Source: a virus
Lineage: Duplodnaviria; Caudoviricetes
DNA: 64,000 bases
IMG/VR virus record: IMGVR_UViG_3300021255_004000
Span: 32,001 to 96,000 of that record
Reading direction: 5' to 3' (one strand)
Part shown: positions 1 through 64,000 of the stretch, piece after piece
Layout of the letters: the number at the start of each line of letters is the position of its first letter
Numbering within the stretch: the first letter of the stretch is position 1
The notes under the pieces: generated by a model
Seen by the model: only the letters and a program-made list of their open reading frames with translations
Databases searched by the model: none
Told to the model about the DNA's origin: nothing
Program-made: the position numbers and the translations under genes

Positions 1-237
1 ATTAAGACAGAGAACGGTGACTTCAGATTTGTTTGTCCTGTTTGTAAATGTGATGATCCTGATAAGCAACTTGTAACACGCCGCATCTGTGGTTATATGG
101 GAGTTGTAAATGCGGGTAATGTAAACAAAGGACGAGGTGATGATATTTACAATCGTTGTTTGCATCTTGACAGTGAAAGCAACATTCGTTATGTAAATCA
201 CACAAAACCAATTCCTAAAAATTGTTTATGTTCTTAA
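1..237 (+). CDS. nrdD: Anaerobic (class III) ribonucleotide reductase large subunit, C-terminal part (5' truncated by window)
   Basis: Frame 1 reads ...CPVCKCDD...VTRRICGYMG...: CxxC zinc motif plus glycyl-radical RxCGY loop; nrdG follows. Confidence 0.9.
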   Translation: MKTENGDFRFVCPVCKCDDPDKQLVTRRICGYMGVVNAGNVNKGRGDDIYNRCLHLDSESNIRYVNHTKPIPKNCLCS

Positions 238-256
238 AATGAAACAAGCATAAAAA

Positions 257-284
257 TACCCGCTCGAAATTGAGCGGGTTTTAT
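257..284. terminator. Bidirectional intrinsic terminator
   Basis: ACCCGCTC-gaaatt-GAGCGGGT hairpin with A/T tracts between convergent genes. Confidence 0.75.
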
Positions 285-285
285 T

Positions 286-1098
286 TTATTTACCGTTTTT
301 ACTGTTTAAGTACTTCATTATGTGATTTTCCAATTTCCACATATCGCAGTAAAGACAATCATCAGATAAGATGTAATTTAAGTATGGCAAAACCTGCTCT
401 GGAAGTCCACACCAGTTAGCAGTCTTTAATGCAAGTTCCGCATACTCATCATACAATATGTCCTCGTCTTTGCTTTCACAAGCACTCATATTGTAAACAA
501 AGCGGCGGACGAACTGTCTTAATTCAACAGAAAGACGAACTCTTGTATCTTCACGAAGTGTGTTTTTTGAACTTTGAGCGTCTTCATTCAAAATCTTATC
601 AAAAAGTGCGTTTTTATTTTCACCATATAATTCATTGTACATTCTGTTAAGTCCTTCTATTTTGTAAATCAATTCATAAGTATCTTCTTCACCAAGAGCA
701 TCAACTCTTTCAAGCGTCATTGTTTCATAGGGGCTTAATTCCCAATGTTTGATTTCAGCAATGTCTGCATCGCTTGACAAAACTTTTACAACAAGACGAG
801 CTTCATCAACATTTACATAAGCATCAAGAACTGATGTATCTGGACAAGTTGATAAGTCAAGATTGTCGTTTACAAAGTCTTCAACGCTGTCAGCTTTTCC
901 ATAGCATCCTGCTGTGTCACGATGATCTGCAAGATCAAAGCCCATTCCTTCATAGCCTGAATAATCATTATCTTCGCTGTCATTGCCTTTGAAACAAGCA
1001 ATCACAAACTTTTCAAAAGCATTTGGATTTGTCCAAAAAGCATCAGGCGGGTCAAAGCCAAATGCAACAGGACCTCTATAGTTTTCTGCCATTATCAT
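286..1098 (-). CDS. Hypothetical acidic protein
   Basis: 270-aa ORF with AGGAG RBS. Confidence 0.7.
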   Translation of the reverse strand: MIMAENYRGPVAFGFDPPDAFWTNPNAFEKFVIACFKGNDSEDNDYSGYEGMGFDLADHRDTAGCYGKADSVEDFVNDNLDLSTCPDTSVLDAYVNVDEARLVVKVLSSDADIAEIKHWELSPYETMTLERVDALGEEDTYELIYKIEGLNRMYNELYGENKNALFDKILNEDAQSSKNTLREDTRVRLSVELRQFVRRFVYNMSACESKDEDILYDEYAELALKTANWCGLPEQVLPYLNYILSDDCLYCDMWKLENHIMKYLNSKNGK

Positions 1099-1134
1099 TT
1101 CTCCTGTTAATATAAAATTAGTAAAGAGGATTCT

Positions 1135-1617
1135 ATGGGAAACTACTCAGTCATTAAAGAGTTTTGTACTTCCAACGGCCCAGGCGTCCGTACCTCAATA
1201 TATTTGAGCGGTTGTAACATTCATTGTAAAGGATGTTTTAACTATGATGCTTGGGACTTCACTTCAGGTGAACCTGTCACAGAAGAAGTAATCAATCAAC
1301 TTATTAAGTCGATTGAGCCTGAGTTCATTCAAGGCATTTCTATTTTAGGTGGAGAGCCTATGGATGTAAAAAATCAAGCAACAACACTTGAAATCATAAA
1401 AGCAGTGAAGAAAGCTTACGGTGACAAAAAAGACATTTGGATTTGGACAGGCTATGAAATTGATAGAAACCTGCCGCATACACCTTCAACAAAACAGATA
1501 CTTCGTAATGTAGATGTTATCGTTGATGGCCCTTTTGTCATTGAAGAACAAGATGTAAAACTGCCTTATATGGGCTCAAGAAATCAACGCGTACTTCATA
1601 AAGGCGTTGATTTCTAA
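1135..1617 (+). CDS. nrdG: Anaerobic RNR activating enzyme (radical SAM)
   Basis: NGPGVR...SGCNIHCKGCFN (CxxxCxxC), LGGEP, VDGPF, GSRNQR. Confidence 0.95.
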   Translation: MGNYSVIKEFCTSNGPGVRTSIYLSGCNIHCKGCFNYDAWDFTSGEPVTEEVINQLIKSIEPEFIQGISILGGEPMDVKNQATTLEIIKAVKKAYGDKKDIWIWTGYEIDRNLPHTPSTKQILRNVDVIVDGPFVIEEQDVKLPYMGSRNQRVLHKGVDF

Positions 1618-2030
1618 ACATTTGGTTGTTCTTTGGAAACAACTTTGTTTGGTCCGTCTTCAGTCCAAACCCACAAGACAAGATCTGGGTCGATTGCAAC
1701 ATCATAAACAGCGTTTGGCGCATTTGCTTCGGCATCTGCTGACCAAACCTCACCAGCCTGTGTCTCATCTGGGATTTTGTGACTGTGACTTGAAAATGAT
1801 GAGTCACCAGAGCCACCGCCCACAGACTCTGTTGGCAACTCCTTCCAAGCGCCTTCTTTAGGCTTATAGTAAACAGTTGCGTTTTCTTTGTTAAACTTTT
1901 CCTTTGCATCACGCAAAGATACCATCTTAGTAAGTTGAAACTTATAAGGATTTTCAGCATCTAAAGGCTGTGCACCATCATCGAGAGTTTGAATAAATGT
2001 TTTATATGCGTCTTTGAAATCAACACCCAT
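1614..2030 (-). CDS. Hypothetical protein
   Basis: 138-aa ORF; ACTAA motif just before ATG. Confidence 0.6.
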   Translation of the reverse strand: MGVDFKDAYKTFIQTLDDGAQPLDAENPYKFQLTKMVSLRDAKEKFNKENATVYYKPKEGAWKELPTESVGGGSGDSSFSSHSHKIPDETQAGEVWSADAEANAPNAVYDVAIDPDLVLWVWTEDGPNKVVSKEQPNV

Positions 2031-2095
2031 ATCAGTTAGTCACAGAATGTTAATATAAATAAAGACATACTAGATAATATCAATTTGGAGGATAT

Positions 2096-3370
2096 ATGAG
2101 TTATTTTGGAAAGGTAAGATGGGCAGCATTCCAGCCACTCATTGGCGGCTGCGATATAGGCGCTGAAAAGTCATTTGGCTGTAAACCTACTTGTGTTATC
2201 GACTATGATGGCGTCGCAAACTCTGATCTTTACCTCAACTATATGGCAAATGTCAAAAAGACACCATTAAAACATTTTGTAATTGATGGCGGAGCCTATT
2301 CACTTGCAAAAGACTTGAAGAAAGATGAAGATGGAAATCCTATTTACAGTTGGTCAGATCCTGAACTTCAGAATCTTGATGTTGTTGTAGGCGTTCCTAT
2401 TTGTGCAGGTCTTTCTTCAGCAAACACACAAAACAGTTCATCATCAAAGATGGGCCGCGGTTCTGATGCTATGCAGAACAACAATATGTTGGGTATGCTA
2501 GACATTACACTGAACACAATCAAACCGAAAGTTTACATTTTTGAAAACGCTTACAAGCTTGCAACTCCACTTGGTGCAGGCATTAAAGAAAAGTTGATTA
2601 AACTTGCAAATGAAGCAGGCTACGCAACAAACATCGTTAAGGTAAACACAATCAACCACGGCTTGCCACAGAATCGTACTCGTACTTTCTTTGTTGCTTA
2701 CCGTGGAGATGTTGCTCCTTTGATGACATATGAACCAACACCTTGTCCAACAATTATGGATGTTCTTGAAGGCTTGCCACCTCAGCAGTCAGCATTCCAA
2801 GAAAGAAGCTCTGACGACGGTTGGATTCAGTACTTGAAAGATAAGTGGGGTCCAAATTACCGCGAAGAGTGGGCAAAACACGCAAGCGCTGCTGACTTTG
2901 TCGCCGATGAATGTGGCGATATGGAAATGGCAAAGAAGTACTTTGACGAAAAAGGTAAGAAGATTATCGACTATTGTATCAGCAAGAAAGCTCAGGGCAA
3001 AGGCTGGATGTCAGGTGCTCCACTTTACTATGGTCCTTCAAAACTTCCTTCATTGTATGGCCGCTCAATGGGTCGTTGTTGGCATCCTACTGAAGAGCGC
3101 GGATTCTCATTGCGTGAATGTATGCGTTTGATGGCAATGCCTGATGACTTTGAATGTCCGCCAAAAGGAAAGGCTGGTATGATTGGTCAGAATGTTCCTG
3201 TATGTACTGCAGCTTACTACACAAATCAGGTTTTGAAATATCTTGACGGCGAGTTGAAGATGTCCGAACAGAAAAATGTTGAACAGGATTTCTGCTCAAC
3301 TGGAGCGATTAGGAAAGAAGCAAAGTTAAAGCCTTTACCTAAGACAGGATTTGCTGCAATACTGAAATAA
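2096..3370 (+). CDS. DNA (cytosine-5)-methyltransferase, divergent
   Basis: Catalytic GVPIC, FENA (motif VI), LPQNRTRTF (VIII), RECMRLM (IX), GQNVP (X); atypical motif I FQPLIGG. Confidence 0.8.
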   Translation: MSYFGKVRWAAFQPLIGGCDIGAEKSFGCKPTCVIDYDGVANSDLYLNYMANVKKTPLKHFVIDGGAYSLAKDLKKDEDGNPIYSWSDPELQNLDVVVGVPICAGLSSANTQNSSSSKMGRGSDAMQNNNMLGMLDITLNTIKPKVYIFENAYKLATPLGAGIKEKLIKLANEAGYATNIVKVNTINHGLPQNRTRTFFVAYRGDVAPLMTYEPTPCPTIMDVLEGLPPQQSAFQERSSDDGWIQYLKDKWGPNYREEWAKHASAADFVADECGDMEMAKKYFDEKGKKIIDYCISKKAQGKGWMSGAPLYYGPSKLPSLYGRSMGRCWHPTEERGFSLRECMRLMAMPDDFECPPKGKAGMIGQNVPVCTAAYYTNQVLKYLDGELKMSEQKNVEQDFCSTGAIRKEAKLKPLPKTGFAAILK

Positions 3371-3438
3371 ATTAAAATAACAATAAAGATTAAGTCGGAA
3401 ACCTATGTGGTTTCCGATTTTTTTTTCAACTAAATTAT

Positions 3439-4092
3439 ATGAAAGTTATAATTACAAATGATTCATTGGACAGCTTATTAAGCGTACAAATAAGCACAAA
3501 CGGCGGACAGAGCTATTCTACATATAGTGTTAGCTCTCTTAAAGATGGCTTAACATTTGACTGTAGTCCTAAAGACTTAAAAGTCATTTGTGATGTAAAC
3601 ACATTGAAGTATATTCAAGTTCTTGCTGATGGCGAAAAAGCAAGCAGCAGTGACATTGACTTAAGCAACTACATAAAGATTAAAGACATTTATGTTGATC
3701 TTTATAAAAATACTTATTATGGCAGCAAAGATCTTTCTGATGAGGAAAGACGCAAGTTATCAGACCTTGAACGAATGATGTATGATAATAAAGATTATAG
3801 GTTTTATTGTAATGGTGAAGGTTTTGAACCTGAAATGTGTAGTAAAGATTTGAGAGTTGCTCCTGCTGAAGTAGATGATTATTGGAATTCTGGAATTAGT
3901 TTTGATTATGATTTTCACAATTCTTGGCGTTCAAATAACGGCTACTATTATTACTTCATAAATAATGAAGATATTTTAATTGATGCACCTTATTTTAATC
4001 TAATATGTCCTGATTGTTATGGGTATATTGATGATAACACCAACCATAAGTTTTTGATAAATGAAAGAATTCACTTTATTAAACATTTCTAA
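3439..4092 (+). CDS. Hypothetical protein
   Basis: 217-aa ORF, AT-rich 3' half. Confidence 0.6.
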   Translation: MKVIITNDSLDSLLSVQISTNGGQSYSTYSVSSLKDGLTFDCSPKDLKVICDVNTLKYIQVLADGEKASSSDIDLSNYIKIKDIYVDLYKNTYYGSKDLSDEERRKLSDLERMMYDNKDYRFYCNGEGFEPEMCSKDLRVAPAEVDDYWNSGISFDYDFHNSWRSNNGYYYYFINNEDILIDAPYFNLICPDCYGYIDDNTNHKFLINERIHFIKHF

Positions 4093-4837
4093 TTACATAG
4101 AAAATCCTATAGCAAACTTTTGTATATCTAAGTATGAACACAAAAAGATTTATACTCTTGATGATGTAATGCCAGATATACAAAAGTTGAAGCATTCAAA
4201 ATATATTTTAGAACATAATTGTGGAATGTCTTTATTAGGGGATCAACTCAGATTATATCTTGCATCCAAGCAAGACAACTTTTTATATGTTGATGCAGAC
4301 TGCTACATACCTGATTTTTCAGAAATATTAAGTCATAAAAACTGCACTTGTTACGATGACTTCGGAAGAATAAATAACGGCACATTCTTTTATTCACAAC
4401 ACGACTGTGAGTTTAACAATTACTACTTAAACTTATATGATAAAGTACCTGAAAGAGACTACAGACTTTATAACACAGACTTTTTCAGAAAATATCCTTA
4501 TAAGTTGGATTTAAAAAACAAAAAGTCAGGTGATATGGATTTAATTAAAGTAAAGTATCATCATTTTATGATAAGCAAGTTTTATTATTTCAAAAAGTTT
4601 TATCCTAATGTTGATACAATTTATTATATAAAAGAGCCACATCCACTCTTTAGTGTTCCTAGTGTTTATTGGAGAATGTTTGAAGATTATAAATCTTTCA
4701 TTATGAATACTGCAAACGGGAAAGTTTGGCATTACAACACAGTGAATTGTTTAATACCACAAAATGACTTGATAAGACTCTTTAAAGAGCAAATGAATTA
4801 CACATATCAAAAACAATTAAAATATGTTGAAATGTAA
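4061..4837 (+). CDS. Putative DxD glycosyltransferase-like protein
   Basis: DQLRLYLA...FLYVDADC resembles the GT32-type DxxR...YxDxD signature. Confidence 0.5.
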   Translation: MKEFTLLNISNYIENPIANFCISKYEHKKIYTLDDVMPDIQKLKHSKYILEHNCGMSLLGDQLRLYLASKQDNFLYVDADCYIPDFSEILSHKNCTCYDDFGRINNGTFFYSQHDCEFNNYYLNLYDKVPERDYRLYNTDFFRKYPYKLDLKNKKSGDMDLIKVKYHHFMISKFYYFKKFYPNVDTIYYIKEPHPLFSVPSVYWRMFEDYKSFIMNTANGKVWHYNTVNCLIPQNDLIRLFKEQMNYTYQKQLKYVEM

Positions 4838-4866
4838 AAAAGGCGAGCAGTTGCTCGCCTTATATT

Positions 4867-5427
4867 TTAAGCAAAGTTTTTTATCGCTTCAATAATCTCT
4901 TCGTCTGAGCGTGAACCATCAACAACAGTCCACTTTCCATCTTTGGAAATTGCTTTTGACTGACCACTTAAAACACAAAGTTTTGCAGGTGGCTCATTCC
5001 CAGTTGCTTCTTTCCAAAGTCTTTCAACTTTAGCAAATGGCGTCTCGGCTTTTGCACCTGCATCAGCAGCAACAGAAACATCTTCACTGAAATCATCAAT
5101 GTCGTCCCACTCAGATGGACTGTCTGCTGTTTCAATAGTCATATTATATTTATCACCGTTATCATAACGGAAAACAGCTGAAGTTGAGCCTTCAGAGAAT
5201 GCGTCAGCAACTGCATCATCGATTTCAAGAGTGTTTGTAATAGCACCACAGTCTTTCAACCAACTTCTTAAAACTCCAGTAGCTTCATCGTATGGGATTT
5301 TCTGAATCATATCAAGTGATACATCTTCAGAATCTGAACCAAGGTACTCGCCGCTTCCTGTTGCATAGCCCCAGAGAGTATCCTCTCCATCATCTGCCAT
5401 ATTAAATCTAAAATATTTTGTTTGCAT
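4867..5427 (-). CDS. Hypothetical protein
   Basis: Start moved to MQTKYF (GAGG RBS). Confidence 0.65.
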   Translation of the reverse strand: MQTKYFRFNMADDGEDTLWGYATGSGEYLGSDSEDVSLDMIQKIPYDEATGVLRSWLKDCGAITNTLEIDDAVADAFSEGSTSAVFRYDNGDKYNMTIETADSPSEWDDIDDFSEDVSVAADAGAKAETPFAKVERLWKEATGNEPPAKLCVLSGQSKAISKDGKWTVVDGSRSDEEIIEAIKNFA

Positions 5428-5437
5428 CTTGTCCTCT

Positions 5438-5980
5438 TTATTTTTTGATTTGTCTATTTGACTCCCAAGATGTTTCCTGAGCAAGCTGCTCAAGATAAAT
5501 ATCAAGGTCATTATTGATACGAGCAATAGCAGTAAGGTACAATTTCATTTCATTCTGAGCACGAACGATCATTTTGAAATATGTATCTTTCTGTCCTTCA
5601 GCAACATCATACAAACTTTTTACCTGCTCAATTCTTTGGTTGTCTGCACGCATTGCGTCAAGATCATAAGCACCAGCAGAAGAAGCAAAAACGCCAGGAA
5701 GATTGTATGTACCACCGTTGTTTGCCTTTGAGTACTTTGCAACGATGTCGCTTTTCTCAACAGACAAGTCAACATAATCAGTAATTGAATCACGGTAAAG
5801 TGATACAGCAGATTTAAGAGAGTCGATTTCTTTCAAACATTTTTCAATGTTATCCTTAAGGCCAGTTCTAAGCGCTTCAATTACTTTTTGATTCTTTTCA
5901 TCAATATTCTGAACAGCATATCCTTCTTTCAAAGGCTGATGTTCACAAGCAATGATTTCATCGAAGTTTTCTTTATTCAT
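5438..5980 (-). CDS. Hypothetical coiled-coil protein
   Basis: Start MNKENF overlaps the upstream stop. Confidence 0.65.
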   Translation of the reverse strand: MNKENFDEIIACEHQPLKEGYAVQNIDEKNQKVIEALRTGLKDNIEKCLKEIDSLKSAVSLYRDSITDYVDLSVEKSDIVAKYSKANNGGTYNLPGVFASSAGAYDLDAMRADNQRIEQVKSLYDVAEGQKDTYFKMIVRAQNEMKLYLTAIARINNDLDIYLEQLAQETSWESNRQIKK

Positions 5981-7220
5981 CTTTATTCTCCTCGTCATCT
6001 TCAATATCACTGAAATCAAACTTATCAGCTTCAGAATCGAAGTCTTCAAGTTCGTCCTCAGAAACTTCCTGACCGCCGCTTACAATCATATCACTTGACA
6101 TTGTTTCAAAGCCGTTCCAAGTTGAGTTGTTTGCTTTTGCGTCAGCGTATGTAAACATATCAACTACTTCGTCAGAAAGATCATCTCCGTTATTTTCTTC
6201 TCCATCACGAGGTCCAAGGTAATCTGCAGCTTCTGATGCAGCATCAATATAATCAGCTTCCATAGGCTGGTCAAGAATTGCACGAGCAGCGTTTTTGTAA
6301 TTGATTTCTTTATTCCAAAAGTGGATGTAATCAGAGATAACAGGATCTTCGCTTTCAATATCTTTAAGTGCGTCAATAAACTTTTCTCCGCGGTCCTTAA
6401 GATAATCAACAAATGCAGGCCAAGTAATTGCTTCTTCAGAAACAACTTCCCATTCACCAGCATCACCTGTTTCAACAAATGATTTTATATCGGATATATT
6501 TGCAACTTTTTCACCAGCAGCAATAGCAATTTCTGCTATATCATCTGCTTCAGCAAGTGCTTCATTGTAAAGTTCTTCAGTAATTGCGTGGATTTTATCA
6601 AACTCAGTTCCTGAAGCGTGCCAATGCATAAACTTCAAATCGTTTGCAAAAAGATTGGCGAACATTGCAGCTTTTGCAATATTTCCAATATCTTTTTCTT
6701 CAACATCAGTTGTTTCTGTTGAGGTATCATCGTTGATGTCTGATGTTGAAAGGTCTTCCTCATTTTCGATAAGTTTCAAGAATGAGCCTTTTGGCAAAAC
6801 TCCTCCGTCTTCATCAATACGAAGCAAAAAGCCTTTCTTACCTTCAAGAATTGTTACTCCTTTTACAGGTGACTTAATAACTGTCAACTGAGGAGTAGGC
6901 TGTCCTTCAGGGATTTGTCCATTTGCTTGAATGTGTTTTGGGAATTCTGCAAGTTCAGCCGCTGCCACTTCAGGTACAACATAATTGTCAGAAAAAGAAT
7001 GAGAGAGTTTTGGGTCTTTTCTTTGATAGCGGACTGTCTTATAATTTGGATTGACTTCCTTAACTTCAAAGCCAGAGTTTTCAAGTGTTTTCTGAGCTTG
7101 AGGTTGGCTGTCTTGTTGAATTATGATTTCTTCCACAGACATTCCTGCAGGAGGCACAAAACCTAAAGCCTGCAAAAAGTTGGGGATAGTCAAATTGTCA
7201 CTGTTACTAACTAAGAACAT
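5973..7220 (-). CDS. Acidic protein with internal Dps/ferritin-like domain
   Basis: LKFMHWHASGTEFDKIHAITEELYNEALAEADDIAE matches the Dps HW...H...DxxxE ferroxidase pattern. Confidence 0.6.
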   Translation of the reverse strand: MFLVSNSDNLTIPNFLQALGFVPPAGMSVEEIIIQQDSQPQAQKTLENSGFEVKEVNPNYKTVRYQRKDPKLSHSFSDNYVVPEVAAAELAEFPKHIQANGQIPEGQPTPQLTVIKSPVKGVTILEGKKGFLLRIDEDGGVLPKGSFLKLIENEEDLSTSDINDDTSTETTDVEEKDIGNIAKAAMFANLFANDLKFMHWHASGTEFDKIHAITEELYNEALAEADDIAEIAIAAGEKVANISDIKSFVETGDAGEWEVVSEEAITWPAFVDYLKDRGEKFIDALKDIESEDPVISDYIHFWNKEINYKNAARAILDQPMEADYIDAASEAADYLGPRDGEENNGDDLSDEVVDMFTYADAKANNSTWNGFETMSSDMIVSGGQEVSEDELEDFDSEADKFDFSDIEDDEENKDE

Positions 7221-7259
7221 TTGTATTCCTCTTATATAGTTAGTAACAGCGATATGATT

Positions 7260-8021
7260 TTAATAAATGTTTGAAAGTGTTTTGATTTCGTTATCAAATA
7301 TCTCTTTAATTCCACGCATTTCACGGTGATAATCTTTAGGAGATATCTCCAAGTTTTTACAGATGGTTGCAACAGAGTCACGCTTCCCATCTCCAAACTT
7401 TGCACGAGTATTCCAAATCTTTACCTGTGTTGCATTGAAGCGCTTTGTCAAGCAGTTGTTTACAGCAGCCCAGAAAATCTTTTTCTCTGTCTGTTCTTCA
7501 TAGACTTTTTCTGGAGAGTTTGTTGTCAACTCATCAACAAGTAATGCAGCCTTGTTTTGAGTAAGATACTGACTTGAGTCGCCGTGCAAATCATTGCTGC
7601 CACTTGCCTGATTGTAGTCGGTAAGCATTTCATTTTTTGACTGTTCAATCAACTGCTTTGTGCGGTCACGATTGTAAGTCATCAAATAGCCCCAGTAAGC
7701 AGCATAAAATGTCCAAGTTCTTTTGCCCTGCTTGTTTGTCTTTTTTGGAATCTTTTCAAGTTTGATACTGTCCATAGCTTTTACAAGTTCAGAGTAAACA
7801 TCTGCTTCATAACTTTCAGTGATGTCGAAAATCTGATCTGTTGTAAAGTATGTCTTTTCGAGACGATGAACAAGATCCCACTTCATTTTGTGAGCAAGAT
7901 CAATGTACTGATTGTATGTCTGTTGCTGAAGTTCAACAATCTTTTTTGTGTCGCCTCTCTCCTTTGCAGTTACATAGTCAACTGCCATTTGATAATCATA
8001 AAAATCTTTAGCTTGCGCCAT
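7260..8021 (-). CDS. Putative phage sigma factor (sigma70-family-like)
   Basis: Region-2-like TFYAAYWGYL, SPEKVYE linker, C-terminal HTH (SVATICKNLEISPKDYHREM). Confidence 0.55.
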   Translation of the reverse strand: MAQAKDFYDYQMAVDYVTAKERGDTKKIVELQQQTYNQYIDLAHKMKWDLVHRLEKTYFTTDQIFDITESYEADVYSELVKAMDSIKLEKIPKKTNKQGKRTWTFYAAYWGYLMTYNRDRTKQLIEQSKNEMLTDYNQASGSNDLHGDSSQYLTQNKAALLVDELTTNSPEKVYEEQTEKKIFWAAVNNCLTKRFNATQVKIWNTRAKFGDGKRDSVATICKNLEISPKDYHREMRGIKEIFDNEIKTLSNIY

Positions 8022-8511
8022 CTTCTGTTCCTCCAAGATTGATTGTGACTTCTACAAGACGACTGTTTATCCAGCCATCTTTGTATTCACATGCACAATC
8101 GAATCCTTTGAGTTTCAGAAGGATAACAATCATTTTTCCAAGTTCAATAACGTCCTCTTCAGGAACGATATTTTCCTCAGTTTTCTGAACAACATCGACC
8201 TCTTCATAATGGTCTAATTTGTCTTTTCCTTTTCTGTCTTTTGCATAAACAGGAACTCTTTCTTTCCACTTTTTCTCCACAGGAACTTTTTTCATATTGA
8301 CATAGCCTTCAAGATAGAAGTCATCTTCATTTTCATTGTCAAAGCTAACGGTTAAACCGTTTGGAGAACGAATCATTTTACAAGCGCTTCTTGTGATTGC
8401 TGCATCAAGCTCTTTCAAAAGAGTGTTGTACTCAGGGTGGTCATTGAAAAACTTTTCAACAATCGACCAAGCATTGTTTCTGATGTCAGTTGCTGTGCAA
8501 AAATCAAACAT
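8008..8511 (-). CDS. Hypothetical protein
   Basis: 167-aa ORF coupled to neighbours. Confidence 0.65.
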   Translation of the reverse strand: MFDFCTATDIRNNAWSIVEKFFNDHPEYNTLLKELDAAITRSACKMIRSPNGLTVSFDNENEDDFYLEGYVNMKKVPVEKKWKERVPVYAKDRKGKDKLDHYEEVDVVQKTEENIVPEEDVIELGKMIVILLKLKGFDCACEYKDGWINSRLVEVTINLGGTEDGAS

Positions 8512-8711
8512 TACTCAGCCTCCTCAACAAAAAAGCACTGTGGATTTTCTGCATAATACTCGTATGCAGCAAAAGCTTTATCGCCATAAACTTCATAAGC
8601 AGACTTGCCGTAAGCTTTTTCAACAAGAGCCTCAAAATCTGACCAAGTGAACTCTTCAGCAAATGCAGCGACACTCAAAGACATCAAAATTGCAACGATA
8701 AGCTTTTTCAT
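8511..8711 (-). CDS. Small secreted protein
   Basis: MKKLIVAILMSLSVAAFA-EE signal peptide; GAGG RBS. Confidence 0.6.
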   Translation of the reverse strand: MKKLIVAILMSLSVAAFAEEFTWSDFEALVEKAYGKSAYEVYGDKAFAAYEYYAENPQCFFVEEAE

Positions 8712-8727
8712 TTTTAACCTCGGATTT

Positions 8728-8756
8728 AATATAAAAGAAAAACCAGGGAAGTTCAA
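8728..8756 (-). promoter_or_regulatory. Early-type promoter TTGAAC-N17-TATATT
   Basis: One of 10 copies with an exact 17-nt spacer. Confidence 0.7.
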
Positions 8757-8783
8757 TTTTCCCTGGTTGTTGAAAACTGTTGC

Positions 8784-9092
8784 TTAAGCCTCAACATTTA
8801 CAGTTGCGGTTTTTGCAGCCTTTGTTGCTTTCTTTGCTTTAGGAGCCTTTGCAACAGGAGCAGTCTTTTCTGAGTTGATTACGAGAAGAGTTTTGCCGTT
8901 TGCCATCGGGAAGCGAGAAAGTCCTTCGCGGTCAACTGATGTGTTGATGTAGTTTTTGTACAAGTTGTAGCGGCTTACTCCGAGCTCTGCTGCAGCTTCC
9001 TTGAGGGTAAGGTCATTTTTGTAGTTTCCTGAACCTTCCTGAATTGCGAGTGCTGTGTTGAACTTGCGAACGATCTTAACTGTCTTTGCCAT
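8784..9092 (-). CDS. Small HTH DNA-binding protein with basic K/A tail
   Basis: LTLKEAAAELGVSRYNLYK HTH; KAPKAKKATKAAK tail; GGAGG RBS. Confidence 0.65.
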   Translation of the reverse strand: MAKTVKIVRKFNTALAIQEGSGNYKNDLTLKEAAAELGVSRYNLYKNYINTSVDREGLSRFPMANGKTLLVINSEKTAPVAKAPKAKKATKAAKTATVNVEA

Positions 9093-9165
9093 ATTAGGCC
9101 TCCTTTGTTGTTGCGGATCTTTTCCTTTCCGCTTTTTGTTGGTTTTTTGTCGGTTTGACAATAAT

Positions 9166-9194
9166 AATATAAAAGACCTGATGCAAAAGTTCAA
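9166..9194 (-). promoter_or_regulatory. Early-type promoter TTGAAC-N17-TATATT
   Basis: Conserved repeat. Confidence 0.8.
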
Positions 9195-9214
9195 AAAATA
9201 TGAAAAATTTTCCC

Positions 9215-9242
9215 ACTTTTTTAGCTATATGGGACAATATAA
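9215..9242 (+). repeat. 28-bp perfect repeat ACTTTTTTAGCTATATGGGACAATATAA, copy 1
   Basis: Identical at 30676-30703 (+) and 59861-59888 (-). Confidence 0.9.
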
Positions 9243-9294
9243 AATATAATGAAAAATGGAATTATTTTACTAATTCTATTATAAGAGGATAGTA

Positions 9295-12200
9295 ATGTTA
9301 TCAACAAAGCAAAAATCTGACTTGTTATTTAAGCATTATCTTGGTGCAGGTTCTACTCGTGATAATCGTGAGTTTTTCGAGGAAGCAATTAAGTCTTCTT
9401 TTGTTGTAAGACCTGACCAGTTATGGACTTATTCTGATAGAATTCCTGATGGTACTGAAGCCACAGGTGGAAAGGACAACATTGAGTACATTATCAATAT
9501 GGGCCTTGATGGAAATGACCCGATCTTTTACCATTACATTAGCGAAGATCAAGATAAAGTTCCACTTGTAAAGAGATACATCGACTTGCCTCTTACAATG
9601 ATTGACAAAGGAACTGACAATGCATTCTTGATTGCTGATGAAGATGGAAATCAAATTAAAGACATCATTCCTTTCAACTATTGTGAAGAGTATTACAACT
9701 ATGTTCTCAAGACTGCTGATGGTAAACGCATTCCTTTTGGTGTAGGTGACTGGAATGTTGATACATACTCAGGTATCGTTACTTTCTATGGTGAATTGCC
9801 TGATGGTGTAGATCACGAACATCCGCCTTTAATATCTTTTTACCAGTACATTGGTGGTAACGGATTCCGTCAAGATACTTATGGTTATGATGGTGCAATT
9901 CTTCCTCTTGATAATGTTGAAATTGCTGCAGGTTCTTGTGCGATAACAAATGGTTCTGAAGGTAGAACTCTTTATGAACATATTGTTGATAAAGCAAACG
10001 AAATCCAAAATGACTTCGTTGATGTATTTGGTTGGGACGGCGCAGACAAAAATGAAGGTATTGCTCTTTCATTTGAGAAAATAATTCCTCTTACTTATAC
10101 ATCAAATCAGGATGCAGTTAAAGGTTATGACCAAGCATCTAATTCTGAAATTGGTACATTGCTTTCAAACAAGACAACCAACTTTGAAGCAGATGACAAC
10201 TATGAAATCGTATTTGCTTCTCAGAAACTTGACCCAACTGCTGCTTACAGAATTGAAATTGCTGAAGGTGTTGCAACAGGATTTGAGAATGATGTTGCTC
10301 AAGATCCTGTAAACATTACAGGTAACGAATGGGGACTTTACAAAGTTTGGTTAAATGACCACGCTTTTGTTGTACTTAAAGTTAAAAATCCTGAAGATGA
10401 AACATTGACATTTACAGTTTCATCAAAGAACAAAGTAATTACTGCTTTGCTTTTGTATTGGAGCGACCAAGACAAACAGTATCAGCCATTCCTTCCAAAA
10501 GAGGACTTGCTTGGTAATTTTGGTTTCCCAGTTGTTACTATCAACGGTCGTTTACCTCCATCTGTTCAGTTGGGTACTGCTGCTCTTGCAACATTCTCAG
10601 ATGTTATTACACCTGATTATTATGGTCCTCGTACATTTGCAGTTGTTATCGCAAACGAAGATGGGACTGATGTAAAGTCAGCTGATTACATTGTAAAGAA
10701 CAAAGAAGATTGGTATCTTAATGACATTCTTGAACAGATTAAAACAAAATATGGAAAAGACCTTAAAGGTACAATCTATTTAAGAGCAGGCCATTATATC
10801 ACAAATGGTGACCTTGACATTTCAATGTTCACAAATGCAATTATCGAAGGTGACCATTTTGCGACAACAATCGATCTTGGTGGACACGCTTTGATAGTTA
10901 AACCTGAAGAAGGAAAGATTGCTGAACTTTGCCACACAAAACTTGCTAATGTAGGTAGTGTTGATATTTCTGCAAAAGGTATCGCAATTCTTTCAGATTT
11001 GGATCTTTCAGGTGTTGACATTGAACTTGAAGCTTATAATTCAGGTAAAGTGCTTGTTCGTTCGGTTTCTGCAAACAATGTTCATATCTTTGGTGAACAG
11101 GATGCTGAACTTCCAAATGTTGACATCAAGAGTTCTTACCTCAACAAAGTTACAGTTGAAAAGAACAAAACATATTTGAGCAATAACACAATTAACGAAG
11201 TTTCTGTAGCAATTCCTCCTGCTGATACAGAAGACAACACGATGGTACTTCGTGGAAATGTTATCAACACTTTGGCAACAAAGTATGATGACTTGTTTAT
11301 TGACAACAATATGATCTTCCGCTATAAAGGCATTGCAGGTTCTGCTGCTAATCAGATTCCTGTAGGTACACCTAAAGATCATACAGTTTTGAACAGTAAT
11401 AAAGATGAGTTGACAACTACAGGTCGTTTCCCTATTTTCAGTAAGGACGACTTCTTGCATATGAAATATGCAGAGTTTGCTTCACCATTCAATTACAACA
11501 AAACAGAAAATATAATTGAACTCCTTTATGATACGGGCGTTCTTAAAATAGTTGATGGTAAACTTACAACAGTTATTAAGTCTGACAGAATTGCAATGTC
11601 AGAGGTTGTGTTTGACCGTCACGAAAACTCTGAACTTGACCCAGTAATTTATAACAACTCACATACATTAAATGATGTATTCAAACACATTTATATGTGG
11701 AAGGCAGACCTTGATCCTAACGGTAAAGTACCGCTTCAGGAATTGCCTGACAGTGTCGCTTATGGTGGTTTGTTATTCGTTGGTACTTGGTCATTTGTAA
11801 ATAACAGTGGTAAATATCCAACTTTCAATGATGCACAAATAAGTTTCAGTGAAGACAAAGTTGTAAATGAATTACAACCTGGTTGGTTCTTCATCGTTTC
11901 AGAAGCTGTTGATACATCTGATACAGATGCAGACAATGATACACCAGTTGCAGAACAAATTGCTGAAGATGGTGTTAAGTTTACTGCTGGTGACTGGGTA
12001 ATTTATGAAGGTAAAGAAAAAGCCACAAAGACAGTCGATTGGTCAAAAGCTGTTACATTCAGAATTGGTGATTATATCATCACTAACAAGAATATGCTTG
12101 CAACTCTTGGACAGACTGATATTTTCCAAATCCTTACTGCTGATACAATCGACAGTTTTGATGATGAAACAAACGGCGGTGTTGTAATTAAGAAAGGTAT

Positions 12201-14154
12201 TGTTTCAACAACACTTAATGCAGTTGAAGAAGTTGCAAATGTTTTGAAGAAAGACTTTGACATTACAACTCTTGAACTTGACTGTACATATAACACAACT
12301 GAAGGTAAAGCAAAGTGGGTAAAGATTGACCGTGCATATTCTGATCCAACATACTCACCTTTACCATATTATGCAAAGGTACCTGAGGTTGAAAACCTTG
12401 ATTGGTATTGGAAAAAGAACAGAAAAGGCGGTGCTCTTGACTTAAGCGGCGATACAATTATTGAAGCTTTTAAGAAAGTAAACGATGAGTTGAGAAAGTT
12501 GCAGCCTAAGAAACCAATGTACATTGGTTCTGTTCCTTTTGAAATGATGAAAGAATATGACACTGTTTCTTACAGAAATTACAGAAATGGTGTTATGGGT
12601 TCTGTTGTTACTCGTCTTGATTCTTCAAAAGTAAAATCTTTTGATACTCAAACAAGATGCTTACCTGACGGCACAAGAACATATCAAGAATTGATTTTCT
12701 TTGGTGATGAAGCAAAACTTACAGTAAATGTTGACAACACTGAGTATGAGTTTATTGTAGGTGTTGATAAGCCTGCACAGGAACAAGGACCTGTATATGT
12801 ATCAAAAGCAACAGAGGCAATGACATATGCAGATCACGGCGAAGGTTACTGGCAAGGTATTTATATCGTTGTAAAGAATGATAACCTCAAAGATGGTGTA
12901 CATACTGTTCACGCAACAATCGACGATGTTAAAGTTATATATGATGATAAGACAGATACTTGGCAGTTCCAAAACGATTATGCAGGTTCTTCAAATGTTG
13001 TTACATACAACACATTTACACCATACTTCCCAGCAAGCGTTGTAAAAGTTGATAAGACTTATGTAGGTATTGCTGAAGTTCCTATTGCAGATTTGGCAAC
13101 CGCTGATATGTGTTCAGGTATTCGCAAAATAAACCTTGCAAACTTCAAGAAGATTTCAGGTATTGAACTTCGTCTTGACAAAATATATAAAGATTGGAAT
13201 GTGCCTGCTGAAAAACTTGCTGAAGTTAAAGTTCTTTTGAATGATGACCCAGAAAAAGTACTTTGTGAATCAACTGTTGCTGATGATTATATCGAACTTG
13301 AAGACTCTGGCGATGGCGTATATCAGAACTTGCATTTGGAAAACTTTGAAATCCCAGTTACTTATGAAAACAAAGATGACATCTTGCCTTATTCAACAAC
13401 TTTGGATTTCTACATTACAGTTTATGACTTGTACAATGAGCCACACGAGATAAAGTTTTACTCATACACAGGTGTTCGTTTCGACCCAACAACAGAAGAT
13501 GAAAGATGTAAAGCAGGTAACCTTGATGAAAACTCTTCTTTCAAGGATCTGCCTAATTCATTCGGCGGTCTTTGGTATTCATCAGCAACTTGTGTTGAAG
13601 AACTTACAAAGATTGGTGAACTTGTTGATGGAAAGCCTGTAGGAGTTTATCAGCAGCCACAAGAAACATACTGGGTTGGCACAGGTTCACCTGCTCCTTT
13701 CAATCCAAAAACAAGTTGGAAAGGACATCAGTATGGCGAAGACTTCTATGGTGTTGCTTGTTTCAACATTGGCCACATCGAAGATGCAACAGGATTTGTG
13801 TTCAAAATTGAAGGTCTTGAAAAAGACTTGAAGAATTATACATTTGATAAACTCAGCGGTTCTACTAATGATGTTATTCTTCAGGTTTGTCTTGTTGACC
13901 CTGATGAACTTGAACACGCAAATGCAAAAGTTACTGCATTCCTTGATGCTGATAATCCTTATGATGGCTTCACACCTGTAAAAGAGAATGTATTTGAAAC
14001 ACCAGTTATGTATGCGGGTAACTCAACTGCAACTGAAAAGCGCGTTACATTCGGCCGTAATAAGATACTTTCTGGTGATGTATATGTTCGTATTGGTATC
14101 AAAAAGGATTCAGGACTTCGCTTTACAGGAATTAAGTTGGTAGAGGAAATATAA
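9295..14154 (+). CDS. Large virion structural protein (baseplate/tail-fibre-like)
   Basis: 1619 aa, beta-rich; shares the KADLDxNGKxPL...GxL.F.G.W module with downstream genes. Confidence 0.6.
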   Translation: MLSTKQKSDLLFKHYLGAGSTRDNREFFEEAIKSSFVVRPDQLWTYSDRIPDGTEATGGKDNIEYIINMGLDGNDPIFYHYISEDQDKVPLVKRYIDLPLTMIDKGTDNAFLIADEDGNQIKDIIPFNYCEEYYNYVLKTADGKRIPFGVGDWNVDTYSGIVTFYGELPDGVDHEHPPLISFYQYIGGNGFRQDTYGYDGAILPLDNVEIAAGSCAITNGSEGRTLYEHIVDKANEIQNDFVDVFGWDGADKNEGIALSFEKIIPLTYTSNQDAVKGYDQASNSEIGTLLSNKTTNFEADDNYEIVFASQKLDPTAAYRIEIAEGVATGFENDVAQDPVNITGNEWGLYKVWLNDHAFVVLKVKNPEDETLTFTVSSKNKVITALLLYWSDQDKQYQPFLPKEDLLGNFGFPVVTINGRLPPSVQLGTAALATFSDVITPDYYGPRTFAVVIANEDGTDVKSADYIVKNKEDWYLNDILEQIKTKYGKDLKGTIYLRAGHYITNGDLDISMFTNAIIEGDHFATTIDLGGHALIVKPEEGKIAELCHTKLANVGSVDISAKGIAILSDLDLSGVDIELEAYNSGKVLVRSVSANNVHIFGEQDAELPNVDIKSSYLNKVTVEKNKTYLSNNTINEVSVAIPPADTEDNTMVLRGNVINTLATKYDDLFIDNNMIFRYKGIAGSAANQIPVGTPKDHTVLNSNKDELTTTGRFPIFSKDDFLHMKYAEFASPFNYNKTENIIELLYDTGVLKIVDGKLTTVIKSDRIAMSEVVFDRHENSELDPVIYNNSHTLNDVFKHIYMWKADLDPNGKVPLQELPDSVAYGGLLFVGTWSFVNNSGKYPTFNDAQISFSEDKVVNELQPGWFFIVSEAVDTSDTDADNDTPVAEQIAEDGVKFTAGDWVIYEGKEKATKTVDWSKAVTFRIGDYIITNKNMLATLGQTDIFQILTADTIDSFDDETNGGVVIKKGIVSTTLNAVEEVANVLKKDFDITTLELDCTYNTTEGKAKWVKIDRAYSDPTYSPLPYYAKVPEVENLDWYWKKNRKGGALDLSGDTIIEAFKKVNDELRKLQPKKPMYIGSVPFEMMKEYDTVSYRNYRNGVMGSVVTRLDSSKVKSFDTQTRCLPDGTRTYQELIFFGDEAKLTVNVDNTEYEFIVGVDKPAQEQGPVYVSKATEAMTYADHGEGYWQGIYIVVKNDNLKDGVHTVHATIDDVKVIYDDKTDTWQFQNDYAGSSNVVTYNTFTPYFPASVVKVDKTYVGIAEVPIADLATADMCSGIRKINLANFKKISGIELRLDKIYKDWNVPAEKLAEVKVLLNDDPEKVLCESTVADDYIELEDSGDGVYQNLHLENFEIPVTYENKDDILPYSTTLDFYITVYDLYNEPHEIKFYSYTGVRFDPTTEDERCKAGNLDENSSFKDLPNSFGGLWYSSATCVEELTKIGELVDGKPVGVYQQPQETYWVGTGSPAPFNPKTSWKGHQYGEDFYGVACFNIGHIEDATGFVFKIEGLEKDLKNYTFDKLSGSTNDVILQVCLVDPDELEHANAKVTAFLDADNPYDGFTPVKENVFETPVMYAGNSTATEKRVTFGRNKILSGDVYVRIGIKKDSGLRFTGIKLVEEI

Positions 14155-14157
14155 TTT

Positions 14158-15006
14158 ATGGATAAGAAGTACACATCTAATGTTGAAGACAAAAGATTAA
14201 ACATTGAAGAGCAACCTACAATGGGTCAGCATATTCTTCCCCAGCAAATCTGGAGAGATGGTGCTCTTATCCCCGGTTCACCTGATGATGTAAAGTTTAA
14301 GTCACCTGAACTTATTGATGGTGTTGCTGTTCAAACATCTTACTTTAATGATGGACAAACTGTTCATCAGCTTATACAGAAAATAAATCGGTTGCCACTT
14401 ACAAAAGTAAGAGGAACAAAAAATGTTTACTTCAATGAAGAGTTGAAAAACATAATCGGACGCGAGTTTGACAATGATCCAACTGATAAAAAGAAAAGTT
14501 GGCAGTACATCATTTATTCAAGTAAAGGTGAACTTGCTTATGGTCTTGGTGATCCAATAGTTGATGTTGCAACAGGCCACTTGTTCTTCCGAAATAAAGA
14601 TTTCGTTGAAGCAATCGATTCTGATGAGTCATTTTATATAACATTTTATAAGTATGTTGGTCGCTTCGGCTTTATGGGCTCAGGTGACAATGAACAGGAT
14701 GCATACGGCGGTCTTGACTTGCCTTTCCGTGATGATATAAAACATTTCAAAGATGCTGACAATGATAACCGCACAGCAACAATTCAACTTGAAGGCGCTG
14801 AAGGAAATACAATTTATGTGTTGCCAAATGCTGCAGAAGTTTATAATGATGGTAATGTTGTTATTGATGAATATGGAAAGTCAACTTCAATCAACAAGAA
14901 CTTAGGTACTGTTATGCTTCAGGAAAACTATCAGGAGATCGATTGGAACATTGGCTGGCATAACGGTGGAGTGTGGTTGCCTGATGGGACCGTTAGGAAG
15001 AACTAA
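14158..15006 (+). CDS. Virion structural protein, related to N-terminus of 9295-14154
   Basis: Shared GxG..VD..xG...F, FYxYxG motifs. Confidence 0.55.
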   Translation: MDKKYTSNVEDKRLNIEEQPTMGQHILPQQIWRDGALIPGSPDDVKFKSPELIDGVAVQTSYFNDGQTVHQLIQKINRLPLTKVRGTKNVYFNEELKNIIGREFDNDPTDKKKSWQYIIYSSKGELAYGLGDPIVDVATGHLFFRNKDFVEAIDSDESFYITFYKYVGRFGFMGSGDNEQDAYGGLDLPFRDDIKHFKDADNDNRTATIQLEGAEGNTIYVLPNAAEVYNDGNVVIDEYGKSTSINKNLGTVMLQENYQEIDWNIGWHNGGVWLPDGTVRKN

Positions 15007-15023
15007 TTATCTAAGAGGATAAG

Positions 15024-18008
15024 ATGGCAGCAAAGATTCAAGTAGCAAGAGGTGACTTAGTAGGTAAACAAAGTGAAAAGCCTTTAGTACCTGCTGAATT
15101 ATTTTGGCAAGCAAGAACCTCTGATGATAACAATAAAGATGATTCATATGCAAAATGGGACGAAGGTACTTTATACATAGGCCGTCCTTCTTTGAATATG
15201 AAGAAGATAGCTGAAAAGCCTATCCCTATTGCAGGAGCAAGAACATACTTTTCAGTTGTTCCAAGAGGATACTTATCAGAAGAGTCATCAATAGCAGATC
15301 CTATTTTCAAACACGCAAGTGTAGGTGACCTTTATATTTTTGCAAATGACGCTAAAGAAGGCCAGTTCCATAATGTTGATGACTTCCGTAAAGATGACCT
15401 TTTACTCATTCTCGATATAGGCGAAAGCAATAAATCTCCTTACACAGGTGAAATAATCAATCAGTCATTGATTAAGTACAAAAGAATCAATTCTTCTGGT
15501 GGTTACGCTGATGATGTTTATTTTACTCAGAACGGTAAAGAAGACGGAGACAAATGGGCTGGTTTTGATGCAACAAATGTTCAGGACGCATTGCTTGAAC
15601 TTAACTGGGAAAAAGGACAGTATTGTGGCACAATCGGCTCAAACGCTCAGATTCCTGTATTCCCAAAAGTTGTAATTGGCGGTGTGTATCTTGTAACAGC
15701 TGACCAACTTGCTTTCAACACAGGCATTGAAGGAAAAGAGTTTTCACCTGATAAAGGCGACTTCGTATTCTGGAGACAGCCTGTAAACACTGACCCAACA
15801 TCAGGTTACTGGGTACAGATTCCTAGTGGTTATACAAATGCTGATGAAATTGATTATTATGACCACGATGACGATGTTGACCTTTACATCAGCAAGTTGT
15901 TCTCAACATTCACAGATGATCATAAAACTCATTTCAAAGAAAGCAGCAGCAATGTTCGTGAAATGCTTGACTTCTTGATGGCAGAAAAAGCCCAACTTGA
16001 CGAGCAGGGAAAAATCCCATTATCACAGATGCACGACACAGTTCTTGGTGCTTTGCAGTTTCGTGGCGTTTGGAATCCACTTAAAACAGATATTAAAATC
16101 GAAGATAACTTAGATACAGTTGACGGTAAACAATATGTAAAAGAAGGCAATGAGTCAATAGTAAATCCTTTGCCAATGTTGAAAGAATATACTGATGGTG
16201 ACACAACGGGAATTACATATCAAGGTCTTAATGACGGTGATTATTATGTTGTTCAGACACAGGACGATGTTCTTAACCTTCAATACAAGTTTTATAATGT
16301 TGACTTTGAGTTGAACACTGGAGACTGGATTGTTTGGCAGTCTTCACAAGTTGAAGATACTACTTCTGATGGCACAATCCACACAAATGGCTTCTGGAGC
16401 AAAATTGACAACACAGACCGCATCTCTGCAATGCAGTACAAAATTGATGTTTCAAACAGAAACAACTTCTTTGTAACACGCGCTGTTGATGAAAGCATTT
16501 TGACTTTAGTTGGTACTCCTAAACTTGTAGGACAGAATAAAATTGGTCTTGAGTTCCTTGGCAACAACACAGTTGCAATTACAGGCCGCGGACTTATTGA
16601 CCAACTTGAATATGAAAACCCATTACCAAACTTCCTTGTAAGATATGATAATGCAACTGGTACAGTAAAGAACTCATTCATTGAGGAAATTGGCGGTCAG
16701 TATGACAATCTTCCAAACAATGAAAGAACTGACCACATCAAGGACATCAATTCAGACAACTTGACTTTGATACATTCAAATCTTCAGGTTGGTGATGTTA
16801 ACGAAGTAAGACATCAAAAAGTTTTCGGTAACATTACTTTGGCTCCTCATATTACAACATCTCTCGATAAAGTTACTTGGGAGAAATCTGTGTTCCAGTT
16901 TGAGGTTGATGCTACAGATGAAGATGGTAAAATCAAACGCCGTACTGTAAGTCTTGTTGCGCCAAGCGGACTCCGTAATGATTTGGGCTATGGTGTAAAC
17001 GAAGACATTGCTGATGTTGAAACAAACATCATTCTTCCTGAGCATACATCAACTTTAGTTGGTAAACTTGCAGGCGTTGAGTTTGAAGAAACGCGTCTTC
17101 TTAAGTCAACAACTGAAGGTTACGCTGAAAGTACATCAATCGAAGAACATATCAATGCGGAAGATTCGACTGAAAACTATCACGACAGCATTCATAATAT
17201 CATTGAGTTCCATTCACAGGTTTCTGCACCAATTCAAAACTCTTATGAGTACTACTTTGGTGATTGGAACACATCTGAAGAAGGCGCTTATTATGATAAT
17301 GACGACTTCGATGAAAATGGTAAACTTGCAAGAAAGTGGGCAAAAGAATTCTTTAGCGCACGCCTTGTAAAAAATACACATCAGATAAACAGCAACATAA
17401 CTGTTATGTTACCAACGAAGAGCGGCTCTTTGATTACAGAAGAGTTTGTTCAGGATTTGCTCGGTAAAGACGACGATACTTATTTGACAATGTTTGGTGT
17501 TTCAAAAGTACTTGACACTGGCAATAAGATGAACACTTTGCAGAAGTCGCCTTTGAGACAGATTCAGAATGCACTTCGTACTCGTTTGCTTGCTTCAAAA
17601 GTTGAACGCGAGAATGAAGAAGAAAAAGCAAATCAGCAGCAAATCATTGCAGAAGCAACTGCTGATGAACTTGCTCCTTCAAGAGATGATGGCACATTCA
17701 AGCCTACAACTGATGTAAAGGTTGCAGATACAGTTATTGAAAATGACCTTGTCGCAGGTGTGTTTAATGAAGATGGTTCTATCAAAGAAAAGAAGTCAAT
17801 CTTTGCAACTCGTGCATTGGGTGTTTCTGACCCAGATTATGGTACAGGAATCATTCAGGCAGCAAGACAAAACTTCCCTGATGCAGAACAGTACTTTGAC
17901 CCAGTTACAGGTGAACCTACTGTCCCTACTGATGTTGTGGTTGATATGCCAAATGAAAGCGGCGTAATGTTGACAAGCAACTCAGTTATTTCAGGCGGCG
18001 TTTGGTAA
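15024..18008 (+). CDS. Tail fibre/structural protein
   Basis: IQVARG start, KAQLDEQGKIPLSQM module, GGVW end. Confidence 0.6.
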   Translation: MAAKIQVARGDLVGKQSEKPLVPAELFWQARTSDDNNKDDSYAKWDEGTLYIGRPSLNMKKIAEKPIPIAGARTYFSVVPRGYLSEESSIADPIFKHASVGDLYIFANDAKEGQFHNVDDFRKDDLLLILDIGESNKSPYTGEIINQSLIKYKRINSSGGYADDVYFTQNGKEDGDKWAGFDATNVQDALLELNWEKGQYCGTIGSNAQIPVFPKVVIGGVYLVTADQLAFNTGIEGKEFSPDKGDFVFWRQPVNTDPTSGYWVQIPSGYTNADEIDYYDHDDDVDLYISKLFSTFTDDHKTHFKESSSNVREMLDFLMAEKAQLDEQGKIPLSQMHDTVLGALQFRGVWNPLKTDIKIEDNLDTVDGKQYVKEGNESIVNPLPMLKEYTDGDTTGITYQGLNDGDYYVVQTQDDVLNLQYKFYNVDFELNTGDWIVWQSSQVEDTTSDGTIHTNGFWSKIDNTDRISAMQYKIDVSNRNNFFVTRAVDESILTLVGTPKLVGQNKIGLEFLGNNTVAITGRGLIDQLEYENPLPNFLVRYDNATGTVKNSFIEEIGGQYDNLPNNERTDHIKDINSDNLTLIHSNLQVGDVNEVRHQKVFGNITLAPHITTSLDKVTWEKSVFQFEVDATDEDGKIKRRTVSLVAPSGLRNDLGYGVNEDIADVETNIILPEHTSTLVGKLAGVEFEETRLLKSTTEGYAESTSIEEHINAEDSTENYHDSIHNIIEFHSQVSAPIQNSYEYYFGDWNTSEEGAYYDNDDFDENGKLARKWAKEFFSARLVKNTHQINSNITVMLPTKSGSLITEEFVQDLLGKDDDTYLTMFGVSKVLDTGNKMNTLQKSPLRQIQNALRTRLLASKVERENEEEKANQQQIIAEATADELAPSRDDGTFKPTTDVKVADTVIENDLVAGVFNEDGSIKEKKSIFATRALGVSDPDYGTGIIQAARQNFPDAEQYFDPVTGEPTVPTDVVVDMPNESGVMLTSNSVISGGVW

Positions 18009-18047
18009 GAATAATTAAAACATATACTAATTTATAAGAGGATTAAA

Positions 18048-20207
18048 ATGGATACAAAACACTTTAACAACATAAAGATTGCTCGTGGTACTCGTGCTAA
18101 ATGGTTAGCAGGTGCAAAGCCATCTTATGGCGAAATGTTCTATGATAAAAACACCAAAGGTGTTTACATCGCAATTCCAAATGCTGATGCTGAAAATGGA
18201 ATTGATCTTAAACGCTTTGGTGGTTTTGACTCAGTAGTTCTTAAAGGAACAATTCAGGCATCCAACTTTGCGAATATTTGTAAAATTGCAGAACCTGGTG
18301 ATGCATATATTGTAACAGGTGCAATCAATGTTGTACAGCCTGAAATTACATTTGACAATAAGGGTAATGTTTTAAGAAACACAACAAGCGTAAGAACTTA
18401 CGACGATTACTTTAAGAACGGTCAGGTAATTATTTTTACAAGTGAAGATGTTTCAAACATTCCAAATGCATACATCTTCAATGAATCTGAAATTGCTGCA
18501 AATCCTGAAGGCGCAAAAGGTATCGTTACTTTGGCAGGTACTGCTGAAGCTGCTGACCTTGAATATGATCCATCATTGACAGAAGTTGCTTCTGACAAGG
18601 GAATGGGCACAGGTAAAGCAATCACTGATGTACAGACAGCTCTTGATGCTCTTTTCAATGAAAAGATGGAGTTCATCGGCTCATTCAATGAAATAACAAT
18701 TACAGCAACAGACAACCTTACTGATGCTGACAATTATACTCCTGCAACAGCTGCAGATAAAGCTTGGGCAATCATTGCAAAGCAGAAGCAGTTGCTTATG
18801 GGTCAGTCCATTGTTTACTCAGGTCCTACATCAAAGATTACAACTGTAGATGGTGATGTTACAGTCAGAACAAACACAATGATTGTAAATAACGCAGGCG
18901 TTATTTATACAATTCCTCTTGGTGCTTCTGAAGCTCGTGATATTGCATATACTCCTTCTGGTGATCTTAAAACAGATGAGTCTGTTCCAACATTTACAAC
19001 TGTTCAGACAGACGGTACAATCGTTCAGTTAACTGAAGATCAGATTGCAACTGTACAGCACGCATTGGACTACTTGCACCAGAATAAAGCTGACTTGAAC
19101 AGCAATGGTAAGTTGCCACTTTCACAGATGCCATCAACAATGATTGGTGCTCTTCAGTATGTTGGTACTGTTAAGATTGACGATGATGTAACATCTTTGA
19201 CAGTTGCAGAATTGGCTGGTTTGATGCGTTCTGCAAAAGAAGGTGGAGATTCTTGGGAAACAGAAACTGATAGCAAGGAAGGAAACAAGAAAGCTCAGGC
19301 ATATGAAAACCTTGACTCTGGTGACTATGTAATTATCTCAATTCCACTTTCAACAACTGACGGTGAAGATCACAAACTTTCAAGACAGATTTCAGTTCTT
19401 GATGGTAAAACTGAAGTATTCAAACTCAGCAACGGCGATCACGTGATTGTGAACAAAGCTGATGAAGATGGATATGTGTTTGACCGTCTTGATACATCTG
19501 CTGCTGTTGATGCTATCAACGAAATCATCGGTTCAGTTGAAATCGTTGATAAAGAAAGACTTGTTCCTGAGTCATTCAACGAAGATGGTACAGCAACATC
19601 TGCAACTATTCAGGAAACACAGATTACAACTGATGCAGCAACTCACACAATCAGAGTTGAAGCACCAAACGCCGTTCTTGAAAGCAAAGCAATCCCTGCT
19701 CACAACTTGTCACAGGCTGGCGGCAACCGTTCATTAGTTGAGTCTGACTTGTTCGTAAACGATACAAAGCACAGCTCAAACTACAAAACTGGCGACGATA
19801 AAACACACAACACTGAAATCATCGGAAAGAAGAAAGATGGTACACAGGTTACTGTTGAACTTCCAAACAAAGATGGTATGCTTCAGGTTATCGGCGAAGG
19901 TAACGGTACAAAAGATGTTCTTCCTAAGTTCGATGAAGACGGATCTTTAATCGACTCTGAAGTATCTCAGACAAACGATGCAACAACAGGAAACGGTACA
20001 TTCCACCTTGGCGAAAACTTTGACATCAACTATGATGAACTTGCAAAACTCTTGCAGTATCTTCGCGGAACTGTTAAGATTACTCGCTTGTTCGACCACG
20101 ACGATGCAAACATCAATTCTGAATCACAAACTGCTCGTACACACGATGAAAACACACTTGTTGTACTTGACGAGGATTCTGCTATTGATGGCGGTGAATG
20201 GGAATAA
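18048..20207 (+). CDS. Tail fibre/structural protein
   Basis: IKIARGT...GEMFYD start, KADLNSNGKLPLSQM module, IDGGEW end. Confidence 0.6.
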   Translation: MDTKHFNNIKIARGTRAKWLAGAKPSYGEMFYDKNTKGVYIAIPNADAENGIDLKRFGGFDSVVLKGTIQASNFANICKIAEPGDAYIVTGAINVVQPEITFDNKGNVLRNTTSVRTYDDYFKNGQVIIFTSEDVSNIPNAYIFNESEIAANPEGAKGIVTLAGTAEAADLEYDPSLTEVASDKGMGTGKAITDVQTALDALFNEKMEFIGSFNEITITATDNLTDADNYTPATAADKAWAIIAKQKQLLMGQSIVYSGPTSKITTVDGDVTVRTNTMIVNNAGVIYTIPLGASEARDIAYTPSGDLKTDESVPTFTTVQTDGTIVQLTEDQIATVQHALDYLHQNKADLNSNGKLPLSQMPSTMIGALQYVGTVKIDDDVTSLTVAELAGLMRSAKEGGDSWETETDSKEGNKKAQAYENLDSGDYVIISIPLSTTDGEDHKLSRQISVLDGKTEVFKLSNGDHVIVNKADEDGYVFDRLDTSAAVDAINEIIGSVEIVDKERLVPESFNEDGTATSATIQETQITTDAATHTIRVEAPNAVLESKAIPAHNLSQAGGNRSLVESDLFVNDTKHSSNYKTGDDKTHNTEIIGKKKDGTQVTVELPNKDGMLQVIGEGNGTKDVLPKFDEDGSLIDSEVSQTNDATTGNGTFHLGENFDINYDELAKLLQYLRGTVKITRLFDHDDANINSESQTARTHDENTLVVLDEDSAIDGGEWE

Positions 20208-20225
20208 ACCTTTTAGGTTGAAATA

Positions 20226-20250
20226 AAAAGGCGGGCAAAAAGCCCGCCTT
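20226..20250. terminator. Terminator of the AAGGCGRGC hairpin family
   Basis: AAGGCGGGC-aaaaa-GCCCGCCTT. Confidence 0.75.
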
Positions 20251-20267
20251 AATTTATTTATTGGCAC

Positions 20268-20555
20268 TTATCTGTTCTGTTTGAAAATTCCCAAACTCGG
20301 GATTTCAAATTCTCCCATAGGAACGCCACACCAAGTATGCTCAACAACCTTGTAGCCGTCTCTCTTGTCCTTCTCAAGTTCCTTTGAAAAGATTTCTTCT
20401 TTTCGTTCCTTTGCCCAAATAAAAAGTTTGGCAAACTCGCTCATAGGTACTTGGTGGCCTTTATTGACCATAGACTGCAGTTCGTTTATACCTGTTTTTA
20501 ATGTCTGATTGATAAGTGCCTCATCAGTCATATCCCTTACTTCAGATTCCATCAT
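20268..20555 (-). CDS. Hypothetical protein
   Basis: 95-aa ORF with AAGGAG RBS. Confidence 0.6.
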   Translation of the reverse strand: MMESEVRDMTDEALINQTLKTGINELQSMVNKGHQVPMSEFAKLFIWAKERKEEIFSKELEKDKRDGYKVVEHTWCGVPMGEFEIPSLGIFKQNR

Positions 20556-20608
20556 ATTTGAACTCCTTAAAACTAAGCGGAAGTATTTCTCAACTTCCGC
20601 CTTTGTTT

Positions 20609-22684
20609 TTATCTTACATTGATTACTTTCATCTTCTGTGCAGCGATTTCTTCGCGTTTGTTTGAAGCAGAGCTTATCAAAGCCTGTCCGCCATCAAAAC
20701 CGCCCCAGCAAACAGCGAATGTATCACCCTTAATTCCTGCGAGTTCTTCAGCCCAGTCTCCCAAGCAGTCCTCGAAGTCGGAGATTACGCAAAGTTTGTC
20801 CTGTTCAGATTTCAAGTACTTTTCCTTTGCATAACGGATTCCACGAGCGATTGATGTACCGCCACCACAGCAGATTGCTTCAAGGTTTGATCTTTTCAAA
20901 GGAAGGTCATCAACAAGGCGAGTGTCCCACAAGATGATTCTTGACTTTGTACCAAACTTTGATTTGTATTTAAGTACTTCAGAAAGAAGTGCCTTAACCA
21001 ATTCAATGTTAACCGAACCTGAAACATCGATTAAAGCAACCAAGTTTCCAGGGCGGTATTCCTCAACAGTTGTAATGCGTGTTCTCATTACACCGCCTGA
21101 AGTTTTACCGCGGTTGTAGTTGTACAGCGGATCCTGACGATCTCTCTGAACAGTTTTGCCGATACAGTTTCTCTCAATGAACTTGAGAACAGATTTGTCA
21201 AGGCGCATTGTAGGAGTTGCATCAACCAAGTTTGTTGACTCTCCATCACCAGGAGCGCTCCAGTCATCTGCATCATCTCCGCCTGAACCTGAAGCAGCAA
21301 CCGCTGCCTGACCCTGCTGACCATTTTCTGCATTTCTGCGGTCCTCAGCAGCCTGAGCCATTGCCTGTGCAAGTTGATTGCCTTTGTCACCGTTCTGAGC
21401 ATTTGCTTTGACAACTGAAGCCTTCATCTTGTTTCCGTTTCCGTTGTTTCCGTTTCCCTGCTCAGGCTTTCCTTTGCCGTCGCCTTTTACTTTTGACTTT
21501 CCGCCTTTACCAGCTTCGTCCTGTCCTTTATCGCCGTTCTTGCCGTTGCCATTCTGATCTTTACCGTTTCCGTTCTGACCATCCTGACCCTGCTGATTTC
21601 CGTTGTTTCCTGACTGGCCCTGCTGATTGCCGTTCTGTCCGTTTTGGCCGTCCTGACTGTTGTTTCCGCCTTCGCCATCTTTTGATTTGTGGTTGAAGAT
21701 TGAAGTTGGGTCATCTTTCAAGCCGTTGTTATTATTCTGCTGCTGAGAATTGTTTCCCTGCTGCTGTTGATTTCCACCCTGAGAGTTTCCTCCCTGCTGA
21801 CCGCCACCTGACTGCTGTCCGCCAGCCTGCGAACCACCCTGAGATGAACCCTGGCCTTGTCCCTGGCCCTGACCTGACTGACCCTGCTGTCCAGACTGAC
21901 CTGACTGTCCGCCCTGCTGCTGACCATTCTGTCCCTGCTGTTGCTGAGCCTGCTGTCTCTGCATCTCATCAACCTGTTCATTGAGTTTGTCCATAAACTC
22001 ATTAGGCTGAGTAAGAATCAAGTGGAGATATCCCATCCAAGTCAAACCGTTAGGGAAGCCGAAGTCTGAAGGATGAACTCCGCGAGAGAACTTGTGGATT
22101 TCATCAGGCTTTTCTTCCATCCATTTTTCGATTGACTGAAGTTGTTCTTCGTTTGCGTAAGAAATAAAGCGGGCAAGCGCAGCATCAGAAATTCTTTCGC
22201 GAACTTCCTCAAAGTCCTTTGCTTCAGGCCAGTACTTACCGTTGATTTCAAGGTCCTGGGTAATGTTGCGGATCATATGAATGAAGCTTTCAGAAACATC
22301 GTCCTCTTCATTTCCTTCCATTTCAATATGTTCGCGGAACTTAGGCCATTTTGACTTGATCTGTCGTGAGGCCTGCATATCTTTGTACCAGTTGTCTTTG
22401 AAGTGCTGCAGTACACAATGTCCTGCCTCGTGCATCATCAACTGTTCTTTTGCAAGGCCGTTTGCTGCATCTGTTGCAAAAATATTGTAAACTCCAGAAG
22501 CTGTCTTACAAGAGCAGCCAGGAGCCATTGTCATAGGATCTTCCATTTCTTCCCAAACCAAGGTATTCATCTGATCCATAACTTCTTCGTAGTTTGGGCT
22601 GTGAATTGGGTCGAGGTGAGGAATGCGAGCAAGGAGTTCTGCTTTCTTTTGCTGCATTTCAAGTTCTTCCATAATTTCCTCCAT
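20609..22684 (-). CDS. Metallopeptidase-like (HExxH) plus vWA protein with Q/G/N-rich linker
   Basis: HEAGH; MIDAS DVSGS, GGGT, SD; ~200-aa low-complexity linker. Confidence 0.8.
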   Translation of the reverse strand: MEEIMEELEMQQKKAELLARIPHLDPIHSPNYEEVMDQMNTLVWEEMEDPMTMAPGCSCKTASGVYNIFATDAANGLAKEQLMMHEAGHCVLQHFKDNWYKDMQASRQIKSKWPKFREHIEMEGNEEDDVSESFIHMIRNITQDLEINGKYWPEAKDFEEVRERISDAALARFISYANEEQLQSIEKWMEEKPDEIHKFSRGVHPSDFGFPNGLTWMGYLHLILTQPNEFMDKLNEQVDEMQRQQAQQQQGQNGQQQGGQSGQSGQQGQSGQGQGQGQGSSQGGSQAGGQQSGGGQQGGNSQGGNQQQQGNNSQQQNNNNGLKDDPTSIFNHKSKDGEGGNNSQDGQNGQNGNQQGQSGNNGNQQGQDGQNGNGKDQNGNGKNGDKGQDEAGKGGKSKVKGDGKGKPEQGNGNNGNGNKMKASVVKANAQNGDKGNQLAQAMAQAAEDRRNAENGQQGQAAVAASGSGGDDADDWSAPGDGESTNLVDATPTMRLDKSVLKFIERNCIGKTVQRDRQDPLYNYNRGKTSGGVMRTRITTVEEYRPGNLVALIDVSGSVNIELVKALLSEVLKYKSKFGTKSRIILWDTRLVDDLPLKRSNLEAICCGGGTSIARGIRYAKEKYLKSEQDKLCVISDFEDCLGDWAEELAGIKGDTFAVCWGGFDGGQALISSASNKREEIAAQKMKVINVR

Positions 22685-22694
22685 TTACAGTAAT

Positions 22695-22723
22695 AATATA
22701 AAAGACTTCTGTCAAAAGTTCAA
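22695..22723 (-). promoter_or_regulatory. Early-type promoter TTGAAC-N17-TATATT
   Basis: Conserved repeat; ATG lies 10 nt downstream (probably leaderless). Confidence 0.75.
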
Positions 22724-22794
22724 AAATTCTTAAATTATTTTGAAATAAAAAACGGGAAACAATTCTCAGTTTCCCGTTCTTTTATCTGCTTTAT

Positions 22795-23034
22795 TTAGGC
22801 GCGGCGACCGCGTGTAATCTGCAGGAATGTGTCGATTGTAACAGGCTGGTATGTCTGATCTTTGATAACATAAACCCGTTCAATTTCTGACTGTGAAAGA
22901 ACTTTGGAAATATCTCCTTCCACATAGAATGTTCCTTTGCGGAAACCTGCGGAAACAACTTCGTTTCCTCTTGCATATTTTGAACCTGTTCTCGGCTTAA
23001 CGTTGATGTAGTAATCCATCTTTAATCTTCCCAT
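22795..23034 (-). CDS. Hypothetical protein
   Basis: 79-aa ORF with AAGGAG RBS. Confidence 0.6.
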   Translation of the reverse strand: MGRLKMDYYINVKPRTGSKYARGNEVVSAGFRKGTFYVEGDISKVLSQSEIERVYVIKDQTYQPVTIDTFLQITRGRRA

Positions 23035-23096
23035 AATTATCTCCTTAAAAATTGGTTTTCAAATTATTCCCAGGGACAAGCCCTGGGATTTTTCGA

Positions 23097-24470
23097 TTAG
23101 GCAGAGAACTCTGCGTAGAACTTGTAGTTCTCGAGAACTTTTTCCATTCCCTGCTGAGCGATTTCAACTTCAGGATTCTGTGGAAGAGCCTGAGTGATAC
23201 GGATCAACTGTTCAACGGCAGTTATATCAGCAGTAAGTTTTGCAAAGTTTACAGCGCGTGTTTTTTCATCAACTCCCTGGCCGACCAGAGCAGTCAAAGT
23301 TTCGTGCGGATTTTTGTCAGCGTAGGTCTGCATAATCTGTGTGTAGATTTCTCCCAAACCTTTGCGTGTATCAACCGCATTTGCGTGAGTTCCGTCAAGG
23401 AACAGGCTGAGTTTTGCAACCTTATCTGCGATAGAAGTTACACCCTGGAAAATGTCCTGACCGCCAATTACAGGAGCCTCACCAGACTTAAGTCTCTTAA
23501 GAACCTGACGAGTTCTTTCCTGAACTGCTTTGAGGTAGCTCCGTGTTTGATTAACATCCTCGAAGGAACCTGTACCTGCACCAATCAAACCCTGCACCAT
23601 CTTGTCGATGAACTGATTGCGTTTAGGATTGAGCGGTACATCGAGCGCAGCACAAGCCCACATTGCTCGCTGCATATATTCGTAAGTACGGCCAGAAATG
23701 AAGTTGTAAACTTCTCCAGTTTCGCTGAAGTTTCCTTCAAACATTTCAGCAAAGTTTTTGTTTTTGATGTCAAGCATTCCCTTGCCAGAGTCTCTTTCGT
23801 TTGCATAGCATTCGAAGATTTCCATCATCATATTTTTGACTTCGGCACGAGCATTCTTTTTGAAAGCTTCAGTCATTATCGGGAAAGGATCCTTGAACTC
23901 AGGCCAGTCCGCAATGCGTTCATTTTCATCCTGAGAGAACTCATCAAGGAAGTCCATATAGTTGTCAGGACAAAGGTTGATAACGCAGAAGCGGTTGAGT
24001 GAAGGCGAAGTAATATCGCAGTAAGAAGGCAGGTTGTCTTTGAAGTTACCTGCGGAAATAATTACGCAGTCATCAGGAAGAGTGTTTCCGTTTCCGATTG
24101 TGCGTTCGAAGATCAAGCGGTACAAAGCACCCTGCACCAAAGAAGGACAAACAGAAAGTTCGTCGATAAACAAGATACAAGGAATACCTTCCTTCTGCTT
24201 TTCAAGAATTGTCTGATACCAAGTAGGGTTCTTAGTTGTCAAACATTCCTTTCCAGGCTCGTTAACCTGAAAACCAAGGATTTCGTTATTTTCAAATCCT
24301 GAACCGATGAGTGAAACGACGTGATATCCATAGTGCTCGCCGATCTCATTTACAATCGAGGTTTTTGCCAAACCTGGGTTAGAAAGCAAGAGCATCGGTA
24401 CCTTGTTTTCTGTCGCACGAGTTACCTCAAAAGCTGTAATGATGGTATCTCTGATCTTATTTGTTCCCAT
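23097..24470 (-). CDS. MoxR-like AAA+ ATPase
   Basis: SNPGLAKT Walker A, LFIDE Walker B, SAGN sensor, LNRF; next to the vWA gene. Confidence 0.85.
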   Translation of the reverse strand: MGTNKIRDTIITAFEVTRATENKVPMLLLSNPGLAKTSIVNEIGEHYGYHVVSLIGSGFENNEILGFQVNEPGKECLTTKNPTWYQTILEKQKEGIPCILFIDELSVCPSLVQGALYRLIFERTIGNGNTLPDDCVIISAGNFKDNLPSYCDITSPSLNRFCVINLCPDNYMDFLDEFSQDENERIADWPEFKDPFPIMTEAFKKNARAEVKNMMMEIFECYANERDSGKGMLDIKNKNFAEMFEGNFSETGEVYNFISGRTYEYMQRAMWACAALDVPLNPKRNQFIDKMVQGLIGAGTGSFEDVNQTRSYLKAVQERTRQVLKRLKSGEAPVIGGQDIFQGVTSIADKVAKLSLFLDGTHANAVDTRKGLGEIYTQIMQTYADKNPHETLTALVGQGVDEKTRAVNFAKLTADITAVEQLIRITQALPQNPEVEIAQQGMEKVLENYKFYAEFSA

Positions 24471-24516
24471 ACTATCCTCCGTGGGTTACTTTGTTTTGTT
24501 TTATTGTTACAGTAAT

Positions 24517-24545
24517 AATATAAAAGTAACTTGCGGAAAGTTCAA
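24517..24545 (-). promoter_or_regulatory. Early-type promoter TTGAAC-N17-TATATT
   Basis: Conserved repeat. Confidence 0.8.
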
Positions 24546-24597
24546 AAAATTTTTGAAAATTCCGCATTTTTTTTAATTATTCTGCCATACTCGCTGA

Positions 24598-25200
24598 TTA
24601 AGCTTTAGGGACAATTTCGTTTATCAACATTGAGTTGTTTTCATTGAAGAAAACATCACCAGCTTCCTGCAAAGTTGCAAACTCGCCGCTGCGGTATTTC
24701 TTCAAGAAAATAACCAAGTTTTTATTGTACTTGAAACGGAACTGAGAAGTCGGAACTGTTTCGTCCTTGTTCATAGGTACCCGTTCCATTATAACAATGT
24801 TCTTCCAAAGAATAACTTTGTCAATTCTCCAAAGCTTCTGAGACTTAATTCGTCTTTCATACTTTGGAAGTTCTTTTATCGACTTTCCGCTTTCAACCAT
24901 TGTTGCAAGTTCCTGAGGAGTCAACTGATGTTCCTCATACTCAGTCTCAATTAAAAGTGGATAATGTCGAGGCTTGATGTACTCCTTGATGTCGTGAATA
25001 AACACCTGTGGGTCCTTTGTAAAGTCCCACGGAAAGAAGTACTCGTTTCCAGTGTTCTTATGAATAATAAAAACGCCATCTTGTCCGTTTTGTGATGCAG
25101 TTCTTGTTGCAAGTACACACGGACATTTTTCACAGAAGCTAATCAACTTCTTCATAGTTGTTTGCTTCCATTTATCTCCGTTGAAGTTTTCAGCTATCAT
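24598..25200 (-). CDS. Hypothetical protein
   Basis: 200-aa ORF. Confidence 0.65.
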   Translation of the reverse strand: MIAENFNGDKWKQTTMKKLISFCEKCPCVLATRTASQNGQDGVFIIHKNTGNEYFFPWDFTKDPQVFIHDIKEYIKPRHYPLLIETEYEEHQLTPQELATMVESGKSIKELPKYERRIKSQKLWRIDKVILWKNIVIMERVPMNKDETVPTSQFRFKYNKNLVIFLKKYRSGEFATLQEAGDVFFNENNSMLINEIVPKA

Positions 25201-25494
25201 TTAGGCCTCGCTTGAGTTTTCAGCTGCAACTCCGCCATCAATAAGTACACACAAAGTGAAGAAGTCTTCTGATGCAGCAGCAGGATCGTCCTGTTCCCGT
25301 ACTTCCTTCCAGTACTTGTATGCCTTTGCAATGTCTTTCTTATTTGCTTCGTGGCCCTGAGCGAAACCTTTCTGTCTTTCAGCAATATCAGCCTTAATCA
25401 TCTTAATCTGAGACTGAAGTGCGTCAGCTTTTTCTTCAAGAGCCATCTCTGCTTCAAACTCGCCAACCAATTCATTGTAAGATACATTTGTCAT
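25201..25494 (-). CDS. Small coiled-coil protein (possibly DsbA/GapR-like DNA-binding)
   Basis: 97-aa helical ORF; weak resemblance only. Confidence 0.45.
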   Translation of the reverse strand: MTNVSYNELVGEFEAEMALEEKADALQSQIKMIKADIAERQKGFAQGHEANKKDIAKAYKYWKEVREQDDPAAASEDFFTLCVLIDGGVAAENSSEA

Positions 25495-25507
25495 TTCAAT
25501 TCACCTC

Positions 25508-25927
25508 TTAATTTGATTTCTTTTCTTTTGCTTCCTGATCTCTTACTGCTCTTTTTGCTGAGCTGTAAATGTTGAAAGCAACTTTTTCCCAAGCCTTCAA
25601 AGCTGAAAGCGGGTCAAGGAATAAGCCGATAGAAATATCGTTTACTCTCCAAGCGATTTCTTCTGTCTCTTTGCCATCTTCACCACGATGAACTTTCTTT
25701 GCAAGTTCGTAAGTGCCATCTTCGTTTTCAAGAACAACTTCTGCGTACTTTGCCCATACACCTTTGCTGTTCCCTGGCTGCTTTACATATTCGTCAAAGA
25801 CAAACTTTTCGATAGAAGTTCTGCCACAACCATTGTCATATACAGCAGAATAAAGAACATCGCCTTTTTTAAGGTCTTTCATAATGTCTCTGTCAATTCC
25901 ACTTTTTATGCCTGTGTTTGTTCGCAT
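25508..25927 (-). CDS. Hypothetical protein
   Basis: 139-aa ORF. Confidence 0.6.
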   Translation of the reverse strand: MRTNTGIKSGIDRDIMKDLKKGDVLYSAVYDNGCGRTSIEKFVFDEYVKQPGNSKGVWAKYAEVVLENEDGTYELAKKVHRGEDGKETEEIAWRVNDISIGLFLDPLSALKAWEKVAFNIYSSAKRAVRDQEAKEKKSN

Positions 25928-27033
25928 CTTTTCTTCTCCTCTTGTAGCAACGCTACAGTATCATTTATCAATTTTTCATTGACAAGAATATCTTTTGAAT
26001 TATCAAGCCAATGAGCTTTTCTACATTGTTCAACTGTTCGTCCTGTTTTTACAGGAATGTCACCAACATCCTTTACACCTTGGTCGTGAAACGGCGGTAC
26101 AACAAACTTCCAATCTCTTTTGATAGGAGCTTCTTTTAATGATTCCATCAACCGTCTTAATGAAAGCCAACCTGCCAAATCATTGTCGATTATGTATGTA
26201 AAGTCAAACTGTTTTAAGAAGTATCTTTGTCTTTCAGAGATTGACGCTCCGAAAACTGCAGTTGAGTTCTTTGTGTTAAAGAAACTGTCAGTGCGAAGCA
26301 CAGCAAGATCCATAATGCCTTCAACAAAGTAAAGTCTTCTTGAACTGTCGAGTTTATCAATATCGTAAAGAGTTGATGTTGAAGCGCCTCTTGGATATAT
26401 ACATTTCTTGTATTCGTGTTCGTCAGGATTCAGTCCTTTGCGGCGCAACATATTGTAGTAATATTCTTTACCATAAATGTCACGGCCTTCACAAGAAAGT
26501 AACTTACCTCTTTCATAAATTGGAATTACAAGACGCTTTGTGAAATAAACCATCTGATCTTTATTGTTTGGCTCAAATGTATCAAAAGAGCGTGCCATTG
26601 TTGCAAAAGACATACGCATTGACTTTGCAACAGAGACAGGAATGCATCTTTGCATTAAGTACTTGCAAACATCAGGATCTTTATCAACTGGGATAAAAGC
26701 TCCATCAAGTGCGATATGAACATCAGGTGTTGCTGATAAATCTTCTTTGACTGTTTCTTTGAAAGGATTTACAAAAGTCGCTTCATCTTGAGCTTCCCAT
26801 TTTATACCAAGCTCTTTATTGATTGAATGTCCTGTTATCTCACGAAAGAGACCTCTCAACTTTCCGTTATAACCGCAACTGAAGCAGTGGCAAAGACCTC
26901 TATCTAAGTCAACAGAGAATGAAGGATGTTTATCTGTATGAAAGGGACAATGTCCCATAGTTGAATTGTGCTTGACATTTTTAGATATGTCAAGCCTTAA
27001 AACGATTTGTTCGTTAATCTCTCTTTCAGTCAT
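25906..27033 (-). CDS. DnaG-type DNA primase
   Basis: CPFHTDKHPSF...CFSCG CHC2 zinc finger; TOPRIM VEGIMD and IDNDLAG. Confidence 0.9.
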   Translation of the reverse strand: MTEREINEQIVLRLDISKNVKHNSTMGHCPFHTDKHPSFSVDLDRGLCHCFSCGYNGKLRGLFREITGHSINKELGIKWEAQDEATFVNPFKETVKEDLSATPDVHIALDGAFIPVDKDPDVCKYLMQRCIPVSVAKSMRMSFATMARSFDTFEPNNKDQMVYFTKRLVIPIYERGKLLSCEGRDIYGKEYYYNMLRRKGLNPDEHEYKKCIYPRGASTSTLYDIDKLDSSRRLYFVEGIMDLAVLRTDSFFNTKNSTAVFGASISERQRYFLKQFDFTYIIDNDLAGWLSLRRLMESLKEAPIKRDWKFVVPPFHDQGVKDVGDIPVKTGRTVEQCRKAHWLDNSKDILVNEKLINDTVALLQEEKKRCEQTQA

Positions 27034-27065
27034 TTAGCATTTATACCTGAAATTATATTAACAGC

Positions 27066-27575
27066 TTAGTATGGTCTGTAACCTCTTTGTATTCTTTGTC
27101 CGTAAACAACTGTTGCTGCATATTTGTTTCCAGCGACGATGTTGTTATCAGAACCTCTTCGAAGTTCAGGCTTTACAAAACTGTTTAGCGTGTCGAAGTA
27201 TTTTTCTCGAAGAGCATCATCAGTCTCTCCATTTTCTTTTGCTTTTTGAATGTCATTGTGAAGCTGCTTCAAATTGAGAACACCTTCTTCAGAATTGATG
27301 TTCAATTTTCTTACAGAGTTTTCACAACGGTCAATAACATAATAACATCCGTATGTTTCACAACAGTTCTTTACAATCGTTCCTGCTTTCTCATCCATTG
27401 TTCCTTCAATGATTTTGATAAACTTTGGAATGTTTGTGTACAGTTTTATTGTACCATCATCAATGATAACACGAACATTATTCTTGTTTGGATTTGGACA
27501 AAAAATAAGAAAGAAGAAATCGCTCAGAAGTTCTTCTGTTGTCAACATCTTTTTTGGTTGAATTTCATCACTCAT
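27066..27575 (-). CDS. Hypothetical protein
   Basis: ORF, start MSDEIQ after AGGA. Confidence 0.6.
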   Translation of the reverse strand: MSDEIQPKKMLTTEELLSDFFFLIFCPNPNKNNVRVIIDDGTIKLYTNIPKFIKIIEGTMDEKAGTIVKNCCETYGCYYVIDRCENSVRKLNINSEEGVLNLKQLHNDIQKAKENGETDDALREKYFDTLNSFVKPELRRGSDNNIVAGNKYAATVVYGQRIQRGYRPY

Positions 27576-27692
27576 TTTATAAGTCCTAATTCTTTTGCTG
27601 GGCAATCCTTGTCACAGTCCTCACAAAAACAGTCTGGACAACCTTCATCATTTTGTTTCTTCTCTTTTTCTTCAGTGGTCTTTTCCGCTTTA

Positions 27693-29057
27693 TCAAGCAT
27701 TGCTTGAAACATTTCCTTTTCTGAAACTTCCATAATATGTACCTACCTTATCGTACATATAATTAGCGGCTTCAGCAATAATCGAAGCAATGTCACATTC
27801 TTTATCATAATAGAATTCATCATAAATGTTGTAAGCAGTTATGCCCATCTGTTTCAACTTCCAAACAACATAAAGTTCCAAATAACTTTCAAAATAAAAC
27901 ACTGATGAGGAATGATCTTTTCCCTCAAGGTCCTCACAAATGTTGTAAAGCTTTTTCCAATCTTCAAACATTGCAGGCTTTACAACAGTCAGCCATCTTT
28001 CATAAGCTTCACCACTTGGGTACTTTGCTTTAATCAAATCAGAATTAGAGAAACAAAACTCTGAAAATGATTTGTCAGCGGACTTACCAAAACGCAACCG
28101 CATATGAACAGACTTCATATATTCACGAGGAAGATTAAGACCTGAACGATCTGCCATTTCCTGATAAAAGTCAAAGTCACGGTCCATCCACTCGCCTGTT
28201 GACATTAAATGACTTATACGAGGAACAGCAGACTTAATATCATAACGATACTTCAACCCATTTTGCTGACACCAGACAGTACGATCTGTTTCTCTTGCTT
28301 CATCATTTTCTGTTGCAATATATTTTGAATAGGCGCGGCCTGTAATTTTATTTCCTTCACACTTAAAACGAAGACGCTTTTTGTTATACTCGGACTTGTC
28401 TTCATTATATTCATCAAGCATTCTTTTGAAATCAGAAATTGTTCCTTTTGTGAAGTCAACAACTGCTTGCTTATCAAAATTATCCACAAGCTTATTATTG
28501 AACTGTGTAAGGCCACTTCTTATTGTTTGTTTTTGTTTCTTATTGAACACTTCAACTGTAATGTTGTCGGCAATATCAACAACGGTGTTTGCTGTGGGCT
28601 TGTCTTCGTGTTCTTCAAGATATTTTTGATATTCGTGCGGAAATGATTTTATAATTCCGAGTTGATTAAGACCATAAAGTTTACAAAAGTTTTCATCACC
28701 GTGGCCGAACTGATAGTGTTTATTGATAACATAAATGATTCCACAGTTCTTCATTCCTTTTATCCAATTTGACTGTTGCATACCTGAAATATCAAGGCCT
28801 GCTTTAAGGAATGTATCTTTTGTGAAGTAGATTCCGTGGTTCTGTTTTACATCTCCAATGTTGTAAGAAGATGCAAGAAAGAACATAAGCTCCTTCAATT
28901 TTTTCAATCGCTCTTCAACCTTCAGCTTCAAAGGAAAGTGTTCGATTAAATAATCATCAGTATAAATCTGACCTGAGTATGTCATTATCTCAAGACGCTG
29001 TTTATTTCTTTCAACATCTTTGTCATACTCATTCTTGATAAGAGCATTTAAGTCCAC
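27693..29057 (-). CDS. Putative minimal family-A polymerase-palm protein
   Basis: Motif A-like YDIKSAVPRI, B-like REYMKSVHMRLRFG, C-like NIYDEFY. Confidence 0.45.
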   Translation of the reverse strand: MDLNALIKNEYDKDVERNKQRLEIMTYSGQIYTDDYLIEHFPLKLKVEERLKKLKELMFFLASSYNIGDVKQNHGIYFTKDTFLKAGLDISGMQQSNWIKGMKNCGIIYVINKHYQFGHGDENFCKLYGLNQLGIIKSFPHEYQKYLEEHEDKPTANTVVDIADNITVEVFNKKQKQTIRSGLTQFNNKLVDNFDKQAVVDFTKGTISDFKRMLDEYNEDKSEYNKKRLRFKCEGNKITGRAYSKYIATENDEARETDRTVWCQQNGLKYRYDIKSAVPRISHLMSTGEWMDRDFDFYQEMADRSGLNLPREYMKSVHMRLRFGKSADKSFSEFCFSNSDLIKAKYPSGEAYERWLTVVKPAMFEDWKKLYNICEDLEGKDHSSSVFYFESYLELYVVWKLKQMGITAYNIYDEFYYDKECDIASIIAEAANYMYDKVGTYYGSFRKGNVSSNA

Positions 29058-29081
29058 AATTATAACCTCTATGGAATTATA

Positions 29082-29492
29082 TTAACCTTTTACAAAAAAA
29101 GAAGCCAACATATTTTCTGTTCGACTTTGATGATTTGGTGTACCGTAGTCAGGCTTTTCAAATAATTCATAAACGCCTAATACGATGCGGTTTGGATCTC
29201 CGCCTCTGTCATAAATGTTATCCCTTATTTTGATAAGTTCTTCATCATTTACAGGAATCTCAATTGGGTCAAACTTAAAGCAAGATGTATGTCCATTGCT
29301 TCTTGTATAAGTAATCTCTTCATCTTTTTCTTCAAGAAAATAAACTTCTGAGAAGAAGTCTCTCAAGTGAGCAACTCTATCATTTGCAGCTTGAAAGAAT
29401 GCTTCTTCATCAGCGAAACCCATATCTTCCATTATGTATCGGGGAGTTTTTGACACCAAACTTTTCAATTCATTAAAAGTGATGTCTTTCAT
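29082..29492 (-). CDS. Hypothetical protein
   Basis: 136-aa ORF. Confidence 0.6.
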   Translation of the reverse strand: MKDITFNELKSLVSKTPRYIMEDMGFADEEAFFQAANDRVAHLRDFFSEVYFLEEKDEEITYTRSNGHTSCFKFDPIEIPVNDEELIKIRDNIYDRGGDPNRIVLGVYELFEKPDYGTPNHQSRTENMLASFFVKG

Positions 29493-29502
29493 TTACACCG
29501 CC

Positions 29503-29943
29503 TTATGTTCTGTCAACCATACGACCAAGCGGGTCAGTAGTAAACTCTGTGTTTGCGATTGCTGCCATATCAACATCAACACCGCCAAACTTAGTTTTGT
29601 TTCCTTCTTTGAAAGTAGACTTCCAGTCAAAGGAGTCAGGATTGTTTTCTGGTGTAAGAAGATCAGTAAAACCACCAAGGTCAACACCATAATCTTCCTG
29701 TTCCTGAACGCGCTGCTGTCTCTGTGCAGGGCGTGGGGCCGGAGCTGATTCTTCGATTGAGTCAAAAGAGAACTCAACATCATCATCGCCGTTTATTATT
29801 GATGTAAGTGCTGTATTTACTTTTTTAAGCTGTTTCAAAATTGGCATAACCTGCAACTGGGCAGCTTCACCAGTTTTGATTGCTTTCATCAAGGCAGCTC
29901 CAACTTTTGTAAGTTCCTGCTGCGCTAATTCCAACTGTGCCAT
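29503..29943 (-). CDS. Hypothetical protein
   Basis: 146-aa ORF, GAGG RBS. Confidence 0.65.
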   Translation of the reverse strand: MAQLELAQQELTKVGAALMKAIKTGEAAQLQVMPILKQLKKVNTALTSIINGDDDVEFSFDSIEESAPAPRPAQRQQRVQEQEDYGVDLGGFTDLLTPENNPDSFDWKSTFKEGNKTKFGGVDVDMAAIANTEFTTDPLGRMVDRT

Positions 29944-30033
29944 AAGTCACCTCTATATGTATATTAACAATTTAGTCAGAAATCACAAAAGGTACCCAGA
30001 CGGGTACCTTCAACTTATTCACATGATTTTTGA

Positions 30034-30582
30034 TTAAAATGTTGCGATGATTTTTTCAAGGCGAGCAACGCAAGCAGGATTTACACCGTTGAAAGTTGCT
30101 TTCCAATTTGTTTTCTTTACCTTCTGGAAGCGAGCCTTCATCCAAGCATAGCGTGTAGGATTCCAAATTGAAAGGAGGTGTGGGTTTGAAAGGTAAAGGC
30201 GGAATGTTTCTGCGAAAACTTCGCGGTTATTAGGCTCGTAGTTGCTAACGCTTCTTTCGCCCATTGGGATTGTTTCCCAGTTGAAATAATGTTCGTGAAT
30301 GTAGTGACCAACCTCGTGAAGGATTGCCCCGTAAATTGTATCATCAATTACATTGTAGCGAGCAGATTTTTCATTGTCGAAAATTGTGTTTCCAGGGACA
30401 ACTGCAACCACATCTGTTCCGTGAGTGTAGTAGCCTTCTCTTTTGTAGTTGCAAGCTCTTTTCTCAATCGAAAGTTTTGGAACAGCGTAACCGTTCAACT
30501 GGCAGAAACGAACAACAAGGGCCTTTGCTTCGTCCTTCATAATTTCCTTCATCTGTGCCTTGTTCGTGATTACAACTGCCAT
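30034..30582 (-). CDS. Zincin-like (HExxH) protein
   Basis: LHEVGH...EVFAETF; early promoter upstream. Confidence 0.65.
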   Translation of the reverse strand: MAVVITNKAQMKEIMKDEAKALVVRFCQLNGYAVPKLSIEKRACNYKREGYYTHGTDVVAVVPGNTIFDNEKSARYNVIDDTIYGAILHEVGHYIHEHYFNWETIPMGERSVSNYEPNNREVFAETFRLYLSNPHLLSIWNPTRYAWMKARFQKVKKTNWKATFNGVNPACVARLEKIIATF

Positions 30583-30615
30583 ATTTGTTCCTCCTTGTCG
30601 GTTGTTTACAATAAT

Positions 30616-30644
30616 AATATAAAAGACTCGTGCACGAAGTTCAA
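30616..30644 (-). promoter_or_regulatory. Early-type promoter TTGAAC-N17-TATATT
   Basis: Conserved repeat. Confidence 0.8.
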
Positions 30645-30675
30645 AAATCTAATGATAATTTTTCAAACTTTTGAG

Positions 30676-30703
30676 ACTTTTTTAGCTATATGGGACAATA
30701 TAA
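30676..30703 (+). repeat. 28-bp perfect repeat, copy 2
   Basis: Identical to 9215-9242. Confidence 0.9.
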
Positions 30704-30885
30704 TAATAGGAAATTGAAGGATTTATTTATATTTGGAAGTGTTTCTTTTTGAAAAGTTCATACTAAATAAATATATGGAAAGACCGCTAACCGTGGAAAG
30801 CGGACACCATTATAATTCATTATAATGTGTAAGTTTGACATAAATGCTAATTGAAAAGTCGAACAACACGAGGAGATTAAACATA

Positions 30886-32013
30886 ATGATTAGATTTACA
30901 GAAGCTGTAAAACAGTATTCAGAAGAGAAGAAGGCAAGAGGAATGTCTTCTGTAGTTACAGGTAAAGAATTGGCAAAGATTCGCCAGCTTTACAAAGAAG
31001 GCAAGTTCAACGAAGAAACTGAACCTGGAAAGAAAGAAGACGACAAGAAAGAAGAGATGACTGAAGCTCAGAAAGCTGAGTATAACAAAACTCTCGAAGA
31101 ATTCCGTGTATACAAAGAAAGCAAAGGTCTTGGCCGTGGCGTTTCAACAAAGCAGAAGAAAATGATCGAAAGAACAATTCTTTGCGGCACAATGACTGCT
31201 CCTGTTTCTCTTGACGAAAACGAAAAGACAATTATCGCTGGTCCTTCAACAAAAGTTGAAGAAGGTAAAGAAACAAAAGCTGAAACAAAAGTTCAGGAAA
31301 ATAAAGAACTCGACAAGAAAGCAATCGTTGCTTCTATCCGCGAAGCTCGCAAGCAGGTTTTCAATGCAAAGAGACTTTTGCAGGAAAATGACTTGATGGG
31401 TGCTGCTGATGCAACACAGGCTGCTGGTGATGCAATCAACTCTGCAGATGCTGCAATCGCTCCTGCTGCTGAAGGTGCTGTTCCTCAGAACATCGTTGAC
31501 GCTGTTTCTGCTATCAAGACATCAGTTGATGATCTTGCAACACAGTGTGGTATTGAATCACCTGTAGATACTGCTGCCGATCCTAACGCAGGTGTTCCTG
31601 CTGTTGATGGTACAATGCAGGATCCTAACGCTGGTGCTGTTGACCCTAACGCTGCTGCCGCAGGTGCTGGTGCTGTTATGGAAAGCACAAAGCTTGACGC
31701 TGCTAAAGCTCGCCTTGCAAAACGCGAAGCTATGTTGAAGAAAGTTCAGGAAGGAACTGATGGTCAGGACGCAATCACACAGGCTATTGCTGCAATGACA
31801 AATCCTCAGGAATTCCACGATATTGACAAGAAAGATTCAGAAGAATTGGTAAAACCAACAACAAAGAAATCTCCTGAAGCTGCAAACACTTGGCCTACTG
31901 TAAAAGGTACATACAAGGAATCAGTTACAGAAAAAATGATTTCTGACCGCATCGCTGAATCTGAAAACGCTTGGGACTTCAATCGTATCCTTCGCGAAGG
32001 CATTCTCGGCTAA
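30886..32013 (+). CDS. Probable head scaffold/internal protein
   Basis: Helical, many L/I-x-E sites; AGGAG RBS before ATG 30886. Confidence 0.5.
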   Translation: MIRFTEAVKQYSEEKKARGMSSVVTGKELAKIRQLYKEGKFNEETEPGKKEDDKKEEMTEAQKAEYNKTLEEFRVYKESKGLGRGVSTKQKKMIERTILCGTMTAPVSLDENEKTIIAGPSTKVEEGKETKAETKVQENKELDKKAIVASIREARKQVFNAKRLLQENDLMGAADATQAAGDAINSADAAIAPAAEGAVPQNIVDAVSAIKTSVDDLATQCGIESPVDTAADPNAGVPAVDGTMQDPNAGAVDPNAAAAGAGAVMESTKLDAAKARLAKREAMLKKVQEGTDGQDAITQAIAAMTNPQEFHDIDKKDSEELVKPTTKKSPEAANTWPTVKGTYKESVTEKMISDRIAESENAWDFNRILREGILG

Positions 32014-32072
32014 TAACACAGGTAGGCGCAAGCCTACCTTTAATTGAAGAACAATCAATAGGAAGGATATAA

Positions 32073-33755
32073 ATGAGCGATTTAGTAACAAAAGATACAC
32101 CTTCAATTCTCGACTCAGAGGATATGGTAGGTGAAGCAAAGCAGGTTATAGATGCTGTTCCTACTGCTGATATTGAAGGAATGCACTCTCCTGAAGAACT
32201 TGCTGAAGCAAGAAACACTTTCTGGAAAGCATATCTTACAAATGGAACAGAACTTCAGGAAGGCAATTTTAACATTGGTTCTTTCTTAAAGAATTACATT
32301 CAGACACACGGTAATGCTGACCTTGATGGAATTATTGCTGCACTTCCTGATGAAAAAGCAGGTCTTTACTACAAGACTCACACAGATGCTCTTCAGCAGA
32401 AAGTAAATGAAATGGTTGCAAAACTCGGCGCACAGGGAACTCCTGTAAACGCAGAACCTCCAAAGCCATTCAGTGTTGATGATTTGACAAACGACTTGGC
32501 AAAGGAACTTGCTGGAAGCGAAGATGAGGTTGACGCTGTTCTTACAGCTGCTGATTCTGCTCAGGATAAGTTTGATACAATCCGCTCTGTAGCAAGAACA
32601 ATTCTTCAGGGTAAAGGTATTAAACACCACGCTTTCATCTACGGTGACCCTGGATGTGGTAAGACATTCTCAGTTAAGGAAGCAATGAAATATGACTTCC
32701 CTAAAGGACCACTTGCAAGAAAAGGATACTCAATTGAGTTTAACGCAGGTGATATTGGTAAAGCTGCATCAGCAATCGTTGCTTTCTTCTACAAAAACAG
32801 ACAGAAAAAAGTAATCATTCTCGATGACTGTGACTCATTCGTTCTTTCAAAGGACCAGGCTATTCAGAACCTTCTTAAAGGTATGTTGGACTTGGACAAC
32901 ACTGAAAAGAACCCTAAGATGATTACAGTTGCTCCACAGATTCGTAAACTTGCATCAAAGATTATTGCTGCAGACAATGAAGCACTTGAAGAAGGTGTTG
33001 AGGTTGAAATCAATCAGAACGCTCTTCGTGAAGGCCGCCTTGCTGTTTCAGTAAACGGTGAAGAAGTTTACAATGAAGAAGCTTCTGCTGAAGATCTTGC
33101 ACAGTTCAAACTTGAAGAAGCTGCTCCTGCAAAGAAAGCAATTCGTGAACACACAGATTATTCTGGACTTGGACTTCTTTTCGAAGGCACAGGTGATGAT
33201 GACGAATGGGAAGATATGTCAGAAGATGATGCTGAAGTTGCTGCTCAGTTCGCTGAACTTGACAACGAAGATCCTGAACAGATTCCTCCAAAATGGCGCT
33301 TCGCTTCAAGATTGATTATGATTTCAAACTTGAAGAAAACTGACTTGAATGACGCTGTACTTTCTCGTACACTTTCATACGAGTTGCGCTTGACTCAGGA
33401 AGAGTTTATGGCTCGTCTTGCTCAGATCTTGCCACATATGTTGACAGATGTTGAAACAGAAGATTCAGCTGAAGTTGTTGAATATGCTAAGGAAGCTGCT
33501 TACGCATACTTGCTTGCTGCTGTTGAACTTGCAAACAAAGGCGGCTCAGTTGGTGGTAAACCTGTTCGTATCGTTGGTAAGCTCCAGTTCCGTATTATCG
33601 CAGAACTTGCTGGTAAATGGATGCAGCGTGCTGACGACTACGCTACAAAGAACAACATTGATGTTAGTGACCGTCTTGCATTGGATAGCATTAACAACGC
33701 AATCAAGAGAAAGTTCTTTATGTATGATGTTATGCCATCATTGATTATCGACTAA
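32073..33755 (+). CDS. AAA+ ATPase with acidic insertions
   Basis: GDPGCGKT, IILDDCD, ISN sensor, LSR arginine finger. Confidence 0.8.
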   Translation: MSDLVTKDTPSILDSEDMVGEAKQVIDAVPTADIEGMHSPEELAEARNTFWKAYLTNGTELQEGNFNIGSFLKNYIQTHGNADLDGIIAALPDEKAGLYYKTHTDALQQKVNEMVAKLGAQGTPVNAEPPKPFSVDDLTNDLAKELAGSEDEVDAVLTAADSAQDKFDTIRSVARTILQGKGIKHHAFIYGDPGCGKTFSVKEAMKYDFPKGPLARKGYSIEFNAGDIGKAASAIVAFFYKNRQKKVIILDDCDSFVLSKDQAIQNLLKGMLDLDNTEKNPKMITVAPQIRKLASKIIAADNEALEEGVEVEINQNALREGRLAVSVNGEEVYNEEASAEDLAQFKLEEAAPAKKAIREHTDYSGLGLLFEGTGDDDEWEDMSEDDAEVAAQFAELDNEDPEQIPPKWRFASRLIMISNLKKTDLNDAVLSRTLSYELRLTQEEFMARLAQILPHMLTDVETEDSAEVVEYAKEAAYAYLLAAVELANKGGSVGGKPVRIVGKLQFRIIAELAGKWMQRADDYATKNNIDVSDRLALDSINNAIKRKFFMYDVMPSLIID

Positions 33756-33806
33756 CTTGAAAAGTTGAAATAAATAAAGGCGAGCTTTTTGCTCGCCTTT
33801 TGTTTT

Positions 33807-34127
33807 TTATTTATCTTTTTCAAACTCTTCAAACGGGAGTTCGGGTTGCTTTGGCTCAGGGTCTCCTATAATAGGAACGAAGCCAATTTTACCAACTTGA
33901 CCTGTTTCCTGAAACTTCATAAGAAGTTCATTCAAACAAGCAATGCAGTAACAGTTTCTATCAAGAACTTTGTTACCTCTTATATCAACTCGAGTTGTTT
34001 CAAACTTTACTGCACTATCGGTAATATCGCCGTGTTTTGAGCAGAAAATTGCAATCTTTTTTAATTCCTTTCCTGCAGGGATTGTAATTGTGTTGAGACT
34101 CTGATAGCTTCTTTTGCTTTCTTCCAT
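33807..34127 (-). CDS. Hypothetical protein (possible Zn-binding)
   Basis: CxxH...CxxC. Confidence 0.55.
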   Translation of the reverse strand: MEESKRSYQSLNTITIPAGKELKKIAIFCSKHGDITDSAVKFETTRVDIRGNKVLDRNCYCIACLNELLMKFQETGQVGKIGFVPIIGDPEPKQPELPFEEFEKDK

Positions 34128-34435
34128 TCTGAATAATCCTCATCAATCATATATTTGCCATCTTTTTCAAAGGCGCCTTCTTTCTTCATTTGCTTATATT
34201 CTTTTGGAGTAAGTTCAACATATTCTTGGCCTTCGTGTTCTTTATAAAATTGTTCACGACTTTTTTGCATATCGTTTAACAACTTCAAAGACCAAAAATA
34301 AACTGTTGTGTATATTCCTACAACAATAAGATATGCAGGAATAAAGATAAAAGGATTCTTTGTCAATAAGAACAAACTTGTGATGGCAATCACAATTAAA
34401 AGTCCTATAAAGAACCTGTTATTTATCTGATACAT
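34061..34435 (-). CDS. Membrane protein (2 TM)
   Basis: Two N-terminal hydrophobic segments. Confidence 0.6.
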   Translation of the reverse strand: MYQINNRFFIGLLIVIAITSLFLLTKNPFIFIPAYLIVVGIYTTVYFWSLKLLNDMQKSREQFYKEHEGQEYVELTPKEYKQMKKEGAFEKDGKYMIDEDYSEWKKAKEAIRVSTQLQSLQERN

Positions 34436-34853
34436 CTCTCTCCATTAAAGCAATTTCAAGCTTCTGAATGCCAATCTTGATTTTGTCATAATCAATTTCA
34501 TTACCAAAAAGAATTACATCTTTAGGTAAGTCACCTGCTTTAATAAGCTCGTAAATGTAATGTGGCGCATACCCAACTGCTTCATCGTGTGTTCGGCAAA
34601 TCATTGGTGATGCAAACTCAAAAGGAATAACAGTTTCCTTCTTAAGTAAACCAACTTTTACAGTACGCTTATAAATAATTCTTACCTGCCAATACTCTGT
34701 CTTGAGTCGTTCAGCAGGTTTTGCAATGGCTTGTCCATACTGAAATAAGTCAGAACCTGGGACCTGCCATTCCTTCATTCTTTGACTACTGTTTACCATC
34801 ATTACTCCTGCGTTAACTGCTTTTTCACTATGTATTTTATGGGTTGCTCCCAT
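34419..34853 (-). CDS. Hypothetical protein
   Basis: 144-aa ORF coupled to groEL. Confidence 0.6.
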   Translation of the reverse strand: MGATHKIHSEKAVNAGVMMVNSSQRMKEWQVPGSDLFQYGQAIAKPAERLKTEYWQVRIIYKRTVKVGLLKKETVIPFEFASPMICRTHDEAVGYAPHYIYELIKAGDLPKDVILFGNEIDYDKIKIGIQKLEIALMERDVSDK

Positions 34854-36562
34854 TACTGAATATCTCCATAGCTGAAGTCTGTTCTTTCAGATATTTCATC
34901 ATTTGCTGTCAAACTGATGTTTTCAAGTTCATCAGTTATGATACATTCTGTTGTAATAAAAATGCCTGCAACTGAAGTTGAATAAGCGAGTGCTGTCTTT
35001 TCAACTTTTACTGGGTCAATGATACCTGCTTTGAACATATCTTTTTCAATGCGTTCAGCTTTTGCATCATATCCATATTCTTTTTTACTGTTGTGTTCAA
35101 TATCAGAGATAATGTAAGCATAATCAGTTGATACTGATTGAATAATCAATGTTGCTGGAATGCGGCAAATATCAAGCATCATTTCATAGCCTGCACGATA
35201 TGAATCATTTGGATAGTCGCGAATCTCATTGCGAAGGTCTCTTGCTGCCTTCAATAAAGTACAACCACCGCCTGGGACAATGCCATCAGAAATAGCTGCT
35301 TGTACTGCGTGAATTGCATCTTCATAGCGGTCTCTTAATTCTTTAATACGAGTTGCAGATAAACCACCAACATAAATAGTTGCCATACCGCCAGTAAGAC
35401 GAGCAATACGCTTACGCATAACTGATATTTCTTCCTCAGAGATTCCCAAGTTTTTGTCTGCCTGTCCTTTTTTGATTTCTTCTTCAATTTCATCTGCACG
35501 AGCTTGAATAGCGTCATCGTCACCAGCTCCGCCTTGAAGAATTGTCTTAAACTTTGAAGATGAAATGCGTTCACATCTACCAAAAGGACCTGCATCCTTC
35601 TGATCTTCAATCTTCTTCATTTCAGTTACAAAATCTTTAATGTCGTCAGGATGTTCCACAACTTTTGTACCCAACATAACTGCAAGATCTTTCAACTGCT
35701 CTTCCTGATTATATGCTCCAACACCAGGTGCACCAATACAAGCAAACTTGCACTGTCTTGTAACAACCATATTTACACACATTGAAACAACTGCTTCATC
35801 ATACTCAGGAGCAATCATTACAATGTTTCTGCCTTTTGCAATACAGTAATTCAAGATGTCTTTCAAGTCTTCAAGAACAGGAGAGAAACCAAGAATTAAA
35901 ATGTTTGCATTTTCAAGTTCAAACTTTTCAGTTCTTTTATCTGTTGCAAAGCGGCCATCTTCAATTCCTCTAGGGAACTCAAGCCCATCAGTAAACTCAA
36001 TAGTTGTTTCTTTTGATTTTGTATGAGAATCCTGAAGGTCAACGATACCGCCTTCGCCAATCATTGAGAATGCCTGATGTACAACGCCACCAACAACTGG
36101 GTCATTGTTAGCAGAAATTGTTGCGATTGATAAAATGTCTTTATCACTTCTTACAGACATCTTGTAATTATCAATCTTTTCAATTAAGTCAGCACAAGCA
36201 GCATCCATACCTTTCTGTAGCTCTGTTGGCTGCTTTCCTGCAGCAACAAGTTTAACACCTGCTTTACACATTTCTGACGACAAAAGAACTGTCGTTGTCG
36301 TACCGTCACCAGCAACTGCGTTTGTATTTTCGGCTGCCTCTTTAATCATTGAAGCGCCTGTATTCATATAAGGATTTGAAAACTTAATTTCACGAGCAAC
36401 TGATACACCGTCTTTCGTGATAACAGGATGTGAAGTGCGTCTATCAAAACAAACATTGCGTCCTCTAGGACCTAATGTTGAAATAACTGCTTGTTCGAGG
36501 AGTGAGATACCTTCAAGCATCTTATCACGAGCTTCACTACCAAAGAGTAATCGTTTACCCAA
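34853..36562 (-). CDS. groEL: Phage GroEL-like chaperonin
   Basis: TLGPRGRNV, ITKDGVSVA, GDGTTT, GIVPGGG, GIIDP; TTG start after GGAGG. Confidence 0.95.
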   Translation of the reverse strand: MGKRLLFGSEARDKMLEGISLLEQAVISTLGPRGRNVCFDRRTSHPVITKDGVSVAREIKFSNPYMNTGASMIKEAAENTNAVAGDGTTTTVLLSSEMCKAGVKLVAAGKQPTELQKGMDAACADLIEKIDNYKMSVRSDKDILSIATISANNDPVVGGVVHQAFSMIGEGGIVDLQDSHTKSKETTIEFTDGLEFPRGIEDGRFATDKRTEKFELENANILILGFSPVLEDLKDILNYCIAKGRNIVMIAPEYDEAVVSMCVNMVVTRQCKFACIGAPGVGAYNQEEQLKDLAVMLGTKVVEHPDDIKDFVTEMKKIEDQKDAGPFGRCERISSSKFKTILQGGAGDDDAIQARADEIEEEIKKGQADKNLGISEEEISVMRKRIARLTGGMATIYVGGLSATRIKELRDRYEDAIHAVQAAISDGIVPGGGCTLLKAARDLRNEIRDYPNDSYRAGYEMMLDICRIPATLIIQSVSTDYAYIISDIEHNSKKEYGYDAKAERIEKDMFKAGIIDPVKVEKTALAYSTSVAGIFITTECIITDELENISLTANDEISERTDFSYGDIQ

Positions 36563-36579
36563 AATAAACCTCCAATTTA

Positions 36580-36966
36580 TTATTTAGTCAGCTTTTCAAT
36601 TTCTGAGTCAAACGCCTGTCTTTCATCAGACAAGTCCATATAGTGTTTTGCCGCTGTCTTTGTACCTGCGTCCAAAGCGTGTTCTTTGACTTTGTTTTTA
36701 ATTGCTTCATATCTTTCTTGAACTTCATCAAGTTCAGCTTTGATACTTGCTTGTATTTCAAGCAATTTCAACTCTTCTTGAAAGCCTTTACAATTTTGTT
36801 TGCACTTTAAGCGGAAAACTCCGCCTTCAGAGTATTGTTCTTGCTGACTGCCACAGAATGGACAGTATGTGTGTTCATCATCTTCATAGTATTGAATTGC
36901 AGATATTCTTGCACGGGTACCTGCAGTAAATACTTGTCTTTGAATGTATTCTTTAGGATCGTTCAT
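36580..36966 (-). CDS. Hypothetical Zn-ribbon/coiled-coil protein
   Basis: CPFC...CxxxC then coiled coil. Confidence 0.55.
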   Translation of the reverse strand: MNDPKEYIQRQVFTAGTRARISAIQYYEDDEHTYCPFCGSQQEQYSEGGVFRLKCKQNCKGFQEELKLLEIQASIKAELDEVQERYEAIKNKVKEHALDAGTKTAAKHYMDLSDERQAFDSEIEKLTK

Positions 36967-37031
36967 ATTGATATATTAACTATAAAGGCAACCTTCATTA
37001 GGTTGCCTACTTTTTAATTCTGACTTTTTAA

Positions 37032-38087
37032 TTATCTGTTTTTACTTCTTATTAAGTTTACCTTAATCATTTTTACTTGTTCAGCAAGATTGAGAACTGC
37101 ACCCTGAGTATCTTCAGATTCACGAATTGCTTTTGCAGCGTCTCCGCCAAACTTTCTTGCAAGATGTTCAACAAGTTCATTGCCAAAGCCAATCTCATCA
37201 TAAGACAAAGTGTTCAACTCATCTTCAAACTCATTGTCAACATCATTTGATATGTCAGAATATGTTACGCCGTAAAGATCATATTCATCATTTTGTTCTT
37301 CGGTTGTTACATCATCATCTTCCCAGTCAAGGTCATCCTGTGAAAGATCATTGTACATATTTTCTGCTTCTTCTTTTGCAATTTCAAACTCAGTTTGCAA
37401 GCGGTCAATAATCTTTTCTTTAGGCTCGCCATTTTCAATCATATCCATACAGTCTTCAACTGCATCTTCACGATGGTCAGGACCCATTCCATAATCAGTT
37501 GTTGGCTGTAAATATTCAGCATCTTTGCCAAACTCAACTTCCATTTCTTTCAAAATGTTTTCTTGAATTGCTTTATTATTGAACAACTTTTCAGGAGCAA
37601 TGCCCTTAATATTAAGATTCTCTCCTAATTTTTTATTATCATCGTCGCTGTTTTCTTTTTTGTATTTTTCGAGAGCATCGTCCTGCTTAATGTTGCCTGC
37701 ATCAATTTCTTGTTCAAGAGATTGTCCAATGATCTTACTTTTAATTGTTGACTGAAGTTCATCACTGTCAGCTTTCTGAGCATCACTGTCCAAAGCTCTT
37801 AACTGGTCTGTCAAAGCCTTTGAAACTTTATCTTCATCGTGTGCATCAGTAATTGCAGCAAGGTCATATTCACCAAGAATATCACCAATCTTCTGTTCTA
37901 TATCTTCTTTAATTAAGCGGCCAACTCTTTTGACAAGTTTAAGTTCAGACAACTTTATTGCCTTGTTGTTACTATTAACAACATACTTAATGCCGTTGCG
38001 AGACTTTACATATCCTTCAAAAATCTCATCTTTCTTTGTATAAGCTGAAATCTCTTGTCCCTCTTGATACTTTGAAAGTCCTATCAT
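37032..38087 (-). CDS. Acidic hypothetical protein (possible head internal protein)
   Basis: 351-aa ORF, LxE sites. Confidence 0.6.
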   Translation of the reverse strand: MIGLSKYQEGQEISAYTKKDEIFEGYVKSRNGIKYVVNSNNKAIKLSELKLVKRVGRLIKEDIEQKIGDILGEYDLAAITDAHDEDKVSKALTDQLRALDSDAQKADSDELQSTIKSKIIGQSLEQEIDAGNIKQDDALEKYKKENSDDDNKKLGENLNIKGIAPEKLFNNKAIQENILKEMEVEFGKDAEYLQPTTDYGMGPDHREDAVEDCMDMIENGEPKEKIIDRLQTEFEIAKEEAENMYNDLSQDDLDWEDDDVTTEEQNDEYDLYGVTYSDISNDVDNEFEDELNTLSYDEIGFGNELVEHLARKFGGDAAKAIRESEDTQGAVLNLAEQVKMIKVNLIRSKNR

Positions 38088-38107
38088 TATATATCCTCGT
38101 TATCTAA

Positions 38108-38926
38108 TTAGTTGTTGAAATGTTGATAACAAAGATCGAGACATTTCTTAAATCTTTCTTTTGGACGATACGCTGGAAGCTTATTTTTGCCATAAAGTCC
38201 TTTATTGCAACTTTCATCAGGTGGCAACATTCCATTCATTAAGAAGAATGAGTTGCGATAATTATTATACCAAACACCGTTCCAACCATAAAACCAATAA
38301 GGATTTCTTTTTGTGTAAAAGCCATAACCAACATTATAAATTATGTACATTTCAGTCCAAGAAGTTGCAACTGTTCTGAATTGACTGAAATACCAAGTAC
38401 CAACATCAATATTGACATAAATGTTGTACATATCTTCAAGAGTGTACTTTGTGTTATGTACTTTATTATAATCTTCAATAGCATAAGAAGAAACCTGCAT
38501 TAAGCCTTTGCAGTTAAAGCAAGAGCTTGCTTTATAGTTTACCATCATTACATTTGAGGATGTAATATCTTCAGTTCTATGCTTACCACTTTCTGTTGCG
38601 ATAATTGCATAAATAACATAATGGGGTATTTGATACTTAGCTGATGCAAGATTAACTGCGTGAGCAATATCAACTGCATATTCTTCCTGACATATTGCAA
38701 TCGACTTCTCAAGTACTGTAGGAATTACAACTTCAATTGGTTTTTCATCAAGTTCTTTTTCGATTGATGTTTGTGGTGGAATTTTTTGCTTTGCATAAAC
38801 TTTTGAACACAAGCAGCCTATCAATAAAAAGACTGCAGCCCAAATAATTATACAAGCAATTCTGAGTACTTTTACATAACTTTGGGACTCTGCAGGCATT
38901 TCACCACATAAATTTTTACTAAACAT
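38108..38926 (-). CDS. Lytic transglycosylase (SLT) with N-terminal TM anchor
   Basis: AIIATES, GLMQV, YNVG motifs. Confidence 0.85.
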   Translation of the reverse strand: MFSKNLCGEMPAESQSYVKVLRIACIIIWAAVFLLIGCLCSKVYAKQKIPPQTSIEKELDEKPIEVVIPTVLEKSIAICQEEYAVDIAHAVNLASAKYQIPHYVIYAIIATESGKHRTEDITSSNVMMVNYKASSCFNCKGLMQVSSYAIEDYNKVHNTKYTLEDMYNIYVNIDVGTWYFSQFRTVATSWTEMYIIYNVGYGFYTKRNPYWFYGWNGVWYNNYRNSFFLMNGMLPPDESCNKGLYGKNKLPAYRPKERFKKCLDLCYQHFNN

Positions 38927-38935
38927 TTTAGCCTC

Positions 38936-39376
38936 TTACCACCAAGACATTACATCTTTTTTCTTGGTGTCCTCTTTTTGTTCGGCCATTGCGTGATAAA
39001 GATCTTCATAATCAATGTCTTCATCATATGACCAAGTTTTCTTATAGCGAACCCTAACCCACCAATACCATTGTTCATTTTGGGTCATAGGCTTATTTGT
39101 TAAAGGGTGAATAAGATTATCAAGATGAGTATGATGCCATCTGCACATACAGTAAACATTTGTTGGATCATAAGTCAATGTTACATTATTACCAACAGGA
39201 AGAACATGTGCGTGATCTATTTGTTGCAACATTTGATAAGGTGGACTTAACTCTTCTTGTTGTTTAACCTCCGATGGCAAAAGAATTGCACAACATCTGC
39301 AAAATCGTTGGTCACGAACATCAACTATTGCTTTTGTCTTTTGCCATTCAGCGTCTTCTGAACTTCTTCTATGCAT
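38936..39376 (-). CDS. HNH-like nuclease
   Basis: RD..CRCC...DHAH...N..CMCRWHH. Confidence 0.6.
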   Translation of the reverse strand: MHRRSSEDAEWQKTKAIVDVRDQRFCRCCAILLPSEVKQQEELSPPYQMLQQIDHAHVLPVGNNVTLTYDPTNVYCMCRWHHTHLDNLIHPLTNKPMTQNEQWYWWVRVRYKKTWSYDEDIDYEDLYHAMAEQKEDTKKKDVMSWW

Positions 39377-39794
39377 TTTCTTTAAAGTAGAAATACGGAC
39401 TTACATCAGTATCTTTTTCAAATCCAAGTTTTGTATAAAAGCCTTCGTTTTTGTCTTCTGCATACAATGTTACATAAGGCATTGAACAATACTCTTTCAT
39501 AAACTCATTTAATACTAAAGAACCGAATCCTAGTCTACGATAATTTATATTAACTTCGAAAGAAGAAATATGATCAGAATTGAAAGATTCTTCTTTGCGG
39601 AATCCAATAACAGCCATAGGAACAACACCATCTTCTGTTTCATATTCAGCAACGCACCACTTTATCCATTCATCATCAAGATAGCAGGGGTCTTTTTCAA
39701 ACTGCTCCATAACAAGTTCAAAGCAAGTTGTCAGACCCTGCTCAAAATAGTATGCAAGGAACTCCTCACAAGTATTGAAAAACTTAAAGTTCAT
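39369..39794 (-). CDS. GNAT acetyltransferase
   Basis: V...YRRLGFGSLVL and FYTKLGF motifs. Confidence 0.8.
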   Translation of the reverse strand: MNFKFFNTCEEFLAYYFEQGLTTCFELVMEQFEKDPCYLDDEWIKWCVAEYETEDGVVPMAVIGFRKEESFNSDHISSFEVNINYRRLGFGSLVLNEFMKEYCSMPYVTLYAEDKNEGFYTKLGFEKDTDVSPYFYFKENA

Positions 39795-40288
39795 TATTTG
39801 ATACCTGCCTCACCAAGTACTTTTTGGATTGACTTGAAGAACCAATCAAGCTCACTCGGTTTTACTTTTGCAAAGCCATTTACTTCAGGTCTTTCTCTTC
39901 CATAGCCATCTGTAAATGTTGAATCACAATGTAGTGTTTTAAGATCTGGGATTTCAGTAACAAGTCTGAACAAGTGGATGTTTTTGTAAGATGTATACTT
40001 AAACTCCCCAAGATCCTCAATCTTATCTTTGAACTGAGACGCATCGAAGCCAGTCTCTTCACGACATTCACGAATTGCTGCATCAACTGCATCTGCATCT
40101 GTTGTGTTCAAATGTCCTTTTGGTAAGTCATAAGTTGTCTTACCCCAACCTTTTCCTGTAGAGTGACAAGCAAGTATTTCACCTGCTTCATTTTGAACTA
40201 TTAAAGCACAAGATATTTCCTTTCCATCATTTGAAAGAACATATTGTTCATCTTCACCTTCAATAAGTTTGAATAAGCTTTCCTTCAT
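39794..40288 (-). CDS. Nudix hydrolase
   Basis: LPKG...AAIRECREETG Nudix box. Confidence 0.9.
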   Translation of the reverse strand: MKESLFKLIEGEDEQYVLSNDGKEISCALIVQNEAGEILACHSTGKGWGKTTYDLPKGHLNTTDADAVDAAIRECREETGFDASQFKDKIEDLGEFKYTSYKNIHLFRLVTEIPDLKTLHCDSTFTDGYGRERPEVNGFAKVKPSELDWFFKSIQKVLGEAGIK

Positions 40289-40327
40289 AATATAATTAGT
40301 CATACTAATCAATAATGGAGGACCAAA

Positions 40328-41125
40328 ATGAGAAAAGAAAACGGTCTTATTATTTTTGAATGTGACAAAGACGAAAATGGAAAAGAGATTCTCAACTCAT
40401 CACAGAGAAACAATCAACTTGTTTGGCCATCAGTAAAGAGTAAGCCAAAAGCACAGTATCGAACAGATTGGTCGAATATGTGTAATGTAACATCAATGGT
40501 AATGGGTCTTGAATATGCAGGCTTTACATTCCCAGACGGACCTTACAATCAGCCTGAAGACAACCTTGGCCTTTTCATTTTGACAGACAAAGAGCTTCTT
40601 GAGAAATGGAAGAAACAAGCCCCTGCACAATATGACTTATTCGTCAAGTCTCAGGATGGAAAACTTACAAAAGACCAAGTTAACAAGTATCTTTACTTCC
40701 CAACAGAGTTGCACGACTATTTGAGCTTAGGCGTAAATAGATGGCTTGGTACAAGAGCGACAAAGTTTACAACATCGTTAAGTTTTAAGAAGTTTCTTGA
40801 ACTTGAGATGGTTTTTGGAAACTCGCCTATTGTAATTTCAACAACTTTTGGGGGCTTTGGTCATATTGTTTGTTGCACAGGTGTTGCATATAAAGATGGA
40901 ACTGTGTTCAGCGATAAAGAAGAACTTCCAGGACCTACACCTGAAGGTATTTATGTTGATGATCCTTGGGGAAAGTACAACCCAGCTACAAATAAGTATG
41001 ATGCTCCTAATGGTGGCAATGACATATTTATTCCTTGGGATGTTGTTGTAAAGAGGGTTAAACCTGCCAACTCAGAAGATGTAAAATGGATGCATTTGTT
41101 CTATCACGGACTTGCAGCAGTATAA
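40328..41125 (+). CDS. Peptidase C39-like cysteine peptidase
   Basis: MCNVTS, GHIV, VDDPWG triad pattern. Confidence 0.7.
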   Translation: MRKENGLIIFECDKDENGKEILNSSQRNNQLVWPSVKSKPKAQYRTDWSNMCNVTSMVMGLEYAGFTFPDGPYNQPEDNLGLFILTDKELLEKWKKQAPAQYDLFVKSQDGKLTKDQVNKYLYFPTELHDYLSLGVNRWLGTRATKFTTSLSFKKFLELEMVFGNSPIVISTTFGGFGHIVCCTGVAYKDGTVFSDKEELPGPTPEGIYVDDPWGKYNPATNKYDAPNGGNDIFIPWDVVVKRVKPANSEDVKWMHLFYHGLAAV

Positions 41126-41160
41126 ATTAAAAAGGCGGGCAATTTGCCCGCCTTACTTTT

Positions 41161-42549
41161 TTACTTTAACAGATTTTTAATGTTTGCAATCAGAATTGCC
41201 TTGTCAGTTTTTCCGTTGTTTACCTGATCTTTATGGGCAACTTCCAGAGCCTTGCGGAACTTTTCACTTGGCTTGAAACCTAAAGCAATCAGATCATCAC
41301 CAGTTACAATAGGTGCAGGAATTGGCTGACCAATTAAGCTTACAATTTTTGGAGAAGCCAGAGCTTCGTCTAAAGGCATTTCTTCATCGTCAGCAGCAGT
41401 TTTGATACAACCATCGCTGTCGCTTCTGCACAGCTCGCACAGTAAGTCGAAGTCAGGCAGATTCAGAATACTCATAATTGCAAACTTTTTATCCAGCAGG
41501 CCTAACTGATGCATCTTCATATGATTTGCAACTAAGCCTTCAACACGATGAGCTGTTGCACAATCTAATCTTAAGTCTCTCAGGAACTTGTAAGCAATAG
41601 GAGCACCAACTTCTGCGTGATCTTTAACTGCAGGGAAACCATTTTTGCTTAAGCCATTTTTGCGGCCTGAAGCAGGCTTTCCACAGTCGTGCAGAATTGC
41701 GCCCATTATGAAAACGAAACGGTCAATTTCATTTTCAATTTTAGGAGCACGAGCAACTGCAGCTTTTACAACCAGCATTGTGTGGTTGAAAACATTGCCT
41801 TCACTGTGCCATTTTGGGTTCTGCTCGCAAGTTTTCATATCTTCGAAAATCTCAGTTAAGTGAATTGCATCGAAGATTCCCATTCTTCTCATAATTTCAA
41901 AAACTTCCATTGTGAAGTCTTTACCGCCAAAAGTTTTGATTAACTCAGCACATTGTCTTTCAACAGAAACATCAGCAAAAACAACTTCAGGTGTTATTTT
42001 GTTGATGTGTGCCTCGATTGCAGCAACATCCTTTTCATTTGCCTTGAAGCCTTTTGAAGCAACAAAGCGAACATATCGGAAGATTCTTAAAGGATCTTCA
42101 GTGATGCGGTCAACTGCGTTTCCAACAAAACTTAATGTGTTTGATTTGATGTCAGCAATACCACAACCTGTTGGGTCGATAATGTTTCCATCTTTATCTT
42201 CGTACAAAGAGTTTACTGTAAAATCTCTGCGGAAAGCATCATCTTCAATTTTGTTTGAAAACTTGATTGTGGGATGGCGGCCTCTTGTCAGGTCAGAACG
42301 CCAAGTTGCAATTTCAACCTGTTCACCATTGATGATTGGCATTGCAACTCCGTACAAGTTTGCTTTTCTTGTTTCTGTAACACCAAAGATTTTGTTGATC
42401 TCATCAGGTGTTGCATTTGTTGAAATATCATAATCGTGAGGAGTTCTTCCAGTCAGTTCATCACGAACGCAACCGCCGACAAAGTAGGCCTTAAAACCAG
42501 CATTTTCAATAGGTGTAATAACTTTTTTGATAATTTCCTGCTTTGTCAA
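41161..42549 (-). CDS. cca: tRNA nucleotidyltransferase (CCA-adding, class II) with HD domain
   Basis: VGGCVRD, DYD, RRDFTVN, EDPLRIFR, H...HD; array tRNA genes lack an encoded CCA. Confidence 0.9.
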   Translation of the reverse strand: MTKQEIIKKVITPIENAGFKAYFVGGCVRDELTGRTPHDYDISTNATPDEINKIFGVTETRKANLYGVAMPIINGEQVEIATWRSDLTRGRHPTIKFSNKIEDDAFRRDFTVNSLYEDKDGNIIDPTGCGIADIKSNTLSFVGNAVDRITEDPLRIFRYVRFVASKGFKANEKDVAAIEAHINKITPEVVFADVSVERQCAELIKTFGGKDFTMEVFEIMRRMGIFDAIHLTEIFEDMKTCEQNPKWHSEGNVFNHTMLVVKAAVARAPKIENEIDRFVFIMGAILHDCGKPASGRKNGLSKNGFPAVKDHAEVGAPIAYKFLRDLRLDCATAHRVEGLVANHMKMHQLGLLDKKFAIMSILNLPDFDLLCELCRSDSDGCIKTAADDEEMPLDEALASPKIVSLIGQPIPAPIVTGDDLIALGFKPSEKFRKALEVAHKDQVNNGKTDKAILIANIKNLLK

Positions 42550-42571
42550 TTTGAACCTCCGTTACAAAAAT

Positions 42572-42600
42572 AATATAAAAGACTTGCACGGAAAGTTCAA
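42572..42600 (-). promoter_or_regulatory. Early-type promoter TTGAAC-N17-TATATT
   Basis: Conserved repeat upstream of cca. Confidence 0.75.
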
Positions 42601-43169
42601 ATATTATGCAAAAGTGGATGATTCTTTTTATAGTCGAACTTCAAGCCGTCCTTTACAATTTTGACGATTTCATCGTAGCCTTTTTCATTACCATCAACGA
42701 CAACAAATGGGATTTTATTGGATTCGAGAAACTTGGATGTTTTTCCATCTATCTCTTTAGCTTCGCCTTCAGTTTGATTTCTTCCGTTAGGATTATATGG
42801 CTTCACACGATTGATGACGAAGTTGAAGTTGAAACGATGATACTTTTCAAACTCTTCAAGAGATGCAGCTTTCAACATTGGCTGATCTTCTCTTGCGTAC
42901 AATGCACCAAGAGCAATAGGGCTATCAGTGATAATTACATCGACTTTGCCAAAGCAGCGGCTTATTTTGAAAGACTGCTTTCCTGTAATGTAAAATTGAT
43001 TTTTGAAAACTTCAGAGTTGTTTTCCCAAACTTTATCTTTTGCAAACTCAGAAACATATTCACAGTCAATACCTGCAAGTTTGAGTTTTGCAAAAACATA
43101 AGCGGCGCCTGTAGATTTTCCTGCGCCTGGGCCAGCGAAAAGATTTACAATAATTGTGTTTTTATCCAT
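42597..43169 (-). CDS. P-loop kinase (NadR/nucleoside-kinase-like)
   Basis: AGPGAGKST, EFAK, ITDSP. Confidence 0.75.
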   Translation of the reverse strand: MDKNTIIVNLFAGPGAGKSTGAAYVFAKLKLAGIDCEYVSEFAKDKVWENNSEVFKNQFYITGKQSFKISRCFGKVDVIITDSPIALGALYAREDQPMLKAASLEEFEKYHRFNFNFVINRVKPYNPNGRNQTEGEAKEIDGKTSKFLESNKIPFVVVDGNEKGYDEIVKIVKDGLKFDYKKNHPLLHNI

Positions 43170-43183
43170 AGTTGGATATTAAC

Positions 43184-43207
43184 AAAAAAGGTTGCTAAAA
43201 AGCAACC
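43184..43207 (-). terminator. Intrinsic terminator ending the tRNA array
   Basis: GGTTGCT-tttt-AGCAACC-TTTTTT on minus strand. Confidence 0.75.
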
Positions 43208-43212
43208 AATTA

Positions 43213-43295
43213 CGGAACCTGCGTGAGTCGAACACGCTCAACCCGAAGGTTGTACAGCTTAGCAGGCTGCTGCATTACCGTCCTGCCCAGATTCC
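43213..43295 (-). tRNA. tRNA-Ser(GCT)
   Basis: Cloverleaf, loop CTGCTAA, long variable arm. Confidence 0.9.
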
Positions 43296-43304
43296 AAAAT
43301 ACTT

Positions 43305-43379
43305 TGTGAGTGGCAGGAGTCGAACCCGCCTTCATCTGATCCGTAGTCAGAGGCACCAATTCCGATATACCACACTCAC
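43305..43379 (-). tRNA. tRNA-Arg(ACG)
   Basis: Loop CTACGGA. Confidence 0.9.
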
Positions 43380-43389
43380 ATAAAATATA

Positions 43390-43503
43390 GGCCTGTTGTA
43401 AATAGTGCAAGATTTTCAGTCTCGTGTGTCACCGTTTCACCTCATCAGGAAACCCTGATGGTGGGAGTCGAACCCACTTACGATAATAGGAACAACTTTT
43501 GCC
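43390..43503 (-). ncRNA. Y-like stem RNA copy 1 with circularly permuted tRNA-Phe(GAA)
   Basis: Order T-arm, acceptor hairpin, D-arm, anticodon arm inside the conserved stem. Confidence 0.8.
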
Positions 43504-43510
43504 TTATGAA

Positions 43511-43584
43511 AGCATCATATCGGATTCGAACCGACCCCTACTGCTTGGAGGGCAGTCGTGCTGAGCCGCTAACACTAATGATGC
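43511..43584 (-). tRNA. tRNA-Gly(TCC), C33
   Basis: Loop CCTCCAA; U73. Confidence 0.85.
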
Positions 43585-43597
43585 ATATTAAAGTTTT

Positions 43598-43671
43598 TGG
43601 GACCTCGAGGATTTGAACCCCGCACCCAGACATTATGAGTGTCGCGCTCTGACCCAATGAGCTAAGATCCC
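43598..43671 (-). tRNA. tRNA-CAT (probably Ile2, possibly Met)
   Basis: Loop CTCATAA; GGG acceptor. Confidence 0.8.
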
Positions 43672-43674
43672 ATA

Positions 43675-44050
43675 AAGATTACACAGTACTAAGAATCTGT
43701 ATCGAACGTCGTACTCGGCGGGATCCTTTTCACTGATGAAGTTGAGTGGCTACTGTGTATCACCATTGATATGACCTGCCGTGGGACACGGGCTTCATCA
43801 TCCTTTGAGCAGCAGTTTTGAGTGACGAGTTCAAAACTTTATTGCCTCTAAGTGCCGCAGGTTCTGTCAGTTGTTTGAGAAGGACAGCGTATGTTAGACG
43901 CTTCCTTAATTATTGTACACTTGGTACAACAATCTCTCGTGTTTCCCTTGTCTTTCAAATCAGGCGCAAGTAAGAAACAAAGCGTTATGGAACCACACAT
44001 AATTCACATCATTTGTTGAACTCATAACCCTAGAAATGCCAAAATCCCTA
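43675..44050 (-). ncRNA. Candidate large structured ncRNA (~370 nt)
   Basis: No credible ORF; many hairpins; TGTTAATATA motif just upstream. Confidence 0.45.
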
Positions 44051-44074
44051 TGTTTTTATATTAACATATTCAAG

Positions 44075-44147
44075 TCAGCCACCTGGGATTTGAACCCAGA
44101 ACCTAAGGATTAAGAGTCCCTCGCGCTAACCGTTGCGCCAGTGGCCG
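44075..44147 (-). tRNA. tRNA-Lys(CTT)
   Basis: Loop CTCTTAA. Confidence 0.9.
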
Positions 44148-44152
44148 ATAAG

Positions 44153-44223
44153 TGAGCGATACGGGAGTTGAACCCGTCTCAGCAGATTAAAAGTCTGCGG
44201 CAAAACCGATTTGCTAATCGCCC
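44153..44223 (-). tRNA. tRNA-Lys(TTT)
   Basis: Loop CTTTTAA. Confidence 0.85.
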
Positions 44224-44233
44224 GTAAATTGTT

Positions 44234-44306
44234 TGAGCTTGATGGGAATCGAACCCACGACCCACAGATTAAAAGTCTGTTGCTCTACCTATTGAGCTAC
44301 AAGCCC
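44234..44306 (-). tRNA. tRNA-Lys(TTT)
   Basis: Loop CTTTTAA. Confidence 0.95.
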
Positions 44307-44400
44307 ATAAGATACTCAAACAATTTAACAGGCTTTGTCTAAGGCAGCAATTACTGCTGCCACTTCCGCATTTCCTCTCATAATCATAATTTACTCCTTG

Positions 44401-44473
44401 AGATGAGGATGGGACTCGAACCCACCTGTAACAGTTTTGCAGACTGCTGCCTCACCAATTTGGCTACCTCATC
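44401..44473 (-). tRNA. tRNA-Cys(GCA)
   Basis: Loop CTGCAAA, U73. Confidence 0.9.
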
Positions 44474-44484
44474 ATAATTTTATT

Positions 44485-44556
44485 TACCGCGTGAAGGAGT
44501 TGAACCTTCCTAAGCCGTCTTGTAAGGGCGGTGCACAACCGATGTACCAACGCGGT
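44485..44556 (-). tRNA. tRNA-Val(TAC)
   Basis: Loop CTTACAA. Confidence 0.85.
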
Positions 44557-44566
44557 ATAAAGTTGA

Positions 44567-44649
44567 CGGAAGCGACAGGAATCGAACCTGCGACCTTTTT
44601 AGGGGAGACTGTTTTCAAGACAGTTTGATGCGCCAACCAACTCGCTTCC
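44567..44649 (-). tRNA. tRNA-Ser(TGA)
   Basis: Loop CTTGAAA, long variable arm, G73. Confidence 0.85.
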
Positions 44650-44657
44650 AAATGTAG

Positions 44658-44730
44658 GGTGCCCATCGGGATTCGAACCCGACCCTGAAGATCCACAATC
44701 TGCCGTGCTAACCGCTAACACTATGGGTAC
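44658..44730 (-). tRNA. tRNA-His(GTG)
   Basis: Loop TTGTGGA, C73; no encoded G-1. Confidence 0.85.
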
Positions 44731-44732
44731 AT

Positions 44733-44805
44733 TGCTGAAGGCAGGATTCGGACCTGCTACATCTGCCTTATGAGGGCAGCGTTCAACCGTATGAACTTCT
44801 TCAAC
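44733..44805 (-). tRNA. tRNA-Met(CAT)
   Basis: Loop CTCATAA; T-loop TCCGAAT. Confidence 0.8.
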
Positions 44806-44812
44806 ATAATAG

Positions 44813-44883
44813 CCCAAACTCAGGGATTTGAACCCCGGCTAGATGATCTTCAGTCACCTGTGCTACCGCTACACCAAGTTTGG
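44813..44883 (-). tRNA. tRNA-Phe(GAA)
   Basis: Loop CTGAAGA; atypical G37 and G73. Confidence 0.75.
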
Positions 44884-44888
44884 ATATC

Positions 44889-44962
44889 TGTGGCATCGGG
44901 GATTCGAACCCCGAAAATTTGCGTTCTTAGCGCAACAAGTATGCCAGTTCCATCAATGCCAC
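44889..44962 (-). tRNA. tRNA-Leu(AAG), short variable loop
   Basis: Loop CTAAGAA; Leu-type D arm, 5-nt variable region. Confidence 0.8.
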
Positions 44963-45570
44963 AAAAGTGTATTAGTTCGTTCATCGTATCTAATAAAGAT
45001 ACAATGAAGTCTACTTTTAATGTAGTCCTCTCTGGCTTTATCTTTCATCTTTCCTTTAACAGAATTGTGATAGCCTTTCTTTTCATCATATTCAAAAGCA
45101 ATGTTCAATTCTTTGTCATAGCCATCAAGGTGATATGGTCCAACACAAACTTCTCCGCCATTCATAGCGTGTTGTAAATGCCAACCATATTTTGCGTTCA
45201 GCTCATCAATGAACTTACAAGCATTTTCATTATAATTGCAATAGTTACCAAGATTGTGTCTTTTCCGCATCATCTCAGCAAGTTTTGCTCTTGTTTCAGG
45301 CGTATGAGTGTGGCCTTTCTTAATCTCACGATTAGGATTCAGTCCACAGTATCTCATATGTTGTGTTTTTGACTCCTTATTATTGAAGATTCTTCCGCAA
45401 AAGTCACAAAAACAAGTTTCTTTTCTATGAAGAGACCTTCCCAAGGAGTCAAGTCCTTGTTCTAATCTTTTTTCACAAGTTTTCTTATGTTCAAAATAGT
45501 TTCTTCTACCTTGAACAACACAACCACAATATTCACATTTCCAATTTTGAGCGTTTTTGTATGTTTTCAT
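44953..45570 (-). CDS. Homing-type endonuclease (Zn fingers, NUMOD3-like, Vsr/PD-(D/E)xK)
   Basis: CEYC, CDFC, HTPETRAKL, LDGYD...FEYDE; 3' end overlaps tRNA-Leu. Confidence 0.75.
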   Translation of the reverse strand: MKTYKNAQNWKCEYCGCVVQGRRNYFEHKKTCEKRLEQGLDSLGRSLHRKETCFCDFCGRIFNNKESKTQHMRYCGLNPNREIKKGHTHTPETRAKLAEMMRKRHNLGNYCNYNENACKFIDELNAKYGWHLQHAMNGGEVCVGPYHLDGYDKELNIAFEYDEKKGYHNSVKGKMKDKAREDYIKSRLHCIFIRYDERTNTLLWH

Positions 45571-45622
45571 ATCAATTAGTAAAGATTGGAAGACACACTT
45601 AACATCTCAAACCCATATTAAC

Positions 45623-45692
45623 AAAAAAGGCAACTCCTAAGAGCCGCCTTGAAAGATTTGTAAACTGTTTCTGCTTACAACTTCAAGGCTCT
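45623..45692 (-). promoter_or_regulatory. Attenuator 3: antiterminator/terminator
   Basis: Terminator AAGGCGGCTC-ttag-GAGTTGCCTT-TTTT; its 5' arm can instead pair with GCCTTGAAG spanning the leader stop. Confidence 0.8.
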
Positions 45693-45811
45693 AATACGAA
45701 ATGTTTTCCAAAGAGAGAACGAAGGACCATCTTCGAACACATACCGCATCCCAATACGAAACTAACAAATGAGGAATGTTTAACTATGTTCGACATCTTT
45801 GAAAAATTCAT
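45683..45811 (-). CDS. Leader peptide 3 (42 aa) MNFSKMSNIVKHSSFVSFVLGCGMCSKMVLRSLFGKHFVLEP
   Basis: AAGGA RBS; composition matches downstream tRNAs. Confidence 0.8.
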   Translation of the reverse strand: MNFSKMSNIVKHSSFVSFVLGCGMCSKMVLRSLFGKHFVLEP

Positions 45812-45893
45812 ATTCGTCAATCCTTAGCTATCAGGTTGCTACCCAAAATGTTTTTTCTTATTGAATAGTTAGTAAACAATTCAATAAAGTAAG

Positions 45894-45966
45894 TGGACCT
45901 ACCGAGCATCGAACTCGGACCTCAGGATTGCAGATCCCGTATGCCAGCCATTAACACCTTAAGCCC
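45894..45966 (-). tRNA. tRNA-Ala(TGC), C33
   Basis: Loop TCTGCAA; G3:U70. Confidence 0.85.
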
Positions 45967-45971
45967 ATAAA

Positions 45972-46092
45972 AATCTTCTGTTTATCCGCGAAGGTTGTTA
46001 CCAACTCTTCTTTCCTCTTGGAGGAACTGCTTTGTTTATTCTCCCGCTCCCGCATAACGCGTCGGTGTTGCGTTAGGAATTCACAGAAGATT
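45972..46092 (-). ncRNA. Candidate structured small RNA
   Basis: 10-bp closing stem AATCTTCTGT/ACAGAAGATT with internal hairpins. Confidence 0.45.
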
Positions 46093-46094
46093 AG

Positions 46095-46167
46095 TGGACC
46101 GTAGGGGAGTCGAACCCCTCTTTCCAGCGTGCAAAGCTGGAGTACTAAGCCGATATACGAACAGCCC
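46095..46167 (-). tRNA. tRNA-Ala(TGC)
   Basis: Loop TTTGCAC; G3:U70. Confidence 0.9.
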
Positions 46168-46174
46168 AAAATTA

Positions 46175-46260
46175 AAAGCGGGTTGTAAAAATTTCGCCGC
46201 AATGACGAAATATTGGAGTCGAACCAATAATTTCCGTTTAATAGGAACAACCTTTGCTTT
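46175..46260 (-). ncRNA. Y-like stem RNA copy 2 (T-arm plus acceptor-like hairpin)
   Basis: AGC-AAA-GGTTGT-TCCTA...ATTGG-TTCGACT-CCAAT...ACAACC-C-GCT. Confidence 0.75.
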
Positions 46261-46261
46261 A

Positions 46262-46333
46262 TTCCTCTGCTAGGATTCGAACCCAGAACAACTGATCCAG
46301 AGTCAGCAGTGTTACCAATTACACCACAGAGAA
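46262..46333 (-). tRNA. tRNA-Gln(CTG)
   Basis: Loop CTCTGGA. Confidence 0.9.
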
Positions 46334-46334
46334 G

Positions 46335-46406
46335 TCGGACGAGAAGGAGTTGAACCTTCGAAATCTCGGTCCCAGGCCGAGTGACATACCGCTTGCCGAC
46401 CGTCCG
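46335..46406 (-). tRNA. tRNA-Pro(TGG), C33
   Basis: Loop CCTGGGA; C1:G72, A73. Confidence 0.85.
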
Positions 46407-46414
46407 AAAATGAA

Positions 46415-46486
46415 AGCACCTGAAGGGAGTTGAACCCTCGCCTCAGCCTTGGCAAGGCCGCGTACTAGCCGTTATACTACAAGTAC
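46415..46486 (-). tRNA. tRNA-Gly(GCC)
   Basis: Loop TTGCCAA. Confidence 0.9.
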
Positions 46487-46495
46487 ATAAAATAT

Positions 46496-46570
46496 TGGGG
46501 TGGGTGGAATTGAACCACCGTGTAACCAACTAACCTTTCTGCGGTTTATCAGACCGAGGGTATACACCCC
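46496..46570 (-). tRNA. D-armless tRNA-Ile(GAT)-like RNA
   Basis: Acceptor GGGGTG/CACCCC, CGGT-CTGATAA-ACCG, long variable region, canonical T arm, no D stem. Confidence 0.6.
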
Positions 46571-46587
46571 ATTGTGTTTCAAGTTTT

Positions 46588-46660
46588 CAGGTGCGGAGAG
46601 ATTCGAACTCCCACCGACGGACTTGGAAACCGTAATGCTAAACCTTTACACCACGCACCT
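46588..46660 (-). tRNA. tRNA-Trp(CCA)
   Basis: Loop TTCCAAG; A1:U72, G73. Confidence 0.8.
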
Positions 46661-46668
46661 ATAAATCA

Positions 46669-46721
46669 TTAAAGGCTCAACTTTTAGTTGAGCCTGTAAA
46701 ATCCAAATTTTACTAGGCTCA
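46669..46721 (-). promoter_or_regulatory. Attenuator 2: antiterminator/terminator
   Basis: TGAGCCT-a-GTAAAAT-ttgg-ATTTTAC-AGGCTCA competes with AGGCTCAAC-taaaa-GTTGAGCCT. Confidence 0.8.
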
Positions 46722-46853
46722 CTTGATCTGCCACTGTCCTGAAATTGGGGCAATAGCTGCAACTGGTGCAAAGCCGGCGAAAGAAACTGGAAGACTAATG
46801 TGGCCGGCAAGTTTTACTGACTTAACTGATTTACAAACCATCATTGCTTTCAT
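46719..46853 (-). CDS. Leader peptide 2 (44 aa) MKAMMVCKSVKSVKLAGHISLPVSFAGFAPVAAIAPISGQWQIK
   Basis: AGGAG/AAGGA RBS, TGTTAATATA motif upstream; stop TGA begins the antiterminator arm. Confidence 0.8.
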   Translation of the reverse strand: MKAMMVCKSVKSVKLAGHISLPVSFAGFAPVAAIAPISGQWQIK

Positions 46854-46958
46854 ATTGTCCTTTCTCCTATAATTTTATATTAACAACTTTTCAGAAGTTT
46901 CTGAAAAATTATTTTCAATATTTAGTTAGTACAGTTGCAAAAACTGTAAGAGTTTTAA

Positions 46959-47040
46959 TCGGCCAGGAGAGACTCGAACTCTCAATCCACACGGCGTCCG
47001 ACCTTAATTCGGATGTGTATACCAATTCCACCACTGACCG
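46959..47040 (-). tRNA. tRNA-Leu(TAA)
   Basis: Loop ATTAAGG, long variable arm. Confidence 0.85.
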
Positions 47041-47047
47041 AACAAAA

Positions 47048-47230
47048 TTAACTATCCTTTAAGTATGCAACAGTTTTTCCATTTTCAAACATTTCTTGTT
47101 GAAGTTTGGAAATCTTGTTGTAAAGATCTTGGCAAATGCCTTTTGATCTTCCACTTAAATGGAAGCGTGCCATATGTCCTAGCACGAATGCAAGTTCTTG
47201 CAATCTCTCGTTATCGAGTTTGATTGTCAT
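47048..47230 (-). CDS. Small hypothetical protein
   Basis: AAGGAG RBS before MTIKLD. Confidence 0.55.
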   Translation of the reverse strand: MTIKLDNERLQELAFVLGHMARFHLSGRSKGICQDLYNKISKLQQEMFENGKTVAYLKDS

Positions 47231-47275
47231 ATAGACTCCTTGCACCACCAATTTTTTAATGAAATTGGAAACATT

Positions 47276-47342
47276 GGCGAGCTGTAGCAAATATACATTA
47301 ACAGTGTATTGCCTCATCGGCGTAATAGGAACAACTTATGCC
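47276..47342 (-). ncRNA. Y-like stem RNA copy 3 displaying an Asn(GTT) anticodon stem-loop
   Basis: GGC-ATA-AGTTGT-TCCTA...ATACA-CTGTTAA-TGTAT...ACAGCT-C-GCC. Confidence 0.75.
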
Positions 47343-47351
47343 TAACATGTG

Positions 47352-47433
47352 TGGCCGCAGGAAGTTTTGCCATCTCTTCGTCCCCCGACTTACAAGGTCG
47401 GTGCTCTTAGGGCAGTCTGAGCTACATTTGGCC
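47352..47433 (-). pseudogene. Aberrant tRNA-Thr(TGT)-like element
   Basis: D arm and CCGAC-CTTGTAA-GTCGG intact; T loop and acceptor non-canonical. Confidence 0.5.
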
Positions 47434-47434
47434 T

Positions 47435-47740
47435 TTGCTGCATCATAAAAAGACAACGCAGCGAAATCCGAAGTTTTTCTTTCAGTTGCCACAACCAAGT
47501 ATTTTTCAACCCACGTCTCATTAAGACAACCTACACTGGAGCTTTTGGTAAAACTTTCTACCCATATTCATCATACGGTAACCATTGTAAAGGCCTTTAT
47601 GCTTGTTCCGCCAGGCTCCCCGCTGACCAAGCTGATGTCTCGGTAATTTTTCATACCAGCCTCACCTTGGGCTCATACTTCCTTTCCCCAAGTACTCTTA
47701 GGTTTTCACGCGACCTAAACTATCCCACGAGTTTGAAAGA
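47435..47740 (-). ncRNA. Candidate large structured ncRNA (~300 nt)
   Basis: GC-richer than coding DNA, many hairpins, no credible ORF. Confidence 0.4.
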
Positions 47741-47751
47741 GTTTGCTTTCT

Positions 47752-48054
47752 CTAGTAATAACACCACCATTTGATACGACAAGTTTCACTGTCGAAGCAT
47801 TCAGTAAGAATGTTATCAATTTCCTCTTCCGTTGTATCAATATTAACAGATTTCAGTCTGCTTCTGATAAGTCCACGAGAATCTTTTTTCTTCTCGGAAC
47901 GGTCTCCTTTCATCGCACGGCGAGCGTAACGATCACAAGGATTTCCCCAACGGAACCAGAATCTTCGAGCTTCCTGTGTACCGCGTCTTGCGGTATATTC
48001 ACCGTAGCTGAAGTTTGCCTTATAAAAGGCGCTCTCGCAATAATCATTTAACAT
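47752..48054 (-). CDS. Small basic hypothetical protein
   Basis: AGGAG RBS; 100 aa. Confidence 0.6.
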   Translation of the reverse strand: MLNDYCESAFYKANFSYGEYTARRGTQEARRFWFRWGNPCDRYARRAMKGDRSEKKKDSRGLIRSRLKSVNIDTTEEEIDNILTECFDSETCRIKWWCYY

Positions 48055-48251
48055 CTAGTGTATCTCCTACACTATCCGTAAGTCATACGCGATCCTCCTA
48101 TTATAGCATCATCGTTCACAGGATCGAACTGCAACCGTACAGACCTTTAGAGCCTATCCGTTTTACCCCACACAGGGCGATGTTGCTTATGGTTGAACGA
48201 GATGGCAACAACATTACTTGTACACCAACGTCATCTGCTATAAAACTAAGA

Positions 48252-48333
48252 TGGGCCAAAGGAGAGTCGAACTCCTAATCCTTTCGGCGACTGCTTTTGA
48301 GGCAGTTGCGTATACCAGTTCCGCCATTAGCCC
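48252..48333 (-). tRNA. tRNA-Leu(CAA)
   Basis: Loop CTCAAAA, long variable arm. Confidence 0.9.
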
Positions 48334-48339
48334 AAATGA

Positions 48340-48412
48340 TTGCGGGAGGTGGACTCGAACCACCGACCTTCGGGTTATGGGCCCGATAAGCTGCCAACTG
48401 CTCTATCCCGCG
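48340..48412 (-). tRNA. tRNA-fMet(CAT), C33
   Basis: C1:A72 mismatch, GGG/CCC anticodon stem, loop CCCATAA. Confidence 0.9.
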
Positions 48413-48427
48413 ATGTAACATGTGTTT

Positions 48428-48503
48428 TGACGCTGACAGGACTCGAACCTGCGACACCGAGCTTAGAAGGCTCGTGTTCTTATTCCAGCTGAACTACAGC
48501 GCC
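48428..48503 (-). tRNA. tRNA-Arg(TCT)
   Basis: Loop CTTCTAA. Confidence 0.9.
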
Positions 48504-48685
48504 ATATTGAAAGTACTTTATACGTCGGACCAGTCCGTTCAGCTTTCGCCTAGGGAGTTTCGAGGCTCCCACCTACGCATATCAACTTTCTGTGTGCTTT
48601 TCGGGCTTCTTCTACTAAGCACTTAAACTTTCAGTTCTGCTAGAAACCAAAGTTCTTGACGTTCTCTCTAGCAATGAGAACCGTA

Positions 48686-48760
48686 TAGCTGTTGCAGGAG
48701 TCGAACCTGCTATCGTAAAGGATATGAGCCTCACATATTGAACCGTTCTACCCAACAGCG
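48686..48760 (-). tRNA. tRNA-Met(CAT)-like, initiator-like variant
   Basis: Loop CTCATAT; 1:72 mismatch; weak D stem. Confidence 0.65.
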
Positions 48761-48767
48761 ACGTACA

Positions 48768-48891
48768 AAAAGACGAGTTGTATTATTCGTGCTCTAACCG
48801 CTGAGCTATCCGCCCACGAACGAGCGGAGTTGGATTCGAACCAACGACCCCGTGCTTAAAAGGCAACAAATAGGAACAACTTATGTCTTTT
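48768..48891 (-). ncRNA. Y-like stem RNA copy 4 with circularly permuted tRNA-Lys(TTT)
   Basis: TGC-CTTTTAA-GCACG, T arm, acceptor hairpin, D arm, then CG, all inside the conserved stem. Confidence 0.85.
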
Positions 48892-48893
48892 AG

Positions 48894-48966
48894 CGGTGTA
48901 TGCGGGAATCGAACCCGCCATCTCCTGCGTGACAGGCAGGCGAAATAGCCGATATTCAAATACACC
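48894..48966 (-). tRNA. tRNA-Asp(GTC)
   Basis: Loop CTGTCAC, G73. Confidence 0.9.
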
Positions 48967-49175
48967 AAATAAACAAACCACCTTCCAAACGGAACGCCCG
49001 ATACTTGATCTTAATGTCCGCACTTATCCAAGAGTTTCATTTCGCGCGAGAAACTCTCGGGGGTTAGGGAGCTACAGGTGCCTAGGCTTACTACGATTAA
49101 GCCAACAAATGCGAGCTCGTCTCACAAAGGTTTGTACTTTTTGCCAACTTCTGTCTAGAATGAAGTTGAAAGTAG

Positions 49176-49263
49176 TGGGCCGAGAGGGAGTCGAACCCCC
49201 GATGTTTGCCGTAAAGGTGACGGATTTACAGTCCGCTGACTTCGCCACTGGTCACACCGACCC
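49176..49263 (-). tRNA. tRNA-Tyr(GTA)
   Basis: Loop CTGTAAA, long variable arm. Confidence 0.9.
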
Positions 49264-49329
49264 ATAAAATTGATGGCCGTGCTCATCACACATTTACAAC
49301 ATCGTTTCGAGCAATGTTACCATCAAGTA

Positions 49330-49402
49330 AGCTACTTGTAGGACTTGAACCCACAACATCCTGATTACAGGTCAGGCGCTCTACCATTGGAGCTAAAGTA
49401 GC
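49330..49402 (-). tRNA. tRNA-Thr(TGT), C33
   Basis: Loop CCTGTAA; G1:C72, C2:G71. Confidence 0.85.
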
Positions 49403-49558
49403 ACAATAAAAGATAAATTACATTTTTTCTTTCCATACATCTTTCATTCTAATTTGTCCGCGGTCACTGAACGAAGAAGATGGTTGTATTAGATGTTCTA
49501 TAACTTTTCGGGGCCTTAAGCCCGTATTGAGTGTTTCAACATCAGTCTCTTATCTTTA

Positions 49559-49631
49559 AGCCGCCTGAGGGATTTGAACCCACAACATCCGCATTACAGG
49601 TGCGGCGCTCTACCATTGGAGCTAAGGAGGC
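49559..49631 (-). tRNA. tRNA-Thr(TGT), C33
   Basis: Loop CCTGTAA; paralogue of 49330-49402. Confidence 0.85.
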
Positions 49632-49634
49632 ATA

Positions 49635-49706
49635 CAGTTCCGAAAGGAGTCGAACCTTCGTTCTCTGGATGAAAACCAGATGGCCTAGCCGTTAGCCGAC
49701 GGAACC
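49635..49706 (-). tRNA. tRNA-Glu(TTC)
   Basis: Loop TTTTCAT. Confidence 0.9.
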
Positions 49707-49787
49707 AAAAACTGTGAACTACTTCTAAGACTGGACGGAAGTATAGCAGCTCGTTCAAAAGATATATTGACTTTCAAACTTTTGTCT

Positions 49788-49872
49788 CGTATCAGGCAGG
49801 GCTCGAACCTGCGATGGGCTTTCGCTCGGCAGATTAACAGTCTGCTGTCTTCGACCACTCGACCACTGATAC
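49788..49872 (-). tRNA. tRNA-Asn(GTT) with long variable arm
   Basis: Loop CTGTTAA, G73, class-II-like body. Confidence 0.85.
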
Positions 49873-49879
49873 ATATTTA

Positions 49880-50431
49880 TTATGTTAAAAAGATTTTTAC
49901 TTCTTCTATAAAGATTTTAGGATTATTGAAAATATCTTTCCAAGATTTTCTCAATTCTTTCCATCCTTCTTCATTCAGAAGTTTATCTTTCTGAACATCT
50001 CTTTCTTTTTGCTCTTGAAATCTTTCGTGTTGTTCACCATCAATTTCAACGCAAAGTTTTTTGTCAGGCCAAGCAAAGTCCAAAGAAAACCTATGAAAAG
50101 GAACTTCTCTGTAATAATCTTTATCAATTTCTTGACCAAATTCATTTCTCATCATTGTAATAAACCACTCCTCAGGATATGAAGGTTTATTATTCCAACG
50201 ACAATCTCCAATGTTATGAGCTCGACCTTCAGCGTGAGCTTTTTTCATCGAAGCAGAAATCTTTTGTCTAACATCATCCGACATTGTATGTCCGCAATGA
50301 TCCTTCAACTTCTGTCTTGTTTCTTCTGACAAAACAGGTTTTTCTTTTCCAAGAGCTTTAGCCTTAGTATATTGATTTGTACCGTGGCCTTTTCTTGCGT
50401 GCATTGCATCGTACCATTTTTGACTTTTCAT
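49880..50431 (-). CDS. Homing-type endonuclease (NUMOD3-like plus Vsr/DUF559-like)
   Basis: SEETRQKL, SDDVRQKIS repeats; LDFAW...VEIDGEQH...D..L...GW. Confidence 0.8.
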   Translation of the reverse strand: MKSQKWYDAMHARKGHGTNQYTKAKALGKEKPVLSEETRQKLKDHCGHTMSDDVRQKISASMKKAHAEGRAHNIGDCRWNNKPSYPEEWFITMMRNEFGQEIDKDYYREVPFHRFSLDFAWPDKKLCVEIDGEQHERFQEQKERDVQKDKLLNEEGWKELRKSWKDIFNNPKIFIEEVKIFLT

Positions 50432-50519
50432 ATCAATTAGTACGGTCCTCCGCTCTACATGTGTCCCTATCGTCGGAACCTATTGTCAACATCTTATCGT
50501 CGGTCCCTATTGTCGGTAG

Positions 50520-50593
50520 CGGGATATGCGAGCATCGAACTCGCGACCTCTAGCGTGACAGGCTAGCGTGGTAGCCAACTCCACCAATACCCC
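50520..50593 (-). tRNA. tRNA-Asp(GTC)
   Basis: Loop CTGTCAC. Confidence 0.9.
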
Positions 50594-50807
50594 AAAATTG
50601 TAGGTATAAGAAACCTTTTGCAAGGAAAGGAATTACCCGTATGCCTTTTACCAGCCAACAACTTGTTCAGTAGTTCCATTTCTGTTATCTGACCAATAGT
50701 GTTTCTACTGGCTCTGACAAGTTATCAACCAAGGATTCGAACCTTCCACCGAACGATACCACGAGGTGGCAGCAACCAAGCTGTTATTTTATTCCGTTTA
50801 ACGTTCT

Positions 50808-50880
50808 TAGATCTTGCGGGGATCGAACCCACTCCTCCACCTTGAAAGGGTGGCGACTCAACCTTTTTGTCCTAAGATCC
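50808..50880 (-). tRNA. tRNA-Glu(TTC)
   Basis: Loop CTTTCAA. Confidence 0.85.
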
Positions 50881-50935
50881 ATATTTGAAGTTTCCTTCTT
50901 TTGTTGTAAACCTTTTGTATCGGTTTTACAGAAAT

Positions 50936-50964
50936 AATATAAAAGAAGTTTTTTCAAAGTTCAA
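50936..50964 (-). promoter_or_regulatory. Early-type promoter TTGAAC-N17-TATATT upstream of tRNA block 1
   Basis: Conserved repeat. Confidence 0.8.
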
Positions 50965-50999
50965 AAATTTTTATTTTTTTGCAATTTTTGTTATAAAAC

Positions 51000-51061
51000 A
51001 AAAAAGGCAAACCTTCATCGGTTTGCCTCAGGGAAACATTTCTCAGTTCTCTAAGGCAACC
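51000..51061 (-). promoter_or_regulatory. Attenuator 1: antiterminator/terminator
   Basis: Terminator AGGCAAACC-gatgaa-GGTTTGCCT followed by a T tract; GGTTGCCTTAG (leader end and stop) pairs with CTGAGGCAAACC. Confidence 0.8.
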
Positions 51062-51173
51062 TTGTATCTTCATTATAATCGTATTCATCTGTAGTGATAG
51101 CAGTTCTAACATCATTATTCAATAATGATCTTGTTGTGAGAACTTCTGCTGTCAATGAATACAATGAAGTCAT
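51051..51173 (-). CDS. Leader peptide 1 (40 aa) MTSLYSLTAEVLTTRSLLNNDVRTAITTDEYDYNEDTRLP
   Basis: AAGGAAGG RBS, ACTAAT motif upstream; composition matches downstream tRNAs. Confidence 0.8.
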   Translation of the reverse strand: MTSLYSLTAEVLTTRSLLNNDVRTAITTDEYDYNEDTRLP

Positions 51174-51267
51174 TTTTAATAGCCCTTCCTTAATATATTT
51201 CAATTAGTACAACCCTTAAAAATGTAAGAGTTGTAATTTGTTCCTCGTATATTTATATTAACAGATT

Positions 51268-51867
51268 TTAGTCTTCTGCTGTAGGAATTTCAATTCCAAA
51301 CAGTTTTGATAACTTATCTTTCCAATTAAGGAAATCATCGTTATGGCCGCCATCTGCATAATAAGTTACACCGTCATAAATCTTATCATAATTTGATAAG
51401 AAAGCTTTACAGAACTCTTCGTTCTCAGGATCGCCATCGCTGGCAGTATCATAAAGCTCGTCAATAAGTGTATCAAGCTTCTCAATGCAGTTTGCTGCTG
51501 CTTCATAGTTTGTCCAAACTCTTGAGAGAATTTGGAATAAACTTATCAACTTCATAAACTTATGCTTCAAAGCATCTGTTTTGATTACATCATACATATC
51601 AGAAAGTTCGCCGCCTACAATAACTGGGACGCCATTCAATCTTTCAAATGCGTGACATAATTCGTGTGCAACATATTTAGGCAAGTCCTCTTTGGAAACT
51701 TTTTTCCAAACAGAAATACTCTTTTCTGAAATGTTGTACTTTGCTTTCATTCCTGTGTAGTCAAAGTCGACAACATTTATAGAAACACTTGGACACGGAA
51801 TACCTGCATCCTCAAGCTTATCAAGCAAATTGTCTAAACACGCCTGTGCATCTTCTTGTTTAATCAT
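51268..51867 (-). CDS. Zincin-like (HExxH) protein
   Basis: VAHELCH; AGGAG RBS. Confidence 0.6.
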   Translation of the reverse strand: MIKQEDAQACLDNLLDKLEDAGIPCPSVSINVVDFDYTGMKAKYNISEKSISVWKKVSKEDLPKYVAHELCHAFERLNGVPVIVGGELSDMYDVIKTDALKHKFMKLISLFQILSRVWTNYEAAANCIEKLDTLIDELYDTASDGDPENEEFCKAFLSNYDKIYDGVTYYADGGHNDDFLNWKDKLSKLFGIEIPTAED

Positions 51868-52035
51868 AAACGGTACTCCTAATATTTAGTTATAGGAGAA
51901 AGAGTTCTCGCCGGTTTTAATTTCTCAAACTACAGCCCCGCTACCTGCATTCGATTTTTGCAAGCCATACGAGTAGCATCACTGCTGCGAGGTTGATGGG
52001 ACTTTCACCCATAGTGACGTTTAACGAACTCCTAA

Positions 52036-52124
52036 TTCGGAAGGCGGGATTCGAACCTGCACGACGCTGATATGCGTCACCAGAATCAAAGTCTGGGGAG
52101 ATACCAATTACTCTTTACTTCCGA
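52036..52124 (-). tRNA. tRNA-Gln(TTG) with long variable arm
   Basis: Loop CTTTGAT; GACGC-atatca-GCGTC extra arm. Confidence 0.7.
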
Positions 52125-52244
52125 GTAAAATAGTTTTCTCACTCTTGTTTGCAACGCGACGCAAGATTCCAATAGGTGGACATATCCGATATTCCTATTA
52201 TACGGAAGGCCCTTAAGCGCATCTACTGCCGCGAGAAAACTATA

Positions 52245-52576
52245 GGTGAACCAAGGACTTGAACCTTGCCGTTACTCCAGCCTTGCGAGCTTCACGGATC
52301 CAACAGTGTCCACCATCATTATAAGTGCAGTCGGGAATTGAACCCGCTCTCAGCTGGCGTGATCCGCGTGGGACGAAGCCGTGCCTTTTTCCTTCATCGC
52401 ACTTAACAAGCCTTACGGATTGCTCCTGCTTGTAATGGAGTCTTAGAGGTTTGACTGCCAACCTTTAGAACATAGAGGATTCGAACCTCAGTTTCTGAGC
52501 ATACTACACTCAGCGTTCTAGACCCTGCCCTACTTTGCTGTGCACTGCTTTTTCGAGCTTTCGAACTAATGTTCTC
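52245..52576 (-). ncRNA. Three tRNA-like RNAs with acceptor and T arm but non-canonical interior
   Basis: T arms CAAGG-TTCAAGT-CCTTG, CGGG-TTCAATT-CCCG, GAGG-TTCGAAT-CCTC, each with paired ends. Confidence 0.55.
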
Positions 52577-52706
52577 CTTTGACGGTATCAACTTCATCCT
52601 GCGTCGTCATATACAGGCCTTTACCATCCGGTGCTTCCAGCGGTTGAGTATAACTCCTCATATTTCCCGTTCTCTGTGTAGCCATCTACGTTGAAGTTGT
52701 CAAATA

Positions 52707-52779
52707 TAGTTCCTACGGGGCTTGAACCCATTTTTCGAGCTTGAGAGGCTCGCGAATTAGCCAGTTATTCGAAGGAACC
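52707..52779 (-). tRNA. tRNA-Glu(CTC)
   Basis: Loop CTCTCAA. Confidence 0.85.
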
Positions 52780-52784
52780 AAAAA

Positions 52785-53015
52785 TTACATCTCAGGAATA
52801 AGCGTGCCATCTTTTAACCAAGCTTTTGGAGTAAAGTTTGGCATAGGCTGTAATGTTTCAAAAGACCACCAAGCATTATCATTTTTATCCCAAAGACCAT
52901 AACCAATGCCTTTTGAACCATCACTGTTAAAACCTACAAGAAGAACGACACCTTGATCTTTCCCTGCTTCCAAGTCAAAATTCCAAGTTGCTTCAACTGT
53001 TACTGTCTTTGCCAT
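52785..53015 (-). CDS. Small hypothetical protein
   Basis: GGAGG RBS, early promoter upstream. Confidence 0.65.
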   Translation of the reverse strand: MAKTVTVEATWNFDLEAGKDQGVVLLVGFNSDGSKGIGYGLWDKNDNAWWSFETLQPMPNFTPKAWLKDGTLIPEM

Positions 53016-53047
53016 ACTCGCCTCCTTGTTTGCGTTTTGACAATAAT

Positions 53048-53076
53048 AATATAAAAGAATGTTTGAAAAAGTTCAA
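53048..53076 (-). promoter_or_regulatory. Early-type promoter TTGAAC-N17-TATATT
   Basis: Conserved repeat. Confidence 0.8.
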
Positions 53077-53149
53077 AAATTCTTAAATATTTTTCAAAAA
53101 AAAATACCTGCAGCAACAGCCACAGGTATTATATTAACACTTTAGGCTA

Positions 53150-54337
53150 TTACTGTTGAACCTGCTGTTGAGCTTGCTCCAAAGCTAAGTTTGGATTTTC
53201 CTGAGCAACCTGAATTGCCTGAGCAACAACATCAGGATTGATATTTGCACCAAGCTGATTTCCATATCTTTTATAGAAATTAAGAGCTGCACCAACATTC
53301 TTACAGCGAATTGCTGCTGCTGCGAGAATCATATTCTCGACTCCATTATGATTTTGGAAGAACTGTGGAAGATCATTTCGAAGTCCCTGCTCGCCCTGTG
53401 CATTTGCCTGACCTAAGAACTTGGAAATATAATTTACCAATTCTTTAGCTCCTGCATCAGTACCATCAAAATTGTTAAGTTGCTTTACGATTGCATTTGC
53501 AGTCATATTAGCAGAAGCTTCGTTCATTTGAATAAGACTTTCAAAGAAGTTGGTTTTCTCATCTTTAGCAGGTTTAGCAGCTTCAAGGATTTCATTAAAC
53601 AAACTTTCTTTGAAGCCAAGCTTCTGAAGAATTGAAGATTTTGCTTGTGGCTGCGCAGCAGTTGGCATTACAGTTCCAGTGTTGTTATCAACAACCTGAG
53701 CATTCTTGTTCATTGACATATCAGGCTTTTCAGGAGACCAATCCTGCATTGCTGCTTTTTCTTTTGCTGGAGCAGCAGCGTAAGCTTTCTGAAACTTGTC
53801 AACACGAGCAGCTGCGGCAGGAGACATTGAGTTCTTTGCTGCAACTGGGTTAGCCCAAGCAGTTTTATCAGGTCCCATAGGAACGCCTACATAAACACCT
53901 GTTTTATCAACTTCTGCCTGTCCTCTTCCGTTAGGCCCTGGTGTTATATCACGAATGCCTTTGTTAGCAAGATCACCAGCAAGAGCGCGGCCTGATGCTT
54001 CGCCGTTTGCATACTGCATTGTTCCGCCAATCTGTGCTTCACGAATGTTTACTGACCAGTTCTTTTCGATTTTTGGAAGTATTCCTCTTACCCATCTCAT
54101 CAAACTGTTAAACTGTTCAGGATTTTCTGTTGGATGTTCTTCATCAATCTTTCCTGCGATGTATTCAACAATTCCTATATCTGGGTCATTTACGCCTGCG
54201 TCAACATCTTCGCAATATCTGCCATACCAAAAGTCAACATCAGCTTCAAGACCATCATAAGAATCAAAAAAGTTTCCTTCGCGGAAAGTATCATATGCAT
54301 ATCCTCTGTTAAGGAGGTCCTCAATCATCTTTTCCAT
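53150..54337 (-). CDS. Probable head internal protein
   Basis: ACTAAT motif; IRE, FKES, ILEA, MNEA putative cleavage sites. Confidence 0.55.
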   Translation of the reverse strand: MEKMIEDLLNRGYAYDTFREGNFFDSYDGLEADVDFWYGRYCEDVDAGVNDPDIGIVEYIAGKIDEEHPTENPEQFNSLMRWVRGILPKIEKNWSVNIREAQIGGTMQYANGEASGRALAGDLANKGIRDITPGPNGRGQAEVDKTGVYVGVPMGPDKTAWANPVAAKNSMSPAAAARVDKFQKAYAAAPAKEKAAMQDWSPEKPDMSMNKNAQVVDNNTGTVMPTAAQPQAKSSILQKLGFKESLFNEILEAAKPAKDEKTNFFESLIQMNEASANMTANAIVKQLNNFDGTDAGAKELVNYISKFLGQANAQGEQGLRNDLPQFFQNHNGVENMILAAAAIRCKNVGAALNFYKRYGNQLGANINPDVVAQAIQVAQENPNLALEQAQQQVQQ

Positions 54338-54389
54338 TAAAATGTCCTCTTATAAATTAGTAAAGGCGAGCAAAAAGCCCGCCTTATAT

Positions 54390-54938
54390 TTATTTTATAA
54401 GTTTGTCAAAATAATACAGTTTCCACGGAACAAGAACGATTCGCCCATCTTTACTGTGATATGGTGTATGATAATGGCCCGTTATGTAACGATGTTTGTG
54501 ATGACTTTCAATATACTTGCGTATCTTTACAGTTTTATATGCATCAGGCTCTGCCTTTCGTATTTTTGGCTTAAAATGATTTATTGTTTTATTGAACCAA
54601 TCAGGCGTTTTATGTCCGTGTTCAAGCAGCCAAGTTTTATCCTTTACAAGGATTTTAACACCATCATAATCAGAAATGTTTGGGTCATTGTTTCCTTTAA
54701 CATAAACAGCGTTTCTTTTTGCAAGTTGTTTCATCAAAGACGCGTGGTGCAAATAAAGATCTTCTCTTTTGTAATGTGGTTGAATAAAGTCACCAAGAAT
54801 GATCACTCCATATTCTTTAGGAGCTTCTTTCAGTTCATCAATAAGTTTTTGTTCTTCAGGCCAACAGTGCATACTGCTTAAATGCAAGTCTGCAACAATC
54901 AACCATTTTGTACTGTCTGTCCAAAAGTAATGTTTCAC
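54390..54938 (-). CDS. Calcineurin-like metallophosphoesterase
   Basis: ADLH, LGDF, GNND, HGH, GHYH. Confidence 0.85.
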   Translation of the reverse strand: MKHYFWTDSTKWLIVADLHLSSMHCWPEEQKLIDELKEAPKEYGVIILGDFIQPHYKREDLYLHHASLMKQLAKRNAVYVKGNNDPNISDYDGVKILVKDKTWLLEHGHKTPDWFNKTINHFKPKIRKAEPDAYKTVKIRKYIESHHKHRYITGHYHTPYHSKDGRIVLVPWKLYYFDKLIK

Positions 54939-55405
54939 TTTAATACATATCCTTCGTCTGTGTTATAAACTCTGATAACATCAACGCCTTTGTCAAGAAG
55001 ATACTGACCTAAAGCGCTTGCATTATCTTGCCATAATCTGCGTTTTTGTTTGATATTTGTATCGTCTTCTCTGCCGCGCTTTTTGAAGTCAACATACTGT
55101 CTCTTATCGTGCATCCACATAACAGAAACATCATAGTTGTTCAATCGTTTCAAAACTGCTTCTGCTTGTTCAACATCCTTAAAAGCATTATCAAGAATTA
55201 CGGTGTTCTCAAAATGTTCAACTTCAAGAAGATGGTTAATCGTATTGGCAAGTACTTCAGGACTAACACGAACACCATCAAACTTCTGCTGTCGAAAATA
55301 ATCTCCTAAGTGAATGACACTACAAGGAAACATTCTTTTCAAATGATGTTCAATAAAATGCGACTTGCCGCTATAACATTGTCCCACAAGACAGATAATT
55401 TTCAC
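54935..55405 (-). CDS. P-loop (NMP/polynucleotide) kinase-like protein
   Basis: GQCYSGKS, HLGD, RGREDD lid. Confidence 0.7.
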   Translation of the reverse strand: MKIICLVGQCYSGKSHFIEHHLKRMFPCSVIHLGDYFRQQKFDGVRVSPEVLANTINHLLEVEHFENTVILDNAFKDVEQAEAVLKRLNNYDVSVMWMHDKRQYVDFKKRGREDDTNIKQKRRLWQDNASALGQYLLDKGVDVIRVYNTDEGYVLK

Positions 55406-55662
55406 GATACTCGACTCTCCATTTCAAATTGTTCTCTTTGTTTGAAGATTGGCATTTCAAAGAATCGCTCAACATATTGTACTGCTGACTGCAAAGTATA
55501 ATAATAGTTTGTAATTTCAGACTTATCTTCGCTGCCATCACCTTTTGTAATTTTTACTTGCCACTGTACAAGCTTAGGTTTGTCTGTCGGCTCAACAAAA
55601 GCAACAAAGTCAAGGCCTGTGTAAATTAAGCAATTTTCTTTAATATGCCAATGATCATTCAT
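55402..55662 (-). CDS. Hypothetical protein
   Basis: Coupled ORF. Confidence 0.5.
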   Translation of the reverse strand: MNDHWHIKENCLIYTGLDFVAFVEPTDKPKLVQWQVKITKGDGSEDKSEITNYYYTLQSAVQYVERFFEMPIFKQREQFEMESRVS

Positions 55663-55835
55663 TTTCCATCGTCCTCGCAAATTGATTGCTCAAGCTTGAT
55701 AGCAATTACATCTTTGCTATCACAAACATCACTAATATGATAATCATTACCATAGCGATCACGAATAACCACCTCCGCATTAGGATGTTTTGAAACAATC
55801 GTCCCAAGCTTAATTAACAACTCATTTGCATTCAT
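55659..55835 (-). CDS. Hypothetical protein
   Basis: Start MNANELL after GAGG. Confidence 0.5.
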   Translation of the reverse strand: MNANELLIKLGTIVSKHPNAEVVIRDRYGNDYHISDVCDSKDVIAIKLEQSICEDDGK

Positions 55836-56412
55836 TCTTGTGTTCCTCATATTTGTCAGGACCAGTGTAAGCTTCGAGCATCTTTTCTGTAACAATTTTG
55901 TGTTCTTTGTAAAGGAAATTGAACCAAGATGATGTTGTACTTGGAATAAGTTTTCCTTCAACCTTAAACCAATAAGGCCAATCGGTACCTTTTAATACCA
56001 GCGGCTTCTGTTCTGTTTCAACTGCTTTTTTAATCTTTTTCAAATCTTCAGGCGATACATAATAGTCACCGTGATAAATATGATAGTACTTTACATCCAA
56101 GACGCCAATAAAGTTTTGATAACTTTCTTTGAGCGGAACAAATCCCAAAGCATCAAGTTCACTTTTCAAATAGTATTCATAATTTGAATTGTAGCCTCTT
56201 AGTATGAAGCGTTTCTCTTTCTTGTCCCAATTGTGGGATTCTGTTTCTTCATAATATTCTTCAAGACCTGGGATGTTATGATTCCAAAGTTGAACAAACT
56301 TTTCTTTGAGTTCTTTGTTTGCTTCTGTTTCTTTTTCATACTCGCCGTAAAGGTCGTGACCTTGCATTTTTCTGATTACAAAAGTATCATAATCTTTCTT
56401 CTTTCCAAACAT
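55822..56412 (-). CDS. Hypothetical protein
   Basis: 196-aa ORF, AAGGAG RBS. Confidence 0.65.
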   Translation of the reverse strand: MFGKKKDYDTFVIRKMQGHDLYGEYEKETEANKELKEKFVQLWNHNIPGLEEYYEETESHNWDKKEKRFILRGYNSNYEYYLKSELDALGFVPLKESYQNFIGVLDVKYYHIYHGDYYVSPEDLKKIKKAVETEQKPLVLKGTDWPYWFKVEGKLIPSTTSSWFNFLYKEHKIVTEKMLEAYTGPDKYEEHKNECK

Positions 56413-56422
56413 ATTGACTCCT

Positions 56423-56719
56423 TTAGTCTATATTAACTTTGCGGTCATATTTCATACCCCATTTTATAACTTTTTTGCAATTCTTCCAATAAAGACTTGT
56501 ACAAGAAAATGTAACACAATCTTTTGGAAGTTGTGATTCACTGTCAGTGTAAATCGGATTGAAAGCAACAACAACGCCCATATATTTCATTGTCTTGTGA
56601 AAATGATACACAGGTCTTTTTGAAAAGAAACATTGAAGTGTTTCGTGGCATTTTGTGTTGCCTATCCAATAAACAACTTCAACAGTTTCCCAAGCAGCTT
56701 TCTTGTCGTACTTAGTCAT
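56423..56719 (-). CDS. Hypothetical protein
   Basis: Coupled ORF, GAGG RBS. Confidence 0.55.
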   Translation of the reverse strand: MTKYDKKAAWETVEVVYWIGNTKCHETLQCFFSKRPVYHFHKTMKYMGVVVAFNPIYTDSESQLPKDCVTFSCTSLYWKNCKKVIKWGMKYDRKVNID

Positions 56720-56897
56720 TTGTCACCTCAATTCCCAAATGTTTTAACATCAAGCGGCAGCCCCAAGAAAATGTTTTGAAACGAGATGGATCCATCTGAT
56801 GTTCTTTTTGATAATCTTTTTCCCATTTCTCACCTTCTCCTGTCCAAAGGTCACAGACAAGATTTTGAAAATCTGCAACATTCATTTTCTCAGGCAT
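56712..56897 (-). CDS. Hypothetical protein
   Basis: Start MPEKMN after AAGGAG. Confidence 0.5.
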   Translation of the reverse strand: MPEKMNVADFQNLVCDLWTGEGEKWEKDYQKEHQMDPSRFKTFSWGCRLMLKHLGIEVTND

Positions 56898-57918
56898 TCT
56901 TTTTCTCCTTAAGTAATGGACATTTGTCACCACATACATTGCAAGTTTCCTGAATATCCATTGCCCCGAAAAGATTTATGTGAGCAGAACATTGTGTTCT
57001 TTGTTTTTCTTTCTTTGCGATAATCGGATCTTCTTCCTCGTGAGCTTCCCACCAATCATTTGCAATTCCATTCACAAGTTTTGCAACTCGCCATTTCTGA
57101 CACTCATCTTCAACATCTTCAACGGTTGGCATCTTGATATGTTCACTGCGGGAAAGCATACACTCTGTTGAAATATCAAAACCTTCTTTCAGTGCAAGTG
57201 TGTAACCAATGATTGCGTTCAATTCATCATAACCATTTACAGCATCAGTAAGCAGAGGACCCATTGCACAAATGCGTCTTGTTCCTAAAATGTATTTGTA
57301 AATTGGAAACTCAGAAATTGGGACATGCCCGAATGCTTCGATTTGATAGTCAAGAATTGTTGCATCACTGAACTTATCATAAAAGTCGCAAGCAACTCTC
57401 AATTCATCGATTGTAAGTTTATTTGCTTTTTCACAAGCGCCCGGGCGAAGAGATGTACCCAAAAAGATTGTGTGTACGCCGCAGTCATATGCATAAAGAA
57501 CAAGTTCACTGAAGTTTTTGTAAAATGGATTTTCCCACTGATCATCTTTTTCAATTTGTTCACGAAGGAACTGACCACCGCGGGAATTGATAACATATCC
57601 GCTTCTTTCTGCTTCACGAATAAGATAAGCAGGTGTAATATGAAAAGTCATTGCTTTTACACCATAAGACGCCTGCCGTTTGATTGTATCTTTGATGTCT
57701 TCTTCAAAAAGAATACTTTCATAAATCGGCGCAGAACAAAGAATGACATTTTTGCCAACTTTGTCCCGAACGGATTCCCAAAGAGCTTTCACTCTTGGTT
57801 TGTCAACTGAAATAACACTGACATAATCGATGTTGTACTTGGAAGCGAGCTCGAGTTTTTTCAACTCATCTGTAAATGATTGCTCGGGATATGACAACCC
57901 AATGTTTAATTTAAGCAT
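56890..57918 (-). CDS. ThiC-like non-canonical radical-SAM protein
   Basis: SRGG, LRPG, GHVP, GPLLTD...GYD, EHIKMP, C-terminal CNVCGDKCP. Confidence 0.75.
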   Translation of the reverse strand: MLKLNIGLSYPEQSFTDELKKLELASKYNIDYVSVISVDKPRVKALWESVRDKVGKNVILCSAPIYESILFEEDIKDTIKRQASYGVKAMTFHITPAYLIREAERSGYVINSRGGQFLREQIEKDDQWENPFYKNFSELVLYAYDCGVHTIFLGTSLRPGACEKANKLTIDELRVACDFYDKFSDATILDYQIEAFGHVPISEFPIYKYILGTRRICAMGPLLTDAVNGYDELNAIIGYTLALKEGFDISTECMLSRSEHIKMPTVEDVEDECQKWRVAKLVNGIANDWWEAHEEEDPIIAKKEKQRTQCSAHINLFGAMDIQETCNVCGDKCPLLKEKKNA

Positions 57919-57930
57919 TTATTGCTCTCC

Positions 57931-58119
57931 TTAGTGTGAAATATGTTTGTCTACATATTCAAGATTGAGATGATTTTCAACAACACCAACTTGAACATTC
58001 AAGAGGTCATTGTACAATGAATGCATTCTCAAACATCGTTCAATGCACTGCAATTCATTGTAGTCAAGCTTTTCTTGATTCTTTATTTTGTCAAAAAGTT
58101 TCTGCTCCCAATCACCCAT
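57931..58119 (-). CDS. Hypothetical protein
   Basis: 62-aa ORF, GAGGAG RBS. Confidence 0.5.
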   Translation of the reverse strand: MGDWEQKLFDKIKNQEKLDYNELQCIERCLRMHSLYNDLLNVQVGVVENHLNLEYVDKHISH

Positions 58120-58276
58120 TCAACAGCTCCTCAGCTCTCTCAACTGCTTTTGTATAACTTTTACTCTGATTAAGAGTTTCAACAATATGTTTTGGAAGAG
58201 CTTCATTTAACGCAAGAAGTACTCCTGCAAATAAAGCTCTGTCCTCAACAAGTTGAACAACATCATAGTCCATTGC

Positions 58277-59512
58277 TCACTCCTCAGTACCATCAGTCAT
58301 CTGCATACCCATAAGGTGCAAAGTATCACGGTACAGTGTTCTTGAGTTTTTACCCTTTTCAATGAAAGCATCAAAAAGTTCATCAGCTTTCTTTCCATAA
58401 AGTTGTTTGAACAAAGCAGCATCTTCTGGAAAATCTTCATTCACTGAAGTGTAGAACTCTTTCTTATCTGCATACTTTGCTGCGATTACTGTGTTGACAT
58501 ATTCAACTTTTTCTTCAAGCCATTTACGGTACAGCTGAACATTGTGAGAGATTTCCTCAACACGAGCTTTTACTTTTGGATCAGCAGCGCAAAGGTCATC
58601 AACTTCATTCATACAGTAATATTTGAACAAGCGGTTGTCACCGAAGTCTTCGCCTCTTGACTCAAACTTTACGCGAATGTAATCATCGATTTTGACTTTT
58701 ACACGGTTGAAATATTTATCACATACAACAACGCCTTCACCGTTATCTTTTACATTCCAACCTGCAAGTACATCAAGCATTTCCTTTGCGGATTTGAAGT
58801 TGTACATCTTTGGAGTTTCAAAAGGAAAATGGAATCTTTCTTTTGCTTCAGTGAAAGTTATTTCATCGCCACTTGGCATACGGAAACCAATAAGCCAAAG
58901 TTTTGCATCTTTTACCAAGTCAGTGTGAATTCTGTTCCAAGGTGACTCCAGTTCAAACATTGCTGTTGAACCTTCAGGCATTCTTTTTGCCCATTCACAA
59001 TCAGAGAAAAGGAAACCATCTGAGAAGAAAGCTGATGAAACGTCATTCTTTAATGCCCGCAAAAGAACATCAGACATATTGTTCAATCTTGGCAAGCCTG
59101 GGACATAATCAACAGGAGCGCCTTTCTCATTCTCAGTAATCACACGACCGTTTGACATCCAATAAACATTGCCGTGCCATTTGAACGCTTTGAAAATCCA
59201 GCCGTCACGCTTGTGGGAAACCCAAGCAGAATCCCAGTCAATGTCAGCAGCAACGCCTTCATCTTTGTAATTCCAAAACTTTGTGAATGGAGCACAGATG
59301 ATTTCACCTGTAGTTTTGTCAATTACAGTACCACGACACTGACACATTATATCAAAGATTTCCTTGTCATCAGGCATATCCATAAGATTGTACATAAGTA
59401 CAACCCAGTTGCGGCCTTCAACAGGATAAATGGATTTCATATTTGGTCTGAGGATTTCTTCCCAATTTGGATTTGATTTTACGAAGTTTTCAAGTTTCTC
59501 AAAGTGTTTCAT
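58277..59512 (-). CDS. T4 Rnl1-type RNA ligase
   Basis: CRG...PFTKFWN, HKRDG (motif I), FELESPWNRI, EGVVV, RVKVK. Confidence 0.85.
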   Translation of the reverse strand: MKHFEKLENFVKSNPNWEEILRPNMKSIYPVEGRNWVVLMYNLMDMPDDKEIFDIMCQCRGTVIDKTTGEIICAPFTKFWNYKDEGVAADIDWDSAWVSHKRDGWIFKAFKWHGNVYWMSNGRVITENEKGAPVDYVPGLPRLNNMSDVLLRALKNDVSSAFFSDGFLFSDCEWAKRMPEGSTAMFELESPWNRIHTDLVKDAKLWLIGFRMPSGDEITFTEAKERFHFPFETPKMYNFKSAKEMLDVLAGWNVKDNGEGVVVCDKYFNRVKVKIDDYIRVKFESRGEDFGDNRLFKYYCMNEVDDLCAADPKVKARVEEISHNVQLYRKWLEEKVEYVNTVIAAKYADKKEFYTSVNEDFPEDAALFKQLYGKKADELFDAFIEKGKNSRTLYRDTLHLMGMQMTDGTEE

Positions 59513-59534
59513 TTATGATACCTCCGTATAAATA

Positions 59535-59768
59535 TTAACAAACTTCTTTAAGGAAGTCGAACTTGATAAGATTTTTATAAGATGTTCCTGATGAACCTGA
59601 TCCTTTTGCAATTTTCAAAGGAAGTTCACCATTCTTGTGAATAATTGCATTTCCTTTAGGAGATTCTTCAACACCAAAAACTTCTCCTTCTTTAAGTTCA
59701 ATCGATGTAAACTTGCCTTCCTGACGGCCATAGATGATCCAATTTGAAGTTGTTTTGAATGTTTTCAT
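59535..59768 (-). CDS. Small hypothetical protein
   Basis: AAGGAG RBS, early promoter upstream. Confidence 0.6.
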   Translation of the reverse strand: MKTFKTTSNWIIYGRQEGKFTSIELKEGEVFGVEESPKGNAIIHKNGELPLKIAKGSGSSGTSYKNLIKFDFLKEVC

Positions 59769-59798
59769 AATTTGCTCCTTTATCTGATTTACAAAAAT

Positions 59799-59827
59799 AA
59801 TATAAAAGATTTACATTAAAAGTTCAA
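59799..59827 (-). promoter_or_regulatory. Early-type promoter TTGAAC-N17-TATATT
   Basis: Conserved repeat; upstream of the RNA ligase gene run. Confidence 0.8.
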
Positions 59828-59860
59828 AAATTATAATAAATTATCCTTGTATTCTTATTA

Positions 59861-59888
59861 TTATATTGTCCCATATAGCTAAAAAAGT
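59861..59888 (-). repeat. 28-bp perfect repeat, copy 3 (inverted)
   Basis: Reverse complement of 9215-9242. Confidence 0.9.
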
Positions 59889-59905
59889 CATTTTGACATT
59901 TTCTG

Positions 59906-60115
59906 TCAATCTGTCAACCATTTCTTTTTTGCCCATTTTTTGCCTTCTTCTATTGAGTTGACAATTTTTGTGTCAATTAAGTTTGCGCCGCCCATAACCC
60001 ATACTTCATATTTAGGACTGTTCTTTCTTTGACAAATTGAAATAATAAAGCCATCATCTTCTTCCCAATACCAAGCTTTCAACTTTTTATCATATTCCCA
60101 CATATCTTTTCCCAT
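59906..60115 (-). CDS. Small hypothetical protein
   Basis: 69-aa ORF. Confidence 0.5.
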   Translation of the reverse strand: MGKDMWEYDKKLKAWYWEEDDGFIISICQRKNSPKYEVWVMGGANLIDTKIVNSIEEGKKWAKKKWLTD

Positions 60116-60164
60116 AAAAAAACCCGAGAATTAAATCTCGGGTTCTCGATCTATTTACTGTCAA

Positions 60165-62066
60165 TTACTCAACAAGTTTAATAAGGTCGTTTTTGCTCAT
60201 CTGAGTAAGGTCAATGTCAGGCTCATCTTCAACAAACTCAAAACCTGCGGCAGCAAGTAAGTCGTTCAACTTGATGTAGCTGTTTGCTTTTACCTTGCCC
60301 TGTGCTTCAATAATTTTCATCATTGAAACAGAAGGCACTCGTGCAGCACCAGCTTCCATATCTGACATAAAGATTTTGCCATCTTCAATTTTTGCAACAA
60401 CCTTTTGACCATAAGTATCGTGCTGAAGTTCTGCTTCAAACACAATCTTGTTTGGGTCAACCATCGCGTCTTTAGCGCTATATCTGCGGTTCATTCTGTC
60501 CATATTTGCTTTGTCTGGGTCAACAGCAACGAAAAGTTTGAACTTTGAATGCTCATCTCCTGAGAACTTGTTGATTGAAATTACACCATCAGGAGCGCCC
60601 TTTCCGATGTAAATACATTCGGCAGCTTCAGGATTTGCGCTTGTCATATCACCAGAGTAGATGATCTTGCCATACTTACCACCGTGATAGTCGCCGTTCC
60701 AACCATAATGCTGGCCTGTCTTGCTGACATAATGAAGGTCATAGTCTCTTACGCCCCATTCATCACGCCAGTAAATGCCGAATACATTGTCCTTCTCTGC
60801 GAGAGGAATTGCAGTACCCATAGGATAGTTGCCAACAAAGTTCTTTTCAGAAGTTGGAATTGTCAACTCAAGACCCTTAGGAAGTTTGATTCTTGTTGGT
60901 CTTTCGAGAACAACATCATTTCCTTCAGCATCTTTTGTTGTAACCTTTGTGATGGCTTTCTTTGCCAAGTTGTTGATGTATGAGTCCTTAAGGATTGCAT
61001 ACAACTCAGCAAGGTACTTTTCATCACAAGAAGCCTGATAACCTTCGCGAACGAAAGTCTTTCCGTTTCTGATTACAAACATACGGCCTTTAACATCCTG
61101 ACCGTTCACGCGTTCCATAATGCCCTGCATAAGCTGACCTTTCTTGAAGGCAGTCAAAGAATCAACTTTTTCTGCTGCTTCTTTAAGATAAGCGTCCTGC
61201 TGACCTTCAGGATTGAAACATCTTTCCCAGAAACCAATCTTCATTGGCTTGTGGTTCTTAACAGCCAACTTACGAATGTGGTTGATTGTTGTATGTGTTT
61301 CAGCGCATTTCATTGCAAGAATAAGCGGCTTGTAACGATAGAAGATAGTTGACAGAGCAACATCTCTTTCGCTCAAGATCTTGTTCAAGTCTTTCTTCTG
61401 CTTTGCAGGCAATGCAGCAACCAAGCTTTTGATACGAGCGATTGACTCTCTTGACTTAACAAGCATTGCTGTGTCCTGTGTCAAAAGATACATAACAACA
61501 CGCAATACTGAAATTGGCTGCTTAGGGTATGCGCCCATCTGAACAGCGAAGATAGCCTGAGCTTCTTTGTTTGCAATTTCATCAACATCAACTTTGTTCA
61601 AGAAGTCATAATCTTTGATGTAGTCCATCAAAAGCTGAAGTGTCTTTTCGTTGATTGCAATGCCTGACTTCAACATTCCGTAGCACTCTTCGAAGATTTC
61701 ATCTTCTGTTGCAGGAAGAATGACTTTGTACTTTTTGTACTCGATTACAGGCGGTTCATCGTTCGGAACATAGCCGTTGCCTTCCTGAGTATGGCCTGTA
61801 CCATAAGTTGAAGCATAATGCATCCACTGGTCAAAAGCGAGCTCGAGGCGATCCTTTGATACAACATCTTCAAATGTTTTGTAGAAAGTTGAGTTTGGAT
61901 TGTAAGTCTCATTCTCGAGAAACTTTACAATTTCTTTGCTTCCGCAGCAATCTGGGTGGACAAGGTAACCTGCCTTCATAGCCTTTTCGTTTACTGCTTT
62001 GAATGTTGCAAGGTCACAAGTACAAGAAGGAGCTTTGTTAAAAAGCTGAATAAGTTTCCAGTTCAT
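60165..62066 (-). CDS. ROT/TROVE-like helical protein with C-terminal TerD-like domain
   Basis: N-terminal NSTFYK...DQWMHYASTYG, helical middle, TerD-like FGIYW...DYDLH...YSGDMTSA...AAECIYI. Confidence 0.6.
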   Translation of the reverse strand: MNWKLIQLFNKAPSCTCDLATFKAVNEKAMKAGYLVHPDCCGSKEIVKFLENETYNPNSTFYKTFEDVVSKDRLELAFDQWMHYASTYGTGHTQEGNGYVPNDEPPVIEYKKYKVILPATEDEIFEECYGMLKSGIAINEKTLQLLMDYIKDYDFLNKVDVDEIANKEAQAIFAVQMGAYPKQPISVLRVVMYLLTQDTAMLVKSRESIARIKSLVAALPAKQKKDLNKILSERDVALSTIFYRYKPLILAMKCAETHTTINHIRKLAVKNHKPMKIGFWERCFNPEGQQDAYLKEAAEKVDSLTAFKKGQLMQGIMERVNGQDVKGRMFVIRNGKTFVREGYQASCDEKYLAELYAILKDSYINNLAKKAITKVTTKDAEGNDVVLERPTRIKLPKGLELTIPTSEKNFVGNYPMGTAIPLAEKDNVFGIYWRDEWGVRDYDLHYVSKTGQHYGWNGDYHGGKYGKIIYSGDMTSANPEAAECIYIGKGAPDGVISINKFSGDEHSKFKLFVAVDPDKANMDRMNRRYSAKDAMVDPNKIVFEAELQHDTYGQKVVAKIEDGKIFMSDMEAGAARVPSVSMMKIIEAQGKVKANSYIKLNDLLAAAGFEFVEDEPDIDLTQMSKNDLIKLVE

Positions 62067-62089
62067 TTAAGAACCTCTTAAAAAGTAAC

Positions 62090-62145
62090 AGGCGGGTTGT
62101 AATTTGAAAAACTTTCATATTCCTTGTTAGGAACAACCGTTGCCT
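62090..62145 (-). ncRNA. Y-like stem copy 5, in the 5' region of the ROT-TerD gene
   Basis: GGC-AAC-GGTTGT-TCCTA...ACAACC-C-GCC ending 24 nt before ATG. Confidence 0.75.
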
Positions 62146-62152
62146 TAAATAG

Positions 62153-62420
62153 TGGAATGGGAAGGAGTCGAACCTCCCTAGACAATACATTACTGTACCG
62201 TCTTAATTTCGTGCAGCATCTGATTACTGATGTGAGGTCTTTGCAGTCTTACCTATCAGCCTTTCATAGCAACACCCGACCCTTAGCTTGCTTTCAGTGG
62301 CCTGCATACCCCCTAATAACAAACCCAATCGGAATGCCCAAAGTCTTACTCTGGATTCCACTTTTAGCTAGAAGATACTTGTTCGCGGCCAACGAACTTC
62401 TCTCTAGTCCCGTTCACTCC
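62153..62420 (-). ncRNA. ~270-nt RNA with tRNA-like 3' end (tmRNA-like layout)
   Basis: GGAGG-TTCGACT-CCTTC T arm and CCATTCCA end; possible 5' GGAGTG partner. Confidence 0.45.
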
Positions 62421-62757
62421 ATAATATTTTTGCGTTTCCCCAACTTCCAACCTGAACAGTCTCTAACTGTTCAACTTTGAAAGGAGCAGTGGCCGAACCA
62501 ACTCTGGAAACAACAAGTTCAAAGTTTTTGTATTTTGTTTTAAGACTTTTTGTTATAAGCTTTTTTACATTGTTGTAAAGTTTCTGATTGTAGTCATTCT
62601 TTCTGCCTTTGTTAAGCATTGTGTAATGAACAACAGCAGTTTTCTCTTTTGAAAGGTCTGGGATTCTCAAGTCAGGTCGTTTCCCGGGCTTAAGTTCAAC
62701 ACCGTAGATTTCGCCGTTATAATTGCAGCTTACAACCCAATGATTCTGTAGAATCAT
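62404..62757 (-). CDS. Hypothetical protein
   Basis: GGAGG RBS before MILQ. Confidence 0.55.
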   Translation of the reverse strand: MILQNHWVVSCNYNGEIYGVELKPGKRPDLRIPDLSKEKTAVVHYTMLNKGRKNDYNQKLYNNVKKLITKSLKTKYKNFELVVSRVGSATAPFKVEQLETVQVGSWGNAKILWSERD

Positions 62758-62785
62758 AAAAACCTCCAAAAGATAATGTTTAGCA

Positions 62786-62916
62786 GAGCGGGAATTATTG
62801 AAACCCGTCCTCGGCGGCTTCTCCCCAGCTAGGGAAAGTGTAGCAATCCACTCGCATCCTAAGATGCCCTAGCACTGAAGTATAATTTGCGTTAAGATAG
62901 GAACATTCCTATGCTC
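62786..62916 (-). ncRNA. Y-like stem RNA copy 6 with multibranch cargo
   Basis: GAGC-ATA-GGAAT-GT-TCCTA...ATTCC-C-GCTC. Confidence 0.65.
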
Positions 62917-62927
62917 AGTAAACATGG

Positions 62928-62979
62928 TCGGCGAGAAGTAAAACAAATCCCGATTGTAAATAGGAACCTCTTATGCCGA
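62928..62979 (-). ncRNA. Y-like stem RNA copy 7 (minimal)
   Basis: CGGC-ATA-AGAGGT-TCCTA...ACTTCT-C-GCCG with compensatory changes. Confidence 0.7.
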
Positions 62980-63012
62980 TATTTTATTTAGTTTTAATTG
63001 TCAAAAAGTAAC

Positions 63013-63255
63013 CTACTTTTCAACAAGTGAAACTCTCTGTTTGTGGGCGTCAAAAGTAACAATTAAGTTTGAGTTGGCAACATCATCCTCAATGTCGATT
63101 GGCGTTCCTGCAGCAGTTGAAAGAACCATAATTGTCAAAAGATCTTCAACATCTTTCTTGAGCTCCTGTCGAACCCAACGATTTCCGTTCTTGCGAACCC
63201 AGAAAACTGGACCATCAGAAGTGTTCTCAACTTCAACTTTATATTTATCCATCAA
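63013..63255 (-). CDS. Hypothetical protein
   Basis: GGAGG RBS. Confidence 0.55.
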   Translation of the reverse strand: MMDKYKVEVENTSDGPVFWVRKNGNRWVRQELKKDVEDLLTIMVLSTAAGTPIDIEDDVANSNLIVTFDAHKQRVSLVEK

Positions 63256-63266
63256 GGTCCTCCAAA

Positions 63267-63560
63267 TTAACGGTAGTTTTTTGCAATCTCAATAGCAACA
63301 TTCATTGCATTTATATCGACAAACCAATCCTGTCCTAAGTCAAGACAGAGCGGAACACCGTGTTCGAACTCAGCGATTGAGTCGATTCCATAAGAATATG
63401 TAGGCTGTCCTTTGTCCCAATCACTGCCATCATTCTTTGCATATTTGCGGTCGATGAAAAGAATTGTCTTTCCATAGCCCCAACAAGCTTCGTCCTGAAC
63501 GCGGATTCCCCAGCGCGGTGTACAAGGAATGAAGTTTTCAATGATTGTTGGTTCTGCCAT
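63267..63560 (-). CDS. Hypothetical protein
   Basis: AGGAGG RBS, early promoter upstream. Confidence 0.65.
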   Translation of the reverse strand: MAEPTIIENFIPCTPRWGIRVQDEACWGYGKTILFIDRKYAKNDGSDWDKGQPTYSYGIDSIAEFEHGVPLCLDLGQDWFVDINAMNVAIEIAKNYR

Positions 63561-63594
63561 AATTTATTCCTCCTTTACGGCGTTTTACAGTAAT

Positions 63595-63623
63595 AATATA
63601 AAAGACGCCGTTAAGAAGTTCAA
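63595..63623 (-). promoter_or_regulatory. Early-type promoter TTGAAC-N17-TATATT
   Basis: Conserved repeat. Confidence 0.8.
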
Positions 63624-63883
63624 TTTTCAAAAGCAGAAATTGATAATTTTTTCAACAAAATCCATTCCTCTACTTCAATTCGCCAAAATCCTGATAAGTC
63701 ACGATCTCTTGGACAGTCAAGATTCATATAAAACTTTTTCGTATCAGTACGATAATAAACGATTTGGAACTCAGTCTTTCCTGTGATAGAAGTACCAAGT
63801 ATCAAATACATTCCTGTTTCAGGCGGCTCTGTACAAGACATAGAATTGGGAACTTTTTCGTTTTCAAAAACGCTTAATTCCAT
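63620..63883 (-). CDS. Hypothetical protein
   Basis: 87-aa ORF. Confidence 0.55.
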   Translation of the reverse strand: MELSVFENEKVPNSMSCTEPPETGMYLILGTSITGKTEFQIVYYRTDTKKFYMNLDCPRDRDLSGFWRIEVEEWILLKKLSISAFEN

Positions 63884-64000
63884 TCGCTTTCATCCGATAA
63901 TTCAACAGCTTCCACAAGATTATTTGCTGCGTGAACGAGACATTCAGCATCATATGTTCTTGTTTTTGCACGCATAATTTGTTCAATCAACTTTCTTACA

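What the first reader, a model, noticed from the sequence alone, without database searches (positions are those of the whole stretch)
43213..51210. Demand-sensing tRNA array: three leader-peptide attenuators whose codons match the tRNAs downstream
Seen: three short ORFs missing from the ORF track (51051-51173, 46719-46853, 45683-45811), each with an RBS. Each ends in a sequence that can pair with the 5' arm of an immediately following terminator hairpin, which is the trp/his attenuator geometry with the stop codon inside the antiterminator. Each leader's amino acids mirror the next tRNA block. Leader 1 has T/D/E/Y/N/R/L against tRNAs Glu, Asp, Asn, Thr, Tyr, Arg(TCT), Leu(CAA/TAA), Met. The distal half of leader 2 has A/G/P/I/Q/W against Trp, Ile, Gly, Pro, Gln, Ala. 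Leader 3 has F/S/K/M/V/H/C/G/L/R/I against Leu, Phe, Met, His, Ser, Val, Cys, Lys, Ile2, Gly, Arg, Ser. The match extends to synonymous codons (AGA with TCT, CGT with ACG, CAG with CTG, ATA with CAT). Established: ribosome stalling on leader codons favours antitermination, and host anticodon nucleases deplete tRNAs during infection. Inference: the phage senses which decoding capacity has failed and turns on the matching tRNA block. I know of no described phage tRNA array wired this way. Caveat: additional promoter motifs lie between terminators 1 and 3 and their blocks, so attenuation may boost rather than gate expression.
Basis: partly seen in the sequence, partly recalled or inferred. Interest (0 to 1): 0.96.

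Follow-up and report, generated by a model that had tools for sequence, protein, structure and literature searches.

The report
Leader-peptide attenuators inside a phage tRNA array
A large rumen phage splits its 35-gene tRNA array with three short translated ORFs, each ending inside a hairpin that competes with a transcription terminator and each using mainly the amino acids whose tRNA genes lie downstream, which looks like trp/his-type attenuation applied to tRNA genes, something I could not find described.

Summary
All three ORFs exist with SD sites. They are conserved in about 25 related metagenomic loci from three lineages, and every indel seen is in frame.

Structure: each stop codon lies in or next to the 5' strand of a hairpin that sequesters the 5' arm of the following terminator. 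Duplex strength gives p 0.0002-0.03 per module, and 18 of 19 other terminators in the window show nothing comparable. Divergent lineages keep the architecture with compensatory changes.

Composition:
- Leader 1 matches block 1 at 77% (p 6e-4).
- Leader 3 matches block 3 at 88% (p <7e-5).
- Leader 2 matches block 2 weakly (47%, p 0.03) but blocks 2+3 completely (p 3e-4).
- Shuffling tRNA order gives p 2e-4 to <5e-5, and the real leader positions maximise the codon match.

Block 2, and the distal block in relatives, have no recognisable promoter after the terminator, so read-through is needed.

Weak points: the synonymous-codon match is not significant. Blocks 1 and 3 also have promoter-like elements. 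Leaders did not change where relatives lost tRNAs. There are only 2-3 independent leader-block pairs and no expression data. The anticodon-nuclease link is speculation.

Verdict: probable ribosome-mediated attenuators giving feedback control of tRNA blocks (about 0.55). The earlier scan notes cover this same stretch, not other DNA.

The parts
51255..51263 (-). Promoter-like motif TGTTAATAT (extended -10 type) upstream of leader 1
   Evidence: The motif occurs 12 times in the window against 0.8 expected, always in gene orientation and usually 15-35 nt before an SD+ATG.
51051..51173 (-). Leader ORF 1 (40 codons; SD AAGGAAGGG at about 51191-51183)
   Evidence: Conserved in W-type relatives with in-frame indels only. 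Homologous to ORF A of the A- and B-type relatives through a shared EYDY-type C-terminal core. 77% of residues belong to the block-1 amino acids (p 6e-4).
51020..51061 (-). Antiterminator 1: the 5' strand (51061-51051, GGTTGCCT plus the stop TAG) pairs with the 3' strand (51031-51020), which covers the whole terminator 5' arm
   Evidence: 11 bp with one bulge. It is the MFE of the co-transcriptional intermediate at -17.3 kcal/mol. Duplex p = 0.002. The outer helix is kept in L001 and L005 with changed pairs.
50996..51029 (-). Intrinsic terminator 1 (10-bp stem plus U tract)
   Evidence: Conserved in all three lineages.
50936..50964 (-). Sigma-70-like promoter (TTGAAC-17-TATATT) between terminator 1 and tRNA-Glu. 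It would give block 1 a route independent of the attenuator.
   Evidence: The sequence is conserved in W-, A- and B-type relatives.
46958..50881 (-). tRNA block 1: Glu, Asp, Asn, Glu, Thr, Thr, Tyr, Asp, CAU, Arg(TCT), Met, Leu(CAA), Leu(TAA). It also holds inserted ORFs, including a DUF559/HNH-type endonuclease at 49880-50431.
46877..46885 (-). Promoter-like motif TGTTAATAT, 23 nt before the leader 2 start codon
   Evidence: Invariant in 10 relatives.
46719..46853 (-). Leader ORF 2 (44 codons; SD AGGAGAAAGGA). A paralogue of leader 3 and ORF C.
   Evidence: There are 24 protein clusters of 41-44 aa in public metagenomes, and all length differences are whole codons. It has no D, E, N, T or Y, so 100% of residues fall in the union of blocks 2 and 3 (p 3e-4). 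The distal 29 residues are 66% block-2 amino acids (p 0.005).
46662..46723 (-). Attenuator 2. The antiterminator 5' strand (46723-46715, containing the stop TGA) and an inner hairpin compete with the hairpin 46695-46673. A weak U tract follows, and tRNA-Trp begins at 46661.
   Evidence: Duplex p = 0.004. There is no room for a promoter before tRNA-Trp, so block 2 must be transcribed through this element.
45893..46661 (-). tRNA block 2: Trp, Ile(GAU, atypical), Gly(GCC), Pro, Gln(CTG), Ala, Ala
45683..45811 (-). Leader ORF 3 (42 codons; SD AAGGA)
   Evidence: Homologous to ORF C of A-type relatives. 88% of residues belong to block-3 amino acids. No 41-residue window of 48 phage proteins reaches that value, and no other six-frame small ORF does either.
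45646..45689 (-). Antiterminator 3: the outer helix 45689-45681 (includes the stop TGA) pairs with 45654-45646, enclosing an inner hairpin at 45680-45658
   Evidence: Duplex p = 0.03. ORF C keeps the same two-tier architecture with both helices changed in sequence.
45621..45650 (-). Intrinsic terminator 3 (10-bp stem, six U)
   Evidence: Invariant in 9 relatives.
45615..45623 (-). TGTTAATAT motif overlapping the terminator-3 U tract. In this window it precedes an inserted 205-aa ORF. In relatives it abuts the 5' end of tRNA-Leu(AAG).
43212..44963 (-). tRNA block 3: Leu(AAG), Phe, Met, His, Ser(TGA), Val, Cys, Lys x3, CAU, Gly(TCC), Arg(ACG), Ser(GCT). It has an internal TGTTAATAT at 44058-44066 and is closed by the terminator 43207-43190.

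Best explanation
The three ORFs are most likely leader peptides of ribosome-mediated transcription attenuators that give each tRNA block negative feedback from its own products.

Proposed mechanism:
1. RNA polymerase starting at the TGTTAATAT promoters (or arriving from the preceding block) transcribes a 40-46-codon leader.
2. The RNA around the leader's stop codon can pair with the 5' arm of the next terminator, forming an antiterminator.
3. A ribosome that translates the leader quickly reaches the stop codon and covers that strand. The terminator then forms and transcription stops before the tRNA genes.
4. If decoding of the leader is slow, the antiterminator strand stays free, the terminator arm is sequestered, and polymerase reads on into the tRNA block. 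Because the leader is built mainly from the amino acids served by the downstream tRNAs, slow decoding would reflect a shortage of those charged tRNAs.

Shown from sequence: the ORFs with SD sites, the terminators, the competing hairpins, their conservation and covariation, the composition match, and the promoter layout.

Inferred: translation of the leaders, ribosome-position control of folding, and any response to tRNA supply.
For: 1. ORFs with SD sites are conserved in about 25 loci from W-, A- and B-type lineages. Every indel observed is a whole number of codons.
2. With the RNA taken as far as the terminator loop, every module folds into a hairpin joining the stop-codon region to the terminator 5' arm. 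Blocking a ribosome footprint on the stop codon restores the terminator in every module. Antiterminator and terminator states differ by only 1-8 kcal/mol.
3. The complementarity is non-random in each of six modules (p 0.000-0.03) and absent from 18 of 19 control terminators.
4. Covariation: the outer helix reads GCCTTAG/CTGAGGC in the window, GCCTAGT/ACTAGGC in L001 and GCCTAGG/CTTAGGC in L005. Leader 3 and ORF C keep an outer plus inner helix with both sequences changed.
5. Composition against sliding windows of 48 phage proteins: L1 0.77 (p 6e-4), L3 0.88 (p <7e-5), ORF A 0.95 (p 1e-4), ORF C 0.87 (p <7e-5), L2 against blocks 2+3 1.00 (p 3e-4). None of 456 six-frame small ORFs does as well.
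6. Shuffling tRNA order gives p_codon 2e-4. Shuffling units gives p <5e-5. The real block boundaries give the maximum codon match of 406 placements. The real leader-to-block assignment is the best of 6, with 82 matches against 61 for the next best.
7. Differences between lineages go in the predicted direction. ORF A sits before a block that includes Pro, Gln, Trp and Ile and has 3 P, 3 Q, 1 W and 4 I. Leader 1, whose block lacks them, has 1, 0, 0 and 1, while leader 2 in front of those tRNAs has 3, 2, 1 and 4. ORF C has 3 Ala and its block has tRNA-Ala. Leader 3 has none and its block has none.
8. Layout: leader 2 has its own promoter motif, and tRNA-Trp starts 11 nt after the hairpin. In A-type phages, 12-14 tRNAs follow the ORF C terminator with no TGTTAATAT motif and no sigma-70-like site on that strand.
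Against: 1. No experimental or read-level evidence exists. The metatranscriptome data were assembled contigs only and gave no verdict.
2. The leaders are long and mixed, without the codon runs of classical leaders.
3. The synonymous-codon match is not significant (p 0.03, 0.20, 0.22). Pro codons in leader 2 variants do not follow the Pro anticodon.
4. Relatives that lost block tRNAs keep essentially unchanged leaders. L002 and L003 lack Pro, Tyr, one Thr, one Asp and Arg(TCT). L010 lacks Asp and Arg(TCT).
5. Amino-acid substitutions among natural variants are not biased towards in-set residues. My hand counts are about 5 of 16 for L1 and about 8 of 12 for L2.
6. Promoter-like elements follow terminators 1 and 3, so those attenuators can at most modulate expression.
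7. All loci descend from one ancestral array, so there are only two or three independent leader-block pairs. Grouping of tRNAs by codon type, together with polar versus hydrophobic peptides, could inflate the match.
8. In the window, terminators 1 and 2 are thermodynamically favoured over their antiterminators.
9. The host is unknown. The SD use and extended -10 promoters suggest Firmicutes. From my own knowledge, polymerase often outruns ribosomes in that group, which would weaken a coupled mechanism.
Confidence: 0.55

Rival explanations
1. The modules are translation-dependent terminators that report general translational capacity, such as ribosome availability or a global slowdown after infection, and not the supply of specific tRNAs. 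Under this reading the composition match is a by-product of peptide class and tRNA gene order.
For: The geometry evidence fits this reading equally well. There is no significant synonymous-codon specificity. Leaders are unchanged where block tRNAs were lost, and natural variants tolerate out-of-set residues.
Against: The amino-acid match is extreme under three nulls. The actual leader positions and assignment are the optimum among the alternatives tested. Differences between lineages go in the direction expected for block-specific leaders.
Confidence: 0.2
2. The ORFs are ordinary small phage genes (micro-proteins of two families), each with its own or a shared promoter and an ordinary, partly leaky terminator. 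The competing hairpins tune mRNA stability or terminator strength, and the composition match is coincidence.
For: Leader 1 has a promoter-ORF-terminator layout followed by another promoter. The peptide families share conserved motifs (EYDY; MNF.K...LF.KH) across lineages. Terminator-plus-TGTTAATAT cassettes also occur at ordinary genes, for example 43207-43176.
Against: This reading needs two independent coincidences: antiterminator complementarity at every module but at almost no control terminator, and a composition match with p around 1e-3 to 1e-5. Block 2 and the A-type distal block would then lie behind terminators with no promoter. There is no Pfam or PHROG match for any of the peptides.
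Confidence: 0.15
3. The elements are untranslated spacer RNAs, such as processing or stability hairpins or small RNAs released from the tRNA precursor, and the ORFs are fortuitous.
For: The regions are conserved at the nucleotide level as much as at the protein level. The first 17 codons of leader 2 are nearly invariant, even at synonymous sites.
Against: SD motifs sit at the proper spacing in all modules and lineages. Every length change seen preserves the frame, and the stop-codon position relative to the hairpin is kept. Synonymous changes are over-represented relative to neutral expectation in ORF A (about 5 synonymous to 5 non-synonymous).
Confidence: 0.05

Closest known systems
Ribosome-mediated transcription attenuation of amino-acid biosynthetic operons (trpL, hisL, pheL, thrL, leuL, ilvL of enterobacteria)
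   Same: A short SD-preceded leader ORF. An intrinsic terminator before the regulated genes. An antiterminator that shares the terminator's 5' arm. The stop codon placed so that a terminating ribosome masks the antiterminator. A leader enriched in codons tied to the regulated product. thrL and ilvL already sense more than one amino acid.
   Different: The regulated genes are tRNA genes, not enzymes. The element is in a phage. The leaders are 40-46 codons with 8-15 amino-acid types spread along them and no run of one codon. A clear 1:2 pause or anti-antiterminator hairpin is predicted only for some modules. Two of the three blocks also have their own promoter-like elements.
pheST attenuation by the pheM leader, and mgtL/mgtP-type leader ORFs that sense charged tRNA-Pro
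   Same: Leader translation speed reports the charged-tRNA level and sets read-through into genes of the translation apparatus or stress genes.
   Different: Those regulate a synthetase or transporters, with one sensed amino acid. Here the output is the tRNA itself, which would make a direct product feedback loop. This comparison rests on my own knowledge and was not tested here.
T-box riboswitches
   Same: The same functional logic: a shortage of charged tRNA leads to antitermination of genes that restore decoding capacity.
   Different: T-boxes bind uncharged tRNA directly and need no ORF. No T-box or other known leader family matched (Rfam).
Phage tRNA clusters (T4, T5, other large phages)
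   Same: A dense tRNA array with inserted small ORFs and homing-endonuclease-like genes, flanked by tRNA repair and maturation genes (Rnl1-type ligase, CCA-adding enzyme).
   Different: I found no described case where leader ORFs and attenuators partition such an array. Absence from that library is not proof of absence.

Membership tests
Leader-peptide (ribosome-mediated) transcription attenuator | Short ORF with a ribosome-binding site upstream of, and co-transcribed with, the regulated genes | tested here: met
   SD plus ATG for all three ORFs. Leader 2 lies between a promoter motif and tRNA-Trp with no intervening promoter. ORF C lies between tRNA-Ala and 12-14 tRNAs.
Leader-peptide (ribosome-mediated) transcription attenuator | Intrinsic terminator between the leader and the regulated genes | tested here: met
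   Strong terminators follow L1 and L3. L2 has a 10-bp hairpin with a weak U tract, so this feature is only partly met for L2.
Leader-peptide (ribosome-mediated) transcription attenuator | A mutually exclusive antiterminator that uses the terminator's 5' arm | tested here: met
   Significance, control terminators, covariation.
Leader-peptide (ribosome-mediated) transcription attenuator | Stop codon positioned so that a terminating ribosome masks the antiterminator while an upstream stall leaves it free | tested here: met
   The stop codon lies inside the 5' strand (L1, L2, L3) or within 12-18 nt of it (ORF A, ORF C). Footprint-constrained folds switch to the terminator. This is a geometric test only.
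Leader-peptide (ribosome-mediated) transcription attenuator | Leader enriched in codons cognate to the regulated product | tested here: met
   Significant at the amino-acid level. Not significant at the synonymous-codon level. There are no codon runs.
Leader-peptide (ribosome-mediated) transcription attenuator | Read-through responds to translation of the leader and to charged-tRNA supply | not testable with these tools
   Only assembled RNA contigs were available.
T-box riboswitch | Conserved T-box fold with specifier loop and T-box sequence | tested here: not met
   No T-box or other cis-regulatory leader family was found at E <= 0.1 over 42500-53500.

The most novel reading that the evidence does not exclude
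Each leader is a block-specific demand sensor. When the tRNAs of one block become limiting, for instance through cleavage by host anticodon nucleases or through the phage's own codon demand, ribosomes slow only on the matching leader and only that block is induced. The array would then be a self-balancing tRNA supply. The flanking Rnl1-type ligase, CCA-adding enzyme and kinase-like protein would belong to the same response to tRNA damage.
Probability: 0.25. Interest if true: 0.95.

Novelty: new variant of a known kind. Interest (0 to 1): 0.8.

Why it matters
How phage tRNA genes are regulated is essentially unknown, and why large phages carry near-complete tRNA sets is still debated. Candidate reasons include codon usage, host tRNA degradation and anticodon-nuclease defence.

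A leader-peptide attenuator whose output is the tRNA itself would be a direct product-feedback loop on decoding capacity. It would extend a textbook mechanism to a new class of regulated genes and to viruses. It would also give a compact, testable reporter (leader, attenuator, reporter gene) for which tRNAs become limiting during infection.

The design uses a mixed-codon leader that integrates many tRNAs through translation speed. That differs from the codon-run design of classical leaders and could be useful for synthetic sensors.

Tried and rejected
- Megablast of the region against 50,697 phage records gave no match. Distant blastn hit only tRNA-Glu.
- No whole genome is held for the window.
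- A viral-contig scan with the CCA-adding enzyme found no relative. A pattern scan for the EYDY-terminator signature found only contigs already in hand.
- Pfam and PHROGs gave no family for any of the five small peptides.
- Rfam gave no known leader or attenuator family.
- The 52-aa 'extended' leader 1 proteins in public databases looked as if the stop codon was not conserved. They are gene calls made with TAG=Q, and the DNA keeps TAG.
- RNA evidence: four metatranscriptome runs from four studies hold the array, and their contigs bridge the leader 2 hairpin. These are assembled contigs and may include DNA, so there is no verdict on 3' ends or read-through.
- Leader against the upstream block, as an alternative pairing, gave no match (0.09-0.27).
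- Tracking of leader composition with tRNA gain or loss among close relatives was not seen. Between the two deep lineages the direction is as predicted, but the counts are too small for significance.
- Literature searches for leader-peptide control of tRNA genes or phage tRNA arrays found nothing relevant. My recollection of a possible precedent at E. coli tRNA-Phe genes could not be confirmed, so I do not claim it.

Full report
**What is there**

The window belongs to an uncultured large phage from ruminant gut metagenomes. It has no close relative among 50,697 deposited phage genomes. Related contigs reach about 160-300 kb, and public runs that hold the stretch are bovine and sheep gut samples.

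On the minus strand, between 52780 and 43212, lie 35 ARAGORN tRNA genes. Rfam adds two more, at 46495-46571 (anticodon arm GAU, atypical D region) and 48686-48760 (CAU). It gives no support to ARAGORN's Arg(CCT), which overlaps tRNA-Gln.

Strong intrinsic terminators follow L1 and L3. L2 is followed by a 10-bp GC-rich hairpin with a weak U tract that ends 11 nt before tRNA-Trp.

**Relatives**

I collected about 25 related loci, using three routes:
- the 199-aa gene upstream of L1 as an anchor;
- protein-database hits to the small ORFs themselves;
- the contigs that encode those hits.

W-type loci all show L1, block 1, L2, block 2, L3, block 3 in that order. A-type loci have a homologue of L1 (ORF A, 39 aa) and a homologue of L3 (ORF C, 46 aa) but no L2. 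A third lineage (L025, whose anchor protein is 38% identical) has a 36-aa ORF A homologue. L2, L3 and ORF C are homologous to one another, and L1 and ORF A share a C-terminal EYDY core.

Every length difference seen is a whole number of codons. L1 shows -3, +3 and +6 nt, and L2 variants are 41, 42 or 44 aa. Database proteins that seemed to read through the L1 stop codon are gene calls made with TAG=Q, and the DNA keeps TAG. None of the peptides matches Pfam or PHROGs.

**Structure**

I folded each module up to the terminator loop, that is, before the 3' arm has been transcribed. In every case the result is a two-tier hairpin whose outer helix joins the stop-codon region to the foot and 5' arm of the terminator. 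With the full sequence, the terminator state and the antiterminator state lie within 1-8 kcal/mol of each other, and in the A-type modules the antiterminator is the MFE. Blocking a ribosome-sized footprint on the stop codon gives the terminator in every module.

The complementarity between the 40 nt around the stop codon and the terminator 5' arm was compared with random 40-mers of the same genome:

| Module | p |
|---|---|
| L1 | 0.002 |
| L2 | 0.004 |
| L3 | 0.03 |
| ORF A (L001) | 0.004 |
| ORF A (L005) | 0.000 |
| ORF C | 0.007 |

Nineteen other terminators in the window, tested the same way, give p 0.10-0.99 with one at 0.017.

The helix is kept through sequence change. It reads GCCTTAG/CTGAGGC in the window, GCCTAGT/ACTAGGC in L001 and GCCTAGG/CTTAGGC in L005 and L025. 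L3 and ORF C keep the outer helix, a 3-nt bulge and the inner helix, although both helices differ in sequence and the stop codon has moved by four codons. With only three to five distinct sequences per family, the formal covariation statistics are modest.

**Composition**

I used 48 long ORFs of the window as the proteome. Sliding windows of the same length rarely or never match a block's amino-acid set as well as the leader in front of it:

| Leader vs block | Observed | Null mean | p |
|---|---|---|---|
| L1 vs block 1 | 0.77 | 0.44 | 6e-4 |
| L3 vs block 3 | 0.88 | null maximum 0.78 | <7e-5 |
| ORF A vs its block | 0.95 | 0.72 | 1e-4 |
| ORF C vs its block | 0.87 | 0.54 | <7e-5 |
| L2 vs block 2 | 0.47 | 0.29 | 0.03 |
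| L2 vs blocks 2+3 | 1.00 | 0.68 | 3e-4 |

L2 contains no D, E, N, T or Y. Its distal 29 residues match block 2 (0.66, p 0.005) and its first 14 match block 3 (0.93, p 7e-4). Splitting L2 in this way was chosen after seeing the data.

Further controls:
- Among 456 six-frame small ORFs, none other than the leaders themselves reaches these values.
- Conditioning on the peptides and shuffling the tRNA order gives p_aa 0.005 and p_codon 2e-4 for the window, and p_aa 0.004 and p_codon <5e-5 for L001.
- Shuffling runs of same-amino-acid tRNAs as units gives p <5e-5 for the window.
- The real positions of the leaders give the highest codon match of 406 possible boundary placements.
- The real leader-to-block assignment is the best of six, with 82 matches against 61 for the next best.
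- Pairing each leader with the upstream block gives no match.
- The synonymous-codon claim is weak. Given the amino acids, codon choice fits the block anticodons with p 0.03, 0.20 and 0.22.

**Transcription layout**

TGTTAATAT occurs 12 times against 0.8 expected, always in gene orientation and typically 15-35 nt before an SD. It looks like an extended -10 promoter. It precedes L1 and L2. It overlaps the U tract of terminator 3, occurs once inside block 3, and follows the final terminator.

Block 1 also has a conserved TTGAAC-17-TATATT element after terminator 1.

Three observations point the other way:
- tRNA-Trp starts 11 nt after the L2 hairpin.
- In relatives without the inserted 205-aa ORF, tRNA-Leu(AAG) starts directly after the TGTTAATAT motif, so a start from that element would fall inside the tRNA.
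- In A-type phages, 12-14 tRNAs follow the ORF C terminator with neither the motif nor a sigma-70-like site on that strand.

Those tRNAs can apparently be made only by reading through a leader-associated terminator.

**Evidence that cuts the other way**

- Relatives that lost block tRNAs keep their leaders. L002 and L003 lack Pro, Tyr, one Thr, one Asp and Arg(TCT). L010 lacks Asp and Arg(TCT).
- Substitutions among natural variants are not biased towards in-set residues (counted by hand).
- Pro codons in L2 variants do not follow the Pro anticodon.
- All loci share one ancestral array, so there are only two or three independent leader-block pairs. The blocks are partly grouped by codon type (NAN codons in block 1, GC-rich codons in block 2). 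Together with one polar and one hydrophobic or basic peptide family, this could inflate the association.
- The array module is far more conserved than the flanking protein gene (about 90% nt against 41% aa). Conservation of the leaders therefore partly reflects recent exchange of the module and not constraint alone.
- The RNA data available were assembled contigs and allow no statement on 3' ends.

**Interpretation**

By the criteria normally used to predict attenuators from sequence, these qualify. Those criteria are a leader ORF, alternative hairpins, conservation, and regulatory codons related to the product. The most economical reading is feedback control: fast translation of a leader built from the block's amino acids lets the terminator form, and slow translation lets polymerase through.

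I put this at about 0.55. A codon-unspecific translation sensor gets 0.2, ordinary small genes 0.15 and untranslated spacers 0.05.

The link to anticodon nucleases is suggested only by context. A T4 Rnl1-family ligase (58277-59512), a CCA-adding enzyme (41161-42549) and an AAA_28 kinase-like protein (42597-43169) flank the array.

I found no description of leader-peptide control of tRNA genes or of phage tRNA arrays in the searchable literature. The mechanism type is classical, while the regulated genes, the viral setting and the mixed-codon leader design would be new.

The earlier scan notes on this region cover this same stretch, most of them read from an overlapping window. They are not independent support.

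Noticed in passing
window 1105, 2048, 27063, 29969, 43184, 44066, 45623, 46885, 47848, 51263, 53139, 59540: TGTTAATAT occurs 12 times (0.8 expected), always in gene orientation. It is probably the phage's extended -10 promoter. At 43184 it lies 6 nt before the ATG of the 190-aa AAA_28 gene, which has no SD, suggesting a leaderless mRNA. Several copies sit directly on a terminator U tract, forming a terminator-promoter cassette.
   Followed up: partly
window 44953-45570 (-) and 49880-50431 (-): Two endonuclease-like ORFs are inserted in the array and absent at these positions in relatives such as L010, L017 and L009. One is a 205-aa zinc-finger-like ORF that overlaps tRNA-Leu(AAG) by 11 nt. The other is a 183-aa DUF559/HNH-type ORF. 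Relatives carry different insertions at other sites in the array, which looks like mobile homing-endonuclease genes.
   Followed up: partly
window 46495-46571 (-), 48686-48760 (-), 48788-48852 (-), 46204-46280 (-): Atypical tRNA-like elements. An Ile(GAU) anticodon arm sits in a molecule with an aberrant D region (Rfam 32.9 bits, missed by ARAGORN). ARAGORN also missed a CAU tRNA. There is a weak YrlA (Y RNA-like) match of 32 bits, below the gathering score. ARAGORN's Arg(CCT) overlaps tRNA-Gln and is probably false.
   Followed up: partly
L005 16951-17034; L014 10238-10321; L016 18404-18487 and 20281-20378: ARAGORN reports tRNA-like genes with four-base anticodons (tttc, atga) inside the arrays of A-type relatives. 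They could be frameshift-suppressor-like tRNAs or degenerate copies.
   Followed up: no
window 58277-59512 (-), 41161-42549 (-), 42597-43169 (-), 39794-40312 (-): A tRNA repair and maturation gene set brackets the array: a T4 Rnl1-family RNA ligase, a CCA-adding enzyme with an HD domain, an AAA_28 kinase-like protein and a NUDIX hydrolase. A Cpn60-type chaperonin (34853-36562) and a ThiC-family radical SAM protein (56890-57918) are also nearby.
   Followed up: partly
L001 versus L005/L014/L016; L025: The array module, including ORF A and its attenuator, is about 90% identical in nucleotides between phages whose adjacent 199-aa protein is only 38-41% identical. The tRNA array therefore appears to be exchanged between lineages as a cassette, with a recombination boundary just upstream of the first leader.
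   Followed up: no
window 46587-46661 versus L017-L023: The tRNA-Trp gene directly after leader 2 differs strongly between the window's group and other W-type relatives, while the leader and hairpin in front of it are nearly invariant.
   Followed up: no

Follow-up and report, generated by a model that had tools for sequence, protein, structure and literature searches.

Why would a large rumen phage carry seven small RNAs that share one common bulged handle stem and differ in the pieces of tRNA attached to it? The RNAs lie in a 64,000-nt stretch of the IMG/VR record IMGVR_UViG_3300021255_004000 (the window), which also holds the gene for an unstudied protein. Handle and protein gene sit side by side across hundreds of phage and bacterial loci, pointing to an undescribed RNA–protein system. 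The best explanation overall, and a somewhat probable one, is that this helical-TerD protein binds the bulged stem, with its UCCU(A), as an RNA handle; both the binding and its function are what we infer from comparative analysis.

A common handle with different cargos

The handle consists of a helix of 3–5 bp, an internal loop of A-W-A opposite a single C, a 6-bp helix ending in GU/AC, and the unpaired UCCU(A). All seven copies that the original prediction had placed on the minus strand are found there. Their bulges read AUA, AAA or AAC. Opposite the bulge stands a C, as predicted, in every copy but the one at 43390, which has a G. UCCUA was said to be invariant, which is true of the seven window copies; family-wide, however, the base after UCCU varies (mostly A; also U, C and G). 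Pairing is complete in five of the seven handles. The deviants are the copy at 43390, which has an A-A mismatch in addition to the G opposite the bulge, and the copy at 62786, which has an upper helix of 5 bp and an orthologue that closes canonically. With a strict descriptor the window yields five matches, whereas dinucleotide shuffles average 0.05 each. Since it was built from the same window copies on which it was scored, the real support comes from replication outside the window.

All features described here are on the minus strand. Copy 1 (62930..62977) has a short, unstructured cargo of 21 nt; it scores 48.7 bits with the covariance model (CM) of the family, but is itself a training member of that model. 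Copy 2 (62786..62916), with the 5-bp upper helix, encloses a conserved multi-hairpin domain that includes an invariant GUGGAUUGCUACAC hairpin and shows compensatory changes across four homologues. Copy 3 (62091..62144) is a leader copy whose cargo is short; 24 nt separate it from the start codon of the gene for the 633-aa protein. Copies 4–7 are housed in an array of about 35 tRNA genes (43212..52780). Copy 4 (48772..48887) is a circularly permuted mimic of tRNA-Lys(UUU), in the order anticodon–T–acceptor hairpin–D; Copy 5 (47276..47342) combines a D-like hairpin with an Asn(GUU) anticodon arm; Copy 6 (46177..46258), flanked by tRNA-Gln and tRNA-Ala, has a T arm and an acceptor-like hairpin; and Copy 7 (43390..43503), with the divergent handle, is a circularly permuted mimic of tRNA-Phe(GAA) that runs T–acceptor hairpin–D–anticodon. 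When the cargos of Copies 4 and 7 are re-joined, ARAGORN calls tRNA-Lys(UUU) and tRNA-Phe(GAA), respectively. The variety originally described (permuted tRNAs, a T-arm minihelix, an anticodon loop, almost nothing) holds, with ARAGORN backing two cases; the part that fails is Copy 2, whose cargo is not tRNA-like.

Covariation and linkage to the protein gene

The compensatory changes seen in both helices extend to strong covariation in the family: pairing reaches 95% in copies picked by sequence alone, compared to a shuffled maximum of 62%. In these copies G-U occurs in 22 cells versus two for A-C, which fits an RNA made from the sense strand. A pattern scan of IMG/VR gave 162 matches, of which 159 were paired at all five positions checked. 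The CM was trained partly on two window copies and long-cargo copies escape it, so its scores in the window are left out as proof. No Rfam family matches the handle at gathering and E-value thresholds, and literature searches found no description of the motif.

The predicted co-occurrence of motif and protein family in phage and bacterial genomes is tight in both search directions. Starting from the gene, a sense-strand handle lies within 1.5 kb at 141 of 184 homologue loci, where chance would give 1–4, or at 23 of 38 when counted by protein cluster (50% identity). Starting from the motif only, an IMG/VR scan found the gene on the same strand within 3 kb downstream of the handle at 63 of 116 loci. 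A CM match is present in 14 of the 15 near-complete virus records that carry the gene, and in all three held-out phages (S-CRM01, S-CBWM1 and Phass-1) handle copies sit beside a homologue with 24–30% identity. The pair is also carried by bacterial genome contigs, a point absent from the original prediction; those of Fibrobacter have single permuted T–acceptor–D copies immediately downstream of the gene. The loci share ancestry, and the counts overstate the number of independent events.

The control phages T5, Bxz1, XacN1, S-PM2 and G have neither the gene nor a CM match. No significant CM match was found in LpeD, where the protein is a structural match only, and the surroundings of 15 true TROVE genes, covered in 25 stretches, gave no match at all. 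Gene and motif are likewise absent from 149 other Bacteroidales genomes, a weak negative with only 37 candidates scored per genome. The association has gaps: a strict copy is missing nearby at about a quarter of the homologue loci, and one clade retains the stem and has lost CCUA. The motif occurs without the gene in 25 virus records, nearly all of them fragments (one is a 35-kb record rated 97% complete). No plasmid homologues of the protein were found. No neighbor of the protein is conserved across the family, the link to an RNA ligase being confined to one clade of nine loci. The linkage could instead be due to some third factor or to an element acting in cis.

Could the handle be a DNA site, such as an operator or a recombination or mobility end, with no role as RNA? 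In its favor, a variable cargo flanked by imperfect inverted repeats can be the sign of a small mobile element. This reading is nonetheless hardly credible, given that G-U is tolerated while A-C is avoided, that the cargos are RNA folds, and that the handles are almost exclusively on the sense strand (the gene-first search found antisense handles at five loci).

The helical-TerD protein

The 633-aa protein (60165..62066), the inferred RNA partner, combines a helical N-terminal region (residues 1–372; 60951..62066) with a TerD-fold domain (residues 421–590; 60297..60806) and belongs to a family of 1,249 clusters at 50% identity. It matches nothing in Pfam, PHROG, NCBIfam or the PDB sequences, PF05731 included. 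Although Pfam TerD gives no match either, structural alignment supports the predicted C-terminal TerD fold: with VIA-align, the domain aligns to 2qz7 with Z 9.4 and an rmsd of 3.1 over 136 residues and to 2kxt with Z 8.0, the top two among the matches listed. Residues D441, D443, S471-G472-D473 and E483 are near-invariant; from the sequence, calcium binding by these acidic residues is only conceivable. There is no vWA domain at the C-terminus, where residues 421–590 match TerD and the C-terminal half of the model is β-rich.

The ROT/TROVE-like part of the prediction, on the other hand, is not supported by sequence or profile comparison. The protein has no Pfam match, and when 134 members of its family were compared by HHalign with 13 TROVE proteins from Bacteroidota, a shallow template, the probability was 0.11% (0.31% for the reversed control). 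The full model aligns to Ro (1yvp) with Z 5.3 and an rmsd of 5.0 over 269 residues, the longest alignment among the matches listed and within the background for helical proteins. Ro was absent among the matches listed for the N-terminal model and for a second-look search, which does not prove that the folds differ. Foldseek against the PDB returned only long matches with a TM of about 0.1, botulinum toxin complexes among them; these were rejected as meaningless.

A conserved basic stretch in the helical region, residues 238–274 (R244, K246, N262 and H272), is a candidate RNA-binding surface. We expect with some confidence that the protein would bind the handle, probably through these helices. 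The TerD domain may add control by metal or ligand.

Leader copies and probable autoregulation

Copies close to the gene are mostly near-empty and end about 23 nt ahead of the start codon: in 95 of 146 distinct upstream regions a copy ends at most 60 nt from the start, with a median of 23 nt. A U-rich tail follows 56 of 105 leader copies, and in one clade an AAGGAG site directly adjoins the lower helix. Near-empty copies in the gene's own leader, beside U-tracts or the ribosome-binding site, point to autoregulation as a second use of the handle, probably the most widespread one and missed by the original prediction. Copy 3 is a candidate site of this kind; contigs from RNA libraries cover it together with the 633-aa gene. 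A likely mechanism is that the near-empty leader copy would serve as a feedback operator: on binding, the protein would either occlude the ribosome-binding site or stabilize a terminator-like stem, and its level would be matched to the RNA sites.

Is the handle then mainly a cis-regulatory leader element (an attenuator or translational operator), its distant copies being sponges or stabilizing clamps and its tRNA cargo a by-product of life in tRNA arrays? This would suit the near-empty, gene-proximal majority of copies and the Bacteroidales genomes, which have one copy with a terminator-like tail. It would leave unexplained the tandem arrays with up to ten different cargos, and the tRNA elbow and anticodon features of the cargos, which are kept with compensatory changes and at several distinct permutation points. 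We regard it as quite unlikely.

Cargo modules

The data support the proposal of a family of structured RNAs whose tRNA-like modules can be exchanged. Besides near-empty copies, the family includes permuted tRNAs in the YrlA order, tRNA bodies without an anticodon, and D-plus-anticodon arms. Shapes of anticodon arms number 67 in the cargos, versus 15.6 in shuffles, with Asn(GUU) the most frequent. NNU anticodons are in excess (32 of 67 cargo arms versus 232 of 707 tRNA genes), though too weakly to be used, given relatedness and chance arms. Among the 79 copies with a tRNA downstream, 41 lie 3–13 nt from that tRNA.

In red algae and archaea, circularly permuted tRNA genes have a bulged helix at the termini of the tRNA halves. 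By analogy, the handle could be a processing signal like the archaeal bulge-helix-bulge, with permuted tRNA genes cut at the stem, circularized by RNA ligase and matured to working tRNAs. Two window cargos do re-join as complete cloverleaves, and genes for a T4 Rnl1-type RNA ligase (58277..59512, near the 633-aa gene) and a CCA-adding type tRNA nucleotidyltransferase with an HD domain (41161..42549) are close by. In M. smegmatis, moreover, RNase P cleaves YrlA, to which CCA is added (PMC4201824). However, linkers of 5–10 nt and a 6-bp helix separate the handle stem from the tRNA part and put it out of register with the tRNA ends, so that cutting at the bulge would not yield such ends. The motif geometry also differs from that of the algal and archaeal genes, the cargo is mostly non-decoding, and no splicing endonuclease was seen. 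In most copies tRNA features are missing and there is nothing to mature; many tRNA-like cargos have lost the decoding loop; and normal Lys(UUU) and Phe(GAA) tRNA genes are already in the window. Among the matches listed, RNA contigs, which attest presence only, include no joint that circularizes or splices a motif copy. A processing signal is very unlikely.

Relation to Ro60 and YrlA

YrlA consists of a Ro-binding stem and a permuted tRNA domain, and adjoins its protein gene (PMC4201824, 10.1101/312249). The handle RNA and its protein are organized like Ro60 (Rsr) with YrlA and YrlB, yet are not a member of that group. As in those RNAs (RF02553; PMC4201824; 10.1101/312249), the ends pair to form a bulged stem whose 5' strand is conserved, a subset of copies carries a T–acceptor–D permuted module, the RNA genes adjoin the gene for the protein and share its strand, and an RNA ligase is nearby at some loci. 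The YrlA-like permuted domains that had been described are recovered in Copies 4 and 7 and in many homologues. A scan with Rfam YrlA matched mostly the tRNA-like part alone and stayed below the 69-bit gathering threshold: Copy 4 reached 32 bits over YrlA positions 24–84, and the best match elsewhere 54 bits. The differences begin with the stem, which, as originally remarked, departs from the canonical Y RNA motif: all seven copies lack GNCGAA, the family consensus is GUUCCU(A), and both stem strands are conserved. GUUCCUA is like the vertebrate GGUCCGA at five of seven positions in a different pairing register, and this is a lead only. The handle RNAs are also permuted at several different points, include copies that retain the anticodon loop, that hold a tRNA body in its normal order or that are empty, and number up to ten per genome; their partner has TerD in place of vWA and undetectable TROVE homology.

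A phage precedent is the Ro60 of Thermus phage phiLo, which, with its Yrl RNAs, binds and slows the host PNPase (PMC12135203). It, too, is a phage protein with small stem-bulge RNAs (Yrl1 and Yrl2) upstream of the gene, but phiLo Ro60 is a true HEAT–vWA ring and its RNAs use CGAA. The precedent would favor a RYPER-like tether, in which the protein binds the handle and a nuclease of the host (e.g., PNPase) or a repair enzyme is recruited by the tRNA-like module. Decay or repair of RNA would then be redirected, with no bait involved. The ligase and CCA-adding enzyme of the window would fit, and permuted T–acceptor–D cargos, the single Fibrobacter copies among them, match the effector domain of YrlA (at best with the 54 bits above). 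The many different anticodon arms and the elbow-less cargos are not explained, and a Ro-like ring is only weakly matched in the predicted model. A tether is unlikely.

Among proteins, the RING-domain proteins MXAN_6230 and SCO0854 (PF14447) have a predicted fold that matches over 583 residues (TM 0.70), but the 633-aa protein is without the RING. Pfam describes them as a combination of RING, ROT/TROVE-like repeats and TerD, with a proposed role in RNA processing; we know of no RNA partner for that family. TerD/TerE stress proteins share the β-sandwich fold and conserved acidic motifs. Here, in contrast, TerD is fused behind a 370-residue helical region, outside a ter operon.

Possible function in tRNA-rich phages

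The role of YrlA-type tRNA mimicry is itself an open question (10.1101/312249). For the handle as a protein-bound RNA element, we tentatively suggest that in tRNA-rich phages extra copies might be freed from the tRNA transcript by normal tRNA processing and clamped at both ends by the protein. Their tRNA elbows and anticodon arms could be displayed as stable baits or adaptors for tRNA-acting enzymes, the likeliest being anticodon nucleases and tRNA-damage sensors of the host. The loss of the anticodon loop from many tRNA-like cargos is a poor fit to anticodon-nuclease bait. A broader, more doubtful view is that this is a second Y-RNA-type particle, independently built or very deeply diverged, in which the helical-TerD protein has its own handle, phages have expanded this handle into genome-encoded libraries whose interchangeable tRNA elbows and anticodon arms would neutralize tRNA-targeting host defenses, and the handle is also a feedback operator.

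A large uncharacterized protein family now has a candidate RNA ligand, from an RNA family new to Rfam. The system bears on why large phages keep tRNA arrays and on how tRNA-cutting defenses are resisted. Since nature combines a single handle with many cargos, ranging from none at all to complete permuted tRNAs, cargo swaps can directly test the purpose of the mimics. Two of the phages that carry the pair, S-CRM01 and S-CBWM1, are cultured cyanophages, which makes such tests practical.

Structure and covariation of the handle

The handle, a bulged stem followed by UCCU(A) that encloses a variable cargo, was found in all seven predicted copies on the minus strand of the window (copies 1–7 at 62930–62977, 62786–62916, 62091–62144, 48772–48887, 47276–47342, 46177–46258 and 43390–43503). 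Five of the seven pair perfectly; copy 7 has an A-A mismatch and a G facing the bulge, and the upper helix of copy 2 has 5 bp, its orthologue at homologue locus L065 closing canonically. A strict descriptor found five copies in the window versus 0.05 per shuffle. Since this descriptor was written from the window copies themselves, support was taken from outside data. The consensus of 156 distinct copies consists of a lower helix closing in C-G, an A-W-A three-base bulge facing a single C, a 6-bp helix with terminal GU/AC, and UCCU(A)U, with a U right before the returning AC. No Rfam family matches this stem.

The proposed covariation is borne out: in 89 copies picked on sequence only, the six variable pairs were 95% paired (shuffles, at most 62%), with all four Watson-Crick types seen. 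A pattern written without any pairing requirement matched 162 times in IMG/VR; 159 of these matches pair at each of the five positions checked, two of the positions being limited to purine-pyrimidine by the pattern itself. Among the variable pairs, G-U (22) exceeded A-C (2), as expected if the element is a sense-strand RNA; that it serves instead as a DNA site is less likely. Copies 3, 4, 5, 6 and 7 are covered by contigs from related strains in four ruminant gut metatranscriptome runs. These contigs fit transcription but do not prove it, since they reveal neither the ends nor the strand or abundance of an RNA and may stem from DNA carry-over.

Genomic association with the helical-TerD protein

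Does the handle travel with the gene for the 633-aa helical-TerD protein (60165–62066, minus strand)? The expected co-occurrence was found from both directions. Starting from the gene, a sense-strand handle lies within 1.5 kb in 141 of 184 loci, representing 23 of 38 protein clusters at 50% identity; antisense matches occurred in 5 loci and shuffles gave 1–4. (Several loci scored as negative hold variant handles, recognized by eye or by covariance model.) Starting from the motif, the gene follows within 3 kb downstream in 63/116 loci, most of the others lying in tRNA arrays, whether on fragments or in genomes that carry the gene elsewhere. The covariance model has matches in 26 of 30 gene-bearing virus records and in 14 of the 15 near-complete ones. 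The phages S-CRM01, S-CBWM1 and Phass-1, kept out of its training and carrying homologues of 24–30% identity, have 2–9 handles, some flanking the gene. No match was found in five phages without the gene or around 15 true TROVE genes. Binding of the handle by the protein is likely.

The pair also occurs on Bacteroidales, Fibrobacter and Selenomonadaceae genome contigs, one Bacteroidales group being probably chromosomal, as ribosomal-protein-like genes lie close by. Structural relatives in BFVD include proteins of Campylobacter phages IBB35 and CP21 and Lactobacillus phage LpeD; LpeD has no significant handle match, so its protein may use another RNA or none. In several clades (L109, L012, L094, L372), the gene adjoins NAD-/ADP-ribose-related and phosphoesterase genes (cytidylyltransferase-Nudix, PARG, calcineurin-like, nicotinamide phosphoribosyltransferase).

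Relationship to Ro60 and YrlA

The protein has many homologues (1,157 in one search; 1,249 clusters at 50% identity), and no family annotation was found. Its structure is confidently predicted (pLDDT 87, pTM 0.84). Of the original "ROT/TROVE-like-TerD" assignment, the TerD part stands, with residues 421–590 of the model matching TerD (Z 9.4, rmsd 3.1, 136 residues) and near-invariant acidic residues in this region. TROVE homology was not confirmed: profile comparison with TROVE was at background level. Ro (1yvp) aligns with 269 residues across the whole length of the full-length model, though weakly (Z 5.3, rmsd 5.0), and is not among the structural matches listed for the N-terminal model. The label nevertheless has a pedigree, because the predicted fold resembles that of the RING-fused MXAN_6230/SCO0854 cluster (TM 0.70), a family described as "ROT/TROVE-like plus TerD". 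Residues 238–274 form a conserved basic stretch, the best candidate for an RNA-binding surface.

The RNA and protein are organized like Ro60/YrlA but fall outside that system: the RNAs are without the GNCGAA motif and match Rfam YrlA below threshold, mostly in the tRNA-like part only, while the protein has no detected TROVE homology and no vWA domain. ROT/TROVE proteins with tRNA-like partners are noted in a survey of jumbo phages, which does not mention the handle motif (PMC7824862), and no description of the motif was found in the published literature searched.

Leader copies

A leader handle is present in 105 of 146 distinct regions upstream of the gene. In 95 of them the handle ends no more than 60 nt before the start codon (median distance 23 nt; median cargo 27 nt), and a U-rich tail follows 56 of the 105. 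Such an arrangement would suit a feedback operator, and the protein probably keeps its own production in check through the leader copy. In one clade (L004, L072, L075, L078, L080, L083, L084), the handle directly upstream of the gene keeps its geometry although CCUA is gone, and the lower helix abuts the AAGGAG ribosome-binding site, offering a natural test of protein-RNA co-evolution. That the handle is purely a cis element is less likely.

Carrier copies and their cargos

Carrier handles lie either upstream of the gene, as tandem arrays with up to ten members, or inside tRNA arrays. Of 79 copies with a tRNA downstream, 41 end 3–13 nt ahead of a tRNA and could be released by normal tRNA 5' processing; a tRNA maturation signal as the function of the handle itself is less likely. 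Cargos include T-acceptor-D in YrlA order, with the anticodon arm before, after or absent; in-order tRNA bodies in which another sequence takes the place of the anticodon loop; a T arm with a hairpin; a D arm with an anticodon arm; and domains unrelated to tRNA. The proposed permuted tRNAs are seen in copies 4 and 7: when re-joined, these cargos give tRNA-Lys(UUU) and tRNA-Phe(GAA), each opened at a different point. Anticodon-arm shapes occur at 4x the level in shuffles, Asn(GUU) most frequently. Copy 2 (also L065, L066, L095) encloses a conserved domain of several hairpins that is not tRNA-like, one hairpin of 14 nt being invariant. An ARAGORN tRNA-Arg(CCT) call at 46204–46280, overlapping tRNA-Gln and copy 6 and without Rfam support, was rejected as probably false, the T-arm cargo of copy 6 being the probable cause.

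What would such RNAs do? Beyond its likely binding of the handle and probable use of the leader copy, the phage protein might, more tentatively, clamp the released small RNAs so that their tRNA parts are presented to enzymes acting on tRNA, the most plausible role being that of bait for defences that cut tRNA. The main rival is a tether to PNPase or ligase, resembling RYPER (PMC4201824, PMC12135203).

Genome setting and other RNA candidates

The window appears to come from a large phage, with about 35 tRNA genes and genes for GroEL, an Rnl1-type RNA ligase and a CCA-adding enzyme. Its DNA recurs in gut metagenomes, many bovine or sheep, and a 295-kb contig carries a close homologue of the protein. 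A ThiC-like radical SAM gene (56890–57918, E 5e-37) adjoins the RNA ligase. The tRNA array is interrupted by ORFs at 44953–45570 (weak zinc-finger matches only) and 49880–50431 (DUF559/endonuclease matches).

Between copies 2 and 3 lies a ~270-nt non-coding RNA candidate (62148–62423, minus strand); it contains a T arm, and its ends are linked by an acceptor-like stem, with compensatory changes in L095. It has neither an Rfam nor a tmRNA call, and in one RNA-library contig position 62423 is connected back to 62152. Its 5' end is overlapped by the 3' end of a 121-aa ORF (62404–62769) without a family match. A second candidate, of ~240 nt with a terminal T arm (52466–52705, minus strand), has its ends joined in contigs of two RNA runs, one joint having three additional letters (CCA on the minus strand), which suggests a CCA-added or circularized RNA. 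The tRNA array also holds degenerate tRNA-like elements without handles (47350–47425, 52245–52420 and 50740–50790, minus strand), and its long GC-richer intergenic stretches (43680–43980, 47430–47740 and 48060–48250), covered by RNA-library contigs, are candidates for other structured RNAs.

Follow-up and report, generated by a model that had tools for sequence, protein, structure and literature searches.

Ro60/Y RNA Systems and the Present Locus

In Ro60/Y RNA systems, the gene of a dedicated protein has one to several small RNA genes as neighbours, often immediately ahead of it (PMC4201824, PMC12135203). The ends of each RNA close into a bulged stem, the presumed binding site, which presents a variable module. 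The hallmarks of YrlA RNAs are an adjoining Ro60 gene, the motif GNCGAAN0-1G near the 5′ end (GGUCCGA in vertebrates), and a tRNA-like domain whose acceptor is closed and which bears T and D arms (PMC4201824); their reference model is Rfam RF02553, with a gathering score of 69 bits. Phage versions from mycobacteriophages and the Thermus phage phiLo are included in the present comparison; in phiLo, the Y RNAs lie just upstream of the Ro60 gene (PMC12135203).

The locus described here shares this design, including the bulged stem formed by the RNA ends, some modules that are tRNA-like with a closed acceptor and both T and D arms, and a genomic association with genes for RNA ligase and repair. 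A reading made from the sequence alone had proposed a Ro/Y-like RNP built on a ROT/TROVE-like protein. The parallel in design, which extends to the position of RNAs just upstream of the gene, is supported, whereas the TROVE likeness and the membership among Y RNAs are not. The results point to a widespread, so far unnamed viral RNA–protein particle that resembles Ro60/Y RNA in design, without a detectable relationship to it.

Handle RNAs of the Window

The window, i.e., the whole 64,000-nt stretch of viral DNA analyzed (IMGVR_UViG_3300021255_004000:32001-96000), contains seven minus-strand RNAs with a common handle and differing inserts. The handle runs from stem A (3–7 bp) through a 3-nt bulge opposite one C and a 6-bp stem B to GUUCCUA, which is invariant in the window copies, and a single unpaired C closes its 3′ strand. 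The bulge reads AUA, AAA, or AAC across the seven copies (consensus AWA), and stem B follows RGNNGU pairing with ACNNCY, with UCCUA next. The features are as follows, with scores from model R1, which was trained on other genomes only.

41161..42549, minus strand: HD-domain CCA-adding enzyme, at the distal end of the tRNA array (context)
43389..43504, minus strand: handle RNA copy 1, 87-nt insert; between two tRNA genes, with spacers of 6–8 nt
46175..46260, minus strand: handle RNA copy 2, 55-nt insert; within the tRNA array; R1 40.2 bits, E 2e-9
47276..47342, minus strand: handle RNA copy 3, 40-nt insert; R1 31.6 bits
48768..48891, minus strand: handle RNA copy 4, 89-nt insert; flanking tRNA genes 1–7 nt away
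58277..59512, minus strand: T4 Rnl1-type RNA ligase, directly downstream of the protein gene (context)
60165..62066, minus strand: partner protein P0001, 633 aa; helical N-terminal domain (1–370), TerD-fold beta-sandwich (~421–590), C-terminal helices
62090..62145, minus strand: handle RNA copy 5, minimal 27-nt insert; R1 44.7 bits, E 8e-11
62786..62916, minus strand: handle RNA copy 6, insert of ~110 nt; the weakest copy
62928..62979, minus strand: handle RNA copy 7, minimal 21-nt insert; R1 50.2 bits, E 2e-12

All seven copies were found where the sequence-only reading had placed them, its positions being the 3′ ends of the RNAs, and the compensatory changes it listed for both helices are correct, with small corrections for three copies only. 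For copy 1, the best drawing has a 4-nt bulge facing AG and a stem B of 5 bp, copy 3 contains one U·G pair, and copy 6, which was missed by both the structural descriptor and the covariance model, has an irregular stem B of 5 bp, or of 7 with a bulged A. The 3′ end of copy 5 lies 23 nt ahead of the ATG of the protein, adjoining the ribosome-binding site. R1 recovers four of the seven copies (E 2e-12 to 8e-7), its next-best match in the window having an E-value of 0.15; the three copies it does not see have inserts of 87–110 nt. The window contains GTTCCTA 17 times, where 5.6 ± 2.0 occurrences would be expected, and none of 100 shuffles reached 17. The seven-copy pattern exceeds chance.

In the contig of one relative, the insert of copy 6 is swapped for a diverged sequence of the same length, with the flanks retained (joint 62807/62905).

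A Covarying RNA Family in Relatives

With a covariance model built from relatives, 79 viral loci gave 192 matches and 78 genome/MAG loci gave 81. Bases are paired in 98.0% of cells in the 73 training copies and in 97.4% in 67 independent copies, and 8 of 11 and 10 of 11 pairs, respectively, are changed on both sides. Covariation is strong, with a score of 0.72, compared with 0.2 in shuffles and 0.1–0.2 when the partners are slid. Handle RNAs are a real, covarying family. Counts of single mismatches are 45 for G·U and 2 for A·C, and all 273 matches lie on the strand of the protein gene; the handle thus appears to work as RNA on that strand, not as DNA. The two pairs that follow the bulge show Watson–Crick covariation (GC 38/AU 30 and GC 48/AU 24), whereas a kink-turn has tandem sheared G·A pairs after a 3-nt bulge; a kink-turn is therefore rejected.

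The core that follows stem B in relatives is UCCUA or a UCCUU variant, and the choice is locus-specific, with 98% agreement in within-locus pairs versus 77% expected, which none of 500 shuffles reached. Stem B differs between copies of one locus, only 11% of within-locus pairs being identical. Arrays comprise one to nine copies, with a single copy in half of the loci by the strict descriptor. Contigs from RNA libraries contain the region, which is evidence for its presence only and not for small RNAs with defined ends.

Inserts and tRNA Mimicry

The variety of cargo described by the sequence-only reading is all seen in the window. The insert of copy 1 is a tRNA-like cloverleaf with a T arm, a closed acceptor, and an anticodon-like arm (loop CUGAAAA), that of copy 2 combines a T arm with a closed 8-bp acceptor minihelix, and that of copy 3 consists of two hairpins, one bearing the anticodon-like loop CUGUUAA. 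Copy 4 encloses a tRNA-like domain that has a closed acceptor and both T and D arms, and in which the handle occupies the position of the anticodon loop, while copies 5 and 7 enclose small hairpins. The domains called permuted tRNAs in that reading fit the description of closed-acceptor, YrlA-type tRNA mimics better than that of permuted tRNA genes.

Across the family, most relatives carry a short hairpin (median insert 29 nt), and tRNA-body mimics, which have either a closed acceptor or a tetraloop replacing the anticodon loop, are found in this phage and some others. A T arm is present in only 54 of 395 inserts (14%) and in only 20 of 104 loci. Mimicry of tRNA is a minority feature of the handle-RNA family; the earlier idea of interchangeable tRNA-mimic modules applies to some inserts only, and a tRNA-related function may accordingly hold for only a subset. 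Some inserts take the form of normal-order cloverleaves with an encoded CCA, which the handle brackets as a leader–trailer duplex.

The Partner Protein

The 633-aa protein belongs to a large, so far unnamed family of about 1,200 clusters at 50% identity, with members of 600–690 aa and no match in Pfam, PHROG, NCBIfam, or PADLOC. The TerD-like domain claimed for it is borne out by the predicted structure, in which residues 421–590 superpose on TerD structures (2qz7_B, Z 9.2 over 131 residues, rmsd 3.1; 2kxt, Z 7.9). At the sequence level, Pfam TerD (PF02342) matches neither the protein nor the members searched, and a TerD annotation is found only in an Atlas neighbour cluster, for 22% of its members; a BFVD relative is named 'tellurium resistant like'. 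TerD proteins such as tellurite-resistance TerD and SCO6318 are single domains of ~190 aa, whereas the domain is embedded here in a protein that also has a 370-aa helical domain. TerD proteins are not known to have an RNA partner.

For the N-terminal domain, a structure search gave no recognizable RNA-binding fold, the best match (Z 6.8) being to generic helical repeats, and, as modeled, this helical domain appears novel. The residue pair R265-x6-H272 is invariant in the family. Profile, structure, and PADLOC searches found no nuclease fold or family for the protein. The predicted structure also superposes on the MXAN_6230/SCO0854 RING-domain family (Prok-RING_4, Actinomycetota) over 584 residues (TM 0.70 for the query, 0.48 for the match); those bacterial proteins differ in having ~990 aa and a RING domain, and no sequence-level link to them was found.

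Association of the RNAs with the Protein

The expected co-occurrence of motif and protein is confirmed in both directions. Starting from the protein, 72 of the 79 viral loci, and 63 of the 78 from genomes or MAGs, contain a model match to the RNA, and most loci lacking one have little sequence upstream of the protein gene. Starting from the RNA, matches to an 18-nt sequence pattern in IMG/VR include 69 structurally complete ones with the protein in the locus, while 27 incomplete matches without the protein look like chance. Structurally complete motifs are located on protein-holding contigs or on small fragments; in ten contigs, a complete motif occurs with the protein absent from the locus, and all four of those that are at least 28% complete encode it elsewhere. 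Comparison of neighbourhoods across loci revealed no other protein family conserved beside the protein gene.

Between the last copy and the ATG lies a median gap of 20 nt (interquartile range 14–41, 99 loci), and the gap is at most 60 nt in 78% of loci. Copies are also placed far from the gene in tRNA arrays, as in the window (43–49 kb versus the gene at 60–62 kb), loci L010–L013 (~6 kb), and phage S-CBWM1, or downstream of it, as in L025, L036, and Phass-1. Among the carriers are rumen phages and cyanophages, the latter including the cultured Synechococcus phages S-CRM01 and S-CBWM1, whose family members are g174 and gp22, respectively. Other carriers are contigs binned to Bacteroidales, Planctomycetes, Methanobacterium, and Asgard archaea; such different hosts argue against a host factor as the reader of the handle. 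The handle RNAs are tied to the 633-aa protein family in both directions, across viruses of very different hosts.

Genes for RNA repair or tRNA maturation adjoin the module in several lineages, not all, and Rnl1, Pnkp-like, or CCA-adding genes are directly downstream in at least five. RNA-repair neighbours are found in a minority of loci (9–15 of 80), CCA-adding genes are near the module in nine loci, and tRNA genes lie within 10 kb in about 35 of 60 loci. Ro60-like ORFs are absent from the window and, with the exception of L136, from 162 related loci, and adjacency to Ro60 occurs once in 164 loci; TROVE was not found in four complete carrier genomes. At one Planctomycete locus, a genuine Ro60 gene is located two genes from the module.

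Comparison with Known Systems

The handle, GC-AWA-RRNNGU-UCCUA, differs from the Y RNA motifs, and the sequence-only reading rightly noted this departure: GNCGAAN0-1G and GGUCCGA are absent from all seven window copies, which contain GUUCCUA in their place. Copy 4 has the tRNA-like domain of YrlA, and copies 1 and 2 have part of it, but copies 3, 5, and 7 and most relatives lack it; unlike YrlA, most handle RNAs carry only a short hairpin. The comparison with Rfam YrlA proposed earlier gave sub-threshold scores of 32, 37, and 25 bits for inserts, the best being 32 bits in the window (copy 4, 48788–48852) and 37 bits in L017; in both, only the tRNA-like part matches. Membership in YrlA/Y RNA is not supported, given the missing Ro60 neighbour, the absent motif, and scores below 69 bits. 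Handle arrays also differ from Y RNA loci in reaching nine copies, the last of which abuts the ribosome-binding site.

Unlike Ro60, the protein has a TerD domain and no detectable TROVE or vWA. Pfam gave no TROVE or vWA match in 35 members at E up to 1, and hhalign against a Ro60 alignment gave a probability of 0.3%, with a narrow Ro60 profile (76–91% identity); membership in the TROVE family is not supported by sequence, nor is the ROT/TROVE-like assignment. A C-terminal vWA domain with a MIDAS site is rejected, as a TerD-type beta-sandwich follows the helical part.

In type III toxin–antitoxin (ToxIN-like) systems, as in the module, the gene of the presumed binder is immediately preceded on its own strand by tandem RNA units. 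However, handle units share structure and not sequence, no space for a terminator separates array and gene, and the protein is, at ~630 aa, without a ToxN/AbiQ or PADLOC match. Membership, which calls for tandem RNA repeats that are nearly identical and a small ToxN-type endoribonuclease, is rejected on the low within-locus identity of stem B and the missing PADLOC match.

Proposed Mechanism and Alternatives

We propose a two-part viral module, in which a 600–690-aa protein and its own small RNAs form an RNP through the handle, and we hold this to be somewhat better than an even chance. The 5′ and 3′ ends of each RNA form a constant handle enclosing a free-form insert, and the RNAs would be transcribed on the strand of the protein gene. 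In the window, tRNA processing enzymes probably excise the RNAs from the tRNA array, since the flanking tRNA genes are only 1–8 nt away. The protein would recognize the handle to give an RNP that displays the insert, and, through the copy that ends ~20 nt ahead of the ATG, the protein probably controls its own translation as well. The tRNA-array setting, the tRNA mimics, and the Rnl1, Pnkp-like, and CCA-adding neighbours in several lineages hint that the RNP might act on tRNA or RNA damage during infection, as a decoy or adaptor like Ro60–Y RNA. The best reading of the likeness to Ro/Y RNPs is analogy, i.e., a resemblance of design with no common descent demonstrable.

An alternative that we consider unlikely is a purely cis-acting leader, with the 5′ UTR of the protein's own mRNA as the target of either the protein or a ribosome-occluding fold and without any function of the RNAs in trans. 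The short gap between the last copy and the ATG and the single-copy loci are in keeping with it, but copies within distant tRNA arrays or 3′ of the gene, as well as arrays of up to nine, are not, and structured tRNA-like inserts would be purposeless in an operator. There is similarly little probability that the protein is a nuclease for which the handle serves as the processing site, cutting there to free the inserts, comparable to Cas6 and CRISPR repeats or ToxN and ToxI. The tandem units directly upstream, the cloverleaves with encoded CCA inside a leader–trailer duplex, and the invariant R265-x6-H272, which in our reading fits the HEPN Rx4-6H spacing, agree with such a role; against it, the searches gave no nuclease, the units are not the near-identical repeats of type III toxin–antitoxin systems, and closed-acceptor inserts need the handle to stay together.

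A true, extremely diverged Ro60/Y RNA system, with the N-terminal domain as a degenerate TROVE ring, is improbable. As for the HEAT-repeat ring fold, Ro60 (1yvp_A) aligns with the full model over 276 residues (Z 4.8, rmsd 4.7), the closed-acceptor inserts match YrlA below threshold, the RNAs lie upstream of the gene as in phiLo, and the Planctomycete locus places a genuine Ro60 gene nearby. However, Ro60 is outside the top 50 structure matches for the N-terminal domain alone, the TerD sandwich stands at the place of the vWA domain of Ro60, and the hhalign and Pfam results, the absent motifs, and the single case of Ro60 adjacency oppose it. That the repeats act as DNA (protein-binding, origin, or recombination sites), a possibility that the sequence-only reading had set against its own proposal, is close to refuted; the clustered, tandem copies would suit it, but their mismatches, confinement to one strand, and covariation preserving pairing and not sequence speak against it.

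Implications

Beyond the two-part module itself, it is conceivable, though we regard it as doubtful, that the handle RNAs and their protein represent an unrecognized and very widespread class of viral RNP, independent of Ro60/Y RNA, in which a TerD-domain protein and a universal RNA handle display interchangeable modules as a decoy or adaptor platform in the phage–host conflict over tRNA. If so, the modules would be plain hairpins, mimics of the anticodon loop, or mimics of the tRNA body that lack a usable anticodon or acceptor end, and this RNP class would exist in viruses of bacteria and probably of archaea too.

Seven handle RNAs and their structure

The sequence-only reading described seven minus-strand RNAs that share a bulged stem (the handle) enclosing a variable portion (the insert), and a structural scan recovered all seven where it had placed them.

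Handle RNAs in the window, located by structural scan
43389-43504, minus strand, handle copy 1
46175-46260, minus strand, handle copy 2
47276-47342, minus strand, handle copy 3
48768-48891, minus strand, handle copy 4
62090-62145, minus strand, handle copy 5
62786-62916, minus strand, handle copy 6
62928-62979, minus strand, handle copy 7

Stem A of the handle comprises 3-7 bp with a G-C pair at its end, the bulge consists of 3 nt (AUA, AAA or AAC) with a single C opposite, and stem B pairs RGNNGU with ACNNCY over 6 bp and is followed by UCCUA. Two copies are off this pattern: copy 1 carries a 4-nt bulge facing AG, and stem B of copy 6 is irregular. On re-inspection of the copies, the compensatory changes listed earlier proved correct. 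GTTCCTA is over-represented threefold in the window, and R1, a covariance model of the handle built on 73 short-insert copies from other genomes only, detected four window copies with E-values of 2e-12 to 8e-7; the handle pattern is therefore not a product of chance. Over the whole 64 kb, R1 yielded no further match of comparable score.

Pairing reached 98.0% in the training alignment, with both-sided changes in 8 of 11 pairs, and 97.4% in an independent alignment of genome/MAG and cultured-phage loci, with both-sided changes in 10 of 11; these values are to be read in the light of the former alignment having been selected for pairing and the latter fitted to the model. The covariation score was 0.72 in both alignments, as against about 0.2 for shuffles and 0.10-0.20 for slid partners. 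The clustering of copies by position and strand, described below, cannot stem from selection for pairing. The single non-Watson-Crick pair allowed was G.U 45 times and A.C twice; the handle structure is therefore read as RNA from the gene's strand, and an element acting at the DNA level is essentially excluded.

Two sequence features of the handle RNAs may be recorded here. GUUCCUA, on the 5' strand of all handles, has five of seven letters as in the vertebrate Ro-binding GGUCCGA. UGG is enriched in short inserts (32% versus 12% in shuffles), where it could base-pair with UCC in the handle core.

Co-occurrence of the RNAs with the P0001 family

P0001 is a 633-aa protein encoded at window positions 60165-62066 on the minus strand, and loci of its relatives were fetched through the protein (79 viral, 78 from genomes or MAGs). 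A strict descriptor of the handle returned 219 matches on the gene's strand versus 43 on the opposite strand and 30 in shuffled sequence, and gave 131 distinct clean instances in tandem sets of 1-9, nearly all of them no more than 1 kb upstream of the gene. Of the 79 viral loci, 72 had at least one R1 match (192 in total), as did 63 of the 78 genome/MAG loci (81 in total). All of these matches lie on the gene's strand, and the loci that had no R1 match mostly contain short upstream sequence. The last upstream copy ends a median of 20 nt ahead of the ATG.

The reverse search employed an 18-nt pattern drawn from the 5' half of the handle sequence, which matched 101 IMG/VR stretches; 123 matches from 97 examined loci were classified. 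Sixty-nine were structurally complete and three incomplete with the protein in the locus, whereas 24 were complete and 27 incomplete in loci lacking it, the last group having the look of chance matches. Whole records were searched for ten contigs in which a complete motif had no protein near it: all four that are at least 28% complete encode the protein elsewhere, and the six without it are fragments of 2-30%. Motif and protein family are thus associated in both directions of search.

Carrier contigs are binned to Bacteroidales, Fibrobacter, Treponema, Planctomycetes, Chloroflexi, Methanobacterium, Thermoplasmata and Asgard archaea, and many of them are probably phage or provirus. Three deposited phage genomes contain both the protein and the RNA, namely those of the cultured Synechococcus phages S-CRM01 (g174) and S-CBWM1 (gp22), in which the handle core reads UCCUU, and that of the gut phage Phass-1. 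The Phass-1 gene (OQ749652) has six handle RNAs on its downstream side (L084 8985-9449), where they overlap a CDS annotated as 'hypothetical protein' (L084 8992-9291) that is probably a mis-annotation. The choice between UCCUA and UCCUU is locus-specific, and stem sequences differ inside one locus; the bulge sequence was not significant as a locus-specific feature, since the observed value was equalled or exceeded in 43 of 500 shuffles.

The partner protein

P0001 has more than 1,100 relatives, in about 1,232 clusters at 50% identity; the relatives are viral for the most part, many on contigs of 200-500 kb. Pfam gave no match in 35 diverse members, NCBIfam, PHROGs and PADLOC gave no meaningful match for the family, and a PDB sequence search with P0001 gave none. 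In the AlphaFold model of P0001, computed from a 35-sequence alignment (pLDDT 84.5), residues 421-590 form a TerD-type sandwich (2qz7_B: Z 9.2, 131 residues, rmsd 3.1). The helical N-terminal domain, folded alone (pLDDT 81), is matched only by generic helical repeats with Z of at most 6.8 (VIA-align, Atlas), and Foldseek found no match for it at E <=0.001; with the whole model, Foldseek against the PDB returned only meaningless long alignments (TM ~0.1). Ro60 aligned to the full model with a Z of 4.8, which is inside the noise for helical proteins, and hhalign against an alignment of true Ro60 proteins gave a probability of 0.3%. Of the ROT/TROVE-like-TerD assignment originally proposed, the TerD part holds, whereas the TROVE part is not supported.

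Structural look-alikes of P0001 occur among bacterial RING-domain proteins of the MXAN_6230/SCO0854 family and in Campylobacter and Lactobacillus phages. No fused family form longer than 1,232 aa was found, which is weak evidence. Residues R265 and H272 of P0001 are invariant and spaced as Rx6H, the HEPN pattern being Rx4-6H; a search for a HEPN fold or family match in P0001 found none, and a HEPN-like pair is only a lead.

Inserts in the window and across relatives

The insert of copy 4 is a tRNA-like domain with a T arm, a D arm and a loop-closed acceptor stem, in which the handle stands in for the anticodon loop; the Rfam YrlA model scores this part at 32 bits, below its threshold of 69. 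Copy 1 encloses a cloverleaf whose acceptor is closed and whose anticodon-like arm is intact, its handle being attached at the variable-loop position, and copy 2 a minihelix of T arm and acceptor. The remaining inserts comprise a hairpin with the loop CUGUUAA (copy 3), short hairpins (copies 5 and 7) and about 110 nt of no recognised fold (copy 6). Maturation as permuted tRNAs by cutting and ligation was rejected, as the handle sits in place of the anticodon loop or variable arm and the joined ends give no sensible anticodon arm. What resembles a hammerhead in copy 1 (CUGAUGA...GAAA) was rejected as such, being the closed acceptor stem.

Among 395 distinct instances, the insert has a median length of 29 nt, with 56% at or below 31 nt, and a T arm is present in 14%, chiefly in the 61-100 nt class; counted strictly, T-arm inserts are limited to 20 of 104 loci. 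A normal-order cloverleaf ending in an encoded CCA makes up the insert in seven instances, and in most of these a tetraloop occupies the anticodon-loop position. The handle was seen around such CCA-ended cloverleaves in L176, L177, L247, L214, L018 and L066, with tetraloops such as GAAA. Where tRNA-like bodies are present, they are therefore missing one or the other: a free acceptor end or an anticodon. Being short and able to enclose inserts from 9 nt up to more than 130 nt, the handle is an attractive natural RNA-display scaffold.

Genomic setting

The window is phage-like in content, with about 37 tRNA genes on the minus strand at 43.2-52.8 kb, a CCA-adding enzyme, a T4 Rnl1-type RNA ligase and homing-endonuclease-like ORFs. 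No near-identical phage DNA was found among deposited phage genomes (INPHARED); the exact P0001 sequence is present on contigs up to 230 kb, and window DNA is present in sequencing runs of sheep, bovine and other gut samples. Handle copies in the tRNA array lie 1-8 nt from the adjoining tRNA genes, so that tRNA processing would probably cut them free at the base of stem A. Metatranscriptome contigs from rumen and gut runs span the region, with depth peaking over the RNA array; such contigs report presence and depth of the region, RNA ends, strand and level not being readable from them.

Several further features of the window were observed. The ARAGORN call of tRNA-Arg(cct) at 46204-46280 (minus strand) overlaps copy 2 and the neighbouring tRNA-Gln and is probably a false call set off by the T-arm minihelix. 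A DUF559/HNH-type endonuclease ORF lies inside the tRNA array (49880-50431, minus strand), and a ThiC-like radical-SAM ORF between the array and the module of P0001 gene and handle RNAs (56890-57918, minus strand). Contig depth in the RNA libraries is highest at about 47400-47700 (365 in run X1, 70 in X5), directly upstream of copy 3, in a stretch with neither tRNA nor Rfam match that may hold another abundant RNA. Between a 121-aa ORF and copy 5, a structured RNA of about 210 nt (62152-62362, minus strand; folding z-score -4.0) combines an acceptor-like stem of 7 bp (GUGGAAU/AUUCCAC) with a T arm and a large, structured insertion, and has no match by ARAGORN or Rfam.

All-against-all ORF clustering of 80 loci found no shared protein family besides that of P0001. 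The commonest neighbour is a Pnkp-like metallophosphatase plus P-loop kinase (15 loci), followed by Rnl1 ligase and CCA-adding enzyme (9 loci each), and one of these three genes stands directly downstream of the module in at least five lineages. In about 35 of 60 loci, tRNA genes are found no more than 10 kb away; replication genes account for the remaining frequent neighbours. A true Ro60 gene (TROVE plus Ro60-type vWA, 549 aa) is located on a Bythopirellula MAG (Planctomycete) chromosome (L136 7591-9240, minus strand), two genes from a family member that has its own handle RNA (L136 3845-3889), with a PcfJ-like gene between them; this adjacency is confined to one of 164 loci, and TROVE is absent from four complete carrier genomes.

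Interpretation and significance

Protein and RNA are each other's sole conserved partner, across hosts from cyanobacteria to archaea; a direct RNA-protein complex is therefore the most economical explanation, and we consider it likely that P0001-family proteins and handle RNAs form one. The copy beside the ribosome-binding site suggests self-regulation in addition. In a competing explanation, the handle is purely a cis-acting leader, which would accord with the copies just ahead of the ATG; against it, copies 1-4 of the window lie within the tRNA array, far from the gene. In another, it is a processing site cut by the P0001-family protein. A very diverged true Ro60 system is a further rival: the module matches the design of Ro60/Y RNA and its phage versions (PMC4201824, PMC12135203), whereas each membership test run on it failed or was inconclusive, and the resemblance is accordingly treated as analogy. 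Under the preferred reading of a direct complex, a role in tRNA or RNA repair, or against tRNA-targeting defences, is tentatively suggested by the gene context in a subset of loci.

Rfam 15 contains no family for the handle RNA, and full-text literature searches returned no account of either the motif or the protein family; a 2023 catalogue of 10,006 anonymous viral candidate RNAs (PMC10690425) could include the motif. The annotation gap is large, in that a common phage protein family is unnamed in Pfam, PHROGs, NCBIfam and PADLOC, and the protein-RNA link provides a concrete hypothesis for this gene as that of an RNA-binding protein with known ligands. The presence of the module in two cultured cyanophages makes it experimentally accessible now. 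If binding is confirmed, the module would represent a second, apparently independent invention of the Ro/Y design, and would help to explain both the recurrent tRNA mimicry on such scaffolds and the roles of phage tRNA islands beyond codon supply.
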